Source: a virus. From it: DNA of 64,000 nucleotides. Below are positions 1 to 64,000 of this stretch, in pieces (within the stretch, counting starts at the first letter, position 1; the number at the start of each line of letters is the position of its first letter). Under the pieces are notes generated by a model. It saw only the letters and a list, made by a program, of their open reading frames with translations. It was not told where the DNA came from and searched no databases. The DNA lies in IMG/VR virus record IMGVR_UViG_3300031469_000005, positions 32,001-96,000 of that record; one strand, given 5' to 3'. Position numbers and translations under genes: made by a program.

Positions 1-513
1 GGTAAGACGTCTAATCTTCTCTCGTACATTGATAAGTGCAAGTACCAGAAACGTAGTGTGATCGCGTTCAAGCCATCGCTTGACAATCGTTACAGTCAAT
101 CATCGATCGTTTCTCATAACGGTTGGCAAACTGATGCAATCGTGATTTCAAGCATTGATGAGTTGTACGAGCACATCGTAAGGCTGGATGAAAAACCGAA
201 CGTTGTTGCGTTCGACGAGGTTTTCATGCTTGAAGGTACAGCCGATGCATTGATATGGATGTTCAAAGAGGGAATAACCATCGTCGCTTCGAGTCTCGAC
301 ATTGGTTACAATGGGAAGACGTTCAAGGAGGTCGAAAGGATACTACCTTGGGCGACAAAGATAGAAAAATGTCCCGCGGTTTGCACGGTTTGCGGTAATG
401 ACGCTTTCTATACCCACAAAAAGGTTTTCAACGAAAACGAGATAGAAATTGGTGGAGTTGATCTTTATGAATCGAGATGTTTTGAACACCATCCATTTGT
501 GAGAAATGCTTAA
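1..513 (+). CDS. tdk: Thymidine kinase (5' end outside window)
   Basis: Frame open from base 1 with Walker A tail GKT; AFKP..D.RY, FDEVF (Walker B), and C-terminal Zn motif CTVCG...GG...YESRC. Confidence 0.93.
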   Translation, partial: GKTSNLLSYIDKCKYQKRSVIAFKPSLDNRYSQSSIVSHNGWQTDAIVISSIDELYEHIVRLDEKPNVVAFDEVFMLEGTADALIWMFKEGITIVASSLDIGYNGKTFKEVERILPWATKIEKCPAVCTVCGNDAFYTHKKVFNENEIEIGGVDLYESRCFEHHPFVRNA

Positions 514-742
514 GATTTTTGACAGCGCGAAATTCTTTACACGGTTGAACGGTCATAACATGACACCCCGTGAAAGGACGAGGAATCTTAAGGGAAAATT
601 GTTATTGGTATTGGGAAGAACAAAGCATCGTCAAACATTGCACTGGCCGATCGTTTATGTTCTTTGTGAGGGAAACATGTACACAAAAACGTATTCAACG
701 ATTGAAATGTTGAATAATGACTGGAAATTCGATGATCGGTAG
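506..742 (+). CDS. Hypothetical protein
   Basis: ORF overlapping tdk stop in an operon-like array. Confidence 0.5.
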   Translation: MLKIFDSAKFFTRLNGHNMTPRERTRNLKGKLLLVLGRTKHRQTLHWPIVYVLCEGNMYTKTYSTIEMLNNDWKFDDR

Positions 743-1058
743 ATTGATCGGGATTGGTACCGAGGGTGAATGTTGTGAAAAGTGGAAGGCACTCAGCCAC
801 ATGTTCAACGAGGGATCCGATTGTTCGACAAGAATGAGGTCGATTCAAATTAACAATCAATTCTTGATGGTCCTTTCAATGACGAAACAAAATGCTCATG
901 TAGATCTGTGGAAAATCATTTACATGAAACAGAATGGTAAAACACTGTTTCAGTTCTATGAGCCCCGCTGGATGAAACAATTTAAAGATTTCGTAGATCA
1001 ACACACGATTGCTCGAGCATTGAACGAACCATCGTTAGTGTTGTACGTTAACACATGA
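717..1058 (+). CDS. Hypothetical protein
   Basis: ORF in a tightly packed array. Confidence 0.5.
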   Translation: MTGNSMIGRLIGIGTEGECCEKWKALSHMFNEGSDCSTRMRSIQINNQFLMVLSMTKQNAHVDLWKIIYMKQNGKTLFQFYEPRWMKQFKDFVDQHTIARALNEPSLVLYVNT

Positions 1059-1147
1059 AGAATTTTTTGACGGGTGCTGTCACTTTTTTGATTTGTACGC
1101 TGGCAGCGTTTTCTCTCTATTATTGTTCGGTCGTCGGAATCAAATGA
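1055..1147 (+). CDS. Small membrane peptide (30 aa, MKNFLTGAVTFLIC...)
   Basis: Read from sequence; ATGA overlap with upstream stop; one hydrophobic segment. Confidence 0.5.
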   Translation: MKNFLTGAVTFLICTLAAFSLYYCSVVGIK

Positions 1148-1148
1148 A

Positions 1149-1757
1149 ATGATTGATGCACGAATACCCTGGCCACGTCTTTGGATGAACATCGCTCACC
1201 AGATCGCGAATGCAAGATCGCTCGACCCACGACTAAAGGTGGGGTGTATTATCGTTCCCGAAGATAACACACGAATTCTGGCTATGGGTTACAATGGTAA
1301 GGCAAAAGGAGAAAGTAATGAACCAGACAGTTTAGAACCTGGACAATCGGGAATGGTTCACGCTGAGCAGAATTCATTGATAAAACTTGATTTTAATGAT
1401 CATAAAAGAAAAATCATGTATGTTACAACGGAACCTTGTTTAATATGTTCACGCATGATTATTAATGCTGGTATTACCACAGTAGTTTATGATAAATCAT
1501 ATCGTGATCATTCTGGTTTATTTTTGTTAAAAAAATCTGGAATTAATGTGTTTCAGATTAATGAAATGAATTCGATTCAACCAAAATTTAATGCGTTTTC
1601 TTCTGATATCGGAAATAAATGTTGTGAATATGTAGATCATGATCGCAAAGAGAAAAAATTGCAAACGAATTTCTTTAGAAGAAATCGAATACACAAATTT
1701 TTTACAACCACAATCAAGCAAATTATTACGACAATTTCATTTCAATCAAAAACTTGA
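1149..1757 (+). CDS. dCMP deaminase
   Basis: KVGCII, GYNG, HAEQN and PCxxC Zn-deaminase motifs; 3' half is AT-rich. Confidence 0.9.
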   Translation: MIDARIPWPRLWMNIAHQIANARSLDPRLKVGCIIVPEDNTRILAMGYNGKAKGESNEPDSLEPGQSGMVHAEQNSLIKLDFNDHKRKIMYVTTEPCLICSRMIINAGITTVVYDKSYRDHSGLFLLKKSGINVFQINEMNSIQPKFNAFSSDIGNKCCEYVDHDRKEKKLQTNFFRRNRIHKFFTTTIKQIITTISFQSKT

Positions 1758-2733
1758 TCATATACCTTCGTGCATTATTACAGGTTTACCTGCACATTTT
1801 TGTTCTCATAAAAATAAATACGAAGTTGTTTGTAGTGAACTTTTTACTGAATTTGTTAAACATGACCCCCATATAAACGTTGATCCGTTAAAATGGTTAA
1901 ATTTGTTCATATCGGGTGCGACCGTCTATGAACTTCGTATTTTAAAAAAACAACGTTTTTTTCATCGATTTCGTAATTTTTTTCAGAATTGTCATACGAA
2001 ATCTGAATTCATTGCTAGATTAGTTGAAAAAGAGTATTTATTACATGCGGCGGAAGCTCTTGTGGGGGATTTCGATTCAAAAATTTGGACAACGATTTTA
2101 TCGTTTGTAGAACGATTTAATACGTCAACAAGACACGTTAAAAATAATTCGATTCAATGGTTTGTTTTACGAGGTTATTCCGAAATTGAAGCTAAGCAAA
2201 AATTAGCTGTTTTCTGTAATGTTTGGTCAAGAATTGTAAAACCAAAAATTGAAAATGATAAACAAGAAATGGAACGCTGGATTGAAAGTAGAATGCATGG
2301 AATGCGTGCACAAAATCATTCTTCAAAAATTGAAAATCTTTTAGTGGAAGAACTTTCAAAGAAATTTTTAGTCAAAAAACAACTAATGATTAAATTTACA
2401 GAAAAACCTTCAAAATTTGATGAAATCAAAAATAAAGGTCGATTTGTTGTCGATATGCTGGTAAATGATACTCATTTAATTGAGTACTATGGCAGTTATT
2501 GGCATTTTGATATTTTTAGACGAAAATCGAATGCTACGCTTGAAGAATATTCTGCTCAAATTAAAAGGTTAAAATTTTTACATGAAATTTCACAATACAA
2601 CATTATCGTATTGTGGGAACATGATTTTCAAAATATTGAAACTACGTTAAAAACTATCGAAAATTTCATTTCGAATGGGAAAGAATTTAATTCCATTCAA
2701 CAAATTGATCATAAAATTTATAACGAACTCTAG
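1639..2733 (+). mobile_element. Free-standing homing endonuclease, Vsr/DUF559-like PD-(D/E)xK C-terminal domain
   Basis: Strongly AT-rich relative to flanks; SKIE...VDMLV...IEYYGSYWH...YNIIVLWEHD motif. Confidence 0.75.
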
Positions 2734-2741
2734 TTACTATT

Positions 2742-3020
2742 ATGAAAGTTCTCACCGAATCAGACGTTCTTCGTATCATGCGAGAAGAATGGGAAGCGAA
2801 GGTAGCATCCTTGACTGAAGACCTGAAACTTGCTGCTCGTGTCAAAGGAGAATCTCAGCCCGTTCTCGCTCCCGAAACAAAAATAGTTCATATCAAAAGT
2901 GGAATTCGATATACGGTAAATGCGGTGAATTTTGGTGAACGATATGTTGAACTAAGAACTCCCGAGGGTGAATTATTTACCATCCGGGGCGATGATTTAG
3001 AAGAATATAATGTGGCGTGA
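2742..3020 (+). CDS. Hypothetical protein with N-terminal LTE...IMREE leader
   Basis: ORF; CTAGTTA 5 nt upstream of ATG. Confidence 0.7.
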   Translation: MKVLTESDVLRIMREEWEAKVASLTEDLKLAARVKGESQPVLAPETKIVHIKSGIRYTVNAVNFGERYVELRTPEGELFTIRGDDLEEYNVA

Positions 3021-3052
3021 ATCAATGACACGCGAAACATACTTAGGACATA

Positions 3053-3760
3053 ATGGAAAAGTTTAAGGATCTTCTAAATGACATCGATCTTAAAAAGATC
3101 GTTCGTGAATCGATCAATGGAACAAAGCAACCTCTGAAGGAAGCATACGTTTCCAAGCAAAAGACGTTCAATCAGGTCTCTGAGTTCGTCTCGCAAAAGA
3201 CGAAGGATGCTCACACGAAGCTCTACGCTGGTTACGTTGATTCCAGCAACAAGACATCTGCTGAACTCGACACTGTGAATCGTTCACCTGATGAGGTCAA
3301 TTCATCACACAGCAAGTACCGCTCGCTGAAGCTCGATGAGACGTACAACCTGAACGCGAAGTGGTTGCATGAGCTTTACTTCGCCAACTGCTACGACCCG
3401 CATTCAGAAATTTTCATGGATACACTTTCGTACATGAAGATCCAGCGTGACTTTGGCGACTTCGATTCCTGGCAAAAGGACATGATCGCTTGCGGTCTTG
3501 CGGCCGGTAACGGTTGGGCGGTTCTCGCTTACAACATGCACTTGCAGCGTTACGTTAACACGATCGTTAGCAATCACTCAGGCGACGTCATGATGGGATT
3601 GTTCCCCGTTCTCGTCATTGACATGAATGAACATGCTTATTCACGTGATTACCTCGATGACAAAAAAAGTTATCTCGTCGCGATGATGCGTGAGATCAAT
3701 TGGAACGTTGTTGAGGAACGTTTCACCAAGGCAGAAAAGATTGCTCAGGTACTGAAGTGA
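3053..3760 (+). CDS. Fe/Mn superoxide dismutase family protein with N-terminal leader
   Basis: H..LY.GYV, LHELYF, FGDFDSW, GNGWAVL, PVLVIDMNEHAY (canonical DxWEHAY has W->N). Confidence 0.85.
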   Translation: MEKFKDLLNDIDLKKIVRESINGTKQPLKEAYVSKQKTFNQVSEFVSQKTKDAHTKLYAGYVDSSNKTSAELDTVNRSPDEVNSSHSKYRSLKLDETYNLNAKWLHELYFANCYDPHSEIFMDTLSYMKIQRDFGDFDSWQKDMIACGLAAGNGWAVLAYNMHLQRYVNTIVSNHSGDVMMGLFPVLVIDMNEHAYSRDYLDDKKSYLVAMMREINWNVVEERFTKAEKIAQVLK

Positions 3761-4341
3761 AGATCAAGCTTTCAGAGTTACGACGTGTCATCGCGAACGA
3801 CTTTCGTTCGGGGGGTAATGTTTCCCCTTCCTCGGTGATGCGAAAGCTTCGTGAAACAACGTCGAATCCGGATCACGTTGAGAACGGCACGTCGCTTGAT
3901 GCTCAGGTCGATCGTTACTTCACTGAGTACGAGAACGGCGCAAAAGCGGCGAAGACCGAAGGAAACGATTTCTTTCGTACGTTTCGCAAGCTCATGGAGG
4001 CCGAAGGAGACGAGGAAGAAATGGGAGACGATGAGCCAACCGAAGAAGCTCCCGCTGAACCAACTCAGCCTACGAAGATGACGGTCGAAGACATCGATGT
4101 CGGTGCATTCGTGAACGATGTCGCCCGTTTGATCGAGAACTACGATAATCTTTTAGAGGTTCGCAGCACGATAATCAAACGTTCCATCAATTTCATTTCG
4201 AAGAGCTACGATTCAGATGTCGTCAAGGCCTTGAAAGACGCGTTCAAGAATGAACATTCGATGGTCGCAGACAAGACTGAAAGCGAACACGAAACGGATG
4301 ATTTTGTTGCTCCTCGGGCAGCCGAGGCGGGGCCTCTCTAA
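3757..4341 (+). CDS. Acidic hypothetical protein with MKIKLSELRRVI leader
   Basis: GTGA overlap; leader family. Confidence 0.7.
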   Translation: MKIKLSELRRVIANDFRSGGNVSPSSVMRKLRETTSNPDHVENGTSLDAQVDRYFTEYENGAKAAKTEGNDFFRTFRKLMEAEGDEEEMGDDEPTEEAPAEPTQPTKMTVEDIDVGAFVNDVARLIENYDNLLEVRSTIIKRSINFISKSYDSDVVKALKDAFKNEHSMVADKTESEHETDDFVAPRAAEAGPL

Positions 4342-4683
4342 ATGAAAATTCGTTCTGATTTCATGGAGGATCGCAAAAGCATCCATGTTGGATTGCGAAA
4401 GGAAGTGTACCTCGAATTCAGGAAGAAGATGTTCGACATGAACATCACTATTCAGGCAGCGCTCGAAGAGTTCTGCAAGCTCGTTGTCGCTGACTACGCT
4501 CCTGCGACTCGGATGCTGGAAAAGATTTCACTCGCTATAGTGAAAGGCGAGATCGAGAAGTACTACTCGAAATCAAAGAAAAACGATAAGATCGATGCAC
4601 TCGATCATGATGCGTTGTACAATCTCATTAACCAGAAGTTAAAGGAAACCGATGATGAAATCTCTGATGCAGAAATTGACTGA
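4342..4683 (+). CDS. Putative ribbon-helix-helix-like DNA-binding protein
   Basis: RKSIHVGL beta-strand pattern followed by two predicted helices. Confidence 0.4.
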   Translation: MKIRSDFMEDRKSIHVGLRKEVYLEFRKKMFDMNITIQAALEEFCKLVVADYAPATRMLEKISLAIVKGEIEKYYSKSKKNDKIDALDHDALYNLINQKLKETDDEISDAEID

Positions 4684-4933
4684 AGGTTACATTTCTCAAT
4701 CCCCCGCCTTTGTTTCCTTGAAACAACAAGTTGATGAGAACGAGAAAGTCATTGAGAGGCAAAACAGTGTCATTGCAAGCTTGCTTGAATCTCTTGAAGG
4801 GCTGAATTTAATCGTTCAAAAGCACGATGAGATCATTTTTGATCTTTTGGAAGCTTTCGCGCCGAGCAATTCTTTTGACCTGAATGGGTTGGGAATGCCC
4901 GAGACCAAAGTAGATAAGTCGAAGTTGAACTAA
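4652..4933 (+). CDS. Coiled-coil hypothetical protein
   Basis: ORF with heptad pattern. Confidence 0.6.
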   Translation: MMKSLMQKLTEGYISQSPAFVSLKQQVDENEKVIERQNSVIASLLESLEGLNLIVQKHDEIIFDLLEAFAPSNSFDLNGLGMPETKVDKSKLN

Positions 4934-5334
4934 TGAACATTTTTCTAAAAAAAGCAGTTGCATTCTTCAAGAAGCATTGGGCAATAATTCTCGTCGTTGT
5001 TGGGGGAATAGTCGCTTTCATTGCGACGAAAGGTAAGAAAATTCCGAACTTCGCTGATGATTTCATGAAGGTTCGAAAGATTCATGAAGACGAGCTTGCA
5101 AAGATCGAAACCGTTCGTAAGGAAGAAATCGTTCAAAAGCAAGCGGTCAAGGATGCACGTGATGCTTCGTTGAAGACGATTGAGGTTGAGACGTCAGACG
5201 CGAAGAAAGCGTTCGAAGCAAAGAAAATCGAAGAAACGAACGCGCTTTTGGATGCAACAAAGAACGACGCTGAAAAACTCGCGGATGAACTTAGCAAGAC
5301 GACAAAATTCAAAGTAATTCCTCCAAAGGATTGA
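4933..5334 (+). CDS. Membrane-anchored coiled-coil protein (spanin-like, tentative)
   Basis: N-terminal TM helix followed by charged coiled coil. Confidence 0.45.
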   Translation: MNIFLKKAVAFFKKHWAIILVVVGGIVAFIATKGKKIPNFADDFMKVRKIHEDELAKIETVRKEEIVQKQAVKDARDASLKTIEVETSDAKKAFEAKKIEETNALLDATKNDAEKLADELSKTTKFKVIPPKD

Positions 5335-5978
5335 TCGTGGCAAAATCGATAATCGATGAAAAGGTTTTAACCGAAGAAGGCTCAGACATCAAAATCACAG
5401 CGTGTACCGTTGATGATACGACTAGAAAGTCCTTGAATGTCGGAGACGTAAAAATTCCTCCGATTTACAATGAAATTGAAAATTACTTGTCCGGCGGTCT
5501 CAAGTCGAAGACTACGACAACGTATAAAAGTACAACGTTCGATTTTGGTATTTCAAGTGCCGCACATCCTCTTTACTTGTTTGATTTTCGTCAAGAAGGT
5601 AAAACGGTTTGCAGGTCACGATTCGATGTTGCAAAACGAATGTTCATTGATACCATCCCCGACGTAATTCCTAGAAATGAATTAAATGAATACGCGTTCA
5701 AGGCTTGCAACGAGTACATGAACCTTTCAAGCTCACTGAAAACTCTGAAAAATTTGCTTCCTAAGAAAAACTTGACACCAGTTCAAAAGGTTTTGAATTT
5801 TTTTGACAGTACCTTCGGAAGATGCTTATTGTTCGCTTGGTTCGTGTTATGCGGCATATACACAGGATGCGTTCTTGGAGCGATGCCCGAATGCGTTCCA
5901 GGTCGCAGACCGATTCCACAATTAGTTTGTGATAAGGGTGGCCATTGGGTCGTTACGGAAAAAAGTTGGAACGAATGA
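5331..5978 (+). CDS. Hypothetical protein with C-terminal TM segment
   Basis: ORF overlapping both neighbours. Confidence 0.55.
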   Translation: MIVAKSIIDEKVLTEEGSDIKITACTVDDTTRKSLNVGDVKIPPIYNEIENYLSGGLKSKTTTTYKSTTFDFGISSAAHPLYLFDFRQEGKTVCRSRFDVAKRMFIDTIPDVIPRNELNEYAFKACNEYMNLSSSLKTLKNLLPKKNLTPVQKVLNFFDSTFGRCLLFAWFVLCGIYTGCVLGAMPECVPGRRPIPQLVCDKGGHWVVTEKSWNE

Positions 5979-6475
5979 TGAAACGATTCTTAAGTTGCGT
6001 TATGTTGGGATCCCTGCTGGCGACGAACATCGTTCATGCTCAGGACGTTGTTCTTCCGCCCGTACCAGTGATGGAATTGAATGAACCGAACGTTGGTGAA
6101 GCTATCTCGCCTCTAAAACTCGGACAAAAGGCTCCGTTCACCGGCATCCTGTTCTCACCCGCCGCGGCGGCGAAAATCAACACCGAACTCAAGAACGTCC
6201 CCGAACAGATCAACATTGAGATCGACCGTGTCAACAAGATCTGTAACGCGGAATGTCAATTCAAGTTGAACAATGTCACGATTGAACGACGTACGGATCA
6301 ACAAATTGCTTCGGCTCGTCTTTCATCCGCAGTGTCTGAAAATGAGTTGCTCGTCAACCGCATCAAGAAGCTCGAGAATTCGCAATCAAATGTTTTGTGG
6401 TGGACAATTGGTGGGTTCGCTGGTGGGGCTCTCGTGACCGTTCTCGTGGTCGTGAGCACGTCTTTAGGCTACTAA
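5975..6475 (+). CDS. Exported/membrane protein (signal peptide, G.KAPF.G motif, C-terminal TM)
   Basis: MMKRFLSC...VHA signal peptide; coiled coil; C-terminal TM. Confidence 0.6.
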   Translation: MMKRFLSCVMLGSLLATNIVHAQDVVLPPVPVMELNEPNVGEAISPLKLGQKAPFTGILFSPAAAAKINTELKNVPEQINIEIDRVNKICNAECQFKLNNVTIERRTDQQIASARLSSAVSENELLVNRIKKLENSQSNVLWWTIGGFAGGALVTVLVVVSTSLGY

Positions 6476-6505
6476 ATAAGTCTCGAGCTGAAGATACTTA
6501 AGTTC

Positions 6506-6838
6506 ATGAGCGATCCTGAAAAACAAGTAGTTGAAGTTCAGCAACCCCCAAACGTAACGATCACGAAGACTGAAACTGACGACGGTACCACGAAGACCGA
6601 GGTCGAGATCACGCCACAACTTAAGGACAAATGGTGGTTGGTTGGGGACAATAAAGGTAATGGATCGGTGAGCACCACCCTCCTCGTCGTTGCTTTCGTT
6701 GTCACGACAATTTCGTACGTCCTGAACATGTTCAATATTCCTTGGCTTCGACCGTTCGATGTTGCTGCGGTCGGTGTGTATACCGTTCCGATCATCAGTC
6801 TTTATTTTGGAAGAACTTGGACAAAATCTAAAGAATAG
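6506..6838 (+). CDS. Two-TM membrane protein (holin-like, tentative)
   Basis: Two hydrophobic helices, basic C-terminus LYFGRTWTK; ATACTTA upstream. Confidence 0.5.
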   Translation: MSDPEKQVVEVQQPPNVTITKTETDDGTTKTEVEITPQLKDKWWLVGDNKGNGSVSTTLLVVAFVVTTISYVLNMFNIPWLRPFDVAAVGVYTVPIISLYFGRTWTKSKE

Positions 6839-6965
6839 TAGATTTTCGTTTTTCAGTTGCAAGTTTTTTTCATCAAGCGTGAGATCAATGTACACATAAT
6901 ACATGTTCAAACGTAAAAAATTAACCTTCAAGGTAAACCGAGTGCAAAGTAGATAGTTACTCTTT

Positions 6966-7283
6966 GTGAACAAGTCGATCAAAGAGAGCGAGCTTCGTGT
7001 CATGATCAAAGAACTTTTCGGTGGAAGTGAAAATCCATCGCAAACTCTCTTGAACATGCCTCCTCCGAACGTTCCTAACTACGGAAATCCTGAAGATGAT
7101 GTTGTTAACGTTAATGCGATTGTCGATCATGACACTGCGGATGATTGTGACATTGTACGGGCCGAGCGTCGAAAGGACGAAGAAGAGTACGACGACGCGT
7201 TGTTCATAGACGTTGGAACACATACTTTTCAGGAACGCGTTGAATTGACGATTCGTGAAGAGATTCGAAGGTTGATCAAGTAA
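6966..7283 (+). CDS. Hypothetical protein with IKESELRVMIKE leader
   Basis: ATAGTTA 6 nt upstream of GTG; C-terminal IREEIRRLIK repeats the leader motif. Confidence 0.65.
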   Translation: MNKSIKESELRVMIKELFGGSENPSQTLLNMPPPNVPNYGNPEDDVVNVNAIVDHDTADDCDIVRAERRKDEEEYDDALFIDVGTHTFQERVELTIREEIRRLIK

Positions 7284-8033
7284 ATGCAAACTATCGTCTC
7301 AGCAATTCAATTCGCTCCCAAGCTTTTGGACGTTCGTTCCAACATCGTTCAAGCTCAAATGCTCGTGCATGAAGCTGCGATCAAGGGAGCCCGAGTCATC
7401 GTTCTACCCGAGTTGTGCCTGAGCGGGTTCGTCATTCGTGAAGCTCGAGAAGCGTTCGATTGTTGTCAACAAAAGGACGGTTACCAGACCGAAGCATTCG
7501 CTCCGTTCGCTCAGATGTACAATTGCCACATCGTTCTTGGTTACATCGAACTTTACGAGGGGAAACTTTACAATAGCGCGGTGACGATTGGACCCAGCGG
7601 TATCACTGCGAACGCTCAAAAACGAAACCTCCACGGCAACGATGCGTTGTGGGCGACCCCCAGTGAACGTATGTCGGAGATCACCGTTACCGATCACGGT
7701 CGTCTTGGAGCACTGATTTGCAAGGACATTGCGAACAACTTTCGTGAATCATACAAGTTCTTCAGACCAGAACATAAATTCTACCATAAAGGCTCGGTTG
7801 ACACGATCTGTCTTCCTACGAATTGGGGAAACGGATTTTCGTATCCCGATTCGAGTTGGGTTGATTTGTCGGAAAGCATGAACTGCAACGTTATCGTTGC
7901 AAATCGTGTAGGTCGTGAGCGTGACATGAAATTCAAGGGTGGTTCTGCAGTCATTGATCGCAATCAGAAGATCTATACGAATGGAAGTAATTTTGTCACT
8001 TCGGCCGTTGTAGGTGGTATGATTTGTCTATGA
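7284..8033 (+). CDS. Carbon-nitrogen hydrolase (nitrilase superfamily)
   Basis: VLPEL (Glu), YNSA...QKRNL (Lys), LICKD (Cys) triad; ANRVG.E...F.GGS. Confidence 0.9.
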   Translation: MQTIVSAIQFAPKLLDVRSNIVQAQMLVHEAAIKGARVIVLPELCLSGFVIREAREAFDCCQQKDGYQTEAFAPFAQMYNCHIVLGYIELYEGKLYNSAVTIGPSGITANAQKRNLHGNDALWATPSERMSEITVTDHGRLGALICKDIANNFRESYKFFRPEHKFYHKGSVDTICLPTNWGNGFSYPDSSWVDLSESMNCNVIVANRVGRERDMKFKGGSAVIDRNQKIYTNGSNFVTSAVVGGMICL

Positions 8034-8401
8034 AACTTTCAGACCTTCATGAGGGATACATACGTCAAGCGGAGCGGCCTCTATTCGGGGGTCATCGCAT
8101 GCCCATCACTGCGATCACAAGCGATTCAAAACCGATCATTGCGATCGAAAAATGGCGCATTCGTGATGAAGGTCTTGAAAAGAAGTACGCATTCATGAAC
8201 GATGTTCTCAGGAACAAGTTTCTGAACTTTGTTTTCGAATTCGAAGCGGAGGCGGGACACCACGCTCAAATGACGATAGATCATCTTCAAGTGTTCCTGA
8301 GACTACAAACGAAGGACGTCGGAAAGATCACCGAGCTTGATAAAGAATTTGCACGCTTTTGCGATGCAACCTTCAAAGACGTAATGTACAATGAGTTGTA
8401 A
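8024..8401 (+). CDS. Pterin-4a-carbinolamine dehydratase-like protein
   Basis: W...LEKKYAF...EAEAGHHA...LQTKDVGKITELD pattern. Confidence 0.75.
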   Translation: MSMKLSDLHEGYIRQAERPLFGGHRMPITAITSDSKPIIAIEKWRIRDEGLEKKYAFMNDVLRNKFLNFVFEFEAEAGHHAQMTIDHLQVFLRLQTKDVGKITELDKEFARFCDATFKDVMYNEL

Positions 8402-8559
8402 TGCCAACAAAGTCGCCCGGAAGCAAACGAGCTCGTAAGTCAAGGATCAATCGTTGGAAACCGTGTGGCAGCGATTGCATCATTTGCCAACCTAAATTGA
8501 TGTTACCAAAGTTTCGTCTCAAGCGTGATGCCTTGAAAGGTACCGACCGCAATGAATGA
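8401..8559 (+). CDS. Small basic Cys-containing protein (52 aa)
   Basis: Read from sequence: MPTKSPGSKRARK...CGSDCIIC; fills the gap with overlaps at both ends. Confidence 0.5.
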   Translation: MPTKSPGSKRARKSRINRWKPCGSDCIICQPKLMLPKFRLKRDALKGTDRNE

Positions 8560-9052
8560 AAAACTCAACATCCTTGGAATGGATTACAACGACATGAAGG
8601 TTGCGAATCCCATTCCTTACAAGGATTTGCCAGGCAACGTGATGATGTCTGATTCGTTGAAGGGGCTTCTCCCCGATAACCTCATGAACGATGATCTAGT
8701 AAAACTTCAAGAAAATACATGGCACGCGGTTGTCGAAGTTGTTTTCAGAAATGACGAACGTTTGAATATCGTAGGGATGTTGACGGACTTGAGTGAGAAT
8801 GATTTCAAACGTTCGATTTCTTTAAAAACGGATGCGATGGATGCAATGATGCTTCAGGTTCGTTTCATGAATCAAGGAAACATCATTGCATTCGACAAGA
8901 TCGTTTCATTGCAATTAAGCAATGGAAATGTCGATGAACCCGTATCGTTCGACGTGAAGACCTGGTCACTAAAAGGTTGCAGGGTTCACGACATCGACTA
9001 CAAATCGAACCTTGCATGTCTTTCGTTGTCGTTTACACGAGATGGAGAATAG
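8552..9052 (+). CDS. Hypothetical protein
   Basis: 166-aa ORF in array. Confidence 0.6.
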   Translation: MNEKLNILGMDYNDMKVANPIPYKDLPGNVMMSDSLKGLLPDNLMNDDLVKLQENTWHAVVEVVFRNDERLNIVGMLTDLSENDFKRSISLKTDAMDAMMLQVRFMNQGNIIAFDKIVSLQLSNGNVDEPVSFDVKTWSLKGCRVHDIDYKSNLACLSLSFTRDGE

Positions 9053-9059
9053 TTAGAAC

Positions 9060-9206
9060 ATGAACTTTGACAAATTCATGGACGAGATTCTCGTAAAAGA
9101 AGTCCAAAAGAAGAAAAATCCTCAAAAGACTGAGACGGGACAAAGAACTCGTGTCAAGCTTTATCAAGAGAAACCTTCGAATCGAACCAAGTGGGTGAAG
9201 AAATGA
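9060..9206 (+). CDS. Small hypothetical protein (48 aa, MNFDKFMDEILVKE)
   Basis: Read from sequence; ATAGTTA upstream; ATGA overlap with next gene. Confidence 0.6.
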   Translation: MNFDKFMDEILVKEVQKKKNPQKTETGQRTRVKLYQEKPSNRTKWVKK

Positions 9207-9820
9207 AGACCATTGGATCAATGATCGATCAAATCATTCTCGAAGCATCGAACAAGAACGATGTTGCTTTGAACGAGAAAGAAAAACAAGTTCACCTCTC
9301 CGCAAAAAATTCAGATTCAGGCGGGGGAGACTCATCGTCAGCACAGTCAAGCGCTTCAACGAAACCACGTGATGATGACAAGGAGCAGGTCAACCAAGAA
9401 AAAGAAAAGGACGATGTCGCAGCGATGCAAACCGCACCCGATGTTGATCAGATCATCGAGAAGCTCAATTCAATTCGTTCCGGTAAATCACTACACGATA
9501 GCGCTGTGAAGGAACGATTCGAAGGTTACATCAACGATCTCAAAGATCCTGAGAAAGTTGCTTTGTTCGCGTTCTTAAAGGGAATTGCGCAAATCATAAC
9601 GGGCGACCTAGAACCGACTCAAGCTGTTGAGCCCGAGGATGATCCGGCAAAGGTTCACATGCACAAAAAGGATCGTGATCAACATAACGGAAAGAAATTG
9701 CAAAAGGTTCACCCAAAGACGAATGTCATCAAGAAGCAAACTCCATCGAATGGTAAGGGTTCATCGTCGGGGGCGGAAGATTCTACACCTCCGGCACCCG
9801 TAATTCCAAAAAATCGTTAA
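9203..9820 (+). CDS. Hypothetical protein with IILE leader
   Basis: Start at ATG 9203; central IIEKLNSIRSGKSL domain. Confidence 0.65.
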   Translation: MKTIGSMIDQIILEASNKNDVALNEKEKQVHLSAKNSDSGGGDSSSAQSSASTKPRDDDKEQVNQEKEKDDVAAMQTAPDVDQIIEKLNSIRSGKSLHDSAVKERFEGYINDLKDPEKVALFAFLKGIAQIITGDLEPTQAVEPEDDPAKVHMHKKDRDQHNGKKLQKVHPKTNVIKKQTPSNGKGSSSGAEDSTPPAPVIPKNR

Positions 9821-9953
9821 TCAATATTTTTAAATCATTTTCATTTTGAATTTGTTTGCATATGCTTTCAGAAATTCTGAGTAATTGTATTTTCAATGGA
9901 TTTAATCATTTCATGATACGTATTCATGAACGGGGGGTATTGTACTAGTAGTT

Positions 9954-10178
9954 ATGAGCGAGATCAGATCATTGTCGGGTGAATTCGTTGATAAACGATC
10001 CATAGAGCTACCGAACGGTCAAATGCTTGAGATCGAAATGACTCAAGCATTCATCACTCGTCTTGTTGAACAATTCAAGCTTGCGTTCGCCAGTGAGTTA
10101 ACCGATGACATGATTCGCTTGTACGTCTGGGGTTCATTGAAAAATGCGACAGACAAAGCTGAAAAGGAGATCAAGTGA
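9954..10178 (+). CDS. Hypothetical protein
   Basis: ORF coupled to next gene. Confidence 0.6.
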   Translation: MSEIRSLSGEFVDKRSIELPNGQMLEIEMTQAFITRLVEQFKLAFASELTDDMIRLYVWGSLKNATDKAEKEIK

Positions 10179-10636
10179 CCGAAAGAGGATTCTTTGCAAT
10201 CGGCATCGAACGATGCAAGACGGGACAAAACTTGGGATCACTGTGGAGGTCTGCGTACTTGAACAACGCGAGCTTCATTTTCACTGTCGGTAGACGATAC
10301 TCATTGAAGAAAGATGTCGGAATTGCTGATACAGTGAAAGCCTGGCGATCGATTCCGTTGATGCATTTCGATACCGTCGACCATTTGATCGAAGGTCTTC
10401 CGTATTCAACGCCCCTGATCGGAATTGAACTCGACGATAGGGCAAAGATGTTATCTGAGTTCACGCATCCCGAACGAGGATGCTACGTTTTGGGTTCGGA
10501 GGATCACGGTCTTTCGAAGGAAATGATCTCAAGATGTCATTCGCTTGTTAAGCTACCTGGTACGATGTCGATGAACGTTGCATGTGCGGGGGCCATCGTG
10601 ATGTACGATAGGTTCACGAAAAGAGAACAAAAATGA
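10175..10636 (+). CDS. SpoU/TrmH-family RNA 2'-O-methyltransferase
   Basis: NLGSLWRSA, VLGSEDHGL, SMNVACAGAIVMYDR SPOUT motifs. Confidence 0.9.
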   Translation: MTERGFFAIGIERCKTGQNLGSLWRSAYLNNASFIFTVGRRYSLKKDVGIADTVKAWRSIPLMHFDTVDHLIEGLPYSTPLIGIELDDRAKMLSEFTHPERGCYVLGSEDHGLSKEMISRCHSLVKLPGTMSMNVACAGAIVMYDRFTKREQK

Positions 10637-10860
10637 GTGCAGAAATTTCAGATACAGAAAGATTTGACATGCTCGTTAGCAGTATTCGTTTGCTGGAAGA
10701 GAAACTAAAATCTGCGAACGATCGCAATGCACGTCTCGTGACAATGAACGATGAACTTCGTGATCGAGCCACGATGGCCGAAAAAACGATTGAAGACATG
10801 AAAAAATTGATTGAAATCTATTCAAAGAATTTATTCGAACATGAAAGAACAAGCATATGA
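10633..10860 (+). CDS. Coiled-coil hypothetical protein
   Basis: ORF with ATGA overlaps. Confidence 0.55.
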   Translation: MSAEISDTERFDMLVSSIRLLEEKLKSANDRNARLVTMNDELRDRATMAEKTIEDMKKLIEIYSKNLFEHERTSI

Positions 10861-12080
10861 CGGGGGCGGCTGGGCATATCAGTCATTTGTATGAAAATCT
10901 TGATCTGACATTTTCGGACATTAAAAACGTCTTAACGCTTGCTTCGAAAGGAGAGCTTGAATCCGTCACTGAAAAGATCGACGGGATCAACCTCATGTTC
11001 TCTTTCGATGCCCAGAAGGGCCTTCGAGTCGCTCGTTCGACCACCGAAATGAAGATCGGTGGATTGGGTTCAATCGATCTTTCAGAGAAATTCGCCGATC
11101 GAGGCAACGTTAAAGCAGCATTCAGCACGGGCTTTGAGATGCTCGAAAAAGCAATCAGCGTCATTCCTGAGCACGATATCCTCAAGATCTTTGGAACGAA
11201 ATTGAACCGTTGGTTCTCCGTCGAGATAGTGTACTCACCCTTGGTTAACGTCATCAATTACGATGGAAACCATCTCGTTTTTCATGAATCGCCCGTCATT
11301 GAGATGAATCATGGATTGATTGCGAAATCTGCGAACGTCAACCTCGGAAAATCACTTGGAATGTACATGCACTCGATGCAAACCGCGTTGACGATGAAGA
11401 ACTGGAAAGTTTCAGCCCCCGTCTTCATCAAAATGCAAGCAATGAGCGATGGGTCGGTATTGACGAAACACTTGAGCGCGATAGAATCCGCAATGACGAT
11501 TGCGAACGTGAACGATTCAAATACGATTCGTGACTACCTGTACGGCATGGCAACATTCGAACTTGAATCGTTCGGTTGGCAACGCAAGATCGTTGATGCT
11601 ATTGCAAATCGCATTGCAAAGAAGCCAGATGCTCAGAACCTCATTCAATTGAAAAAGTTGGTGGGTTCGGCGGATCGTGATCGTTTGGATGCGTTCGTAA
11701 AGAACGAGAACACGATGAAGAAACGTTGGCTTCAACCGATCGAAAGCGCGATAACAAGCCTATCGATTGACATTCTCGGGTCACTTCGATCATCTTTTAT
11801 GGGTAACCATGCATCGGAAGTGAAGAGGCTTAGAGACCGTCTCACGAAAGCAATCGGTGCCATTCAACAAAGCAACGATGCGAATGCGGTGAACGTATTG
11901 ACGACGCAAATGCAACGTTTAGGAGATGTTGATAACGTGTCAAGCTCAATGGAAGGAATCGTCTTTACGTACAAAGGTCAGACGTACAAGTTCTGCGGAG
12001 CTTTCGCGCTGTTGAATCAGATCTTGGCTTTATTCAAGTTCGGGTCAATGTCGAGCTTCGATCTTGACGCTGGACTGTGA
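10857..12080 (+). CDS. RNA-ligase-like covalent nucleotidyltransferase
   Basis: Motif I TEKIDG, motif IV MEGIVF, motif V YKF; N-terminal GAAGHISH. Confidence 0.6.
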   Translation: MTGAAGHISHLYENLDLTFSDIKNVLTLASKGELESVTEKIDGINLMFSFDAQKGLRVARSTTEMKIGGLGSIDLSEKFADRGNVKAAFSTGFEMLEKAISVIPEHDILKIFGTKLNRWFSVEIVYSPLVNVINYDGNHLVFHESPVIEMNHGLIAKSANVNLGKSLGMYMHSMQTALTMKNWKVSAPVFIKMQAMSDGSVLTKHLSAIESAMTIANVNDSNTIRDYLYGMATFELESFGWQRKIVDAIANRIAKKPDAQNLIQLKKLVGSADRDRLDAFVKNENTMKKRWLQPIESAITSLSIDILGSLRSSFMGNHASEVKRLRDRLTKAIGAIQQSNDANAVNVLTTQMQRLGDVDNVSSSMEGIVFTYKGQTYKFCGAFALLNQILALFKFGSMSSFDLDAGL

Positions 12081-12460
12081 ACGATTCGAGCGTGTTCGGG
12101 CAAACGTATCATCTTTCATCAAAGAAAACACAAGATTGTTCATGGTATATAATTGACTTGATGTACGGAAAACAGGTTTACTTTTGCAACAATTGCGGTT
12201 CAAAGAAGTACACGGAACTTCCGAACGTCATGGGGCGGGCGTGGCGTTGTTGTTCCAGCAAGTGTCTCAATGACATCCTTTTGAAGGAATCACGGTCAAT
12301 ATGTGGGGATTCGAGCGAGGATCCAGATGTTGCATTTCGTCGAATGGTTACCGACGCAGAAGAAGCGCTGAGAAAATGTCGAGAGGGTGAAATTCAACCA
12401 CCGATCGTCGTTCAAGATGGGGCAAGAGGTTATACCACACCACGAGGTGACACGAAATGA
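12077..12460 (+). CDS. Cys-rich (Zn-finger-like) hypothetical protein
   Basis: CNNCG...CCSSKC. Confidence 0.55.
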   Translation: MNDSSVFGQTYHLSSKKTQDCSWYIIDLMYGKQVYFCNNCGSKKYTELPNVMGRAWRCCSSKCLNDILLKESRSICGDSSEDPDVAFRRMVTDAEEALRKCREGEIQPPIVVQDGARGYTTPRGDTK

Positions 12461-12561
12461 ACATATTCGACGTTGCAGGAACGATGATGTTCATCTATGG
12501 GATCATTTTGATTGTCATGTATTTTGTGAAAAGGAATTCTTCGAAGAGGAAATCAAAGTGA
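12457..12561 (+). CDS. Small membrane peptide (34 aa)
   Basis: Read from sequence; TM plus basic tail; overlaps both neighbours. Confidence 0.5.
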   Translation: MNIFDVAGTMMFIYGIILIVMYFVKRNSSKRKSK

Positions 12562-13382
12562 ACGAAGGTGGGAGGGTATTTCCCACCTCGATGCCGGTGT
12601 CATTGGGTCAGTACGCAAAGTTCATTCGCACCGAGCTCTACGAATTCCTACGAAAATACGACTTGGATAACTTCCACGGTATCGGTTCAACTGGCAAAGC
12701 TCCGACAATGCAGGACGTTGATCTCGCTTGCGAAAGCGAGTTGACTCGTAATGAGGTATACGACAAGCTCGTCCAGGACTTGGGAACAGAGAAGGTCAAG
12801 AAAGTTGGATCAATCGGGTTATCATTGCTGTACAACGACGAAATTCAGGTCGACGTGTTCATTGGTGACATTCGATACCTGCGATGGTCGAGAGCGTCAT
12901 GCTCATACAGGAACGGTTACGGGTTGCTCAAGGGCGCGTTTCGAAACATGCTTCTGAACTCGACATTGAGGGTTCAATCATCGAAGGAATTCAAGAGCGA
13001 AGATCCGTTGCTTAGAACGCGACGAACGCTCGATTTCGACACGGGTTTCTACCTCGTGAAGCAAACGAAGCACGGAAAAACGGTTGAGCTAAAGGATTGG
13101 AAAACGACGGATCGAGAATTCATCACTAACGTTCCGGATGACATTGTCTATGCAATCCTGGGCAACGACGGATGGCAATGGAAATCACGGTACGTACGCT
13201 CCGTCGAGGAGCTTGTTCCACTTTTGAAGCGATCAATCAAGACTCGAGACTACGCTCAAGAGATCTTTGAAGAATTCATGAAGGACGTTAACTCGCTCGA
13301 CAGGTCCGTCAAGATGTTCGGAAAGCAACCCGACCTCGTGCTCGATCTGCTTCAGAACGTGATCGATAACAAGGACGTTTAG
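12558..13382 (+). CDS. DNA polymerase beta-superfamily nucleotidyltransferase
   Basis: GIGSTGK...DVDL and IQVDVF catalytic motifs; start at GTG 12558 (MNEGGRVF). Confidence 0.7.
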   Translation: MNEGGRVFPTSMPVSLGQYAKFIRTELYEFLRKYDLDNFHGIGSTGKAPTMQDVDLACESELTRNEVYDKLVQDLGTEKVKKVGSIGLSLLYNDEIQVDVFIGDIRYLRWSRASCSYRNGYGLLKGAFRNMLLNSTLRVQSSKEFKSEDPLLRTRRTLDFDTGFYLVKQTKHGKTVELKDWKTTDREFITNVPDDIVYAILGNDGWQWKSRYVRSVEELVPLLKRSIKTRDYAQEIFEEFMKDVNSLDRSVKMFGKQPDLVLDLLQNVIDNKDV

Positions 13383-13400
13383 TTGTTCAAATAAAGATAT

Positions 13401-13766
13401 TTATTTGAGATTCAAAGCGTTGCGGACGTTGCATACGTCGGCGAGAATGACGGCTACTTTCTTCGCAAGCTCGAGCTCAACCTCAGAAGGAACGTGAGGT
13501 TTCACTTTGGCTTGGCTTTGTGCAAGCAATGTCTTAGCGAGCGAAAGCGTCATCGTCACATTTCGAATCACTACGTCGTCGAGCGAAAAACGTTGAGCCG
13601 AACCTAGAACGTGAGAAACACGGGCCAATTTAGTTGAGCGACTCGCAGAGTACGCATAGACGTCAGGTTGGCAAACTACCTGTTTCTTGACGAGATCTAA
13701 GTTGATGACCACGAATTGTTCGCCCGTGGCCTTCACCGTTGCGACTCGTTGTGTGTTCGTTTCCAT
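13401..13766 (-). CDS. Hypothetical protein
   Basis: ORF preceded by GTGTT-class promoter. Confidence 0.65.
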   Translation of the reverse strand: METNTQRVATVKATGEQFVVINLDLVKKQVVCQPDVYAYSASRSTKLARVSHVLGSAQRFSLDDVVIRNVTMTLSLAKTLLAQSQAKVKPHVPSEVELELAKKVAVILADVCNVRNALNLK

Positions 13767-13803
13767 ATGCTGATCTTATCACGATTCATGAAAGAAAACA
13801 CAA
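13767..13803 (-). promoter_or_regulatory. Class A promoter GTGTT-N14-TGATAAGAT
   Basis: Minus strand GTGTTTTCTTTCATGAATCGTGATAAGATCAGCATATG. Confidence 0.7.
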
Positions 13804-13821
13804 AAATGACATGTCTTATAA

Positions 13822-14751
13822 TTGATCATGCGTTCAATCCACGATGCCTTGATTCAAGAGACGCAAACAAAGAAGCTCGTGAAGCTCTTCAACCTGAAGA
13901 AACGGAACTCGAAAGAGGTTCGTAAAGCGTCGCGTCTTGAATTGTTCCAGTGGATCGCGTTGCATGAACGAAACGTTCGTAATGGGGCATTCTACGATGA
14001 TGTCAGCCTGCAGCTTCGTCATGGACGAAACAGCGACGAAGGAGTTGGGCATTCTGAATTGGCAATCAGGCATATGTTGGGCCTTGAGTTGAACACGAAC
14101 GGTACCACGAGCTCTCTCGACATCAAGGAGGAGAATTACCAAGGCGAGATAAAAGAAGTTCAGGGGACCGACGGAGCATTCATTGAAATAAAACTCAACA
14201 AGAACGCAAGGGAAGCTTGGAACGATTGTAGAAGGCGTATTCAAGAACATCCCGCTTTTTCTTCGTTGAATTCCGAATTGCTTCGATCGATTGAACGCGG
14301 TGAACTCGCATGTGGAACGATATCAAGGCTACCACTTGAGTTAAAGAAGATCATTGACGTTGATCTCGACCCGGTATTGACAATGAGGCACGAACGCAGG
14401 ATGTACTGTGGAGCAAAAGAATGCTACGTCGTGATTGAAAATGACGATTATCGACATGCGTGGATCAAGCCTCATGTCACGATGGGAGGATGCATCAAGT
14501 ACTCGTTGTCACGCCGCTACCTCGTTCTCAGAATCCTGAGGTTGCTCGCTCGTCCCGATTTTGAGTCGATTGAGATTCAATCAAGAAACAAACGAAGCGA
14601 AAGATCGTTCGTCGTGAAGGTAAACGAACGATCTTTCGAACACGATGATTGTCACATGAGAATTGACGAGAAGGAATACTCATTGAGAAACGTCATCAGT
14701 TCCTACGAACGATTGTTCAAGAATTTGATGTTGCCGCTATCCGCGCCTTGA
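13822..14751 (+). CDS. Putative PD-(D/E)xK restriction-endonuclease-like protein
   Basis: G.SE...LDI...GEIKEV arrangement. Confidence 0.4.
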   Translation: MIMRSIHDALIQETQTKKLVKLFNLKKRNSKEVRKASRLELFQWIALHERNVRNGAFYDDVSLQLRHGRNSDEGVGHSELAIRHMLGLELNTNGTTSSLDIKEENYQGEIKEVQGTDGAFIEIKLNKNAREAWNDCRRRIQEHPAFSSLNSELLRSIERGELACGTISRLPLELKKIIDVDLDPVLTMRHERRMYCGAKECYVVIENDDYRHAWIKPHVTMGGCIKYSLSRRYLVLRILRLLARPDFESIEIQSRNKRSERSFVVKVNERSFEHDDCHMRIDEKEYSLRNVISSYERLFKNLMLPLSAP

Positions 14752-14792
14752 TCGATCGACAAAGGTATTTGAAACGAGCACCGCCTTCATTT

Positions 14793-15191
14793 TTACCAAA
14801 AATCTTTCCGAAAAACGAATTGTCTGATCATTGATCCCAGCATCGTTCGTAGCCTTCGTTGCAATGCTGCGTCAAGAATGTTCCCGTAGATGCTTTTCAA
14901 GAGGATGCAAAGCAATTCAATTTTCGTTGAAAAATTCTTGACGCACTCATCCTTCATTGAGTCGCTGCAATTTTCGAAGTTCGTCCCATTTGCCCAACGC
15001 ATCGATGTTTGCATGTCTTTCATGCAAGATTCGACCGCGGGGAACGATTCAAAGATCCATGAAATGTCGATGTACAGTACGTTTCCAGCAATGAAATCAA
15101 TGACATCGTTCACGTCAGATTCAACGGATTCCGCTTTCAGAACCTCTCGCATCTCGTTGATGCTTTCTTGTTGATCTATCGTCAACATCAT
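14793..15191 (-). CDS. Hypothetical protein
   Basis: ORF coupled to the acyltransferase. Confidence 0.55.
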   Translation of the reverse strand: MMLTIDQQESINEMREVLKAESVESDVNDVIDFIAGNVLYIDISWIFESFPAVESCMKDMQTSMRWANGTNFENCSDSMKDECVKNFSTKIELLCILLKSIYGNILDAALQRRLRTMLGSMIRQFVFRKDFW

Positions 15192-16279
15192 GCCTCAACC
15201 TTACCATGCAATCTACCTTGAAATAGTACATTCGTTCTCTCGATGACGTTCTTTCTCCAGCGAACCAAGGTTGCATTCGATTCCACGAGATTGAATCCCA
15301 GATGCGACGCAATCATGACCAAGGTTACCAATACAACCCATTCAAAGAACTCTGCAAGACCGTTCTGGGGCCTTCCAAGAAAGTGTAGCATCACACCCAT
15401 GACGATGTAGTGAAACAAGTACGTTGAATACGATGTCTCACCGAACCTAACGAGAAGTTTCGTTATCGAACCCGTTCGAGGAATCACTGGCTCGAACAAG
15501 AGACCCGCGGTGACAATCCCGAAGGCTGACAGCAACCTCATGCCATCGAGGTCGAGATACAGGAAGCTTAGCGAGGGAGCGAGAATCATTGATGCGATTA
15601 ACGTGGAATTCTTTTCAACGAGACATGAAATGCGAGGAATGTATTTCTTGAATGTTTCAACGTTCAAGTACGACCAACCCAGCACGATTCCCAAGACGAA
15701 CTCGTAGAGCTTTCGGGTTCCCAACACCGCCCCGTAGAACCAATCCCTTTGCCAGACGATAGGTACAAGCATGAGAACGATACAACATGTTACGAAGCGA
15801 AACCTTCGTCCGAATGAAAAACACAATGCGAGCAAAACGTAGAAGAAGATTTCGATGTTCAACGTCCAACCAACGATCAGTGGAGGAAACGGTCCCAATC
15901 CCGCGGGATTTTCAGTTGGAACGAACAACAGGCTCGAAATCAATGTCTTGATGTTCCAGTCTGTGTACGAAAACTCGGCTGGAAAGATGAACTTCATCGA
16001 GATGATGATGAATGTTGCCAACCAGTACGCAGGAACGATCCTGAACATTCGGTTCAACAGGAATGTCTTTGCATCGTGCTCCTTCGACGTTGCAGCATAA
16101 AAAATGATGAAACCGCTGATGATGAAGAAAATGTCGACGCCGAAGTTTCCTTGCTGGGCAAAAAACCCCGCGAACGTTGATGACAACTCTCTGCCGAAAT
16201 GATGAAGAACGACGAGCCAGGCAGCGAGAGCCCTCAGGATCTGAATTGATTGAATGCTTGAACGAGTGTTGGAATTCAT
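15188..16279 (-). CDS. Acyltransferase family 3 (OafA/ExoZ-like membrane O-acyltransferase)
   Basis: IQILRALAA.LVV..H, GVDIFFIISGF, RMFRIVP.YW, WTL.IE.FFY, GETSYSTYL.H; about 10 TMs. Confidence 0.92.
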   Translation of the reverse strand: MNSNTRSSIQSIQILRALAAWLVVLHHFGRELSSTFAGFFAQQGNFGVDIFFIISGFIIFYAATSKEHDAKTFLLNRMFRIVPAYWLATFIIISMKFIFPAEFSYTDWNIKTLISSLLFVPTENPAGLGPFPPLIVGWTLNIEIFFYVLLALCFSFGRRFRFVTCCIVLMLVPIVWQRDWFYGAVLGTRKLYEFVLGIVLGWSYLNVETFKKYIPRISCLVEKNSTLIASMILAPSLSFLYLDLDGMRLLSAFGIVTAGLLFEPVIPRTGSITKLLVRFGETSYSTYLFHYIVMGVMLHFLGRPQNGLAEFFEWVVLVTLVMIASHLGFNLVESNATLVRWRKNVIERTNVLFQGRLHGKVEA

Positions 16280-16470
16280 TGTTGAAATTTATCCCGTTGT
16301 GATTTTGCCCAGACGAAACCGGATTGTATAATCTTATCACAACTTTCGTGTGATGAACCAAATCGTGGATGCCAGGATGAAAGAACTTTGCAATGATCGA
16401 CCTCGAACGTGAAAGCGACCCAGATCGTGATCCACACGATCAGTATTGCGAACGTGGTGTACTTTTTCAT
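16276..16470 (-). CDS. Small membrane protein
   Basis: MKKYTTFAILIVW..., overlaps both neighbours. Confidence 0.45.
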   Translation of the reverse strand: MKKYTTFAILIVWITIWVAFTFEVDHCKVLSSWHPRFGSSHESCDKIIQSGFVWAKSQRDKFQQ

Positions 16471-16718
16471 TTGTTCTTTCGTCTTGGAACGTGCATCCAG
16501 TACTTCACGCTGAAGTGCGTGAAGAAATTGTCTATGATTCCGTTCGTGCAAAGCAATGTTGTTAGGAACTTATCATGATCGATGAAAAGCACGATACAAG
16601 CCTTCATTGAACCTTGATCTTGAGACTTTGATACCACTAAGTCGCCAGGCATGATGCATTCAAAGTGATCACATTCCTGTATCGAACAACTTGGCGTGTT
16701 CTCGTCAATGAATATCAT
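16467..16718 (-). CDS. Small PGD-family protein
   Basis: IMPGDLVV motif. Confidence 0.55.
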   Translation of the reverse strand: MIFIDENTPSCSIQECDHFECIMPGDLVVSKSQDQGSMKACIVLFIDHDKFLTTLLCTNGIIDNFFTHFSVKYWMHVPRRKNK

Positions 16719-16854
16719 TTCTTACCATGTACGCAAGAAAGTTTTCGCAATCAAGGGCACTTTGGTTATTGGGTCTTTTGGTGACCCTGAAGTGCTCAAC
16801 CATCATTGCTGCGAATCGTGCATCCGACATCGTCTTTTGCTTTGATGTTTCCAT
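16705..16854 (-). CDS. Small hypothetical protein (49 aa, METSKQK...)
   Basis: Read from sequence; GGAGG RBS upstream. Confidence 0.55.
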   Translation of the reverse strand: METSKQKTMSDARFAAMMVEHFRVTKRPNNQSALDCENFLAYMVRNDIH

Positions 16855-16874
16855 GCGACCTCCTTGGTCAAAAA

Positions 16875-17048
16875 TTATTCTTCGTTGCAGGCGAGCTTGT
16901 TAGCTCTGCGTGCTGCTTTACGAGATCGGCGGACGTATTCTTTTCGAACGCGTTCCACGCCGTTGTGCCCCGCCTTGACGGTCCCGAACGAGCAACACCC
17001 GTAGTAGCAGGACCGATTCTGGATTCGAGAATTTCCGTAGGCTTTCAT
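16875..17048 (-). CDS. Small basic protein (57 aa, MKAYGNSR...GCC...RKAARR)
   Basis: Read from sequence; preceded by GTGTT...TGATAGGTT promoter. Confidence 0.6.
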   Translation of the reverse strand: MKAYGNSRIQNRSCYYGCCSFGTVKAGHNGVERVRKEYVRRSRKAARRANKLACNEE

Positions 17049-17083
17049 GATCTAAACCTATCACTTTCGACAAGGAAGAACAC

Positions 17084-17262
17084 TTATTCCGAGAAGTTTT
17101 TGCATCAAGCGCATCAACGAAACGCATGTCATGTTGATCGACCGTTTTGTCATTGGGATCGCGAGACGCGTTGTACGTTGCCCTTGCATCTTTGATGCTC
17201 ATGCCCGTGACATCGATACCGCAGTTCTTCCCGAGAGCAACAATGTTTGCGTTAACCTTCAT
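17084..17262 (-). CDS. Hypothetical protein; probable stop near 17084 missed because of a homopolymer indel
   Basis: Class A promoter upstream; one more A in the A5 run at 17097-17101 gives ...DAKNFSE* just before the next promoter. Confidence 0.5.
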
Positions 17263-17267
17263 GATCA

Positions 17268-17555
17268 GATCATATCATGTTCGGAAACGAAAACACTATG
17301 ATGTGTAGTAGATCTGCTCGGGATCGAATCCGGCTTTTCTGCATGCCGTTTCGGCTTCCGGGGCACTCGAGAAATATCCGTGCCATCCGTGCTTTAGGTT
17401 ACCATCTTTTCCGGCGGCACGGAACCATGTGAATCCTCCGGATCGGTCGTACACCAGCGTGGACTTAGCCTCCACCTGAGCGTCGGTTGCGACCGGTTTA
17501 TAAATCGCTTTATTCATAGAGAGAATCATATCATGTTCGGAGACGAAAAACACTA
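17268..17555 (-). repeat. Near-identical ~31-bp promoter repeat at about 17268-17298 and 17525-17555
   Basis: ATCATATCATGTTCGGA(A/G)ACGAAAA(A)CACTAT occurs twice. Confidence 0.85.
17296..17517 (-). CDS. Hypothetical protein (MNKAIYKP...)
   Basis: Start placed at the ATG after the class A promoter. Confidence 0.6.
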   Translation of the reverse strand: MNKAIYKPVATDAQVEAKSTLVYDRSGGFTWFRAAGKDGNLKHGWHGYFSSAPEAETACRKAGFDPEQIYYTS

Positions 17556-17858
17556 TTTGTTTGGTTCAAATCGAACGGATTCTTCGTTGAAGTACAAGCA
17601 ACCGAGAGCATGACGATTCTTCCGTCGATCCTGTGTGTAAAGGATGACGGAACCACGATCAATCGCGACCTGATCAAGAACGCCGCGACCCGTTTGTGTC
17701 AAATTGATGCTTGAACACATGCTTCCAAGCTTTGTCAAGAATTCGCGATTCGGATCGATCGGAGAGATCTTTATCGTGATTCGATCCGCGGCGATCGTTA
17801 TCTTGCTGTGACTTCCTCCGTCACGAGTTGGAACGATCTCAATTTTTTTGCCTGACAT
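17553..17858 (-). CDS. Hypothetical protein
   Basis: GGAG RBS upstream. Confidence 0.6.
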   Translation of the reverse strand: MSGKKIEIVPTRDGGSHSKITIAADRITIKISPIDPNREFLTKLGSMCSSINLTQTGRGVLDQVAIDRGSVILYTQDRRKNRHALGCLYFNEESVRFEPNK

Positions 17859-17867
17859 TGTGTTCTC

Positions 17868-18197
17868 CTAAAGTTTGAACAGCGAATCATCGTTTCGTGA
17901 ATCGAGGATCGCATTCTCGATCTTGTACCGTCTCACGTTGAATTCGTGAATCCTAAGATCGTTGAGCAACGCTAACATTCTTGTCTTGAGATCATCGAAC
18001 GAATTCCCCCTACCCGTGCAAAACGCATCGTTGTTGCTGATCTCGAATTCCTTGCTTTTTCGTTTCTCCATGAGAAGCTTTGCAACGTGAAACGATCTTT
18101 CCTTGCAAAGTTGCTTGAAAAGATCGAGTCGTTCATCGAACACGGGATCGATGGTAACGTGAGATTCGTAGTAGAGGGAAAATGTATCGAGGTTCAT
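17868..18197 (-). CDS. Phage hypothetical protein (YYESHVT...RYKIE)
   Basis: ORF with ATGA overlap. Confidence 0.6.
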   Translation of the reverse strand: MNLDTFSLYYESHVTIDPVFDERLDLFKQLCKERSFHVAKLLMEKRKSKEFEISNNDAFCTGRGNSFDDLKTRMLALLNDLRIHEFNVRRYKIENAILDSRNDDSLFKL

Positions 18198-18538
18198 TCG
18201 GTTCTTTTTGATCGCTGTAACTTCGCTTCGATGCATTCGAGCGCCGTCTGAAATTCTGCTCGATCGTCACGTTCCGCGGCATCGATCGCGTCCTCGAGAA
18301 GATCTGTGACGTCGTTCACCGCCGCGGCCTTATCGGCGTTCGATGAATTGTTGTCGTAGTTCGCCAGGAATTGTCGAGGAGTCACACCATTGATCGACAT
18401 CGAGTGGGAGAGAGTCCTGAGAACGTTCACGCTCGTCGATGCTTGTCCGAATTGATCAACGAACGGGGGCTTCTCGACCTCGGCTTTTCGCACGTACTTG
18501 ATCTTGAGCTTGCTGTTCGATTCGGGTTTTTGAGGCAT
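18194..18538 (-). CDS. Hypothetical protein
   Basis: Class A-like promoter GTGTC...TGATACAAT upstream. Confidence 0.6.
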   Translation of the reverse strand: MPQKPESNSKLKIKYVRKAEVEKPPFVDQFGQASTSVNVLRTLSHSMSINGVTPRQFLANYDNNSSNADKAAAVNDVTDLLEDAIDAAERDDRAEFQTALECIEAKLQRSKRTE

Positions 18539-18557
18539 ATTTCATTGTATCATCGTT

Positions 18558-18887
18558 TCAAACAAATGACACGATCCAATCGGCTCGATGCAATTCTTGG
18601 TTGACGTGGTACGTGTGATGCCTCAATTTTTGATTTGAGTTGATCGTCGTGATCTGAACGAAGACGTCATCACTCGGCTTTACGCTGACTCCAACCGATT
18701 CAAGGATACCCGTACACGATACAACTGATATGACGAGCTCCACCGGATATCGAGCCCAAAAATTTGTCGTTCCCGCCGTTCTGGTGATGAACATTTTCTT
18801 GTTGAGAAGCATTGTTCCCGGCTTGATGTCGAGCCAGTGAATGCGTGTGTCAAGACTTTGCGACATGAGCTTCGTATGCACGGACAA
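18558..18887 (-). CDS. Small PGD-family protein
   Basis: WLDIKPGTML motif. Confidence 0.5.
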   Translation of the reverse strand: MSVHTKLMSQSLDTRIHWLDIKPGTMLLNKKMFITRTAGTTNFWARYPVELVISVVSCTGILESVGVSVKPSDDVFVQITTINSNQKLRHHTYHVNQELHRADWIVSFV

Positions 18888-20229
18888 CTTGCGGATCTAC
18901 ATCACATTCTTCCCGCCACCTTTTAAAAACGGGAAATCTTACTTTGAGATCGGGTGTCAAAAATTGACCCTTAATTTCCATGATCTTCCCATAATATGTC
19001 TCGGGGCCAACGAGCTGAAATTCAGCACGTTGAGCATCCTTCCAACCACCACCGCATCTCGTGGTCACACCGTCCTTCGAGAGGCCGATGAAGCCCCCGA
19101 ATTGACCTTCGCGCTTCGTGTTGGTATGTCCTTGGTACCAACCGACGACCACCAACTCGTGAGTGGTCACGGGCTTGAACTTTCGAATTGCCTTCGAACG
19201 TTCGAACACGTACGGAGAATAGAGATCCTTGAGCATGACACCCTCGAATCCCGCTTCGAGACTTTCGAAGAAGAACTCAAGCAGCTCGGGCTCGTTCGAG
19301 ATGATCTTACCTTCAACGGCCACGATGTTGGGGTGATTCAAGGCGGCGACGATTGTTTTCACGTTCGAGATGCGTTCACCGAACCACGTTCCACAGAGTT
19401 GACTCGACCATTCGGTGATCGTCATCGTGTCGAACACGTTGATCTTGATCTGGCTGTCATCCTTCAGATTCTTGCTCGAAAGCAGAACGCTTGCAGACAT
19501 CTCCCAGTTATCGCACATTGCTTCGCAATCGAGGACGAAGTTATCGAACTTCGACGCTTCAAGAACCTTCTTGATCGTGGGGAGGGTATCGAATTGCTTC
19601 CCGTTGCGGGAGAACATTTCAACGACACCATCTTTCTTGATGACGACGCACCGGAAGCCGTCGATCTTACGGTCAGCGTAGACGGGGTACGAGATTCGCT
19701 CGTTGATCTTCACATCGTAGCCGCGTGGGCTGTCGTGATTCTCCACGACCTTCGCCTCGAGAGGTTCCGCGAGAGATACCGCGAACTTCTTCACCAGACC
19801 CGGCCAGAACTTCTCGACAAGGTTGTCCGAAACGCCGCAGCGCATGTTCCTGAGCAGGATTCGGTGACACCATTTTTGTTCGAGTTCGAGCATTTCAGCG
19901 AAACTGTTCACGACTGCATCCTTCGCAGCATTCCCCGAAAGTTCTCGAACGTTGAGACGATCCAGCAAGTCAATGAACTTTGAAATTTCGCGATCCGATT
20001 CCTGCGAAAGATACGCATCGACATCATCAATACCGTCGCAGTAACGTGATGCAGAACCCGGAGCGGAGGGCATCTTGAACTTCACCACACCGAAGTTCGC
20101 AAACGGGTCGCCCACGATCTGGAAGATCCGCTTCAGAAGCTCGTTGTTCGCGTGTTGCTCGAGAATTGCTTCCTTCGCAAGACGCGAGTTGTCAGCTTCG
20201 AGGGCTTCGAGAATGTCTACTACGTTCAT
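18850..20229 (-). CDS. ATP-dependent DNA ligase (T4 gp30-like)
   Basis: N-terminal NSRL.KE.IL, motif I KIDGFR, SRNGK, EGVMLK, OB domain ...RFPVF. Confidence 0.92.
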   Translation of the reverse strand: MNVVDILEALEADNSRLAKEAILEQHANNELLKRIFQIVGDPFANFGVVKFKMPSAPGSASRYCDGIDDVDAYLSQESDREISKFIDLLDRLNVRELSGNAAKDAVVNSFAEMLELEQKWCHRILLRNMRCGVSDNLVEKFWPGLVKKFAVSLAEPLEAKVVENHDSPRGYDVKINERISYPVYADRKIDGFRCVVIKKDGVVEMFSRNGKQFDTLPTIKKVLEASKFDNFVLDCEAMCDNWEMSASVLLSSKNLKDDSQIKINVFDTMTITEWSSQLCGTWFGERISNVKTIVAALNHPNIVAVEGKIISNEPELLEFFFESLEAGFEGVMLKDLYSPYVFERSKAIRKFKPVTTHELVVVGWYQGHTNTKREGQFGGFIGLSKDGVTTRCGGGWKDAQRAEFQLVGPETYYGKIMEIKGQFLTPDLKVRFPVFKRWREECDVDPQVVRAYEAHVAKS

Positions 20230-20264
20230 GTGTTGATCCTATCATCTTTCGTTGAAGAGAACAC

Positions 20265-20562
20265 CTAAAATCTCAACGAGTTCGCACGTAATCGATCGCG
20301 TACCAGTCGATCGTCGATGATCGTGATCGCTGCGGGATTAAGAGTTTTAATGTGGTACATTGCGATCGGATTTTCTGAACCCCCACCCCAAAGAACGCAG
20401 ATCGTTTGACCGTCATTTGCAATGACGAGACCCGACACGACGTGTATGTTCTTCTTAGTTGGACCGTTGTAAGGTACAGATCGTGGACCGCGATTGTCGA
20501 ACAATAGCGAAGTTCCCCGGCAAAAGGTTCTTAGTGGTTAGTGGTTTGACGTTGTCAATCAT
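20265..20562 (-). pseudogene. Frameshifted PGD-family gene
   Basis: MIDNVKPLTTKNLLPGNF... stops at 20455; a second frame continues ...GLVIANDGQTICVLW. Confidence 0.5.
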
Positions 20563-20887
20563 CGTTCATTTTCGATTCTGAACATGCGATTTTAACGATC
20601 TGTTTTTCGTCAAGTTTCTTTTGGTTGATCACGAAGTCGCAATTGATGTGTCCGACGGCCATGAAAACGATGATCTCCCAATTCGCTGGAACCGTCTTAA
20701 CAACCCAAGATTCCAAAGCGAAATGAAAGGCACTTCTCGGGTGACCGATCGTTGACCAGGTCTTGCCTTTCTTTGACCACCTTGGTGAACCAATACCATC
20801 ATTCAGAAAAAGGCCCGTGGACCGATCTCGAACCTTGAACGAACACGCAAATTTAGGTGGTTGTTCTTGCCGTGACATTGAATTCAT
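20555..20887 (-). CDS. Phage hypothetical protein (FKVRD..TGLF...WSKKGKTW)
   Basis: ORF with a motif typical of small phage proteins. Confidence 0.6.
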   Translation of the reverse strand: MNSMSRQEQPPKFACSFKVRDRSTGLFLNDGIGSPRWSKKGKTWSTIGHPRSAFHFALESWVVKTVPANWEIIVFMAVGHINCDFVINQKKLDEKQIVKIACSESKMNDD

Positions 20888-21095
20888 TACGATTCTTGTA
20901 AATTTGTTTCTCGATGAGACCGTTCGAGATCGTGGTAGCGAGAACTGCTTGTCGATTGGCTGAACACCTGACGATGCTAATGATCATTCTAATCTTTGGA
21001 ACCACGGTATCATCACCGTAATTGACGGGTGCACGATAGACATGATCTACGATCATATCACCCGGTCGAAGCTCATGAAATGATATCAGATTCAT
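20853..21095 (-). CDS. Small PGD-family protein
   Basis: FHELRPGDMIV. Confidence 0.6.
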   Translation of the reverse strand: MNLISFHELRPGDMIVDHVYRAPVNYGDDTVVPKIRMIISIVRCSANRQAVLATTISNGLIEKQIYKNRNEFNVTARTTT

Positions 21096-21102
21096 ACATG
21101 AC

Positions 21103-21126
21103 TTCGGGGCGATTGCTCGCCCCGAA
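21103..21126 (-). terminator. 10-bp GC stem with GCAA tetraloop downstream of the AAA gene
   Basis: TTCGGGGCGA-GCAA-TCGCCCCGAA; no clear U-tract. Confidence 0.55.
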
Positions 21127-21160
21127 CCACCAACCTAAACGACTCTCAACAACTTATGAA

Positions 21161-22336
21161 CTAAGATTGGTTAGTAAAAATACTCGGGATGTTCGGTACA
21201 ACCCCGATCCCAGCCTCCCCGGCGGGGACGCCGAAGACATCCAGGACCAATTCTGCGCACCACTTGTGGACCGCAACCGAAAGGGAGAGGTTATCGATTC
21301 CCTTCGCGGTCATCTCGGTCCAGAACTTGATCCGAAGCTCATGAGGAAGATCCTTCATGAACGCCTGGATGTTCTTTCCCTGCTTCTCGGTGAGATCGGT
21401 CATTCCCGTGGTGTTGCTGTGGGCAACAACCTTGTCGATGAGCTCGTTCCAGAGATCCTGGGTGGTACCGTTTCCCGTGTTGTTCAACTTCTTCTGAACC
21501 TTCTTCAAGGTATAGGAATTCAACACATCCTCGGCCGAGATCTGGCGGTCGATCGTCTTGACGTAGCTGCGGAACTTCAGCGCGGCCTCCATGCCGAGGT
21601 AACCGATGCAGGTGTTCAGGAATCTGCTATCATCGGGATCCTCGATCAGGCCGTTCTTCTTGAAGGCCAGGTCGACGAACTCCCAGGATCGACGTGAGGG
21701 TGCGACATCCGAGGGATTTGCCTTGTCCTTGGGGGTGTCGAGCCACACCTCATTCGTGCGGATGAAGTCCACGATGTTGGCGTGGATTCGTTGCTTCCCC
21801 GTCTTCTCGTCCGTTGCCTGTGCCCAATCCATCCAGTCGGAAACGGAGGGGGTCAGATCGACCACGAAGAAGCGATCCAGAAGGGCGGGATCCATTTCGT
21901 TCACCGTGTACTGCGCCGAGGTGTTCACCGCCGCGACCACCATCGTCTCGGGGTGCAACTTTCGACCGGCAAGTTCTCGATCCAGAACGATCTGGAAAGC
22001 AGCCTGCATGATCTCGGTGTTCGCCCGGTTCATCTCGTCGAGGAACAACAGGCAAGGGGATTCGCATGCCTTGTTGAACCATTCCATGGGATTCCACCGG
22101 GTGACGTTTCCGTCCGTCGAGGGAAGACCCAGCATGTCACCGTCGGTCATCTGCGATAGACGTTGATCGATTACTTCACGTTCGATACCATCGATCTTCT
22201 GACGAAGCTTTGCAAGCAATCGTACGACCTGGCTCTTTCCCATACCGTGGTCCGCCCGAAGCAACAGGCTGGTCTCCACTGGCAGCGAGGTCGCAACCTC
22301 GAGAAACGACTTGATGTTCATTGCTGCGTTAGACAT
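21161..22336 (-). CDS. MoxR/AAA_5-type AAA+ ATPase
   Basis: ADHGMGKS Walker A, LFLDEMNRA Walker B, MDPALLDRF, PSRRSW. Confidence 0.9.
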   Translation of the reverse strand: MSNAAMNIKSFLEVATSLPVETSLLLRADHGMGKSQVVRLLAKLRQKIDGIEREVIDQRLSQMTDGDMLGLPSTDGNVTRWNPMEWFNKACESPCLLFLDEMNRANTEIMQAAFQIVLDRELAGRKLHPETMVVAAVNTSAQYTVNEMDPALLDRFFVVDLTPSVSDWMDWAQATDEKTGKQRIHANIVDFIRTNEVWLDTPKDKANPSDVAPSRRSWEFVDLAFKKNGLIEDPDDSRFLNTCIGYLGMEAALKFRSYVKTIDRQISAEDVLNSYTLKKVQKKLNNTGNGTTQDLWNELIDKVVAHSNTTGMTDLTEKQGKNIQAFMKDLPHELRIKFWTEMTAKGIDNLSLSVAVHKWCAELVLDVFGVPAGEAGIGVVPNIPSIFTNQS

Positions 22337-22417
22337 TTACGATATTTTTCCTTTGTGAGAGTTGCAGATTTCTGCGGGTTGGTTTGTTAAGTTTATCATG
22401 TTCCTCGAAAAGGAACA

Positions 22418-22750
22418 CTAGATTTTTGGAGTTGGATCACCAAACGCTTCGAGAACGAATGGTGCAAGTGCGTCATGGATTCGTTTGATTCTTGTGAAGT
22501 CTGAACAATCACGAGTCACGAACGTCCAAACATCAAGTCGATCATCGTAGTTCAATGACGCAAATTTTTTGCGAATATTACTAAGATCCTCCGTCGAAAG
22601 TTCTTCGTTCAAAGCGCAATGAAAGAACTGAAACGTTTCATTGTTCGCGTATTTCGCAATATGTTCATCGTTCGTGAGCATGTTGTCATTGTGCTCACGA
22701 GTGAGCTTACAGTCAAGAGTCCCGCATGAATGAGCCATTTGTTTTATCAT
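22418..22750 (-). CDS. Hypothetical protein
   Basis: Class A promoter upstream. Confidence 0.6.
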   Translation of the reverse strand: MIKQMAHSCGTLDCKLTREHNDNMLTNDEHIAKYANNETFQFFHCALNEELSTEDLSNIRKKFASLNYDDRLDVWTFVTRDCSDFTRIKRIHDALAPFVLEAFGDPTPKI

Positions 22751-22791
22751 TTGTTTGATCCTATCATTTCATTGAAGAAAGAACACGATTG

Positions 22792-23247
22792 TTATCCACA
22801 ACAATCTTCGCAACGATATTCTTGCAATTTTGTTTTGCGTGTAACCGTACAATTGTTGTCATTATATTTGCAACCATGAGTTACACAACAATGTCGAGTG
22901 TGAACATCGCTTTTCAATTCAGAAAGAACTTCGATTTCATCATCATGGTGAACCATTTTACGTGCATTTTCATCACGCTCAGCGTAATTCTCGAAACGCC
23001 AATTCGTCATTCCGTCCTCGGATTCAAGTTCTGGACCGTTAACACAAATTGCCTTGATCTCGCCGAAATCAGCGAGATGGGATTCATCGAGCAACACAAT
23101 GTAACCGAACACGACGTGCACAAACGAAACACCGACGACGGTTCCGTAATGTCGTTTTCCGAGGTACGAGTCTGGAATCTTCACGCGAGTGTTCATTGGA
23201 ACAGGCTTGTGCATTGTGGGCGTGGGAGTTTTGTACGTAGTTGTCAT
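22792..23247 (-). CDS. Hypothetical protein with C-terminal HCC..HGCKY Cys/His domain
   Basis: Class A promoter upstream; metal-binding motif. Confidence 0.6.
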   Translation of the reverse strand: MTTTYKTPTPTMHKPVPMNTRVKIPDSYLGKRHYGTVVGVSFVHVVFGYIVLLDESHLADFGEIKAICVNGPELESEDGMTNWRFENYAERDENARKMVHHDDEIEVLSELKSDVHTRHCCVTHGCKYNDNNCTVTRKTKLQEYRCEDCCG

Positions 23248-23263
23248 GATTTGTTTTATTCTA

Positions 23264-23567
23264 TCACTTCAAAGAAGAAAGAACACGAAAATGTTCATCG
23301 GCTCGACTGATACCCATTCTGTACAATTTCATGTCGCTTAAAATGACTAGTTCGTAGTAAAAATTCAAACGAAAATCAGAATCCAGCGTCTTGCTTGAAA
23401 GCACAATGAAAGATTGAATTCTTCTTGAAGAACGTATCATCGCTACCCAAACGGCCAGGCCGTTTGTGATCTTTGTACTTTTGTCCCCAGTGGCCCATAC
23501 CGCCCACCAACACGATATCACCTATCGTGGGAAAACGAGGGCCATTCTCAGACGGTACGAGTTCCAT
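23264..23567 (-). pseudogene. Frameshifted PGD-family-like gene
   Basis: PTIGDIVLV in ORF 23376-23567; hydrophobic strand-rich continuation in ORF 23264-23521. Confidence 0.45.
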
Positions 23568-23576
23568 CTTCGAATC

Positions 23577-24353
23577 TTATACGAATTGACCCTTTTTGAA
23601 GAGACCGGTTTCCTCGAGACCGAGGACGAACGTCTTACCGCTGCACCCGAACCGATTCTTCCTGTTCGAGAAGATCCTCTCACCCCAGGTCTCGGAACGC
23701 TTGTCGAGATCGATGTAGAGGTGAAGGTGCATGTCAAGCATGTGCTTCACAGAATTCTTCCCCGCGAACTCCCCGCCCTTAGTAACCTGACCGACGAACA
23801 AGGCAATGACGTTCGTACGTTGCTTCACGAACTCGGTGATCTGCTTCGCAACCCTGACGTGGGTGTTCCCATTCATTCCACCGTCAGCGTACTTCCCATC
23901 GTTCATGCATTGCAAGGAATCGATGAGCATGAACACCTTCTTGTTCGGATTCTTATCCGAAAGTGCCGCAGTGTACTCGATGAGCTTGGGTGTCAAGGGT
24001 TCCTGTCCCACCATGAAACCGCTCTTCAACTTGAGGCGTTCACGAGTTAAACCGACCTGGTACAGCGATTCCTCAACCGTGTTGAAGAGGGCAATGTGAC
24101 CCGTGCTAGTGATTGAATCAGCCAGTTGCAACATGAAGGTGGTTTTACCACCGCCCGGAGAACCCGTGATCATCCCGCAGGTGGTCGGAGTGAAACCAAA
24201 TCCGCCGACGCATTCATCGACCCACGGGATTCCGCACGACACCTTTTCCTTGATATGCGTAGGAACGTTGATGTCGAGAACGTTGGAACCTAGCTCGAAC
24301 TCCTGAATCGGCTCAAAATCGACGAAATTATCATTCTTGGATGACCTTGCCAT
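23577..24353 (-). CDS. RadA/Sms-like RecA-fold ATPase (no Zn finger or Lon domain)
   Basis: GSPGGGKTT, EES..QV, IDSLQ, GQVTKGGEFAG...KHMLD, KNRFG. Confidence 0.88.
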   Translation of the reverse strand: MARSSKNDNFVDFEPIQEFELGSNVLDINVPTHIKEKVSCGIPWVDECVGGFGFTPTTCGMITGSPGGGKTTFMLQLADSITSTGHIALFNTVEESLYQVGLTRERLKLKSGFMVGQEPLTPKLIEYTAALSDKNPNKKVFMLIDSLQCMNDGKYADGGMNGNTHVRVAKQITEFVKQRTNVIALFVGQVTKGGEFAGKNSVKHMLDMHLHLYIDLDKRSETWGERIFSNRKNRFGCSGKTFVLGLEETGLFKKGQFV

Positions 24354-24385
24354 TGAATTCCTCGGGTGAAAGAGAATCTTATCAC

Positions 24386-24482
24386 AGTTTCCCAGAATGA
24401 ACAACAAAAAGGAAAATAGCAAAGGATTTCGTGGATGATGGTGTTTTGTTGTTCATTTGTGTTTCGTATGATATGATTGATC
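24386..24482. promoter_or_regulatory. Back-to-back class A promoters at the strand-switch point
   Basis: Minus strand TTGTT...TGATAAGAT and plus strand TTGTT...TGATATGAT; gene orientation flips here. Confidence 0.65.
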
Positions 24483-24728
24483 ATGAATGACAAAACGTTG
24501 GTTGCAGCGCAAGAAATTGTGAACGTTCTGTACAGCGATTCCCGCATTATTCTCGACGTGAACGAGGTCGCTGAGATACTTCAGGGTGACGTCAACATTA
24601 ACGAGGTTGAACTCCCGACGAGCGATGAGATCAGCATATTGGTGTGCGGTGACGAAGATGGTGTCATTTCAGATGATCTGAAGATGCGGTACCCCGACAC
24701 CTACAATTTTCTTGCAGAACAATTTTGA
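24483..24728 (+). CDS. Acidic hypothetical protein
   Basis: Start after class A promoter. Confidence 0.6.
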   Translation: MNDKTLVAAQEIVNVLYSDSRIILDVNEVAEILQGDVNINEVELPTSDEISILVCGDEDGVISDDLKMRYPDTYNFLAEQF

Positions 24729-24804
24729 TTGTTTTCTGTTCGCTGTTTGTGATACGATGAATTCTCACTCAGCAATGCGATCACCGCATTGTGTTAGGAC
24801 GTAA

Positions 24805-26127
24805 ATGTTCACCTCAGTTCAATCGACATACAACATCCAAAAGCACACGATTCATCTCATGAGCGATGTTCCGTTCTATGCGGAAATCTCGAGGCACGTT
24901 GCAAAGATGCCGACCGATCAGATTCCGACGATGGCTGTCGCCTACGATCCTCGAACTGAGGATCTTTGCATGGGTTACAATCCCAAATTCTGTGAAAAGT
25001 TGACCGACTGGCAAGTGAGGAACGTGCTCATCCATGAGTTCCTCCATCTTATCTTCGGACATCTCTCCGCTCGTCGTAAGACTCCACCGAAGTTGTGGAA
25101 CGTTGCAACCGATTGCGCAATCAACTCGCTGATCATTGATGATGCTCAAAAGTTCAAGAGCGGTTACGCAAACGTTGATCGCAATCGCCCGCTTCCTCCG
25201 GGTTGTTTGATTCCCGGTGAGTGGCCCACGATGCCCGATGGTCGTGAATTGAACGAGGAAGAAAAGAAGGGTGCAACCCTGGGTCACATCCTTTCGAAGC
25301 TGCCTCCGATGAAATCGTCCGAGTTCTACTACTTCAAGATCCTCGAAGAGGCCGAGAAGATGGGCAAGGGGGCCGAGACGGGCGAGGGTGGTGAGGGATT
25401 CGACTTTGATTCCTTCGATGATCACGGTTTCTGGGATTCGGTACCCGATGACAAGAAAGATCTCGTTGAATCGAAGATCAAGGACATGCTGGGAAAGGCG
25501 GTCAAGAACGCCGATACTTCCGACGGTTGGGGAAACATCTCGGCCGAGCTTCGGGACGACATTCGTCGATCGGTCACCAGGATCGTTGACTGGAAAGCGG
25601 TCCTTCGGCAATTCACGGGTTCCTTGATTCGAGGCAAGAAGCGAACCTCCATCAAGAGGATCAACCGAAGGTTCCCGTACATTCATGCGGGTCAAACGAA
25701 GGGTTACACCGCACGGTTGTTGGTTTGCATTGATCAATCGGGATCGGTTGATGATGGGATGCTTCAGATGTTCTTCTCCGAACTGAGAAGCCTCAACAAG
25801 AATGTCGAGATCGATTACCTTCCCTTCGATTGCGAGGCTTACGACAAGGACATCGTCACCTGGAATCGAGGTCGGTGTCCCGATGCGAAAAGGACTCGGG
25901 CCGGTGGTACAGACTTTTCGGCTCCTACCAGAGTAGCAAATGATCCGAAGAATCGTGGACGTTGGGATGGGGTTCTGATCTTTACTGATGGTGAATGTTC
26001 GCAACCGATTCCAAGCCGACTGAAACGGGGATGGATTATTGGGCAGGGGCAAAAGTTGCTCTTCAACACAACGGAAACTGTAATCTCTCTCAACGATGGA
26101 AAAATCAATACCGGAGCTTGGCGCTGA
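24805..26127 (+). CDS. Metallopeptidase-vWA protein (DUF2201-type MoxR partner)
   Basis: HEFLH...WNVATDCAIN; DDH..W; MIDAS DQSGS, GGTDF, IFTDG. Confidence 0.88.
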   Translation: MFTSVQSTYNIQKHTIHLMSDVPFYAEISRHVAKMPTDQIPTMAVAYDPRTEDLCMGYNPKFCEKLTDWQVRNVLIHEFLHLIFGHLSARRKTPPKLWNVATDCAINSLIIDDAQKFKSGYANVDRNRPLPPGCLIPGEWPTMPDGRELNEEEKKGATLGHILSKLPPMKSSEFYYFKILEEAEKMGKGAETGEGGEGFDFDSFDDHGFWDSVPDDKKDLVESKIKDMLGKAVKNADTSDGWGNISAELRDDIRRSVTRIVDWKAVLRQFTGSLIRGKKRTSIKRINRRFPYIHAGQTKGYTARLLVCIDQSGSVDDGMLQMFFSELRSLNKNVEIDYLPFDCEAYDKDIVTWNRGRCPDAKRTRAGGTDFSAPTRVANDPKNRGRWDGVLIFTDGECSQPIPSRLKRGWIIGQGQKLLFNTTETVISLNDGKINTGAWR

Positions 26128-26194
26128 AGATTGCCTTCTAGGGGGAAATGCTAACTTATTGATCATTCGTGACGGCAAACAAATTTATCCCTAA
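26122..26194 (+). pseudogene. Orphan 3' fragment of a PGD-family gene (...LLIIRDGKQIYP*)
   Basis: Matches the family C-terminal IxRNGK motif; no start codon. Confidence 0.45.
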
Positions 26195-26231
26195 CGAGTG
26201 TTTCTTTTCTGAATTGGTGATATGATCAATC

Positions 26232-26528
26232 ATGCACAAGATTCACATGTTCCTGCAATACGTCTCGGCAACAACCGGTTACGCGGGAATCATCAAGTTC
26301 ATCTACCCGGGCAACGTCCGCGTCTGTGCAACGCTTTCTGCGAACATCAACGAATGCTTGATCGCAATTCCTCGTGATAACGGTCTCAACATGGTGGGGG
26401 ACAGCGTCATCGATCATCTCGATTCGCTCGATCGGGAAACGACGTTCAGCCTACCAGCGAGCATCATGAACGAAGCAAAGGTACGAGCATGTGTCTCGAT
26501 GAAATACCGTTGCGTCAACGTGGGATAA
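26232..26528 (+). CDS. Hypothetical protein
   Basis: Class A promoter at 26198-26231. Confidence 0.6.
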   Translation: MHKIHMFLQYVSATTGYAGIIKFIYPGNVRVCATLSANINECLIAIPRDNGLNMVGDSVIDHLDSLDRETTFSLPASIMNEAKVRACVSMKYRCVNVG

Positions 26529-26791
26529 TGACCAAGATCTTGGGAGAAGTTCCTCGGAAGAGTCTTGCTGGCTCAACGAGGTTCATTGAGAACTTCCAAC
26601 CGGGATTTCTTATTTCCGATAGAATGGACAAGAAGGTTCTGTTGGTCATCGCGGTCGATAACATGTGCAAGAAAACCTTTCACGTTGATGGGTACAGCAC
26701 GACGTTAACATTTCACGATTTGACTCAACTGGATTTTGCGAATGGTACGAGTGAATTTCACGCACAATTGTACGTTGTTGGCATCTTGTGA
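26528..26791 (+). CDS. Small PGD-family-like protein
   Basis: IENFQPGFLI...LLVIAV. Confidence 0.5.
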   Translation: MTKILGEVPRKSLAGSTRFIENFQPGFLISDRMDKKVLLVIAVDNMCKKTFHVDGYSTTLTFHDLTQLDFANGTSEFHAQLYVVGIL

Positions 26792-26825
26792 GTGTTCGTT
26801 AATGTTCAACGTGTTAGGATAGATC

Positions 26826-27041
26826 ATGACTGATTCTCACGCTTCGATGGCTCAGGCCTGGCTCGATATTGAAGAAGAGGTTCTTCAAGGCGGGGTTCCC
26901 GAGCTCGAGAACGAGTACTTTCGAATGGTTCGTAACCAGCGTCTCATCAACAGCCAACAGGAACTTGACGAGATCAACGAGGACCCCGAAATCAACGCTC
27001 TTTACGAGCTCGATGCACTCGAGAGGAGCTCGTTTCGATGA
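26826..27041 (+). CDS. Acidic hypothetical protein
   Basis: Class A promoter at 26792-26825. Confidence 0.6.
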   Translation: MTDSHASMAQAWLDIEEEVLQGGVPELENEYFRMVRNQRLINSQQELDEINEDPEINALYELDALERSSFR

Positions 27042-27214
27042 CAATCTTCGCTTACTTCGCTGCTCTCGCAATCATCATCTTCATTGATGATTCGTACCAC
27101 AACTGGGAAGCGAATCAATAAATCAACGACGCAAGATAGATCCGCGAACTGGCACCTCAGCAGGCGTTCTGGGGTTTCGTTGTATCAACCGCTATTAACA
27201 TTCATTAACACATC

Positions 27215-27649
27215 ATGCCAGGGAAGATAATTTTTGGGACGTACTTTACGAAGGACATGATCGAATCGTCGGTCAACATCAGCCACATGCTTGGAAAGTA
27301 CCGTGCGTGGTTGTTCACCGAATTGATGTTCGTGAAATGTCCTTACTTGGATCTTGCCTACGTGGGTAAATGCGTGTGCAACATCGAAAGCGTTGACGAC
27401 ATCAGCAGCGCGTACTCTCAGGATCGATTATCGTTGGATGATCGCTTGAATTCGTTAGTGATGGTCAAGCGAATTCCCTGTGAGTTGCGAGAAGTCCTGC
27501 CACTTGCTGATCTCTACGTCGTCGGGTGTTCGCTGGTGTCGGATCGTCCTCGACCGAAGAATCTCGTTGAAAATGCGAATTATCGCAAAATTGGTTATTT
27601 ACACGACTCTGATGTCGTAGATGTGTACACAGACACATTAAAGTTGTAG
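27215..27649 (+). CDS. Hypothetical protein
   Basis: ORF. Confidence 0.5.
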   Translation: MPGKIIFGTYFTKDMIESSVNISHMLGKYRAWLFTELMFVKCPYLDLAYVGKCVCNIESVDDISSAYSQDRLSLDDRLNSLVMVKRIPCELREVLPLADLYVVGCSLVSDRPRPKNLVENANYRKIGYLHDSDVVDVYTDTLKL

Positions 27650-27661
27650 GATCAAGTTCAC

Positions 27662-27997
27662 ATGGCATGGAATGTCGTGATCACGCAAGTTGATCCAAAT
27701 GGTGACGGTCACGGATTCGTTGCAACTGATTCAGCCTCTGGCGAGGTGATTCGCGGAACGGTCGGGAGGTATCCGCCTCACTTGAGGGTGATGCCGAAAG
27801 CATTCTTCAATGCTATCGCGATCGCTGTTTCAAACGTCAAACGTGATGAATCGTTCGACGATCAGACACAACCGATCGAGCCTTCTAGAATGATCGAAAT
27901 TGTTCAAGAATCTTCTCATCGTGCTGAAACGGTGATAAACGCCCCCTTAGCAAAATGGAACGGATGGAAAACCTTCCAGAAACCACGATACAAGTAA
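27662..27997 (+). CDS. Hypothetical protein
   Basis: ORF with promoter-like upstream sequence. Confidence 0.55.
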   Translation: MAWNVVITQVDPNGDGHGFVATDSASGEVIRGTVGRYPPHLRVMPKAFFNAIAIAVSNVKRDESFDDQTQPIEPSRMIEIVQESSHRAETVINAPLAKWNGWKTFQKPRYK

Positions 27998-28185
27998 TGT
28001 TTAAACGAATCAAGAATGGAATTGAAAAGGTTACGAACGTTGTCGATGCACGAGCAATCGTGAAATCAATGTCGTCGCCTAAGGTCGTCGCTGTTGCAAA
28101 GGTGTTCATCGCCACCGTCGCGCTTTTTCAGGCGCTGGACGCTTTGACTGATTCTAGCAGGAAGATTGGATTCAAGACGAAATGA
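27997..28185 (+). CDS. Small hypothetical protein (...RKIGFK)
   Basis: TAATG and ATGA overlaps. Confidence 0.55.
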   Translation: MFKRIKNGIEKVTNVVDARAIVKSMSSPKVVAVAKVFIATVALFQALDALTDSSRKIGFKTK

Positions 28186-29753
28186 AGTACAATTTGTCTC
28201 CTTCGGAACTCTTTGAAGAAGCCATCATCAACGGCGAAGGTTACGTTGGTGAGAACGGGCAACTATGCGTTGCTACCGGAGAACACACGGGGCGAGCAGC
28301 GAACGACAAGTACATCGTCAAGAATGATGCATTGACTGATGTTTCCTACGGAAAGGCTGGAACGCCGCTGGAACCGTCAACGTTCACGCAACTAGGGGAC
28401 CTAACGGTAGGTTACCTTAAGGCGAAGGCAACGACGGGATGCTACATTGTTGATTTTTATGCAGCGGGAAAAAAGTGTCGTCTCATTGCGGAAAAAGCAT
28501 GGCATGCATTGTTCGTCACTCGAATGTTCGAACAATCTGAACATTCGCAAGTGACTGCGGAAACGTTGCTTGACCCCTCGATCGAGCTTGACCACTCGAT
28601 CGATCTGACGATCATCGATGTGCCAGATCTTCAAGTGAAACTGCCCGAATTGCGCAGTTCAACCTTCATTGCATGCGATTTCATCAATGGGTTCGTCTTG
28701 ATCGGTGGAACTAACTACGCCGGAGAAATCAAAAAGAGCGTGTTCTCATTCCTGGCATACAAGTTTCCAGAAGAAAACATCCTTCCGATGCATTCGAGCG
28801 TGACAGCTTCGAGCAACGGGAACGATTCATGCAATTGCGAAGGTCATTGTAATTGTGCTGGCAAGAACGTGACAGTATTCTTCGGTCTATCCGGTACGGG
28901 TAAAACGACCCTGAGTGCAAACAAGGGAAGTCGATTGCTCGGTGACGATGAACATGGTTGGTCTGGTGACGGCGTCTTCAACTTTGAAACGGGTTGCTAC
29001 GCAAAGGTGATCGATCTTTCCGAAAAGAATGAGCCCGCTATCTGGAACGCGTGTAACCAACACTTGACCGTCCTTGAAAACGTCAGGATGACTGACAACA
29101 GAAGGATCGATTTCATGGATCGAACGTTGACAGAGAACACACGTGCTGCATATCAACTGAATCGTATTCAAGGTGCCTTACCAAACAATCTCGTGGTAAC
29201 TCACCCACGAAACATCATCATGTTGACATGCGATGCATTCGGTGTTCTTCCCGCCGTGGCAAAGCTCAATAAATTCTCCGCGGCATATCACTTCGTGATG
29301 GGTTACACGGCGAAGGTTGCCGGAACTGAAAAGGGAACGACGGAACCGACAGCGACGTTCAGTTGCTGTTTTGGTGCACCTTTCATGCTGAAGAACGTCA
29401 TGGTGTACGCCGATCTCCTCATGAAGAGAATTGATGAGCACCAACCAGACATCTTTTTAGTGAATACGGGCTGGTTTGGCGGCGGATATGGCGTTGGAAA
29501 TCGAATTTCAATTCAAGAAACGCGAAAAATTATTGACAATATCGTTTCGGGACAATATAAAAATGCGCCTTGTAAACTTAACAAGACGTTTAATTTGAAC
29601 GTCATCGAAGGTTCATTCAATGAAGATCCTCGTTCATCGTGGAATGATAAAAAGTCATACGATGATATGGCCAAAGAATTAGTTGAAAAATTTCGAGAAA
29701 ATGCGAAGACATATCAAATGTCGGATGAAATTTTAAATGCCGGAATTTTCTAA
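28182..29753 (+). CDS. pckA: Phosphoenolpyruvate carboxykinase (ATP)
   Basis: TG..TGR...DKY, YAGEIKK, MHSS, FFGLSGTGKTTLS, LLGDDEHGW, GCYAK, TENTR, VNTGW.GG. Confidence 0.96.
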   Translation: MKYNLSPSELFEEAIINGEGYVGENGQLCVATGEHTGRAANDKYIVKNDALTDVSYGKAGTPLEPSTFTQLGDLTVGYLKAKATTGCYIVDFYAAGKKCRLIAEKAWHALFVTRMFEQSEHSQVTAETLLDPSIELDHSIDLTIIDVPDLQVKLPELRSSTFIACDFINGFVLIGGTNYAGEIKKSVFSFLAYKFPEENILPMHSSVTASSNGNDSCNCEGHCNCAGKNVTVFFGLSGTGKTTLSANKGSRLLGDDEHGWSGDGVFNFETGCYAKVIDLSEKNEPAIWNACNQHLTVLENVRMTDNRRIDFMDRTLTENTRAAYQLNRIQGALPNNLVVTHPRNIIMLTCDAFGVLPAVAKLNKFSAAYHFVMGYTAKVAGTEKGTTEPTATFSCCFGAPFMLKNVMVYADLLMKRIDEHQPDIFLVNTGWFGGGYGVGNRISIQETRKIIDNIVSGQYKNAPCKLNKTFNLNVIEGSFNEDPRSSWNDKKSYDDMAKELVEKFRENAKTYQMSDEILNAGIF

Positions 29754-29850
29754 AACTCTTAACAATTCTTCGTCGCCCGGTCGTGCACGATTATGTTCTA
29801 ATCGCCATTTCGCTCGTTGTTTTAGTTGAGCGTTGCTGTTGTTTTTATTT
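29733..29850 (-). pseudogene. Relic C-terminus of an HNH endonuclease
   Basis: Minus strand KQRAKWRLEHNRARPGDEELL resembles the end of the HNH at 53808-54617 (KRWAKWRRDNNRPPKPGDENYL). Confidence 0.65.
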
Positions 29851-29851
29851 T

Positions 29852-29960
29852 GATAAGGATGCATACGATGCGACCGCAACAAAGCTCGTTGGAATGTTCA
29901 ACGAAAATGCGAAGCAATTCCTGCTCGATTTGACTGTCTATCAAGCGGGAATGCCGACGT
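29852..29960 (+). pseudogene. Stranded duplicate of the pckA C-terminus
   Basis: DKDAYDATATKLVGMFNENAKQF...AGM aligns with pckA DKKSYDDMAKELVEKFRENAKTY...AGI. Confidence 0.75.
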
Positions 29961-30003
29961 TGGTAACCGCAAGCGAACAACACACAATCTTCAAGAAGAA
30001 TTC

Positions 30004-30267
30004 ATGAACACATTACCATACAAAGTCATCAACATTGCAACGAAGTTCGTGCAACACGAAGGTCGAATCGGATTCGACGCCGCGGCCCTGTTGACCCCCA
30101 AAAGCATACTGAGCATTCCTTGTGGGCGGTTCATTGTTGTGAACACTGAACTTGATCTCAATGGAAGCGAAGCAAGCTTGATCGTCTTTGTCAATGTCAA
30201 CAAGTCCGTACTGCTTGAGGCATCGACCGCCTACGTAAGCTCCAGTCATAATACGATCTTAGCATAA
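30004..30267 (+). CDS. Hypothetical protein
   Basis: ORF. Confidence 0.45.
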   Translation: MNTLPYKVINIATKFVQHEGRIGFDAAALLTPKSILSIPCGRFIVVNTELDLNGSEASLIVFVNVNKSVLLEASTAYVSSSHNTILA

Positions 30268-30274
30268 ACATCTC

Positions 30275-30370
30275 GTTCACGTAGCTTAATGAGTTCCTCA
30301 TACACAAACGTGAGTCGGATAAAGTTCCTCTCAAAAGGAGGCGTTGCAGGTGAGATTCCTGTCGTGAACG
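30275..30370 (+). ncRNA. tRNA-like element with D-loop insertion and imperfect anticodon arm
   Basis: GTTCACG/CGTGAAC acceptor stem, TAGCTTAAT, GGATA, T-arm GCAGG-TGAGATT-CCTGT. Confidence 0.5.
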
Positions 30371-30620
30371 AGAAGTTTGATATTCCCATTCAAGAGATCC
30401 GTATCGGCGATTTGATCATTGATCACAACAACCATATTTTCTTATTGATCGCAAGTCAACTTGAATTCGACGGATCGATGCTGATGACGTTTGCATACAA
30501 TTCTTCCAGATGGAATCGTGATTCACAACTTGAATCGAAACGATTCTTGGTATTTACTTTACCGTTTTTTCAACTTTTTACGGAGCTAAATTCTGGTCAA
30601 GGGACGAACAACATGTTTGA
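30364..30620 (+). pseudogene. PGD-family-like gene apparently frameshifted in T-runs and fused to the next ORF
   Basis: IQEIRIGDLII; alternative frame ends YGAKFWSRDEQHV* overlapping ATG 30613. Confidence 0.45.
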
Positions 30621-31086
30621 TTTTGTGTGTGTAGGATTCTTTTTGGGCATCGCAGTGACGTACTTCTCAATTCGCTACGCTCCCCGATTGAGGTCGGGCG
30701 GTCATTCGTGTGGAACATGTAGGGTTGACAAGACGCTTTCAAAGGTTTCCTATTCAATCTGTGCAACGTTCAGAGATGGTAACAAGCAAATTTACCACAA
30801 CGTTGGAGCACATGAATTTCTTGTTCAACGGAACGGCGGAAGATCGGATTTCGTATCAAAAAACGTCTCAGGCGTCTATGATACGAATGGAAAGCTCGTA
30901 GTTAAAGTTCCGTTCAATTTCATCAAAGAATGGTGGTTCTTGAGCCAAAAAGATCACTTTTCGAAGCTTGAAACGGAAGATGTGAATCGAATTCTTGATT
31001 TCATCGTCACTGATGCGATCTGTTGGATCAATGCTCCGCCCGACTTGAAGTTGTTGATTGCAAAACTCAAAGAAGACAAAAAATGA
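30613..31086 (+). CDS. Membrane-anchored hypothetical protein
   Basis: MFDFVCVGFFLGIAV N-terminal TM. Confidence 0.55.
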   Translation: MFDFVCVGFFLGIAVTYFSIRYAPRLRSGGHSCGTCRVDKTLSKVSYSICATFRDGNKQIYHNVGAHEFLVQRNGGRSDFVSKNVSGVYDTNGKLVVKVPFNFIKEWWFLSQKDHFSKLETEDVNRILDFIVTDAICWINAPPDLKLLIAKLKEDKK

Positions 31087-31265
31087 AACGAAACATCTTA
31101 GCTTTACTTTTTATCACATCATGCGTTTCTTCATCGCTTCCTTCCCCCGATCGATTTCGAAAGGATGATCTGTACTGTTGGATCAAAACCTCTCAAGGCG
31201 AATGGGTTGCACGTGGAATCCCAGAATCGTGTCCAGAAGGTACGTCAACGCTTGACGTTGAATGA
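31083..31265 (+). CDS. Small lipoprotein
   Basis: MKRNILALLFITSC lipobox-like signal. Confidence 0.55.
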   Translation: MKRNILALLFITSCVSSSLPSPDRFRKDDLYCWIKTSQGEWVARGIPESCPEGTSTLDVE

Positions 31266-31307
31266 AAATTGATTTGAACGTTGCTTCAATGATGATTATG
31301 GTATCTC

Positions 31308-31427
31308 ATGATCGGTGACCACGCTCGGTGGCGAGGCCGAATTGTTCGCATAACTGACGAGTATTGGGGCGTTGTGATGTTCACGCTAAAAGGCAAGCAT
31401 TACGAAGCGATGATTTCAGAGCTCTAA
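31308..31427 (+). CDS. 39-aa KOW/SH3-like microprotein
   Basis: Read from sequence: MIGDHARWRGRIVRITDEYWGVVMFTLKGKHYEAMISEL. Confidence 0.55.
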   Translation: MIGDHARWRGRIVRITDEYWGVVMFTLKGKHYEAMISEL

Positions 31428-31455
31428 CCGATTCACTTACGAATCTTAAGGTAAA

Positions 31456-32308
31456 ATGACGACAGAATCTTTCAGAAATAAAGTTAACAATTTACATTTA
31501 GAAAAGTCGAAAAAAAATTAGTCTATTGAACACGGGTGACAGGATCGTTTCGACGTACCTCAACGAACTTCGTAAGTACCCACAGCTTGAACATGAAGAA
31601 GTTGTTGAGCTCTTTAAGAAGATCGAAAACAAGGCAATCGACTGTAACGCAGCAAGAAAGAGGTTGATCGAATGCAACCTCCGTCTCGTCGTCTCGATTG
31701 CAAAGAAGTACAAGAACTACAATCTCCCAATCGAAGATCTGATTCAAGAGGGCAACCTGGGTCTGATCAAGGGCATCGAGCGTTTCGACTGGTCGAAGGG
31801 ATTCAAGTTCAGCACGTACGCATCTTGGTGGATTCAACAAGCCATCGGGCAACACGTGTTAAAGCGTCGTAGGACGATCAGGTTGCCTGGACATGCTGCC
31901 ACAGCCCAAAGCAAGATCATGAATGTTTCAGAGGTATATCGGTTGAAGTTCAACATGAGTCCCTCAATTGAGGAGATCGTTGCGGCGACAGGAATTTCTG
32001 AGACGATCGTGAAGGCTACGCTTCAATCAACTCGCAACACGATATCGTTTTCCGATCGACCGAATGCAAACAGTTCGGAAACATTCGGAGACAAGATCGT
32101 GGATGACACTAACGATTCTGACCCCTACTTGAACCTCTCAAAGAAAGAGTTGCTGGGTATCGTTGGAAAGGTGATCAAAACGCTTTCAAAGAAGGAGGCA
32201 ATCATACTTCGACTGAGATTTGGTCTCATAGACGATGTCGATTGCACAGATTACACAGTTTCCCAGGGCGAGGTTGAATCTATCATGGCTGGAAAAGGAC
32301 TTGAATGA
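31456..32308 (+). CDS. RpoD/sigma70-family sigma factor lacking region 4.2 (probable ATG 31456, frameshift in A8 at 31510-31517; in-frame TTG at 31526)
   Basis: [11 protein letters not shown] (1.2), [35 protein letters not shown] (2.3-2.4), [18 protein letters not shown] (4.1), then ends. Confidence 0.92.
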
Positions 32309-32610
32309 GCGACGTTGAAAAAATTGACAGTGAAGTTAAAGAGGATGCGTCTGGATCGAACGACGAAGGTGTCAACTACAGGGACATTGCTCAATTGATG
32401 ACCGAAAGTGGGTACAAGATGAACCACTCTTCGGTGAGGAACTACGTGATTCGTATCATGAAAAAGTTCGTCAGTGCCTATGTATCACGGAACGATATTA
32501 ACTTGACGGATGAAAGGATCGATGAGATCGCTAAATCGTCATCATTTCAGAAGGTGATGGCGAACATCCTTCACATGCACTCAATAAAGGATAAGAATGT
32601 CAAACGTTGA
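32305..32610 (+). CDS. Sigma region 4.2-like HTH protein
   Basis: NYRDIAQLM...[19 protein letters not shown]; ATGA-coupled to the sigma gene. Confidence 0.65.
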
Positions 32611-32983
32611 ACTCAAGAACGTGCCCAGCATGAAGCTCGAAAGCGTGCTTCGTCGCAGGAAGACAACATTGAAAAAATTCATTGCAGATGCGGGCGTACA
32701 ATCGTACGCCGGTTTGCAATCACTGTGTCAAAGATTTGGTGTAACACCGCCCGATGAGAAAACATTCAATGATGAGATCAATCCACCTCTCGTCACTAGT
32801 CAGCAGGACGGGATCGTTGTCGTAACATCGTACGAATCGCCAGTCATTGAACAAAACGTTGTTCAACCTCCCGTTGAAAAGAAACGTTACAAGAAATGGT
32901 CAGAAGCGAAGGAAGATCGTAAGAATCGACAAATGGAAAATGTTGTCAGTTCGGACTCGAACAAAGGTTCAAAAGATGAGTGA
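32597..32983 (+). CDS. Hypothetical protein (LRRRKTTL motif)
   Basis: ORF in the sigma operon. Confidence 0.6.
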   Translation: MSNVELKNVPSMKLESVLRRRKTTLKKFIADAGVQSYAGLQSLCQRFGVTPPDEKTFNDEINPPLVTSQQDGIVVVTSYESPVIEQNVVQPPVEKKRYKKWSEAKEDRKNRQMENVVSSDSNKGSKDE

Positions 32984-33329
32984 GGCTCGTAAAATGAGCA
33001 ATTTAAACCTCGTTGTTCAAGATGTTCGTCACTTGAACGTTCGGCGTCGCAATCGAAATAAGAAAAACAGGCAGACGCATCTCGATGAGAACGGGTTCAG
33101 CCTTCCGATGGAAATTCGTCCCGTCATCGACGTTATAATGGCATATGGTAAGAAGACGAATTCGCTTGGTACACTCGGAGCCGCAAAGATATTGACGGAC
33201 ATTGCTGAGTCGTTGAAAAAGTTAAATTTGCATTCGACGAATGTTGCCATTAAAGAATTGATTGACAACGCTGAGAAGCAAGCAGAGAATCTTAGATTTC
33301 AAGTTGAAGCATCATACGATGAAACGTAA
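32976..33329 (+). CDS. Hypothetical protein
   Basis: Start at ATG overlapping upstream gene. Confidence 0.55.
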   Translation: MSEARKMSNLNLVVQDVRHLNVRRRNRNKKNRQTHLDENGFSLPMEIRPVIDVIMAYGKKTNSLGTLGAAKILTDIAESLKKLNLHSTNVAIKELIDNAEKQAENLRFQVEASYDET

Positions 33330-33349
33330 AAGACACCATAGTTACTTGG

Positions 33350-33736
33350 GTGGGAATCATAGACTCGTACTTTGAGCAAAAACTTGTAAAGTTACCCTGT
33401 GATGATGCGGTGAAAGCTTACGTGCAAAGCGTGTTCAAGCAATTTGCTGTATCATCAACAAGCGATCTGAGCGGCGAATCAATCGTATTGCTTCACATCG
33501 TCGCTAAACGTAAGATGGACTTTTCGATGTTTCAATCGATCGGAGATTTCTCGTTGTGGTCGTCAGTGTTCCGTCCTCGAGCGTTCGATGAACACGAAGT
33601 CGTTTACAAGACGATTGCAAGTGATTCGTATCGAATGTGTCACATGATGTTGAACAAACAATGGCCCTTGTTCGAAATGCTCGCAGATGATTTTCCGAGG
33701 ATAGCGCGAATCTCAAGAAAGATTGTCATTGACTGA
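33350..33736 (+). CDS. Hypothetical protein (IGDFSLW...LFEMLADDF)
   Basis: ATAGTTA 5 nt upstream of GTG. Confidence 0.6.
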   Translation: MGIIDSYFEQKLVKLPCDDAVKAYVQSVFKQFAVSSTSDLSGESIVLLHIVAKRKMDFSMFQSIGDFSLWSSVFRPRAFDEHEVVYKTIASDSYRMCHMMLNKQWPLFEMLADDFPRIARISRKIVID

Positions 33737-33757
33737 ACAACCGTGTTACAATGAAGG

Positions 33758-33946
33758 ATGATTGAATTCGACGCGGATCATGAATTCTTGAAGAAGATTC
33801 GAGCTCATTTCAAGAAGGAATCGAAAAGTTACGTTCTCGAAACACAAGACGAGATTGACATGGCGAAGATCTTCGTCAAGCGGGGATTCTTGTACTATTC
33901 TGGGGGCACTGAGAGGGTCGCTCCCTTCGATTGCGTGATGAGATGA
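33758..33946 (+). CDS. Small hypothetical protein
   Basis: TTGACT...TGTTACAAT promoter-like sequence upstream. Confidence 0.55.
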   Translation: MIEFDADHEFLKKIRAHFKKESKSYVLETQDEIDMAKIFVKRGFLYYSGGTERVAPFDCVMR

Positions 33947-34252
33947 ATTCCGACCGGGACAGATGCTTCTTGTCATAAGACCGTTCCATGGTTGGATTGC
34001 GTCGAAAATGTTTCCGCAATTACCTCAAAACGAATTTCTCATTTTAAAAATGACATTGTGTTCATCGTGGGAATACAAACCGTCTTTTATCGCAAAGACT
34101 TTAACGATGAAATCCCGGCGCGAGACAAGGTTGACATTCGAATTTCAATGGTCCATAAAGGAACACTCAGGGTGGGTGATCACTCACAGATTGACAGGTT
34201 GTGGTACGAAACAAAGTTCATGGATGATGTGTTCAAACCAGTTTGTCCATGA
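33943..34252 (+). pseudogene. Frameshifted PGD-family-like gene
   Basis: FRPGQMLLVI frame lacks a start; continues in the frame of ORF 33992-34252. Confidence 0.4.
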
Positions 34253-34284
34253 TACAATGAACTCTCACTCAGGAGATTATCAAA

Positions 34285-35061
34285 ATGGCAAGACGAGCAA
34301 GTTGTTCCGCGGTAATTAGTTTCGGTTTGGTTTCGATTCCGGTGAAGTTCTACATCGCAGCAAAGACTGAGAACGTGTCTTTCTGCCTGTTGTCACCGAA
34401 GGGTGATCGAGTCGAGCAACTCTATCGTGAAAAGAGCACGGGCAAGGAGGTAGCTCGCAACGAGATGCTCCGTGGTTACGAGGTCGGAAAGAACCAGATC
34501 GTTCAATTCACAAGCGATGAGATCAAAGCTCTAGAGGAGAAGAACAACGGTGAGATCGAGATCAAGGAGTTCGTTCCTGCATCTTCGGTGGATCTGCTTC
34601 ACGTTGAAACCAGCCACCATCTTTCTCCCGGCAAGGGTGGTGATAAGGCATACACTCTCCTCGCTAAGGCCCTTCTGAAGACTGAGCAGTACGCGGTGGC
34701 ACAGTACACAGCTCGTGGCAAGCAACACGTTGTGGTCATTCGTCCTTATCAGGACGGTCTCGTCATTCATCAAATGTTCCTGGCGAACGAGGTTCGGGAA
34801 TTCGAGAGCGATGTCGCCAAGGTTACCGTGAAGGACACTGAGGTCGACATGGCATGCATGTTGATCGCTTCCTTGAAGAAGGACAAGTACGATGTTTCTT
34901 CCTACGTTGACACCTACAAGGAACGCGTTGAGAAGGCCGTCGAGGCGAAGTTGGCCGGTACGAAGGCACCCGAGGAACCCGAAGCAAAGCCCGAGCCAAT
35001 CAATGACCTCTTCGCGGCTCTTCAGGCGAGTCTCGCAGCTCAAGCCAAGAAGACTGCGTGA
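34285..35061 (+). CDS. ku: Ku protein (NHEJ DNA end-binding)
   Basis: ISFGLVSIPVK, RGYEV, EIKEFVP, Y.D.Y.E.V...VEAK, DLFAALQASL; AGGAG RBS. Confidence 0.93.
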   Translation: MARRASCSAVISFGLVSIPVKFYIAAKTENVSFCLLSPKGDRVEQLYREKSTGKEVARNEMLRGYEVGKNQIVQFTSDEIKALEEKNNGEIEIKEFVPASSVDLLHVETSHHLSPGKGGDKAYTLLAKALLKTEQYAVAQYTARGKQHVVVIRPYQDGLVIHQMFLANEVREFESDVAKVTVKDTEVDMACMLIASLKKDKYDVSSYVDTYKERVEKAVEAKLAGTKAPEEPEAKPEPINDLFAALQASLAAQAKKTA

Positions 35062-35070
35062 ACAACTTGA

Positions 35071-35127
35071 GATTGACCGAGATTTAATCATTAATTTTTA
35101 TTGGTGGAAAAATAATCTCGGTCAATC
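35071..35127 (+). terminator. 14-bp perfect inverted repeat after ku
   Basis: GATTGACCGAGATT...AATCTCGGTCAATC with AT-rich spacer. Confidence 0.6.
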
Positions 35128-35156
35128 GAGTGTTCTCAAGTAAACGTCGAAACATC

Positions 35157-35390
35157 ATGATGTATTCAGAATTGCTCCCGGGCGATCTTTTAATTCTTTC
35201 TACGAAAGAACATCATAACTCGTGGTTCGTAATTTCAAAACATGTCAATGACGTTCGAAAAGATACGATGAAACTCAATGTCTTGTCATCAAGATCGAAA
35301 TTGATCGTTTGGAACGCAGTTTTTGCTCGTATTGATGATACGGTACGTATTTTTCGTGAAGGAAAGTGTGTTTTCGACCCTGAGAAGTGA
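35157..35390 (+). CDS. Small PGD-family protein
   Basis: YSELLPGDLLIL...RIFREGK. Confidence 0.65.
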   Translation: MMYSELLPGDLLILSTKEHHNSWFVISKHVNDVRKDTMKLNVLSSRSKLIVWNAVFARIDDTVRIFREGKCVFDPEK

Positions 35391-35401
35391 TAGGATAAAT
35401 C

Positions 35402-36280
35402 ATGCACATCAAGAGTTACTCTGGCCCAAAGGTTCAGATTCAGCCCGAGGAGCTCGCTGCGTACGATAACGGTCGATGGTCGTGCGAAGAAAAGCATGAC
35501 GGCCATTTCTGCGAGATAACGACCGACGATCAGGGGACGATCGTATCGTTGATCGGCAGATCCGGGAAGACGTTCACGAATTCGAACGTTCAAGAATTTA
35601 CGAACTTGAACATCGGAATTCCCAACTCCGTATTCGTCAGCGAGCTCGAAGCGGGTACCGAAGCATCTCGTAGGAAGAACGATGCTCTCGGCCATTCTCG
35701 ATTGATCGTGTTTGACGTTGTGAGGCTTTTGGGTCAGTCAACCGTTGACCTACCTAACTCACAACGTCGAGCGCTTCTCGAGCTTGCATTCACGAAGGAG
35801 AATAAGTTCGTGAAGCTCGTTAAGAGAATCACCACGGGTTTCAAGGATTTCTACGAAACGCTAATGAGTGAAGGTGCTGAAGGTATCGTGCTCAAGCGAA
35901 ATGATGCACGATACCTTCATGGCAAGACGGACAACATGATCCGGTGCAAGAAACACCGTTACGTTGATTACGTCGTCATGTCGATTGCAAAAAGCAAAGG
36001 TGGGAGTCCCAACTTTCAGGTAGGACTTTTCATCGAGGGAAAGTTGCAGCGAGTCGCAACGATAAAGAACCTTCCCAATGATTACATTCGCCGTTACCTT
36101 GAGCTCGATTTCGGTCAAGATTGGATGACGGAAGATCTGCAAGTATTCGTTGGAAAGGTCGTCGAATGCAAGGGAGCAGAGGTTCATGATTCAGGAGCTC
36201 TTCGTCATGGACATCTCGAACGAGTTCGAGATGACAAGACGGTCGATGAATGCACTCTTGAGGCAGCGTTGAACTCATGA
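35402..36280 (+). CDS. Compact ATP-dependent DNA ligase (adenylation plus OB domains)
   Basis: EEKHDG, VFDVV, EGIVLK, RCKK, LRHG...RVRDDK. Confidence 0.88.
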   Translation: MHIKSYSGPKVQIQPEELAAYDNGRWSCEEKHDGHFCEITTDDQGTIVSLIGRSGKTFTNSNVQEFTNLNIGIPNSVFVSELEAGTEASRRKNDALGHSRLIVFDVVRLLGQSTVDLPNSQRRALLELAFTKENKFVKLVKRITTGFKDFYETLMSEGAEGIVLKRNDARYLHGKTDNMIRCKKHRYVDYVVMSIAKSKGGSPNFQVGLFIEGKLQRVATIKNLPNDYIRRYLELDFGQDWMTEDLQVFVGKVVECKGAEVHDSGALRHGHLERVRDDKTVDECTLEAALNS

Positions 36281-36585
36281 ATGCCATCGGATGGGGAATC
36301 GAATGGAAGAACGTCCTCGTTCAAAAGGACGGCCACCCAGCACGATCCTGGATCTACGTCGAAGCTCGCGTACTGAAGCCAGGGGACATGATCGGTCTAA
36401 ATCGTGATGAGAAATTGAACTTCCACATGATCGTTTCGGTTGAACAAGATGGAATTAAACACGGTTCTGTCGTTTTAGACGCACGAATCAAACTTACGTT
36501 CTTGAATCCCTCGATGGGACTAACAATACTGTATCAGGCACCTTTCCACAACGTTAAAAGATTACAAACGAATTCCAACATATGA
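36277..36585 (+). CDS. Small PGD-family protein
   Basis: LKPGDMIG...MIVSV. Confidence 0.6.
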   Translation: MNAIGWGIEWKNVLVQKDGHPARSWIYVEARVLKPGDMIGLNRDEKLNFHMIVSVEQDGIKHGSVVLDARIKLTFLNPSMGLTILYQAPFHNVKRLQTNSNI

Positions 36586-36851
36586 AAAAATTCATTGATA
36601 CTTCCTTGAATCCGTTCATTGATGCTAGAACCGACGAATTCTTCGCACCTCCTTTCTTCATCCGACAAACCGAATTCATGTCAGTTTCTCGAAACGCTTA
36701 CATGAGCGTTTCGGGCATCGTCCTTTCGAACACTGGCGGAGAATGGTTTTGCTACGTTGAATATGCGTCAGCGAACGCTGCGACGGCAGAGTTAGCATTG
36801 CTGATCGCTTTAGCAAAGAATCATACCGCGATCAGTCAAATGTTGACATGA
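36582..36851 (+). CDS. Hypothetical protein
   Basis: ATGA overlap. Confidence 0.5.
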   Translation: MKKFIDTSLNPFIDARTDEFFAPPFFIRQTEFMSVSRNAYMSVSGIVLSNTGGEWFCYVEYASANAATAELALLIALAKNHTAISQMLT

Positions 36852-36907
36852 TATGGAACTTGTGTTCAATCGATGTTTTTGTGTTACATTCAAAATAGGT
36901 ATTGTTC

Positions 36908-37174
36908 ATGGCAATTGAACATATCATTGATCAGGTTGACAAGGAAACGACGATGCTTTCAAAAGAAACAAAAGCGGTGCCACGAAAATGTTCTAAGTTA
37001 ACCGTGGGAGATATAATCTTGACCACGCGGCCTGGTGACACAGCGAGAGTGTTCAACGTTCATGTTGAAGGTGATTACACACACATCACCTACGGGTCGG
37101 AGGAATCGAAGCTTTCCGACAAATTTCTAAATGATTTCAAGATTCTTTACGTGGAAAAAAACACGTTGAATTGA
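36908..37174 (+). CDS. KOW-like hypothetical protein (LTVGDII)
   Basis: Class A promoter upstream. Confidence 0.55.
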   Translation: MAIEHIIDQVDKETTMLSKETKAVPRKCSKLTVGDIILTTRPGDTARVFNVHVEGDYTHITYGSEESKLSDKFLNDFKILYVEKNTLN

Positions 37175-37434
37175 CGGGCGAAAATAGACCAATGGCAATC
37201 AATCAGAAAAACAGCAGTAACTTAAACGATGACGATTACTTTTTCTTCGTGAATTGTGATCGGTGCGACAAGGCGGCGAAGAAGTGTGCGAAGGATCATG
37301 GTGCCGCCGCAGACAACGCTAGGGCGGAGGGGTTCATTACAATCCCGGGAGCAAAGAGCACCTCTCCACGATCGTGGTTATGCATGACATGCAAATCACC
37401 TCAAACGGCGATCAACCACGACCCTAGAATTTGA
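37171..37434 (+). CDS. Zn-finger protein (CDRC...CMTC)
   Basis: Two CxxC pairs. Confidence 0.6.
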   Translation: MTGENRPMAINQKNSSNLNDDDYFFFVNCDRCDKAAKKCAKDHGAAADNARAEGFITIPGAKSTSPRSWLCMTCKSPQTAINHDPRI

Positions 37435-37437
37435 ACG

Positions 37438-37974
37438 ATGGCGATCAACGTCATCTTTGGTAAAGGCGGAGGACGGATCGATAAAAATCGCATCAACGAT
37501 ATCGATCTTGCTTTAGACCTACATAATCGAGCGTTCGAGCTTGAAAAGGATCCTCGAACGTTGCACATTGCGAAGCAACTTTACGAGGAATCAATCAGGA
37601 TAAATCCGTACCTGTACGAATCGTTGTATAATCTCGCAATCTACGAGCACAAGGAGGGGAACGATGCTCGGGCGGAAGAACTTTGGCGACGATGTTTTGA
37701 CTCCCACTTAGGTTCACTTGCGGCTGCGAGTCTGGGACTGATGAATCTGAACAACAAGAATTGGGATGAAGCGGTAATCAACCTATCGCTGGCAATCAAA
37801 TTAAATCCAACAGCAATTGAAGCTTACCATAACCTCGCATTCGTGTACAGCAACGTGGGTTTGGTCATGTCAGAGAAGAGGTGCTGGCAACGGGTCCTTG
37901 AACTTGATCCACAAAACAAGCACTCAAAGATGATCCAAGACCGCCTGAAGTACATCAACAAACATGCAATGTGA
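37438..37974 (+). CDS. TPR-repeat protein
   Basis: Repeated A...Y..AI.LNP...EAY.NL pattern. Confidence 0.8.
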   Translation: MAINVIFGKGGGRIDKNRINDIDLALDLHNRAFELEKDPRTLHIAKQLYEESIRINPYLYESLYNLAIYEHKEGNDARAEELWRRCFDSHLGSLAAASLGLMNLNNKNWDEAVINLSLAIKLNPTAIEAYHNLAFVYSNVGLVMSEKRCWQRVLELDPQNKHSKMIQDRLKYINKHAM

Positions 37975-37979
37975 ACGTC

Positions 37980-38138
37980 ATGAAAAAGAAGAACGTCAAA
38001 CCTCGAAATCACGAGCTCGCGGTCGTCCTAAAGAATGATCCTGCGCGGCTCAAGATTCGTACGGTTGAAAGCGAGCAAAAGAAGCTCATCAAGTCACGTT
38101 CAAGACGAAAATCATTGAATCAAGACATTGAGGAATAA
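37980..38138 (+). CDS. Small basic protein, weakly ArfA-like (52 aa)
   Basis: Read from sequence: KPRNHELAVVLKNDPARLKIRTVES...KSRSRRK. Confidence 0.45.
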   Translation: MKKKNVKPRNHELAVVLKNDPARLKIRTVESEQKKLIKSRSRRKSLNQDIEE

Positions 38139-38180
38139 TGAGTGTTTTCGTCCGTAAACTATGTTAAGATTGATCTACAC

Positions 38181-38468
38181 ATGATGAATTCCGCCCCTCC
38201 CTCGAAAAAGAAAAGCATGGGCATCGTCCTGGGAGATCACCTTTCCGATGCTGAGGAAATGCTTCCCACAAGGCGTGATACGTTGCCAAGCGTTCTCGAT
38301 GGCGTTGAAGGTTCAGCGACGGTAATCGATCTCGATTCGATCCAGTTCAACGATCCCGTCAAATACGCAGAGGTTTCTCGAATCGTTCATGAGCTCGCGA
38401 ACGTGCTTGATGGTCGGATCATCTTGAAACACAAGGGTTCAATCGTTCGAGAAATTGGTTCTCGATGA
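38181..38468 (+). CDS. Hypothetical protein
   Basis: Class A promoter at 38142-38170. Confidence 0.55.
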   Translation: MMNSAPPSKKKSMGIVLGDHLSDAEEMLPTRRDTLPSVLDGVEGSATVIDLDSIQFNDPVKYAEVSRIVHELANVLDGRIILKHKGSIVREIGSR

Positions 38469-38731
38469 AATTGAATCCCGGCGACCTCGTAAAGACGAGC
38501 CTTGTCGCAACGCACATGTCACGTAACACAATTCAATTGACGAATGTTCCGTCATTGCAGATCAAAAATGGACCAAGAACGCCGGGTACAGCGTTAGTTG
38601 TCACGGGTTTATTGGGTCAAAATGACACCGCTATCGTCATTTCAACGACCAACGATTCGCGTTACGCCTTCATCGTTTGTCCGGGTGGCGTGGGATACGT
38701 GTACGGTGCAATGTTGACGTTGGTCGGTTAA
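38465..38731 (+). CDS. Small PGD-family/SH3-like protein
   Basis: MKLNPGDLV...AIVIS...GVGYV. Confidence 0.6.
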   Translation: MKLNPGDLVKTSLVATHMSRNTIQLTNVPSLQIKNGPRTPGTALVVTGLLGQNDTAIVISTTNDSRYAFIVCPGGVGYVYGAMLTLVG

Positions 38732-38771
38732 AAAATTTTGTTCTTTCCTCACGAAAGTGTTAGGATCAATC

Positions 38772-39200
38772 ATGCACAACGATACCAAGTCAAAGTTCAA
38801 TAAGTTCGTCAAGGAACTTTTCGGTGTTCACTCCACTCGAGACAACACGGTCGAAGAAACTTGGACGATGGGGGGTCTGACGGGAGGAAGTTGTTGGAGC
38901 GCCGACGACGGAGCCGATACACCCGTCGACCCCGATCCGGAACCCGAGCTCGGAGGACTTGACAAGCTGCTCGAAATCTTTTATCCCAACATCACGTACT
39001 TGCAGTACAAGAAGCTCGTAGCTGAGATCGTTCAACGTGAGACGTACCGTCAGTCTGAGTACTACGGCAACTGCTACGTCAAAGGTGTCAAGAAATTCAA
39101 CATCGACGTGCTCTGTGACTACCTCGATGATGCTTGTCCCAATTTCACTGAAACTCTCGACAATGTCATCGCGAAGGTCGAAGCGGGCGAAGAGGTATGA
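38772..39200 (+). CDS. Phage hypothetical protein (W..GG.TGGSCW, EYYGN)
   Basis: Class A promoter upstream. Confidence 0.7.
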   Translation: MHNDTKSKFNKFVKELFGVHSTRDNTVEETWTMGGLTGGSCWSADDGADTPVDPDPEPELGGLDKLLEIFYPNITYLQYKKLVAEIVQRETYRQSEYYGNCYVKGVKKFNIDVLCDYLDDACPNFTETLDNVIAKVEAGEEV

Positions 39201-39577
39201 AAAAGATCACCGCGATCGTGGGCCTTCCCGGCTCAGGAAAGACTGAGTACGCGAAAAGCTTGAACGATCAGGCGATCCTGATCGACGATCCCAAGCTCTT
39301 CGAAAACGACGTTGAGCCTTTCTTGAATGGTGATAAAGACATCGTCATCACCGACCCGTGGTTTTGTCTAACGGTGGTTCGAGCGGCGGCGGAAATTCAC
39401 TTCAAAAACTACGGGTTCGAAGTGACATGGGTTTTCTTTGAGAACGATGTCAAAGCTTGCACAGAAAACTACAAACGACGGCATCCCACGAAGAACGTGT
39501 CACACGACATCAAGTGGTTTTCGTCCAAGTACTCAATTCCCGAAAATACGGTGACGGTTCCCGTCTGGAAGCCATGA
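39197..39577 (+). CDS. P-loop kinase (AAA_33/Pnkp-kinase-like)
   Basis: IVGLPGSGKT, IDD, C.EN..RR. Confidence 0.75.
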   Translation: MKKITAIVGLPGSGKTEYAKSLNDQAILIDDPKLFENDVEPFLNGDKDIVITDPWFCLTVVRAAAEIHFKNYGFEVTWVFFENDVKACTENYKRRHPTKNVSHDIKWFSSKYSIPENTVTVPVWKP

Positions 39578-39996
39578 CAATGAAAGAGATCAATTCATTT
39601 TCGAACGAATTTGCATTCCTTTCAAATTTCTACACGAGCGAAGTGGTGCTTGATGGTTCGTCGTACCCGACCGTCGAACACGCGTACCAAGCTGCGAAAA
39701 CGTTTGATTCGGTTCAAAGAAACGAAATTCGTTCTGCAAAAACGCCCGGAATCGCAAAGAAACTTGGCCGAAAGGTCACGCTTCGTGATGATTGGGAACA
39801 AGAGAAGATCTCAGTGATGAGAAATCTTCTCGAACAAAAGTTTTCACAGCCCGATCTTTTGCTCGCGTTGCAATCAACGAAGGGTTTCGATCTCGTCGAA
39901 GGTAATTGGTGGGGTGATGTGTTCTGGGGTGTGTGTCGCGGCGTTGGACAAAACTGGCTCGGAATTCTCTTGATGGAAATTCGAGACATGAAATGA
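39574..39996 (+). CDS. NADAR (YbiA-like) family protein
   Basis: FLSNFY, YPTVEHAYQAAK, AKKLGR, KFSQ, LVEGN.WGD.FWG...GQNWLG.LLMEIR. Confidence 0.92.
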   Translation: MTMKEINSFSNEFAFLSNFYTSEVVLDGSSYPTVEHAYQAAKTFDSVQRNEIRSAKTPGIAKKLGRKVTLRDDWEQEKISVMRNLLEQKFSQPDLLLALQSTKGFDLVEGNWWGDVFWGVCRGVGQNWLGILLMEIRDMK

Positions 39997-40199
39997 AACA
40001 GATCAAAATCAAAAATCTTTTTCCTGGTGATTTGATATTGTCGTCGTCGGCACCTGAAACACGCTGCGTGGTAATTGCAAATCTTCGTCATATACGAAAA
40101 GGTGAAGAAATTTCGGATCAAAGGAAGATAATCTATCTTCAAAATTTCGAGGTGAAACAATTCATTGCTCATGTAGGATCACTTGCAGATATCGCGTAA
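39993..40199 (+). CDS. Small PGD-family protein
   Basis: IKNLFPGDLIL...VVIA. Confidence 0.6.
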   Translation: MKQIKIKNLFPGDLILSSSAPETRCVVIANLRHIRKGEEISDQRKIIYLQNFEVKQFIAHVGSLADIA

Positions 40200-40229
40200 C
40201 AAGCATGTCAAAAGTTTGTAGAATTTTAC

Positions 40230-40934
40230 ATGTTTTCACTTAAACAAATCCGTCCCAAAGTTTTCCACCTTGAATTCGATTCCTGGATGGAATTGTCAAT
40301 GACGTTCGTTCGTTACCAGGAATTTTACGAGTCGAAGTACGATCACATTCGTGATAGTCGTTTCACCCTTGTTGAACACATGGGAGCATACCGTAGAGAG
40401 TATCTGGAGAACAATGACGAGCTTTGGTGTTATCCAACCGACTGGGCGGGATATAATCTACCCGCGAGTGTCATCAAGCAAGTTCACGATCTCGGAATTC
40501 CTGATCCGAATCATTACGATTCATTGATGCTGGGAATCTACGGAATGATCATGTGCGAGACGATGGGCAAAGCCGCGTACATCATCGGAACCTACGTTCA
40601 CGAAGGCGAAGACGAGAATGCGGGTGCTTTGACCATGAAGCATGAACTCACCCATGCGTTGTTTGCAACCAATGATGAGTACCGCGAAAAGGTGCTAGAG
40701 ATCATTAACTCGGTTTCTGTGGAGCTTCGAGAGAAGCTAATAGGAATCCTTGCAAAGAACAATTATCCTCGTAAGACCGCCCTGGATGAGATTAATGCCT
40801 ATCTAACGACGGGTGGAGGAGGTTACTTTGATCACGTTGAAGATGAACTTCCCGAGTTCGATGATCTCAAAGCAAGTTTGAAAAAGTTGCACAAGATTTA
40901 TTACACGAAGTTCATGGAAGATGATGAGGAATAA
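40230..40934 (+). CDS. Putative zincin metallopeptidase
   Basis: HELTHA and downstream DEINAY; R.QEFYES, DWAGYN. Confidence 0.65.
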   Translation: MFSLKQIRPKVFHLEFDSWMELSMTFVRYQEFYESKYDHIRDSRFTLVEHMGAYRREYLENNDELWCYPTDWAGYNLPASVIKQVHDLGIPDPNHYDSLMLGIYGMIMCETMGKAAYIIGTYVHEGEDENAGALTMKHELTHALFATNDEYREKVLEIINSVSVELREKLIGILAKNNYPRKTALDEINAYLTTGGGGYFDHVEDELPEFDDLKASLKKLHKIYYTKFMEDDEE

Positions 40935-41909
40935 TTGAAAACAGTTCTGATCACGGGCTCAGCGGGATTTATCGGGAGCAATCTCGTGTCGCGTTTCTTG
41001 AATTTGGGTTGGAGGGTTTTGGGAATTGATGATTTCTCATCATCTTCAATGATCTCAAGACACCACGTTGAACTCTTGAAGAATGAGAACTACATGTTCA
41101 ACAAAATGAGCATCGATAACGATACGTTCTACGGCACGTACAAGTACGAGATCGGAAAGATAGATCTGATCCTCAATTTTGCATGTCCTGCTTCGCCGCC
41201 AAAGTACCAAGCTTTACCGTTGAAGACGATGGACACGTGTTACACAGGAACGAAGAACGTTCTTGAACTTGCAAAGACGCTGGGGTGTCGTGTCATTCAT
41301 GCTTCGACATCGGAAGTTTACGGTGATCCAGTGTCGTCTCCTCAGGCTGAAAGTGACTGGGGAAACGTGAATTGTTTCGGTCCACGTTCATGTTACGATG
41401 AAGGTAAACGTGTCGCGGAAACGCTGGTCTTTGAATTCCAGAAACGTGACGTCGATGTGAGAATGATCAGGATCTTCAATACGTACGGCACGAACATGGA
41501 TCCCTTCGACGGAAGGGTCGTCACGAACTTCATTCGACAAGCGTTGAACGATGAAAACATTACGATGTACGGCGATGGTTCCCAATCACGCAGTTTTTGC
41601 TACATCGATGATCTAGTGAACGGTATCGTTTCATTGAGCCAGATCGAGTCGGGTGACGTAAAGCGTCCAATCAACCTAGGCAATGCAACTGAATTCACGA
41701 TGTACGAGTTAGCGAACTTAGTCCTGAAGCTCATTCCCGAATCGAAGTCCCAAATGGTGTTCGAATTGCTTCCGATCGATGATCCGCGACAACGTCGTCC
41801 CGATCTTTCAAAGGCGAAGCAATTGCTTGGGTACGAAACAAAATTTTCGCTTGAAGAAGGCTTGATTCGTACGATCGCGTACATTCGAAGCCTCAAGAGC
41901 GGTCTCTAA
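40935..41909 (+). CDS. UDP-glucuronate decarboxylase (UDP-xylose synthase), extended SDR
   Basis: TGSAGFIGS, ACPASP..YQ, STSEVYGDP, GPRSCYDEGKR, RIFNTYG, DGRVV, DDPRQRRPD. Confidence 0.93.
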   Translation: MKTVLITGSAGFIGSNLVSRFLNLGWRVLGIDDFSSSSMISRHHVELLKNENYMFNKMSIDNDTFYGTYKYEIGKIDLILNFACPASPPKYQALPLKTMDTCYTGTKNVLELAKTLGCRVIHASTSEVYGDPVSSPQAESDWGNVNCFGPRSCYDEGKRVAETLVFEFQKRDVDVRMIRIFNTYGTNMDPFDGRVVTNFIRQALNDENITMYGDGSQSRSFCYIDDLVNGIVSLSQIESGDVKRPINLGNATEFTMYELANLVLKLIPESKSQMVFELLPIDDPRQRRPDLSKAKQLLGYETKFSLEEGLIRTIAYIRSLKSGL

Positions 41910-41946
41910 AGAATTTCTGAATCCTTAATTGGGTTTCCCCAATTCA

Positions 41947-42201
41947 ATGAAGCGAATTAATTCTACGACAACGTCGGTAAAGGTGGCTGATTTGTTACCG
42001 GGTGACAATGTTTATTACAGAACTTATTTATCTGTGATAAGTTTTCTTGTCATTAGCTGCGGCGAGAAAGTTCTAATCCTTCAGAAAAAGGATAACAAAT
42101 CACCCGAATTCGCAGAAATAGCCATGAGCAACGAAGGTATAATTCGTACTGATGCGTACATCGTACGAAACGGTGAACTCATTTTCAAAGGCAGATCGTG
42201 A
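41947..42201 (+). CDS. Small PGD-family protein
   Basis: VADLLPGD...LVIS...IVRNGELI. Confidence 0.65.
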   Translation: MKRINSTTTSVKVADLLPGDNVYYRTYLSVISFLVISCGEKVLILQKKDNKSPEFAEIAMSNEGIIRTDAYIVRNGELIFKGRS

Positions 42202-42443
42202 AGTACGGTCAACTTCGTCCGGGTGATATGTTTGTTTACGAAACATCCGGACCAGGTCGACAACTACGATCAGTTCTCGTGATTGGTAATCACGATGATG
42301 ATCATCACGAAGTTTTGATGGTGAGATCACCCGGTTGCGTATGTAGCGTCATTCGATGGATACTATCGTTCGATAGATTGATCACGTCAGACGTTAAGGT
42401 GATCCACCTTACCAAAGGTCACGAACGAATGGGTCAGTCATGA
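42198..42443 (+). CDS. Small PGD-family protein
   Basis: YGQLRPGDMFV...LVIG. Confidence 0.6.
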   Translation: MKYGQLRPGDMFVYETSGPGRQLRSVLVIGNHDDDHHEVLMVRSPGCVCSVIRWILSFDRLITSDVKVIHLTKGHERMGQS

Positions 42444-42615
42444 CGTACGGATCGTTCTCGCTCGATGGCGGCACGGGGCCGTAATCATTTTCCCAGGTCG
42501 TTGATGCGTCCTCGAGATGAGCTGATAGATCCTCGTCATCAGACGTGTCAAGAGCGCCGGTCCCGATGATCATTGCTTCAATGAATTTTCGTAAGAGTGC
42601 GTGATCGTTCTTCAC
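42409..42615 (-). CDS. Small protein with LLRKFIEAMI leader
   Basis: ATAGTTA 5 nt upstream; GPVPP...DPYV..DPF. Confidence 0.6.
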   Translation of the reverse strand: MKNDHALLRKFIEAMIIGTGALDTSDDEDLSAHLEDASTTWENDYGPVPPSSENDPYVMTDPFVRDLW

Positions 42616-42655
42616 GAATCTAACTATTCGTTGCTAGACACTTGCTTTCATCACA

Positions 42656-43561
42656 TCAACTGTCAAAGTAAGCCTTAACGTTCCTTTGGCTTCCAATGAT
42701 GATCGAACTTCGATCATGGATCGTTTCAGGATGCTTTGAAATGATCGATTCGTTGTTCGTGTCCTTCGCAGTACCCATTGCGGTCTCGAAAATGAACGCG
42801 AACGGGATCGCTTCGTACAACAATCGCAATTTGCCTTGAGGCGTCCTCGAATTCTCAGGATACATGAAAATGCCTCCCTTGAAAAGAATCCTGTGAAGAT
42901 CGGCAACCATGCAACCGTAGTTACGCGTGTTGTGTCCAGCCTTCTTCGCATTTTGCACGTAGGAGTTCGTGAGATCATCTTTCGTTAACCAAATATGTTG
43001 GTACGCTTCGTTGATCGAGTAGAACTTTGCATATGCAGGACATTTGATGCTTGAATGCGTGAGGGTGTACTCTTCGCTTTTGAAGAAACTTCCCGTTTTC
43101 TTCAATGCAAAACCTCGAACGATCCCACCTTTTGCGAGGATGAGAAGCGTCGAAGCTCCATAAAGAACGTAGCCCGCTGCAACAACGTTATCATGAGAAT
43201 CCCTGATCGCGAATATCGTTCCCGTTGAAAGGTTCAAATCAACGTTTGAAGAACCATCGAGAGGATCAAGCAACACATGGTAATTCGCCAGGCGATTCGA
43301 GATGACGGGCCGCTCGTTCTCTTCAGAGAGAATCTTTGTGCATAGTTTGCTGTCATCCAGCATCGTTAGGAAGACACTATTGACATGAGAATCCAACGTG
43401 TTCACATCGTCGCCGTACACGTTCTTTTTTTCGTCGTATATCGTGCCATTCACGACGGCGTCATTGATTGCTTTGCTTGCTTTGATCGAAGCATTCGCAA
43501 TCACGCCAATGATACGATCAACATCCGAACCGTCCAGAAAAATCGACAGTGAAGAATTCAT
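42656..43561 (-). CDS. fbp: Fructose-1,6-bisphosphatase class I
   Basis: N.YGD...LD, SEE, DPLDGSSN, GY.LYG, YSINE, MVADLHR...GGIFMYP, GKLRLLYE. Confidence 0.93.
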   Translation of the reverse strand: MNSSLSIFLDGSDVDRIIGVIANASIKASKAINDAVVNGTIYDEKKNVYGDDVNTLDSHVNSVFLTMLDDSKLCTKILSEENERPVISNRLANYHVLLDPLDGSSNVDLNLSTGTIFAIRDSHDNVVAAGYVLYGASTLLILAKGGIVRGFALKKTGSFFKSEEYTLTHSSIKCPAYAKFYSINEAYQHIWLTKDDLTNSYVQNAKKAGHNTRNYGCMVADLHRILFKGGIFMYPENSRTPQGKLRLLYEAIPFAFIFETAMGTAKDTNNESIISKHPETIHDRSSIIIGSQRNVKAYFDS

Positions 43562-43576
43562 AATGTTTTCAGTTTT

Positions 43577-43831
43577 TTATGATTTGCGCCAGGTGATACG
43601 GCCTCTCGAGAGATCGTAAGGACTAACTTCGCACTTGACTTGATCACCAACAAGAATTCGAATCTTGTTTTGTCGTAGACGACCGGCGAGACCCGCTAGA
43701 ATCTGTGTTCCACCGGGAATTTCAACCTTGAACAAGGTTCCGGGAAGTGATTCGACGATCTCACCTTCGAACTCAATTCGATCTTCGCGTTCGCTTTTTG
43801 AGACAGTCTTGTCCTGCTTAGACTTCTTCAT
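43577..43831 (-). CDS. infA: Translation initiation factor IF-1
   Basis: IEFEGEIVESLP...F.V...LAG..R.N.IRIL.GD.V..E.SPYDL.RGRI..R. Confidence 0.93.
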   Translation of the reverse strand: MKKSKQDKTVSKSEREDRIEFEGEIVESLPGTLFKVEIPGGTQILAGLAGRLRQNKIRILVGDQVKCEVSPYDLSRGRITWRKS

Positions 43832-43851
43832 TTCTAGAATATATTCTCTCG

Positions 43852-44061
43852 TTAGACGAATGTGCAATATTTTGAATGAATGAATGTGAGCTCGTTAGAG
43901 AACAACGGGCCCTGAATAGTCCTGCCGAAAAAGACGTAAAAAACATCGAGTGGCGAATTGCTTGTATTCTTTGAAACGTACGAGTTTGCTGGAACGACGC
44001 TGATGACAACACCCACGTTCTTTGTTTTTTTCAGTTGTACTAAATCCCCAATTGAATTCAT
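43852..44061 (-). CDS. Small KOW/PGD-family-like protein
   Basis: IGDLVQL...VGVVISV. Confidence 0.55.
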   Translation of the reverse strand: MNSIGDLVQLKKTKNVGVVISVVPANSYVSKNTSNSPLDVFYVFFGRTIQGPLFSNELTFIHSKYCTFV

Positions 44062-44078
44062 ATGGGATATGTAGCTCA

Positions 44079-45698
44079 TTACTCAACTTCGCGTGAATCT
44101 ACGTTTTCGGAGTGTACGACAGCGTCCATTGAAAGGTACGTGATTGCCACGGAGGACGCATGCTCAAGAGCGAACCGTGTCACCTTAACGGGATCAATGA
44201 TTCCATTTTCAAGCATGTTCACGAACGTTTCATTCCTAGCGTCGTATCCAAAATGTTCATGAGGGGGAATCTTTTCCTTCAACGATTCGAAGCTCTTCCC
44301 CGCGTTTTCAATGATTCGTTTGAAGGGAGCTTCACATGCATTCTTGACGATCTTTAGCCCCGCTGTGAATGCATCGACATCACGTTCGCCTGCCCGAGGT
44401 GAAAGCGTCATCACGTCCTGAGATGCCTTGTACAAAGCCATACCACCACCCGGTACGATACCCTCTTCAATCGCTGCTCGTGTAGCATTCAACGCATCCT
44501 CGACCCTGTCCCTTCGTTCGTGCATCTCAAGCTCGGTTGAACCACCAACACGAATTATGGCAACACCGTTGACAAGGGAAGCAATCCTCGAACGAATGAT
44601 TGATAGACGTTCGTACGATAATGACACATCACTGATTTGTACCTTGAGTTCCGTGATATGATCGCTTAACGAGTTAGATGAACCACCAATCAGCGTCGTT
44701 GATGATTTCGAAACAAGAATTTTTTTGCATGTTCCTAACTGGTCACGTTTGACGGATTTCAACGATGTACCATTGAACCTACCGATCAACGTCGCTCCAA
44801 TAAGCGCACAAATGTCAGATAAAAGTTCATTCCTATTGTCACCGAAACCCGGAGCTTTGATTGCAACAACGGGGAGATTTGCCTTCGAACGATTCAACAC
44901 GAGCGTTTGCATCGCTGTTTCATTCACATCGTCAGCAATTATCAGCAAGCTTTCCTTGCTTGCGATCATTGCATTCAACAGGTCAATGATGTCGCTGAGA
45001 TCCGAGATTTTTTCGTTCGTAACAAGAACACGACAATTATCGTATTCAACGATCATCTTTTCTTTGTTGTTAATGAAGTATGATGAAAGGTAACCCCTAT
45101 TGAGTTGCATTCCGTCGACAATATCGACGGTCGTGTCAATACCTTTACCGTCCTCAATGGTGATAATACCATCGTTCGAGACCTTCGAGATCGCCAAGGC
45201 GATCAATTCACCTATTTGTGTAGAACCATTCGCGCTAATCGTTGCAACGTTCTTCACATCGATGTTCGATGTCACATCGTTCTTGATAACTTTCAACCTT
45301 GCTAGAACGTGAGCAACGCCCGTAGTGATGCCGTTCTTCATCGAAAACGATGAATTACCAGCAATCGTGAACTTGTCACAATCGTTCACCAGCGACTGTG
45401 TCAGGATTGTTGCTGTCGTGGTGCCATCGCCAGCGAGCTCGTTCGTACGTTGAGCTGATTCTTGAATCAACCTCGAACCCATTTGCTCGAGAGGATCGCT
45501 GAAGTTGATCGATTTGCTAACGGTGACCCCATCCTTCGTGACGATCATTGAACCGTCAGGTTGTTGAATCAACACCGTTTTACCCCGCGGTCCAAGCGTG
45601 CACCCGACCGCATTCGCAGTCGCATTAAGCCCCTTTAACAGTTTTTTTCTAGCGTCACGAATGAACGTTACGTTCGTGAAAGGTTTTTCAATTGTCAC
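44079..45698 (-). CDS. groEL: Chaperonin GroEL (no GGM tail)
   Basis: TLGPRG, TKDGVTV, AGDGTTTAT, KAPGFGD, EDALNATRAA.EEGIVPGGG, GIIDP.KV.R. Confidence 0.95.
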   Translation of the reverse strand: MTIEKPFTNVTFIRDARKKLLKGLNATANAVGCTLGPRGKTVLIQQPDGSMIVTKDGVTVSKSINFSDPLEQMGSRLIQESAQRTNELAGDGTTTATILTQSLVNDCDKFTIAGNSSFSMKNGITTGVAHVLARLKVIKNDVTSNIDVKNVATISANGSTQIGELIALAISKVSNDGIITIEDGKGIDTTVDIVDGMQLNRGYLSSYFINNKEKMIVEYDNCRVLVTNEKISDLSDIIDLLNAMIASKESLLIIADDVNETAMQTLVLNRSKANLPVVAIKAPGFGDNRNELLSDICALIGATLIGRFNGTSLKSVKRDQLGTCKKILVSKSSTTLIGGSSNSLSDHITELKVQISDVSLSYERLSIIRSRIASLVNGVAIIRVGGSTELEMHERRDRVEDALNATRAAIEEGIVPGGGMALYKASQDVMTLSPRAGERDVDAFTAGLKIVKNACEAPFKRIIENAGKSFESLKEKIPPHEHFGYDARNETFVNMLENGIIDPVKVTRFALEHASSVAITYLSMDAVVHSENVDSREVE

Positions 45699-45712
45699 GT
45701 TGAAATTCTAAT

Positions 45713-45979
45713 TCAATCCTTGACAATGTATATGAAAAGCGCCCTCCCGCGACGCCAGGCGACGGCAACCGATCCCGATAGGTACTTTTCCAACATGTCA
45801 CTCATATGAAACGTGTAGTTCGTTTTCAACGAATGTCGAATCTTTCGTTCTGAAAAATCGATCGTATTCAAGCCCCTAAATGAACGGACGTTGTTACAAT
45901 GAATTTGAAATTCAGTCGTACCGCTTGAAGGTTCGATTGAGGCTGAGCTGGTGTTTCTTGTGACCCTTGTGAGGTTCAT
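45713..45979 (-). CDS. Hypothetical protein
   Basis: ATAGTTA 5 nt upstream. Confidence 0.6.
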   Translation of the reverse strand: MNLTRVTRNTSSASIEPSSGTTEFQIHCNNVRSFRGLNTIDFSERKIRHSLKTNYTFHMSDMLEKYLSGSVAVAWRRGRALFIYIVKD

Positions 45980-46014
45980 GATCGTAACTATACGATCAAC
46001 CTCCGATCGAGCAT

Positions 46015-47235
46015 TTAGTTCGAAAAATCGCCGATACCACCGGGTGACGTATGATCAAAATCATCAACCTGCATTTGTGACGTAGCATTAACGCTGGTTT
46101 CTTCTTCGTAGTCACCTTCAAGTTGACCAACACGAAAGCTTAATTGCTTCATCGTTTCGACCATTTCTTCCGGTGAGTTAACGCGGCGGCTGTTCTTTGC
46201 TTCATTAATGAATGAGATCGGCCATGTTTTCACCTGTTCGAACATATCCATGTTCGATTCACCCAAAAGTTGTTTGATAACGTTCTCATCCAAGAAATTG
46301 ATGCAATCGATCTCATCGAATCGTTCGGGTCTGAGCATCGCTTGATCGAACCTATCGAGGTTGTTCGCTGTAACAATAACGATCTTGAACTGATCATGAA
46401 ACATTTCAATCGCAGCCAACAACTCATCCTGCCTGTTTGCACGATCAATGTCGTCAATGATCAAAGCTTCGGGTTTAAAGATCTTGATAGCATCGTCGAC
46501 GAGCGTTCCACAAATGTTTCTGTTCAGATCCTGAAGATTGATCCTGAACGAGCGCAAGCCCAATGTACGAATGATCGTCTTTGCGATCGTTGATTTTCCG
46601 GTACCAGGTTTTCCGTACAACAAAACTGATCGTGGGAGGTTGACATCAATGCATTTTTTTAGGTGGGCAATCTTCCGTGTCGCAAATTCTGAATCGAGGT
46701 TCTTGATTGATTCGTCAACACGAAAAACGACTCGTTCGGAATTGACTTTTCTTGTTAAGACAACGTGTTTTCCGCCGAACAAGCTCCAAATTTCGTTACA
46801 GATCAATGCTTTCACCGTCTCTAGTTCGCCTTCTTTGACATAGACGGTCGAGCAATCATCTCTGTGCCTATCGGCGTACTTGAGATATCCGATCTTGTAC
46901 CCTTTCAACGTATGAATTCGAGCAACGCATTCTGAATCGACACCTTTAATGTCGTCGTGTGGGTATTTTTCAATGATCGTTCTAACGAGGTCAGAGAGCT
47001 CCGAGTCAAACAATTCCGTCCAACCAAAATCGAAGTAGTCCCAAGACGATGCCATGAAATTCTCGTTCAACTTGAGAAGGTTGCTTGACGCGACCTTCAA
47101 CACGTTCAACGTACCAAGGTTCGAATGAACGGCTATCATGGTTTCACTGATTCCATTGACAAGGCCCATGCAAACTTTGAACTTTTTGTCGTTCAACAGA
47201 TTCATGACAATGATTTTTGCCCTTCGAATGTTCAT
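46015..47235 (-). CDS. AAA+ ATPase (classic AAA clade)
   Basis: LLYGKPGTGKS, IIDDID, TAN...D.A.LRPERFD. Confidence 0.85.
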   Translation of the reverse strand: MNIRRAKIIVMNLLNDKKFKVCMGLVNGISETMIAVHSNLGTLNVLKVASSNLLKLNENFMASSWDYFDFGWTELFDSELSDLVRTIIEKYPHDDIKGVDSECVARIHTLKGYKIGYLKYADRHRDDCSTVYVKEGELETVKALICNEIWSLFGGKHVVLTRKVNSERVVFRVDESIKNLDSEFATRKIAHLKKCIDVNLPRSVLLYGKPGTGKSTIAKTIIRTLGLRSFRINLQDLNRNICGTLVDDAIKIFKPEALIIDDIDRANRQDELLAAIEMFHDQFKIVIVTANNLDRFDQAMLRPERFDEIDCINFLDENVIKQLLGESNMDMFEQVKTWPISFINEAKNSRRVNSPEEMVETMKQLSFRVGQLEGDYEEETSVNATSQMQVDDFDHTSPGGIGDFSN

Positions 47236-47282
47236 ATGATCACATCATACAATGAAAACTTGATCCATACAATTGAATACCA

Positions 47283-48011
47283 TTGAACATGATGCTAAAA
47301 TTGTTCAGCAATATCATTGCGATCGCTTTTTTGACTCAAGGATGCAACTCAGGGCCTGTAAACGATTCATGTCAAGCAATTGGAACGATCTCATCCACAA
47401 ATGCCGCTCATGTCATACGGGCAAATGAAGTCGCGCTGATTGAGAAAGAAACCATAGTTTGTGGTGGAACTTTTGTAGCGCATGATCGGATCCTAACGGC
47501 GGCACATTGCATCGAATTCAACGATCTGATCTTCAACTACGCAACGATAAATGATTTTGATACCGAAACGCAAAGAAAATTGCAATCCGTTCATGCTAGT
47601 CATCTAGTTGCATACGACACGAGCATCGATCTTGCGATGCTAAAAACGGATGAAGATAATTCATCGTTCGCCGTTATTTCACAACGAACGATCAATCCAG
47701 GTGATGAAGTTCAAGTTGTCTGGCACATCAGTGATTCAACCTGGTCGTACAATCAAGGTTTTGTTTCGAATTTAAGGATCGAAAGAGAACAAAGCGAGCT
47801 TCCCGCTGGAGGAATTCGCTTGGAACCCGATCAATCTCTGCAAATCGTGGAATTCAGCATCCTTGCCCATGCCGGAAATTCTGGATCGGGCATCTTTGAC
47901 AAGGATGCGCGGCTCATGGGGGTGACAAGTTGGCTTTCAACCGTCACGCATCTAACGAGCGCGATTCATCGCGACGAGATCTTGAAATTCATTGATGATA
48001 ATTCAATGTAA
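47283..48011 (+). CDS. Trypsin-like serine protease, probable lipoprotein
   Basis: LTAAHC, DLAML, GNSGSG triad; LTQGC lipobox-like. Confidence 0.85.
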   Translation: MNMMLKLFSNIIAIAFLTQGCNSGPVNDSCQAIGTISSTNAAHVIRANEVALIEKETIVCGGTFVAHDRILTAAHCIEFNDLIFNYATINDFDTETQRKLQSVHASHLVAYDTSIDLAMLKTDEDNSSFAVISQRTINPGDEVQVVWHISDSTWSYNQGFVSNLRIEREQSELPAGGIRLEPDQSLQIVEFSILAHAGNSGSGIFDKDARLMGVTSWLSTVTHLTSAIHRDEILKFIDDNSM

Positions 48012-48308
48012 CTTACGAATGTTCATCGGGTTCTTGATGCTGAACGTCACGACCTGACCCAACGTTAGGTTGTAGAGGAACAGATCACCCGATTCAGTGA
48101 TCGACGTTACCGTGCACAGGTACAATTTCTTGTCATTGAGATGATCCTTTCGAAGGATCACTTCATCACCCGGTTCACATGTCAAAATGCCGTCAACGAC
48201 TGCAGGACTCAACAGATCAAAGTTCACGCGAGGTGGCTTACGTACAGGAATGATGCCGGGGAGGTTGACATGAATCGTTTTTGCGTTCTTTGGCTCGTGT
48301 TTACGCAT
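48003..48308 (-). CDS. Hypothetical protein (EPGDEV)
   Basis: ORF. Confidence 0.55.
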   Translation of the reverse strand: MRKHEPKNAKTIHVNLPGIIPVRKPPRVNFDLLSPAVVDGILTCEPGDEVILRKDHLNDKKLYLCTVTSITESGDLFLYNLTLGQVVTFSIKNPMNIRKLH

Positions 48309-48603
48309 TTATGATAAAATATCATGATTCATGCCATTGAACACTTTAAATGAATGGTAGTTTTCGAAGAAAATGGCTTCCTTTAAATTACCATGCGGAG
48401 AACGAACGTTTAATGGACCCGTTCTTAGAAATTGAAGTGATGTTCCACCGTTCACTTGTTTTTGTGAAACAACTAATCGATACAATGTATCACCCCGCTC
48501 CCCAGTAAAGAACGATGACATCTCCCGGAACGATCCCGTCAGCACGTTTGTAATACCATTGGGGGTACACTTGATTCGTGTTCTTGTCAAGGCGCTTGAA
48601 CAC
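48309..48603 (-). pseudogene. Frameshifted PGD-family gene
   Basis: IVPGDVIVLYWGAG* then GDTLYRLVVS in another frame; removing one G from the G4 run (48493-48496) joins them. Confidence 0.55.
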
Positions 48604-49024
48604 GTTTTCTCCACGTCCAGTAAAGCATGAGAGCACCATCGCGTGGTGGATCACCACCGAGATTTCCTTCCACAAAGATCTCCCAAGCTCTAGATGCGTA
48701 CTCACCGACCCCAGGGAGCTCGACGATGTTCTTCCACTCGTCTTTCATGTATTCCATTGCAAGGTTACGAAGTGTCTTCGTTCGTCGGTTCTTGAACCCG
48801 AGCGGAGCGATCATTTCACGAAGAAAGCTTTCATCACCCTCGATCAAGGCTTCGGGTGTAGGAAATGTTCTCATGAAACTTGGAAACACTTTCTCAACCT
48901 GCTTTCGACGTGTACAATTCAACATGACGCATGACACGAGAATGAACCATCGATCCGGCCACAAAGATTCCTGAATAAGCCCGTAAGGGCTCATCAATGG
49001 TTGTTCAGTGGATTCTGTTCCCAT
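48587..49024 (-). CDS. MBD4-like HhH-GPD DNA glycosylase
   Basis: SPYGLIQE.L..D.W..L....LN.T, PLG, ELPGVGEYA HhH, P.D..L..Y..W match the MBD4 glycosylase domain pattern. Confidence 0.8.
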   Translation of the reverse strand: MGTESTEQPLMSPYGLIQESLWPDRWFILVSCVMLNCTRRKQVEKVFPSFMRTFPTPEALIEGDESFLREMIAPLGFKNRRTKTLRNLAMEYMKDEWKNIVELPGVGEYASRAWEIFVEGNLGGDPPRDGALMLYWTWRKRVQAP

Positions 49025-49301
49025 TTCGAAAGATCCTGTAAGAACGAGCGATCGACTTGTTGTATTTTCGTACCTCGTGAGGTGAGATTCTTGAATATTG
49101 AAAGTCTCCAGGTTCGAATATCTCGTCTAGAATGAATGACCACAAGTAAATTCTACTTGCGAATAAGCACAGGAATGATTGATCGACGGGTGATTCATTC
49201 GTGAGGTAGAGAAATTGAAAATCTCCCGAATGGTATGAAGAAGGTGCCTTGTACGACACAAGATCGCCGGGTTGAACCTCATCCCATCGTTTGATCTTCA
49301 T
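49005..49301 (-). CDS. Small PGD-family protein
   Basis: WDEVQPGDLV...RIFRNG. Confidence 0.65.
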   Translation of the reverse strand: MKIKRWDEVQPGDLVSYKAPSSYHSGDFQFLYLTNESPVDQSFLCLFASRIYLWSFILDEIFEPGDFQYSRISPHEVRKYNKSIARSYRIFRNGNRIH

Positions 49302-49532
49302 TCATGCCTTCATTTTGACGTAGATCTGTCGAGCTTCATTGCCATACAGGTTTACAACCCGTGTACGACCCATCAACCCAGCGCGGTTCAAAACGTCTGA
49401 GACGTTCTCTCGAATCCAATCGAGCTCAGCGCCATCGGCCTGGATCTCAACAACGTCCTGAACGTTCAGTTCGGGAACCGTGCTTCCAACATGCCAAGTT
49501 TTTTCAAGGACGTTCGTGACGACGTAAAGCAT
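49302..49532 (-). CDS. Hypothetical protein (IQADG.EL)
   Basis: Class A-like promoter upstream. Confidence 0.6.
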   Translation of the reverse strand: MLYVVTNVLEKTWHVGSTVPELNVQDVVEIQADGAELDWIRENVSDVLNRAGLMGRTRVVNLYGNEARQIYVKMKA

Positions 49533-49650
49533 TGGTTCAATCTACCACGTTCTTTAATGAATGACACCTAATTTTTTGAAAATTCTTATCTGGTTCAAGT
49601 TTAATGAAGATTAATTCGAGCATTGTTTATAAGGTGATTCACCGCTATAA

Positions 49651-50073
49651 TCAAACGATTTTGAACAATTCTTGATTGTAATCAGCGAATGGAGAAATTT
49701 GAGGATTTAACAACATTTTTCTTGTAACCCATTGAATTTTACCTTCTTCATCTGAGTGAATCGTTCCCGTGATTGAACCTACAAAAGTAGTTGTTTCATA
49801 CCCCTGTTTATCAACTCTTGAAAAGATTTTTTGAAGATTTGTTGCAACAAGACCCGTTTCTTCAAACAATTCTCTTTTTGCTGCTTGAGAAGCAGTTTCT
49901 GGAAAATCCACTTTTCCGCCCGGGAGTCCGATCTTAGACGCGTCATCCTTGCGAGAAACCGAAAGGACCAAACCTTTTTCGTTCTGGATGAAGACGATCG
50001 CAGCCTTCTTCTGCTGAACTACCTCTGATAGCAACGAAACGTACGTTCTGATGAATTCTTTTAGAGATGACAT
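49651..50073 (-). CDS. Nudix hydrolase with N-terminal LKEFIR...LLSE leader
   Basis: LPGGK...E....AAKRELFEETG Nudix box; ATACGTA upstream. Confidence 0.9.
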   Translation of the reverse strand: MSSLKEFIRTYVSLLSEVVQQKKAAIVFIQNEKGLVLSVSRKDDASKIGLPGGKVDFPETASQAAKRELFEETGLVATNLQKIFSRVDKQGYETTTFVGSITGTIHSDEEGKIQWVTRKMLLNPQISPFADYNQELFKIV

Positions 50074-50097
50074 GCACGATTACGTATCATGATGATT

Positions 50098-50928
50098 TTA
50101 AAACAAAGGATCGAATGTATCGACGAACTTTGTCCACGACTTGTCGTTGACGATTGACTGAAACCCGCAAGCCGTGAAAAAGTTCTTTGCGAGATCCCAA
50201 TCTCGCTTACCGACCTTCGTCATGACGTTGATCGTCTCTTCCTCGGTGAAATCATGGAATCTGATCTGTTGAACGTTACGTTCGAGCTGTGCCTTGTTTT
50301 CGGGATCTCCTAACAAGGCTTCTAGCAAACCAACATTATTCAAGTACTTCTCGGCGGTCTTGTCACCAACTCCTTTGATCCCCTTAATATTATCCGTTCC
50401 GTCACCACGAAGAGCTTTCCAGGTCACGTAGGGGTACGAAGGAGCGGTGATGTGCTTCTTTTGAACTGGATTGTAGAGCTTCACGTTCTCGAGCTCGAGA
50501 AGTTGAATGAAGTCCGTATCTGAGCTAACGACCGTTATCGGTACGGCTCGGGTTGAACGTTTGACAACGTTGTAGATCAGATCATCACCTTCAAAGTCTG
50601 AATGTTGCATCAGATTCAAAGGAAAGCAGGTGACGAGAAGATCAATGATCATCTTCTTTTGCTTATGAAATGAATTCAACGAATCGATCTTCTTGGGATC
50701 CGTTTCTTCAACACGACGATTGGCCTTGTATTCGGGGTCGAGAACGAACTGACGTTTCGGTTCACCTTCAAGCACGAAGATGACACGAGTGGGATCGTGT
50801 TTCTCGATCTCAGATCGTATCGAACGAAAGAAGTTGAAGACGACGTTGAATTCACCGAGCTTGAATCCGCTTCGAGCTCGATGCAACATATTGTAACCAT
50901 CAAAAACAAGAGTATGAGGTTGTTTCAT
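50098..50928 (-). CDS. 5'-3' exonuclease / flap endonuclease (T4 RNase H-like)
   Basis: FDG.N, YKANR, EGDD, SSDTDF.QL, L.GD..DNI.G..G.G.KTA. Confidence 0.92.
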   Translation of the reverse strand: MKQPHTLVFDGYNMLHRARSGFKLGEFNVVFNFFRSIRSEIEKHDPTRVIFVLEGEPKRQFVLDPEYKANRRVEETDPKKIDSLNSFHKQKKMIIDLLVTCFPLNLMQHSDFEGDDLIYNVVKRSTRAVPITVVSSDTDFIQLLELENVKLYNPVQKKHITAPSYPYVTWKALRGDGTDNIKGIKGVGDKTAEKYLNNVGLLEALLGDPENKAQLERNVQQIRFHDFTEEETINVMTKVGKRDWDLAKNFFTACGFQSIVNDKSWTKFVDTFDPLF

Positions 50929-51024
50929 GTCAAAAATTTCCGTTATTGTTTCCAACGTCGTTCAAACGTGAAACGAGTTCATGAATGATGTTCATGTACG
51001 CTTCGCATTCATCGTAGTGATCAA

Positions 51025-51261
51025 TCAAACAACGCTTAACAGTCGCTTGATCACTTCGAACAACACAGCTTCATTCGCTCGATCTTGCTTGATAAGTTCA
51101 AAATCATAGCAATCAGTTCGAGAACTATCAGGCCACAAAACATTGAATTTCCCCGTCGTATTGTCAATACAGACGATCAAACCAAGACCATCACGAAAAG
51201 ATGAATGAAGATATCGTTTAGGATCAAACTTAACGATATCACCTGGTAACAATGAATTCAT
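51025..51261 (-). CDS. Small PGD-family protein
   Basis: LLPGDIV...GLIV...VLW; class A promoter upstream. Confidence 0.65.
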   Translation of the reverse strand: MNSLLPGDIVKFDPKRYLHSSFRDGLGLIVCIDNTTGKFNVLWPDSSRTDCYDFELIKQDRANEAVLFEVIKRLLSVV

Positions 51262-51296
51262 ATCATGAATCGTATCATGCATTTCAATGATAAACA

Positions 51297-51449
51297 CTAA
51301 AACGTTGGACGATTAACCGTGAAAATCGTTTTAGCGAGACACGATGGACACGTGTGCTCGTACACTCCATTTTCAAGAACGATGTGTGATGGAGGAACGT
51401 GTTCAGGACTGAGACATGATTTCGGAATATCCGCGATCTTTCTTATCAT
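51297..51449 (-). CDS. Small Zn-binding protein (50 aa)
   Basis: Read from sequence: C.SPEHVPP...YEHTCPSC. Confidence 0.6.
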   Translation of the reverse strand: MIRKIADIPKSCLSPEHVPPSHIVLENGVYEHTCPSCLAKTIFTVNRPTF

Positions 51450-51910
51450 AAGTTCACCTTCACTCGACGAACTTTTCCATCGATTTCCACGTTCATGTAG
51501 CCATTTTCATCGATCTCCGTCGAAACTTCGTCAAGAGAACGATTTAACTCCTGCCGAACCCCCTCAGAGGTTTCAAGCGTTTCCACGTTACCCTCTGAAT
51601 TGAAATCAAGCTTCGCTTTTTCGACGGCATTCGCAACGATTTGAACCATCGATGCGGAGACACGAGCAATGAGAACCTTCTTCAACTTCTCGGGTGAGGT
51701 GAAAATTTCTCCTTTGACCTTTGAAAGGTCAACCAGCGAACTTTCACCCTTAGAATTCACGTGTTTCACGATGTACGTTACCTCATTCCCGTTCATCGTC
51801 TTCTTTGTAACTTCTTCGGCAACTTGAACCGGAGCGATCTTTGCAGAATCATTTTGCAGGATGAAAAGAACCTGAGAAATTTTGTACGTCATCTCGTCAC
51901 CGTTTTGCAT
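51446..51910 (-). CDS. Hypothetical protein
   Basis: ORF. Confidence 0.6.
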   Translation of the reverse strand: MQNGDEMTYKISQVLFILQNDSAKIAPVQVAEEVTKKTMNGNEVTYIVKHVNSKGESSLVDLSKVKGEIFTSPEKLKKVLIARVSASMVQIVANAVEKAKLDFNSEGNVETLETSEGVRQELNRSLDEVSTEIDENGYMNVEIDGKVRRVKVNL

Positions 51911-52112
51911 TGCTTCGTCTTATCCGATTAGTGATTGAATTCTTTTCGTACCAGCCAGCATCCCGATAAAAACATGTCTCAGTATTATAGCCTGTGTACG
52001 ATGGAGCTTCCCAACGACCCGTACCACAGCACAGGTTGCATGGTTGCCAGAATGGTTTACCCCACGCATCATCAATGCGTTTCTTTTGAACGAGATAAAA
52101 GTACCCGAACAT
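51897..52112 (-). CDS. Cys-containing hypothetical protein
   Basis: AGGA RBS; C..C.GTG. Confidence 0.5.
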   Translation of the reverse strand: MFGYFYLVQKKRIDDAWGKPFWQPCNLCCGTGRWEAPSYTGYNTETCFYRDAGWYEKNSITNRIRRSNAKR

Positions 52113-52119
52113 GAATTCC

Positions 52120-52425
52120 TTATGAATTGGTGAGATTGTTGACGAAGTCGTCCTTCAGAACCTCAACGAACGAATCGTAATTTCCTTTGAAAGCGACGGT
52201 CGACTCAATCTGAAGAACCTTCATTGCAGTAGCGAGCGTTTTTACGTCTAACTTTTCAGAAAATTCTTCATACAAAGCTTTACGATCTTCTTTCAATCCT
52301 GCAATTTCATTGTCAAGATTTTCAAGACGTGAAAGAAATTCCTTAACCACGATCTTGAGTTCACCGAGCTCAGATGGTTGTAGGGTTGCAACATCAACTT
52401 GAGGTGTCTTAACTTGCTTTTTCAT
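52120..52425 (-). CDS. GapR/DUF2312 (T4 DsbA-like) DNA-binding protein
   Basis: L...V..F..RLE.LD.E...LKED.K.LY.E....LD.K.L pattern. Confidence 0.65.
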   Translation of the reverse strand: MKKQVKTPQVDVATLQPSELGELKIVVKEFLSRLENLDNEIAGLKEDRKALYEEFSEKLDVKTLATAMKVLQIESTVAFKGNYDSFVEVLKDDFVNNLTNS

Positions 52426-52458
52426 GTGAATCATTGTATGACCCAAATGATGTGATGT

Positions 52459-52812
52459 TCAAAATACCTTGATCGATTTTACGTTGCCAATCACCTCATC
52501 AACGTTGATGTGCAATTTCCGTGTGAATTTAGCATTCCACTCTTTTTCGAATCTAACCGCGAGATCCCACGCATGTAGTAAAAGGTCGTACGATCTATCA
52601 ACGGGCACGACCATTAGGTCGACGTCTGATGAATTGTCACCATTTCTATCAGGCATTCGTCGAGAATCTTGATTCGCCCACGATCCGACAACAAACGCTC
52701 CTGAGAACACATCACGATGATCTTTGAACCAGTCTCGAATGAACGAAATCTCATCATCGATCGATGTTGATTCCGTAAGAACTGATTTCACGAATTCTCG
52801 AAGCAGTTTCAT
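52459..52812 (-). CDS. Minimal nucleotidyltransferase (MNT) with LLREFVKSVLTE leader
   Basis: VVGSWA...SDVDLMV. Confidence 0.75.
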   Translation of the reverse strand: MKLLREFVKSVLTESTSIDDEISFIRDWFKDHRDVFSGAFVVGSWANQDSRRMPDRNGDNSSDVDLMVVPVDRSYDLLLHAWDLAVRFEKEWNAKFTRKLHINVDEVIGNVKSIKVF

Positions 52813-53792
52813 ATTGCCTTGATCTTTTGCATCGCTTGGTGATAATCATCGATCATGACGTGTTCGCGAGGAACACCGGATTCGAACGCAGACTTGATCT
52901 GATCATTCAACTTCTTCACGTAGAAGTTCTTCATCGCCGCCTTGACAGCTTCCACGACCTTCGATTCTACCTGAGATCTTTCGGGATCCTTGAGTTTCTT
53001 CACTGCGTTCAATTGTGGAATGTTCTTACCGACAACCTTCATCAGATCGTCGACGGTCTGCGCTTTTCCGATCACGTTCACAGCATCGAACATCTTTTCA
53101 AGCGAGCTTCTCACGATCTTTCGAGCGTCATCCTTCATGCTTTGAATCTTTGGATTGTCCTTAATCATGTCTGCGACACGAGAATCAATTTCAGAAGATT
53201 CTCCGATGATGCGAGATTCATGTTTCTTAACACTTGAGAACAATGCAGATAGTTGAGAAAAATCGAAATCGTTCTTTTTTGAATTCTTTTTCTTCAATTT
53301 TTCAACGTAATTGTTGAGTTTTCCGCCCGTTAACGTGTTCAACAGACCAACGACGACCTTTGGTGATTCCTTTGCGATCTTTGATGTGATGAGGCTCGTA
53401 GGATCATATGCGAACGCTCCGGCAAGTATATCGTTGTCCTTAACGGCTTTCCAAGTACGGTCATAAACGTCACGATATTTGTCCTTTAGCTTAGAAAGTT
53501 GTTCCTTTTCGTCTTTGAAAATTTTGTCATAATCAGAAGACATCCCGGGAAGAATTGTCGTTCCTATGGCTTCGAATGCGACCTTTCCGACGGTCTGAAG
53601 CCGGTTCGAAAGTTTTTCAACACCGTGTTTCGCGGTCGAAAATACGTCAGCGAATGGCTGAAGAAACACATTATAAAGTTTCTTGGGATCTCCGCCAGTG
53701 AAATCGATACCCATGTCAGATGATGAATCAAATCCACCATAGTCCTCTCGAAGAACACGACGCACATACTCTCTCAATAAAACATCGTTCAC
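52809..53792 (-). CDS. Hypothetical protein with LLREYVRRVLRE leader
   Basis: GTG start with ATACTTA 5 nt upstream. Confidence 0.7.
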   Translation of the reverse strand: MNDVLLREYVRRVLREDYGGFDSSSDMGIDFTGGDPKKLYNVFLQPFADVFSTAKHGVEKLSNRLQTVGKVAFEAIGTTILPGMSSDYDKIFKDEKEQLSKLKDKYRDVYDRTWKAVKDNDILAGAFAYDPTSLITSKIAKESPKVVVGLLNTLTGGKLNNYVEKLKKKNSKKNDFDFSQLSALFSSVKKHESRIIGESSEIDSRVADMIKDNPKIQSMKDDARKIVRSSLEKMFDAVNVIGKAQTVDDLMKVVGKNIPQLNAVKKLKDPERSQVESKVVEAVKAAMKNFYVKKLNDQIKSAFESGVPREHVMIDDYHQAMQKIKAI

Positions 53793-53807
53793 GTCAATAA
53801 GTATAAT

Positions 53808-54617
53808 TTGATACACGCAGTGGACTATTTAACCGCCTATAATCGAATCATCTATGATCCTCGAAATCACCTCTTGAAAAAAGGTGAATACGACGTTCAT
53901 CACATCGTTCCGCGCTCGATGGGAGGAAGTGATGATCATGAAAATTTGATGAAACTTTCTCATCGTGCACATTTCATTGCTCACCACCTTTTATGGTTGA
54001 TGAGTGAAGGCAAAGACAAGATCAAGATGAGAACTGCGTTCTATTTAATGTCACATTTTCACGGTAACAAACTTAATTCATCTCGAAACTTTGCAAAACT
54101 CAAAATTGACGTCAAAACAAATACATCAAAATGTCTTTCTGAGTGGAATAATCTTCGTGTTAGAAATGGTACCCATCCGGGAAGTGGCGAAAAGGGTTCA
54201 AAACATTTCAGCAAAATATGGGCAAATATGTCAAAAGAAGAACACACGCGACGATGTAGAATGATTTCCGAATCACGGAAACGAGATTGGCAAAATCTAT
54301 CAACACAAGAACGTTCACTCATTAACTCAGAACGAAATAAAAAACGTTACTCAAACCCAGAAGAGCGTAAAAAAACTTCTGATTTGAATAAGAAGATCTT
54401 TCAAAATCCTGAACTGAGAAAAAAAATTTCTGAATCTGGAAAAGGCAAATTAAAACCTGGAACCTCACATTCGATGAAAAAGCTTTGGGCAAATATGTCG
54501 ACCGAAGATCGAATTAGTAGAGGTAAATCATTTTCAGAAAAAATGTGTAAACGTTGGGCCAAATGGCGACGTGATAACAACCGTCCTCCGAAACCGGGGG
54601 ACGAGAATTACTTATAA
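53808..54617 (+). mobile_element. HNH homing endonuclease with NUMOD3-like basic repeats
   Basis: HHIVPRSMGGSD..ENL..L..R.HF.AH.LL; RKKISES repeats; AT-rich. Confidence 0.85.
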
Positions 54618-54658
54618 TTGACACGTGTAGTAGGGGCACGAGTTGTCAAAAAGAACGA

Positions 54659-54946
54659 TTGAAAACGATACTTCATCTGATGCCTGAAATTCCCTCTGAA
54701 GAATGGGGACATCCAAACTTGAACAGAAGGTTGGTTCCTAGCGATCTCGTATTCTACAATGGATTCGCGTGGTTGGTCATCGCTGTCGAAAACATCTACA
54801 TGACGGATTTCCACCCAAATGACAGCTACACGATCAAGGTCATTTTTGATGGTGTGATAGATGAACACATTGTGAGCTCAATGTTCTTTCACATCAAAGA
54901 TGGTATCATCCATATGTTGGCGACGAATCGAACAAAGCTATGGTGA
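54659..54946 (+). CDS. Small PGD-family-like protein
   Basis: LVPSDLVF...WLVIAV. Confidence 0.55.
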   Translation: MKTILHLMPEIPSEEWGHPNLNRRLVPSDLVFYNGFAWLVIAVENIYMTDFHPNDSYTIKVIFDGVIDEHIVSSMFFHIKDGIIHMLATNRTKLW

Positions 54947-55738
54947 AATCGAAATTTCAAGCTTGGTGCAAAAACGTTTACGATCGAATCGTTTATGATC
55001 CTCGAAACAATCTAATTGAAGACAATTATGAAATTCACCACATTGTACCCCGCTCGATTGGGGGTACAAATGACACGAGTAATCTTGTTAGATTGACATA
55101 TCGTCAACATTTCATTTGTCATTGGTTGTTGTGGAAAATGTTTTCGGGACTTAAACAACGAAAAATGTGTCATGCATTTCATATGATGTCTCACCAACCT
55201 CGATTTATCAATCGAGGGCAAAGATTAAACTCAGTTTCATATGCAAGTTTGAAAAAAAATGTTTTGTGAAAATCAGAGTGAAAAATCGATTTTCACGGAT
55301 AAAAATTTTCAATCTAAAATGTCAAAACGATTTTGGAAAAAAATAACGTTAGAACAACGACAATCTAGAAGTGAAAAAATATCAAAAGCGGTGAAGCTTT
55401 TTCAGTCTCAACTTGTTACCAACAATGAACATCATTTTCAGGGTGAACGGGGAAGAATTCACGTTGCCAAGCAAGTCAAAGAAGGAAGACATCCTTGGTC
55501 TTCAGATTCTAAAAAGAATTGGTGGAAAATGGCATTTACAGATGAGGAACGATCTATTGAGATGAGTAAACGAGGTAAAAAACGATATTCGTCATCGATT
55601 GCTAAGTCGAAAACTGGAGAAAAAAGTAGGAGTGATTGGGCAAAATACACACCCGAACAACGACAAAATCGTATTCAAAAAATGAAAGACGGACAAAAAG
55701 CTTATTACGCGAAATTGAAATTAGAAGGTGCTAAATGA
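54940..55738 (+). mobile_element. HNH homing endonuclease, frameshifted at A8 (55252-55259)
   Basis: HHIVPRSIGGTND..NLV.LT.R.HF.CH.LL; split into two ORFs; paralogous to 53808. Confidence 0.8.
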
Positions 55739-56349
55739 ATTTTCGTGTAGGAATTATCGCACTGAGCGCGAAGCCACCCCATGCAGGTCACTGGTCATTG
55801 ATCAACATCGCGGCGAAAGAATGCGATGAGGTCATGTTGTTCGTTTCTCTGAATGATCGTAAACGACCTAACGAGGTCGAGATCTACGGAAACGACATGG
55901 AAACGATCTGGAAGGACTACATGGAACCTTCGTTACCAAAGAACGTTGAAGTGATTTACGTCTCCAACGAAACACCTGTTCGAAAGGTCTACGAGTTCCT
56001 GGGACTCAAAAAAGAAAATGGGACCGACGACACGTTCGTGATCTACTCCGATCCAGCGGATCTGAACAAATCATTCTCAACTCAACAACTCGAAAAGTAC
56101 CTGAACGATCTGTACGTAAGCGGTAAAATTTCTCTCGAACCAGTGAGTCGTTCAGAAACAGTCGACATCAGCGGAACGAAGATGAGAAAGTTCCTTGAAA
56201 CGGGAGCGAAGGAAGAATTCATTGAGAACTTGCCGGATATCATCCAATCGCGCGGCGAGAGCATTTGGAATCAGTTGCAAATTAGCATCGCTACGAAGTC
56301 AAAATCGATCGTTCCCAAGAAGAACAAGGTGTTTCGTGTCAAACGGTGA
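55735..56349 (+). CDS. Cytidylyltransferase-like (HxGH) nucleotidyltransferase
   Basis: KPPHAGH and ISGTKMR. Confidence 0.8.
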   Translation: MNFRVGIIALSAKPPHAGHWSLINIAAKECDEVMLFVSLNDRKRPNEVEIYGNDMETIWKDYMEPSLPKNVEVIYVSNETPVRKVYEFLGLKKENGTDDTFVIYSDPADLNKSFSTQQLEKYLNDLYVSGKISLEPVSRSETVDISGTKMRKFLETGAKEEFIENLPDIIQSRGESIWNQLQISIATKSKSIVPKKNKVFRVKR

Positions 56350-56575
56350 CAAATTTTATGGTACAACGATATTTCCGGGCGATCTTGTAATTCTTGAAGA
56401 TGACAGTATGGACGGGAAATGTCTTCGTTTTGTCATAACAAATGATATCTCAGCAAGGTACGTCACTGTCATGAATTTCAATACAAATCACATGTACCAG
56501 ATTTGGTACGAATCGCATTCAATTCGTGACATAGAACGAATCATTCCAGTAAAGTGTACTTCGTCAAACTTCTGA
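56336..56575 (+). CDS. Small PGD-family protein
   Basis: IFPGDLVIL...FVIT. Confidence 0.6.
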   Translation: MSNGDKFYGTTIFPGDLVILEDDSMDGKCLRFVITNDISARYVTVMNFNTNHMYQIWYESHSIRDIERIIPVKCTSSNF

Positions 56576-56590
56576 AGTATATTTACGTTC

Positions 56591-57367
56591 ATGTCAAAGA
56601 TTACGTACGGCATCAAGTGTTGCATTCGGTATGAGGATCGCCTGAATGCCTGTTTGGAGACTTGGGCGAAGGACGAAGACGTTCTTTTGTCGACGGATCT
56701 TGTTGAACAGGATTTGGTCGAGAAGTACGACAGCCTGACGAGGAAAACGAAGCGTTTGTTTGCGACGACGACGTTCACCCCCGGTAACTGGTTCATGTAC
56801 GCAGATGACGACACGTACGTTAACACAGATGCCCTTGGATTGTTTTGTGAACATCTCGATTCCAGCAAGATCACCGTCATCGGTAAGGGTTGTATGCCGT
56901 GTCCTGCGAAGACGAAGAAGTTCGTGAGCAGCGAAGCCAATGCGATTAAGATGAAGAACGTTCCGAAACACACCCTTTTCCAGGGTGGAGCAGGTACCTT
57001 GTTGTCGTATTCTGCATGCATCATGATTCAAACAATGATCTGGGCGGGGCGAGCCCCCGAGACCGATCTTTACCTCGCCGAGGACCAATGGCTCACCGCG
57101 ACAATAGGTTCGTATACCCATCTCATGTCAACGTACTTGGGAAACAAGAAGACCGTTCAATGGGGAGGTCGAGGCTTGATCATGAATCCTGGTGAGCTTC
57201 CGATCGAGGAACGTTTTCAAACGACGCAAAAGAACAACAAAGGCTGGGAACAAGCGATCGAGAACGTTGCGACTGGCAAAGCGTACACGTTGCATCACGT
57301 GCTACCGGATGACATGCGTTTGATTCACGCTCGCTATAATGCTTTTTGTATGGGTAACCCGGATTGA
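56591..57367 (+). CDS. Fringe/GT31-like glycosyltransferase
   Basis: ETW, WF..ADDDTYVN...L, F.GGAG..LS, ED..L, TLHHV. Confidence 0.75.
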   Translation: MSKITYGIKCCIRYEDRLNACLETWAKDEDVLLSTDLVEQDLVEKYDSLTRKTKRLFATTTFTPGNWFMYADDDTYVNTDALGLFCEHLDSSKITVIGKGCMPCPAKTKKFVSSEANAIKMKNVPKHTLFQGGAGTLLSYSACIMIQTMIWAGRAPETDLYLAEDQWLTATIGSYTHLMSTYLGNKKTVQWGGRGLIMNPGELPIEERFQTTQKNNKGWEQAIENVATGKAYTLHHVLPDDMRLIHARYNAFCMGNPD

Positions 57368-57392
57368 TGACAAAGATCGCTCATACTTATGA

Positions 57393-57920
57393 GTGATGAG
57401 ATGCTTTGATCGTTCAGTCTGGTTCGAAAAGGCCCTGATTCACAAGAATAGGTACTCTGATCCTCAAGAGGCTCAGAAAGCTTACGAGCTCGACATCAAA
57501 GCAATCGACGGAATTGAAACGCTCGTAAAGTGGTGTGAATCCGAGGAACTGAACGTCATTTTTTCAAAGCAAAGTGACGCTGAATACGATTCTGCGAAGA
57601 AATCAATCGAGATCAACTTCAACACGTCGAACTTCAATCAATTGACGATGATCTCTCATGAGATCGGTCATTACTTGATCCGCAAGGAAGGCATTTCTGG
57701 GTTGAAATGGTCGAGCTCAGGATACGCGAAGGGGAAGTTTGAGAAGGATCGATCGTTGCACTACAAGATCGATGTTCTCGAGGAAGAATACCTCGCATGG
57801 GACAAAGGTCTCGCAAAAACAAAAGAGTTGGGTGTTGAACTTGACATGTCTCGATTCAACGAGTACAAGGTCAGTTGCATCAAGGGTTACGTCCTCTGGG
57901 CGGCGGGTTGCATCAAATAA
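57393..57920 (+). CDS. HEXXH metallopeptidase (ImmA/IrrE-like)
   Basis: SHEIGH...EEEYLAW..G; ATACTTA upstream. Confidence 0.65.
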   Translation: MMRCFDRSVWFEKALIHKNRYSDPQEAQKAYELDIKAIDGIETLVKWCESEELNVIFSKQSDAEYDSAKKSIEINFNTSNFNQLTMISHEIGHYLIRKEGISGLKWSSSGYAKGKFEKDRSLHYKIDVLEEEYLAWDKGLAKTKELGVELDMSRFNEYKVSCIKGYVLWAAGCIK

Positions 57921-57956
57921 GTTGTTTTGTTCGCCACACAGTGTTACAATGAATTC

Positions 57957-58241
57957 GTGAAACTCTCACAAGAGGAACAAGAACGCTTAGGCGATGAAAT
58001 GAAGGCTGAGTTCAAACGAATTCTCAAGAAGATTGAAGAGGAATCGAAAATCTACGATGAGGCATCCGAGAAACGCGCCCTTGAAAAACGTGATGCATTG
58101 CGATCGGCGATACAAATCGAAGAAGAAAAACCTTCGTTACTCTTGGTCGCTCGGGATATCGTCCTTGTCTCGCTTGCGGGAAGCTTTTGCGTCATCTTGA
58201 TATTCATGATCGTTTATGGAATCATAGGTCTCATCAAATGA
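57957..58241 (+). CDS. Membrane-anchored protein
   Basis: C-terminal TM; class A promoter upstream. Confidence 0.55.
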   Translation: MKLSQEEQERLGDEMKAEFKRILKKIEEESKIYDEASEKRALEKRDALRSAIQIEEEKPSLLLVARDIVLVSLAGSFCVILIFMIVYGIIGLIK

Positions 58242-58591
58242 AACACTGCGTCTATCTTGATGATGAAAGAGCCACGCCCGCGGATACAGATGACACGACG
58301 TGGCATCGTGTGTACACTGCGAAGCAATGCATAAATTACCTTAAGAAGGTTAATGAAGAACCTTCTGAGACCGTTGTCGTTGACCTGCTGTCTCTCGATC
58401 ATGACTTGGGAGAGCCCGAGCACGTCGTGGGGACGGGTTACGGTGTTGTTTGCTGGCTCGAGGAAGCGTATCATACAGATCCAACATTTCGCATGCCTCT
58501 CAAGATCGTTGTTCACAGTGCGAATCCCGTGGGAAGAAAAAGGATGCAGATCGTCATAGATCGTTTGAGTGTTCTTTCCGGAAAAGCGTGA
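58238..58591 (+). CDS. Cyclic-phosphate-processing receiver-like domain protein
   Basis: YLDDER..P, SLDHDLG, GY.V..WLEE, VHSANPVG. Confidence 0.8.
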   Translation: MKHCVYLDDERATPADTDDTTWHRVYTAKQCINYLKKVNEEPSETVVVDLLSLDHDLGEPEHVVGTGYGVVCWLEEAYHTDPTFRMPLKIVVHSANPVGRKRMQIVIDRLSVLSGKA

Positions 58592-58603
58592 TACGATTGA
58601 TCT

Positions 58604-59233
58604 ATGAAACCGAAGGTTGAATGGAACGTTTGCAAGGAACTCCAATCGACAAAACCCAAGCGTATCCCCAAGAGCAAACGCAGGAAGCCTGAGCCGGGAA
58701 TCATAGAACAGAACGGTTCCATCGTCAAACCCGTGAAGGCGAAATTGCAGCTCAATAGCGGTCAAACGCTTGCAAAGAGAACGTACGTTGCGCCGCAGCC
58801 CGTTGCTGCGAATCCGCTTGTTCCCTTGAGCAAGTGGAAGTTGATGCCACAACACGTCAAAAACCTCGATCATACACGGCTCGCGCCGGGTCTTTACGTT
58901 GCACAATGCTTCTTTGCAAACGAGAGCACAAGTCACGCATTCAAGAATTTCCCGTATCCCTACCACAAGGCCTGGACGGGAATCAACTCTTCAACGCACG
59001 ATCCCGGGTTCAGCAGGGGAACGATACTCACCTTCATCAAGTACATTGATGTCGAGGAAATTGATGCGAGCGCGGTGGATTTTTCGTACCACCAAAATGA
59101 ACCCCCCAAGATCATTCAATGCAAACGAGCAGTATTTCTATATGCGGGACGTTTGATCATTATTGGTGACACCCAGTACGTTACTGTGATAGGATCAACT
59201 AATGACAAGTCCCGAATCGAAGTCGCTTGCTGA
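58604..59233 (+). CDS. Hypothetical protein
   Basis: Class A promoter at 58569-58603. Confidence 0.6.
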   Translation: MKPKVEWNVCKELQSTKPKRIPKSKRRKPEPGIIEQNGSIVKPVKAKLQLNSGQTLAKRTYVAPQPVAANPLVPLSKWKLMPQHVKNLDHTRLAPGLYVAQCFFANESTSHAFKNFPYPYHKAWTGINSSTHDPGFSRGTILTFIKYIDVEEIDASAVDFSYHQNEPPKIIQCKRAVFLYAGRLIIIGDTQYVTVIGSTNDKSRIEVAC

Positions 59234-59921
59234 AATTCTGTTGCGTGATTCGAACTCGATGCTCGAAAGCAAGAGCGACGACGATGATGATGTTGAAAAC
59301 TTTCTCAAACTCGTAGAGAAAGAAAAAGCGAGAACGTCGAAGCAACCGCAGATCGACAAGCTCGATGATGCGATCGTCCTCGACAAGGACGGGAACCCTC
59401 AATTCCTGCTCAAGTTGGGTGACTCGATCATCATCGAACGTTACACTGACTACGGTTCTCAACCTCGTTGGTTCGACACGAAGGTTTACGAGATCAAGAA
59501 CATTGACACATTGACAGGCGCTGTTCGCCTGTTCGATCTCGAGAACAAGAACTACGCTGCCACGAACTACATCACTGGGTTCACCAACAACTTGCATCGA
59601 TTCAAGATCGCCCCTTCGAAGGCGAACAAGTTGAAGAGGCGGGGGAACAAGAAGGTTCAGCAAAAGTACGTTGCTGATGAACCTGTCAAAACAACAGCTT
59701 CTTCATCGAAGAAACCGCGTAAGATGGCGAACGGATTACGAAGGGTTTACGATTCTCGAGGAACCATCCATACGCGAATTACGGGAGTTGCATACGGCCC
59801 TTCGGGATCGACGAAAGCGAAGGACGGTGATCGCCTCACGATGGTTCTTGAAGTGAACGTTTTGAAAGTGACAGATACAGCGTCGGGTTGGACTGAATCA
59901 TGGAAAGAAATAAACCTCTGA
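59202..59921 (+). CDS. Hypothetical protein
   Basis: TGATAGGAT upstream of ATG. Confidence 0.6.
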   Translation: MTSPESKSLAEILLRDSNSMLESKSDDDDDVENFLKLVEKEKARTSKQPQIDKLDDAIVLDKDGNPQFLLKLGDSIIIERYTDYGSQPRWFDTKVYEIKNIDTLTGAVRLFDLENKNYAATNYITGFTNNLHRFKIAPSKANKLKRRGNKKVQQKYVADEPVKTTASSSKKPRKMANGLRRVYDSRGTIHTRITGVAYGPSGSTKAKDGDRLTMVLEVNVLKVTDTASGWTESWKEINL

Positions 59922-60116
59922 GGTGGAATGATCTTCGTCCCGGTGATGTTTATTAACAATTCATACAGTGACAACTACTTTTGGTTAGCATTGAACGATG
60001 ACGGTGTCATCGTGGATGATTCCATTCACGTTGAATTTGATTGTAAGATAAGTCGACACTCTCATTCGATAATTCGAACTCATTCGATAATTCGAAACGG
60101 GAAAATGATATGGTGA
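59900..60116 (+). pseudogene. Frameshifted PGD-family gene
   Basis: MERNKPLRWNDLRPGDVY* then ...IIRNGKMIW in the +1 frame. Confidence 0.6.
60061..60096 (+). repeat. Perfect 18-bp tandem duplication
   Basis: CTCATTCGATAATTCGAA x2. Confidence 0.9.
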
Positions 60117-60122
60117 TGATGA

Positions 60123-60353
60123 ATGATGAAATGGTCAGAGTTGTTACCGGGCGACATTTACATTGACAAGGATGTTCGTAACAACACTCGATTCGTCATC
60201 ACCAATCCTACTCGAGATGATTCGATGCATGGATTCATTTGGCTGACATGGGATCAAACGTTCAAAAACGTCGTACACGATACCGTTTATGATGATTTAA
60301 TGATCAACCACTATACGTACTGTGTAATTAGAAAAGGAAAGCAAATACTATGA
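60123..60353 (+). CDS. Small PGD-family protein
   Basis: WSELLPGDIY...FVIT...VIRKGKQI. Confidence 0.65.
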   Translation: MMKWSELLPGDIYIDKDVRNNTRFVITNPTRDDSMHGFIWLTWDQTFKNVVHDTVYDDLMINHYTYCVIRKGKQIL

Positions 60354-60655
60354 ATAACGACTCAGGAAAGGCAACATTGCTCGCAAGGTCCCTCACACAC
60401 ACGAAGGCGAATGAACTGAGGTCGTTGTTGATGCGCTCAGTGAGAAACGTTTGGGTGATGGTGATGTCCACCAAGGACAGGGATAAGTTCGATGTTTACA
60501 TTGCGAACGAATGGGGAGGTTCTCCGACTGAATTGCAATCAAGCTTGTCAATGACGCTAGCGACGGGCCTCGATGCATTGGGTGATGATGAAGAGATCAC
60601 GAAGGATCAGATCATCGAATTGCATGACGATGACATCTTGCCGTTGAGCGAGTAA
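60350..60655 (+). CDS. Hypothetical protein
   Basis: ATGA overlap. Confidence 0.6.
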   Translation: MNNDSGKATLLARSLTHTKANELRSLLMRSVRNVWVMVMSTKDRDKFDVYIANEWGGSPTELQSSLSMTLATGLDALGDDEEITKDQIIELHDDDILPLSE

Positions 60656-60664
60656 GAAAAATCA

Positions 60665-60787
60665 ATGCCTTTCCATTTCTGCATGGATGAACTTTTGATG
60701 ATCATGGCTGCGATCCCGTTCGTAGGGGCGGGATTTCGTAAGCTACACGATTGGTGGCACGTGAAATTCAAGCACAAGAAGCATTGA
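60665..60787 (+). CDS. Small membrane peptide (40 aa, MPFHFCMDE...)
   Basis: Read from sequence. Confidence 0.5.
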   Translation: MPFHFCMDELLMIMAAIPFVGAGFRKLHDWWHVKFKHKKH

Positions 60788-61910
60788 TTCGATCAAGCAG
60801 GATTTTGATGCCGAATTCTTTGAATTCAATGTCAGTGATTCGAATAAGTTTTAACTTGTGTTGATCAAAGAATTCGTCTTGTTTTCGATCAAAGAACCAT
60901 TTATTGTAGATTGATCTGTCACGAGGATTTTTGAATTCTTTGATCAAGTCTAAAGATCGATCTAAACCGTGCCAATAAACACCGTCAAGTTGAACATATG
61001 TGTCGATCGATTTGATGTAAAAATCAATAGGCCATGATTGATTGATAACACATTGACGTTCAACATCATTTTCTCCGAAATATTCTACCAAAACAAGAAA
61101 CATTGATTCTTCGATCTTTGAAATCTTGTAAGAATCATTTCGCTTCATTGTTTGGTGGCGTTTATTCCACGCTTGTTTTGATTTAGCTTTTAGTTTTACG
61201 CTCTCAACATTTAAGTTGGATTGAAATCCAATCAGTTTTAGATTTGTTTCTTTCTTTTTTAGCTTGACACTTTCATCCTTTGATACGTTGTCAACCCCTC
61301 GAGACAACCGCACAGAATCCCGAGACTTTTTACGAATTTCCGCACTTTGTTGGGGAAATTTCACACCAAAATTTCGCATGCAAGTTTCTTGAGATTTTAA
61401 TTTACTTGATTCGAGTTGTGATGGATTCGTAACGCCTTTACTGAGCCAAACTTGTTTACATTTTTCTTGAATTTCTTTTTTACAAAACCCGTAAGTTCCA
61501 ATTCTTCGATCTAAAATTCGTTGAGGGTGTGATTTACCACAACAAACGTAACGAACGATTTCATTGAATTCCCCATGTTGAGAATCAATGAACATTGCTA
61601 TTTTTAAGAATTTTGTAAACGTTGATTCAATAATTCGAACTGTCGAACCGTGTTTTTCTTGAATACGTTTTTTGACTTCGTCAAGATCGATTGAAATTTT
61701 TTGTTTAGCATTTCTTCGTCCCCGTTGAGGATGACCATGACCATTAAAAATGTTTCCGGGTGATGCGATCCATTCGCCAAATTCAACATCAACGAATGAA
61801 CATTTCGTATTTGCGTCAACAAATGTAGAATCAACTAATTTTAGTTGTTCACCGTGCTTTTCTAAAATACGTTTTTTAGCTTCTTCGAGAATGACTTTTT
61901 TCCATGTCAT
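60768..61910 (-). mobile_element. Homing endonuclease with repeated DNA-binding units and Vsr/DUF559-like nuclease
   Basis: Two KKRI.EKHG repeats, GV.N.SQ repeats, SKIE...IDFYI...VQLDGVYWHG...LIRIT; AT-rich. Confidence 0.8.
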
Positions 61911-61936
61911 TCTCGAATTGTACAAAATTATTCGTA

Positions 61937-62209
61937 CTATAGGTTATCTGGATCGAGTTCGAGGTGAGCGTTGTGTGCTTCTTCAGGTTCGTAACTATGG
62001 TCGTACGAACAGATCCCGCACTGCTCGTAATCACAACCTTCAGCTTCATGACCTTCTGAATCAAGACCACACATTGGACAAGTATCCGTCAATTCGTCAT
62101 CAACCCCTAACCATGGACCACTTTCAACGATGATAGGTTTTGCGAATCGTTGAGCTTCCTCGTTTATGAGATTTTGAAGCTCTTTCATGCTAAAAGATTT
62201 ATGGTTCAT
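61937..62209 (-). CDS. Cys/His-rich protein with MKELQNLINEE leader
   Basis: CPMCG...CGICSYDH. Confidence 0.65.
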   Translation of the reverse strand: MNHKSFSMKELQNLINEEAQRFAKPIIVESGPWLGVDDELTDTCPMCGLDSEGHEAEGCDYEQCGICSYDHSYEPEEAHNAHLELDPDNL

Positions 62210-62507
62210 TGTAGTCGTCCATGATTGAATCAATAACGTTGTCAAGTTCATCGAGTACCTTCATTAAACGTTGAGAATTTTTCAATCGTTCCCCCTTTGG
62301 GGGCCCCCAAGAGTTCGCGTTGAGTGCAATATCCATATCACTCATTCCCATCGTATCATCGAATGCGATTTGGAAGTTCATGATATCGTTTCTTAGCGCG
62401 TCAAGTGCTTGGATCGTATCAGGTGACCAAACACCGACACGACCAGGCATGTGCGCAGCCTCTTCTTTGATCAATTGCTTGAGTTCTTTGATCGTGATCT
62501 TCATCAT
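62199..62507 (-). CDS. Protein with MKITIKELKQLIKEE leader
   Basis: Leader family. Confidence 0.7.
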   Translation of the reverse strand: MMKITIKELKQLIKEEAAHMPGRVGVWSPDTIQALDALRNDIMNFQIAFDDTMGMSDMDIALNANSWGPPKGERLKNSQRLMKVLDELDNVIDSIMDDYNEP

Positions 62508-63691
62508 TCTTCCTTCGGTGATTCGTTGAAAGCCCTAAGGTAATCGCTTTCCTTGTAGGCGTTTCCGTAGTACGATGAGGGTTCAACCTCGAGCTCGCCC
62601 GTCTCGTTGTAACGAGGATCGACGATCATGACGTCGCCGTGAACGAACGGGAACCTGCTGTTCAGGAACGAGTCTCCGTAGAATTCGACCGGATCGCAAT
62701 CATTTCCGTTCAAATCGACCAACGGGTTCGTCACGTGGCTTCCTTCGTGATCGAATCCCCATTCACCCGGTGGATGGAATCCCGTGTTCGTTTCTTGTTT
62801 CGACGTCGGTTCGACAGAAACTTGTCGTTCGGTATAGGATAACATTTCATCCAACACGTCAAAGACCTTCGTGTTGTTACGTCGTGCAAACGATTCGAGA
62901 TTCTCGTAGATCGTTTCGAGCTCAGTCTTCTTATGAGATTCATTCAGGTGCATTTCACTGACCTTCGAAAAGTCACGTGAAAGTATGACCGTTACGCGGC
63001 CTTTTGAGGTGATCACGGTGTAGTAAGGATTCGATTCTAAGTTTCCGTTTCCGTCCTCACACTTGCTGTCCTCGTAATGGACTTCCTTGACCTTGCCGTA
63101 CTTCTTTTGAATTTGCGACTTGATCTCGTTGCTGAGGTCGTACTTGCTTTCGTTCAACTTTCTTTCAAGCAAACCTTTTGCTGCACGATCAACGAACGTA
63201 TGAACGTCTCCCAAGGTTAGACCGTACTTCTTTCCTAGAACGGACGACACGATTCTGTCTTCGGGGGTTCCACCGTTTACGAGATCCGCGACCTTCTTCA
63301 TGACATCGTTCGTGATTTGCTTTGATTCACTTTGAACGCTGTGAACAACTGAAACATCGCTCTGAACGGGATTCGCCTTACGTTGACGTGCCCACTCAGC
63401 GAACGCGAGTTCGATGATCCTCCAATCGGGATGGTTCTTTGACTTGAGGCTGTGACGAAACGCCTTGAGGTTACCCGAGAACTTTTGATCAGCACGATCG
63501 CCCGCATTGAGCGATTTGATCATCGTCTTCAAAAGTGAAAGCATCAGCTTTTCATCGCCACTTGCAGCCTTGATGTCGCGATGGAAGTTTGAGCCTTGTT
63601 CGAGAGGAACAAGCACCGCAGCTTCGTTCAACATCGAACGAACTTGTTGGCGTATCGTTTTCTCTGCTAATTCATGAACGTTGATCGTCAT
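62504..63691 (-). CDS. Putative head-packaged polyprotein with repeated LNE(S/A) sites
   Basis: MLNEA, KLNES, HLNES, AFNES separating unrelated segments. Confidence 0.6.
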   Translation of the reverse strand: MTINVHELAEKTIRQQVRSMLNEAAVLVPLEQGSNFHRDIKAASGDEKLMLSLLKTMIKSLNAGDRADQKFSGNLKAFRHSLKSKNHPDWRIIELAFAEWARQRKANPVQSDVSVVHSVQSESKQITNDVMKKVADLVNGGTPEDRIVSSVLGKKYGLTLGDVHTFVDRAAKGLLERKLNESKYDLSNEIKSQIQKKYGKVKEVHYEDSKCEDGNGNLESNPYYTVITSKGRVTVILSRDFSKVSEMHLNESHKKTELETIYENLESFARRNNTKVFDVLDEMLSYTERQVSVEPTSKQETNTGFHPPGEWGFDHEGSHVTNPLVDLNGNDCDPVEFYGDSFLNSRFPFVHGDVMIVDPRYNETGELEVEPSSYYGNAYKESDYLRAFNESPKEE

Positions 63692-63960
63692 TAGATCCTA
63701 ACTAGAGTTGTTGCCGGTTGTTTATTCGCGGGATCTCTGAGACCCAGCGTTACTTCAGTACCTCGTGAATCCATGAACGTGACAGTTCCATCATTGTTTT
63801 TTCGAATGCTTTTCACGACAGTGTCGCGTCCGCCAGACGTAGAGACAAGAACGTCTCCCACTTGAATTTCTGAAACCTTTTTGCTGGAAGAATTCGATTC
63901 TCGTAGATGTTGAATTTCTTCCTTGATGACCTGTTTGAGTTGTCTTAGAGAGATTTTCAT
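63691..63960 (-). CDS. Protein with MKISLRQLKQVIKEE leader and KOW-like domain
   Basis: Leader followed by SEIQVGDVLV. Confidence 0.7.
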   Translation of the reverse strand: MKISLRQLKQVIKEEIQHLRESNSSSKKVSEIQVGDVLVSTSGGRDTVVKSIRKNNDGTVTFMDSRGTEVTLGLRDPANKQPATTLVRI

Positions 63961-64000
63961 TTTCTTACCCGTGCTTTCCAACAGTTGCAATCACGTCATC

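Follow-up and report, generated by a model that had tools for sequence, protein, structure and literature searches.

In an uncultured soil jumbo myophage, the gaps between core genes are filled by some 20 to 30 copies of a tiny SH3-like beta-barrel protein that have diverged very far from one another. The stretch analysed here (64,000 nucleotides, hereafter the window) corresponds to bases 32001-96000 of a 112,886-bp virus record that represents about one third of a genome of approximately 340 kb; variation across four libraries amounts to 2 SNPs in 20 kb, that is, essentially one strain. Across the whole record the family counts 22 clear members of 60-110 aa, 12 of them within the window, and about 11 more that are divergent, frameshifted or truncated. 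We consider it probable that they represent a lineage-specific expansion of orphan, stand-alone SH3-like barrels in plastic regions of the genome, and that they are diversified binders of tandem origin. A preliminary description had seen here a fast birth-and-death repertoire of small barrel binders; the single small-barrel family, its divergence, its slots, its narrow lineage and its dead copies all hold up, while the fast birth does not.

The members share an N-terminal signature, a (hydrophobic)xxLxPGD(L/I/M) strand followed by an 'hhVIS' strand. The motif [LIVMF]xPGD[LIVMFWN]x occurs 23 times in the open reading frames (ORFs) of the record, against a mean of 0.33 and a maximum of 2 in 200 shuffles, which is an enrichment of about 70-fold, and it invariably sits at the N-terminal end of ORFs that fall in one size class. 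Tails stripped of the motif score a z of 6.8 above shuffles, compared with -0.1 to 2.0 for six random sets of unrelated small ORFs. An 18-seed profile recovers further members at E <=0.015 (best shuffled match, E 0.33), and tail-only profiles, in which the motif is masked, pick up the PGD-less gene at 59928-60116. Motif enrichment, profiles and motif-free tails thus confirm the dispersed family of small proteins with a PGD start that had been proposed. The profile signal is largely the motif, a 23-residue DnaE intein stretch scoring level with the weakest members, and motif-masked leave-one-out tests gave an individually significant E-value for no member. Similarity between members is very low, phmmer connecting just four pairs, which is in line with the extreme divergence noted at the outset; conservation is limited to fold-building residues, and loops, surfaces and net charge (-7 to +10) vary copy by copy. 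The motif hhR[NEKD]G[KNEQ] ends five window members (35130, 41929, 49005, 59928 and 60123), as many as had been credited with a common IxR(N/E/K/D)G end, as well as one member outside the window; there are eight matches in all, against a shuffled mean of 1.

Eleven of the 23 positions originally listed are solid, the leave-one-out HMM joining them at E-values from 2e-6 to 0.055 (computed against 1068 ORFs). On the minus strand these are 16467-16718 (83 aa, ...IMPGDLVV...CIVLF...; E 4.8e-4), 20853-21095 (80 aa; E 2.6e-3), 49005-49301 (C-terminal IFRNGN hairpin; E 5.9e-4) and 51025-51297 (E 0.055), whose true start is probably a later MNSLLPGD because a promoter-like motif, found in a promoter scan, overlaps the annotated start. 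The plus strand carries 36277-36585 (102 aa, ATGA overlaps at both ends; E 0.031), 39933-40199 (likely start 39993; E 8e-4), a tandem pair with a 4-base overlap formed by 41929-42201 (listed as 41947; C-terminal IVRNGE hairpin; E 5.5e-4) and 42198-42443 (E 8.8e-5), 56336-56575 (79 aa as called in public data, matching protein P0001; E 2e-4) and 60123-60353 (C-terminal VIRKGK hairpin; E 1.9e-6). All of these are in the family alignment (A1). The remaining solid member, at 35130-35390 on the plus strand (likely start 35157; E 5e-6), lies between Ku and ligase and has a C-terminal IFREGK hairpin.

One listed position is weak, namely 18558-18887 on the minus strand (109 aa, IKPGTMLL ... ELVISVV, with PGT for PGD), which overlaps the end of the DNA ligase gene and gives E 0.015 with the seed HMM and 0.16 in the leave-one-out test. 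Five are probable divergent members: 26489-26791 (plus strand; PGF, FQPGFLIS ... LLVIAVDN, likely start 26528), assigned from translation and architecture at an HMM E of 1.6; 38465-38731 (plus; long loop, MKLNPGDLV ... AIVIS ...; E 0.0034), the top own-genome match of a profile built from a gene array in the related phage G004; 43852-44079 (minus; IGD, NSIGDLVQ ... VGVVISVV), placed by profile, translation and G004 synteny between a GroEL-like gene and IF-1, in a slot where the coding strand of G004 carries no ORF and the opposite strand a single one of 48 aa; 54659-54946 (plus; PSD, LVPSDLVF ... WLVIAVEN; HMM E 0.2, rank 1 in the codon-usage frame test); and the gene at 59928-60116 (plus; listed as 59900, where only the C-terminal part qualifies), which keeps a C-terminal IIRNGK hairpin, stands in tandem with 60123 and is found by motif-masked tail profiles at E 0.0015-0.26.

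Four more are degenerate. Three-frame translation of 20265-20562 (minus strand) reveals a frameshifted member with its LLPGNFAIV motif in ORF 20455-20562 and a 'VVSGLVIANDGQTICVLW' body in the other-frame ORF 20265-20504. Similarly, 23264-23567 (minus) is a probable frameshifted relic, with no profile support, in which 'FPTIGDIVLV' lies in one frame and 'SFIVLSSK...' in the next (second ORF, 23376-23567), and 33942-34319 (plus; listed as 33943) may be a remnant, 'EFRPGQMLLVI' following two stop codons with no start codon upstream of the motif. The fourth, 30289-31086 (plus; listed as 30364), encodes a 265-aa protein whose translated N-terminus is a possible family-like domain (IRIGDLII ... FLLIAS; HMM E 2.7) fused to a body of 190 aa that matches no Pfam family. 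The orphan fragment of the preliminary description ('...IIRDGKQIYP*') is found again in the three-frame translation of 26102-26194 (plus) as a C-terminal piece with the end ...LLIIRDGKQIYP* and no N-terminal part. The listed 31308 and the ORF at 48309-48614 are backed by no profile, and two probable members absent from the original list were added by translation: 36902-37174 (plus; LTVGDIILT ..., rank 1 in the codon-usage frame test) and 48003-48308 (minus; CEPGDEVIL ... LYLCTVTS), inside a 1.6-kb slot missing in G004.

Given the 22-paralog alignment alone, AF2 predicts for the product of 35130-35390 a six-strand barrel with a pLDDT of 90.6 and a pTM of 0.75 (strands at residues 20-24, 29-39, 46-53, 58-64, 72-76 and 79-82). 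The single-sequence Atlas model reaches a pLDDT of 0.57 only, and therefore the paralog alignment holds real information. As predicted, the protein belongs to the SH3-like small beta-barrel class (5-6 antiparallel strands, closed, 60-80 residues), which bears out the small barrel of SH3/KOW/Tudor type suggested earlier. In this model the N-terminal (hydrophobic)xxLxPGD(L/I/M) segment forms a turn and the first strand, followed by a loop of 8-25 residues, the 'hhVIS' strand and three more strands; one subfamily carries an additional hairpin at the C-terminus, with an R-(N/E/K/D)-G turn. Among solved structures, the folds that come closest are EF-P domain I, the TraI SH3-like domain, Tudor, Spt5 KOW and the UvrD C-terminal domain (Z 6.9-4), and VIA-align returned 12 matches at Z >=5, mostly SH3-like, KOW or Tudor domains. 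Structural comparison, including Foldseek, thus finds the expected barrel with weak matches, all under the level of kinship (Z <8; Foldseek E 0.13 or worse), and matches this weak (Z <7) to a predicted model carry no functional signal.

The likeness to KOW (NusG/Spt5), EF-P domain I, Tudor (UvrD/PcrA C-terminal domain, CarD) and SH3b domains lies in the predicted 5-6-strand barrel, its size and its topology (Z 4-6.9 over 50-66 residues), but no sequence model matches, and the family proteins stand alone instead of being parts of larger ones. KOW (PF00467) was rejected since ten window members have no Pfam match at E up to 1; A1 lacks the KOW glycine pattern, and in an Atlas neighbour cluster (score 0.81) only 39% of the members carry KOW. 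The EF-P N-terminal domain is the top structural match (Z 6.9, 6-9% identity) but was rejected for the same want of a Pfam match, and A1 has neither the conserved lysine loop nor, at any loop column, a conserved basic residue like the Lys/Arg at the EF-P hairpin tip. Bacterial SH3b (SH3_3 etc.) was set aside because no model matched the ten window members or 14 G004 array members; its structural matches reach Z 5.3-6.4 at most, and for the G004 model only. Hint/intein domains were dismissed, there being no conserved Cys/Ser in the 8-25 residues before PGD and no TxxH column, and the alignment of the family profile with the DnaE intein covers 23 residues only. An NlpC/P60 protein matched the family profile at E 2.3e-5 via PGDL...HVAMV segments, but this identity fails for lack of a conserved Cys or His and of the length needed for the catalytic helix. 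A PHROGs search gave no match, and a profile search of 1.84 billion protein representatives detected no relatives outside the phage lineage, returning the phage's own proteins and one 52%-identical orthologue.

Synteny with G004 places the members in variable slots between conserved core genes, as had been described, and the block collinear with G004 at window positions 1-16000 contains none. Genes for replication, repair, metabolism and chaperones are among those next to them, and each of the 31 members scored points the same way as a neighbour. Overlaps of -4, -1 or 0 bases at 36277, 36902, 38465, 41929/42198, 43852, 48003, 49005, 51025 and 60123 substantiate the start/stop overlaps reported before, and many members are predicted to be translationally coupled to their neighbours. 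Judged by codon usage, 30 of 33 members score better in the annotated frame than in the other five, and codon usage, co-orientation and overlaps together support the view that the member ORFs are real genes.

In G004, a 15-gene tandem array (L087:13269-17481, minus strand) encodes a predicted SH3-like family with the pattern 'PGDL...FxVIS...GWI' (AF2 pLDDT 81.9; SH3b, KOW and Tudor matches). The two phages are of the same clade (tail sheath 64% identical), their families agree in size, PGD-type start, 'FxVIS' strand and SH3-like prediction, and in both phages family-type genes lie directly upstream of the same orthologous 443-aa gene. The G004 genes differ in a longer first loop, a conserved GWI strand and their location, mostly in a single tandem array, and hhalign gives a probability of 72% over just 18 aligned columns, covering the motif only. 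The array thus appears linked to the family by motif, predicted fold class and one common slot only. At E <0.01 the family was found neither in 9 related records (104-278 kb) nor at 80 tail-sheath loci; all related records are fragments, 29-84% complete, and G004 is the sole one of 10 with a related array. Presence and absence therefore describe a narrow lineage (9 of 10 related records without the family), and with many paralogs here and few or none in the fragmentary relatives, the family qualifies as an expansion specific to one jumbo phage lineage.

No DNA similarity was detected between any two members beyond the motif codons, so that no recent duplication is seen; in the proposed birth-and-death process the death stands, as frameshifted relics, but not the fast or recent birth. 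Adjacent pairs and one triplet in the record, with the 15-gene array of G004, point to ordinary tandem duplication and then rearrangement, and the route need not be an exotic one. The copies would have arisen in tandem, been parted by rearrangement within variable inter-core slots and diverged past recognition at the DNA level, some decaying via frameshift.

A comparable case is the approximately 35-copy zinc-ribbon expansion of Bacillus phage G (Iyer et al. 2021, PMC7824862), where dozens of copies of a tiny domain likewise occur in one jumbo phage lineage, are absent or rare in relatives and are suspected of a binding or regulatory role; here, by contrast, the domain is an SH3-like barrel without metal ligands, dispersed singly or in twos between core genes. 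Also comparable are the hyperplastic regions reported for T4-type phages and the PeSL (promoter-stem-loop) cassettes that are reported to shuffle small accessory genes (PMC2839356, PMC4122927). There, as here, variable slots between conserved core blocks hold small genes of unknown function that differ between related phages, but in the present phage one fold family occupies many of the slots. Members are not enriched beside 27 promoter-like motifs (7/31 vs 28/183, p 0.30), so a PeSL-like route is not supported.

Our best guess for the function is a diversified set of single-domain binding modules that would each have a separate partner, from host or phage, instead of one common ligand, and would serve host takeover or counter-defence. 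More tentative, and rather unlikely in our estimation, is a repertoire on a single scaffold whose loops and surfaces were diversified to neutralise many host defence or housekeeping proteins; the complete genome would then encode dozens of barrels, perhaps 60-100 if density holds. Somewhat less likely again are regulators directed at nucleic acids or at RNA polymerase or the ribosome, redirecting gene expression by docking in the manner of KOW, Tudor or EF-P domain I. The top folds (EF-P/EfpL domain I, Spt5/NusG KOW, the RNA polymerase-binding UvrD/PcrA C-terminal Tudor, CarD) and the phage's own sigma-70 homologue, IF-1 and GroEL-like gene fit this idea, but Z values of 4-7 are what any small barrel typically gives, the Pfam models of KOW, Tudor and EF-P have no match at E up to 1, there is no conserved basic or aromatic surface, and pI ranges from 4.5 to 10.1.

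Largely functionless, decaying filler ORFs, left over from an old expansion and persisting in plastic regions with no specific activity under selection, seem improbable to us. Three to four frameshifted or truncated copies, the orphan fragment, the extreme divergence and the absence from 9 of 10 related records would suit such relics, yet about 30 ORFs are still open and keep the foldable pattern modelled by AF2, with genome-typical codon usage and tight coupling to neighbours, and neutral sequence of such age would no longer be in frame. We give still less credence to virion-associated or assembly proteins (decoration, internal or tail accessory barrels): genes for replication, repair and metabolism surround most members, the sheath block contains none, and the copy number and variability of the family are ill-suited to stoichiometric structural parts, even though tail and lysis proteins commonly contain SH3-like barrels, the G004 model matches endolysin/autolysin SH3b domains and two members are near tail sheath genes. 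Least probable of all is that there is no single family, just a convergent 'LxPGD + beta-strand' turn or Hint/intein or NlpC/P60 fragments. An identical turn does occur in the phage's DnaE intein, NlpC/P60 proteins, enoyl reductases and EF-1alpha-like domain II, and the profile-profile link to the G004 array is confined to the motif; against this stand the enrichment of the motif in one position and one ORF size class, the likeness of the motif-free tails (z 6.8 vs <=2.0), the confident single fold predicted from paralogs alone, and the lack of an intein Cys1 or TxxH and of the NlpC/P60 Cys/His catalytic pair.

Of the genes in this 113-kb fragment, about 10-15% belong to one fold family without a named relative, which ranks it among the larger expansions of a single domain seen in phages. 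It also illustrates in practice that an alignment of paralogs alone can be enough to predict the structure of orphan phage genes with confidence. If the barrels are neutral, they gauge how long foldable ORFs persist in the plastic regions of phage genomes. If the copies are specific binders, they would constitute a natural library of minimal SH3-like scaffolds and an entry to the host-takeover or counter-defence functions of soil jumbo phages, most of which have no known host; a binder repertoire on a single scaffold would, if true, amount to a viral and germline-encoded equivalent of a binder library built on one scaffold.

The W.EL.PGD-type pattern of the preliminary description is directly visible on translation where it was placed, and most of the members named there stand, while 31308 and ORF 48309-48614 find no support and two probable members, at 36902-37174 and 48003-48308, had been missed. 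Across the whole record, a search for PGD followed by a hydrophobic residue gave 25 matches in the set of 1068 ORFs that reach 35 aa or more, most of them near the N-terminus of ORFs 60-110 aa long, and the stricter motif [LIVMF]xPGD[LIVMFWN]x occurs 23 times, against a mean of 0.33 and a maximum of 2 in 200 shuffles. An HMM built from 18 seeds picks up additional ORFs at 75892-76146, genome 5570-5905, genome 7230-7436 and 18558-18887 (E 7e-6 to 0.015), the top match in five-fold shuffled ORFs having an E-value of 0.33. ORF 43577-43867 was rejected as a member despite its PGT turn, being IF-1. The annotated frame has the best codon usage of the six in 30 of 33 cases. As had been proposed, similarity between members is very low (phmmer connects only 4 pairs), and a C-terminal R-(N/E/K/D)-G end is shared by five members in the window, one outside it, and the orphan fragment at 26102-26194. 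A 265-aa protein at window 30289-31086 (+) has a member-like N-terminus (IRIGDLII...FLLIAS) followed by 190 C-terminal residues without a Pfam match, and possibly joins the barrel to another module.

Whether these proteins share only a turn or belong to a true family is the weak point of the case. The PGD turn itself is generic, since an intein, an NlpC/P60 protein and several PDB proteins match the family there. Of the non-members, the N-terminal part of the DnaE intein scored best each time a member was left out (E roughly 1e-3 to 2e-2); its alignment to the profile spans only 23 residues around KPGDLVLS, and a Hint/intein origin was rejected because the match is confined to the motif. The family profile also touches an NlpC/P60 protein, at its PGDL...HV segments, and a profile search of PDB sequences gave matches only at the level of the LxPGD turn, at E-values of at least 0.09. 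The weakest members are joined to the family solely by the turn, the next strand, size and position.

At full length, an omitted member scores E 2e-6 to 0.3 against a profile of the others. With the motif masked, 12 of 22 omitted tails came out among the best-scoring 10% of 1047 ORFs, and none of the 22 reached a significant E-value on its own; the masked profiles repeatedly retrieved a gene that lacks the PGD, at 59928-60116 (best E 0.0015). Tails aligned without the motif have a mean pairwise score 6.8 SD over re-aligned shuffled tails, as against z values of -0.1 to 2.0 for six control sets, each made up of 22 unrelated small ORFs drawn at random from this genome. Overall, we regard the account of a single family and its expansion as moderately probable. 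Near the 3' end of 59928-60116 (+), a 15-base tandem duplication yields '...HSIIRTHSIIRNGK...' directly ahead of the C-terminal hairpin motif.

AlphaFold2, run on the alignment of the 22 paralogs alone, predicts an all-beta protein of six strands for the member at 35130..35390 (+), with a mean pLDDT of 90.6 and a pTM of 0.75; the single-sequence ESM Atlas model of the same protein has a pLDDT of only 0.57. Comparison of the fold with 48,161 PDB representatives by VIA-align, in which Z below 8 denotes a common arrangement and not kinship, gave top matches over about 50-66 residues at 6-15% identity. Domain I of EfpL and of EF-P matched best (Z 6.9), followed by the SH3-like translocation-signal domain of TraI (Z 6.5-6.8), and then, at Z 4-5.5, by eIF5A, Tudor domains, the C-terminal Tudor domain of UvrD/PcrA, the KOW domain of Spt5 and CarD. 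Foldseek searches of PDB and BFVD returned no match at E <=0.001, the BFVD rows being uncharacterised small phage proteins. Because all Z values lie below 8, only a class-level claim is made, and the safe statement is that the family has a predicted fold of the SH3-like small beta-barrel class; at the level of the class, the suggested SH3/KOW type is supported.

BLASTP synteny with G004, a related phage of the same clade, confirms that members are slotted between core genes, a conserved backbone being interrupted by gaps in which the members lie. They abut or overlap their neighbours as described, many by 4, 1 or 0 bases, and each of the 31 scored members runs in the same direction as a neighbour. 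Window 1-13400 is collinear with 71.7-86.5 kb of G004, and one conserved block comprises GroEL, IF-1, an AAA ATPase, a protease and an exonuclease. The member at 43852-44079 sits between GroEL and IF-1, where the G004 gap is 156 bases long, has no coding-strand ORF and is overlapped only by one 48-aa ORF on the opposite strand; the 1.6-kb island at 48003-49532 carries two members, and about 480 bases are found there in G004. Window 1-16000 and the sheath block are both free of members. The IF-1 homologue (window 43577-43867 (-), with L087:7251-7547 (+) in G004; Pfam eIF-1a, E 8e-21) adjoins the GroEL-like gene, and the pair is kept in G004 (57% identity).

The source of the 112,886-bp IMG/VR record, of which the window is bases 32001-96000, is a jumbo myophage, given the genome size of near 340 kb implied by a completeness of 33% (CheckV) and the gene content. 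Two tail sheath paralogs of about 1000 aa lie some 1.3 kb apart at L004:1380-4424 (-) and L004:5680-8688 (-), both with G004 orthologues at 64% identity, and the record further encodes a head-tail adaptor, a split DnaE with homing endonucleases, a GroEL-like chaperonin, two ATP-dependent DNA ligases, AAA ATPases, a sigma-70 homologue, an epimerase, a 5'-3' exonuclease and a trypsin-like protease. At window 34285-36280 (+), Ku (E 2e-38), a family member and an ATP-dependent DNA ligase come one after another, Ku and the ligase making an end-joining pair, and a larger second ATP-dependent ligase lies at window 18850-20229 (-). An ATP-dependent PEP carboxykinase (window 28182-29753 (+); E 2e-157) and a fructose-1,6-bisphosphatase (42656-43561 (-)), two gluconeogenic enzymes, form an unusual auxiliary metabolic pair. 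No megablast match to GenBank phages was found for a window stretch. All 14 public runs holding window 35000-54999 are soil metatranscriptome libraries from the year 2017, and one RNA library carries the stretch on a 174,695-nt contig, which fits transcription and DNA carry-over alike. Four of the libraries, compared with the window as contigs, differ from it over 20 kb in just 2 SNPs and a single insertion of 2 bases and represent essentially one strain.

In the database searches the family was confined to this lineage. Pfam and PHROGs gave nothing usable for 10 members, and a word-index search of 5.8 billion proteins, with the paralog alignment and that of the G004 array, returned own-lineage proteins only. 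When the profile was searched against 1.84 billion representatives, 21 matches emerged. Beyond the phage's own proteins, these included a single orthologue, 52% identical to the member at genome 7230-7436 and carried by contigs some 1.3 kb long, as well as a frameshifted version of a further member and an NlpC/P60 protein; long repeat proteins (DUF7507, RTX, PKD, fn3) from this search were rejected, following a Pfam check, as spurious beta-strand matches. A P0018 scan of viral contigs and a scan of metagenome contigs with the P0006/P0018 alignment found nothing. The tail sheath gene has relatives on 149 viral contigs at 47-67% identity; the family profile had no match in 80 tail-sheath loci (1.03 Mb in total) and gave no match at E <0.01 when run against nine related records, each 104-278 kb long, an absence that weighs little because all these records are fragments.

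The exception among the relatives is G004 (115,691 bp; sheath 64% identical), which carries about 15 small same-strand tandem genes at L087:13269-17481, and a few more dispersed, with the pattern 'PGDL, long loop, FxVIS, GxGWI' and no Pfam match. AlphaFold2 on the array alignment gave a pLDDT of 81.9 and a model matching SH3b, KOW and Tudor domains as well as the same TraI and UvrD domains as the window's family. The two families align by hhalign over 18 columns only, with a probability of 72%, and a profile of the G004 family, searched against the 1068 ORFs of this record, places mostly window-family members at the top ranks. Family-type genes lie immediately upstream of one orthologous 443-aa gene in both phages, two here and four in G004, and the core proteins of the two are 30-64% identical over the same span. 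These observations suggest shared descent of the window family and the G004 array with very fast divergence. In G004, L087:19057-19675 (-) also contains three tandem ORFs of 65-76 aa in which Gly/Ser/Trp/Arg repeats (GSGSWS...) account for almost the whole sequence and of which two are near-identical.

Of the proposed birth-and-death process, decay is borne out by frameshifted copies at 20265-20562 and 23264-23567, a copy at 33942 without a start codon before the motif and the orphan C-terminal fragment, but recent birth is not: DNA similarity between members is limited to 15-24-base matches at the motif codons, and there are thus no recent duplicates. New copies are most simply explained by tandem duplication, to which a triplet at genome 6759-7436, the pairs 41929/42198 and 59928/60123, and the array in G004 all point. 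The motif GTGTT-N13-16-TGnTAnnnT looks like a phage promoter class; it is present 27 times in the 113 kb (for example at window 20236-20264 (-), 35368-35396 (+) and 48316-48344 (-)), and the majority of copies stop a few bases short of a start codon. Members are not enriched beside these 27 copies (p 0.30), and a promoter-cassette route of the kind known as PeSLs in T4-type phages is thus not supported.

Conservation among the paralogs is concentrated in the P, G and D of the turn and in core hydrophobic positions, and net charge ranges from -7 to +10. No conserved Cys or His, signal peptide-like start or fused form was seen among the members. The closest precedent is the zinc-ribbon expansion of about 35 copies in Bacillus phage G (PMC7824862), whereas in this phage it is a predicted SH3-like barrel that has expanded. 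The most economical reading, which we put forward only tentatively, is that the members would be stand-alone binding modules, each with a different partner, expressed with early or middle genes.
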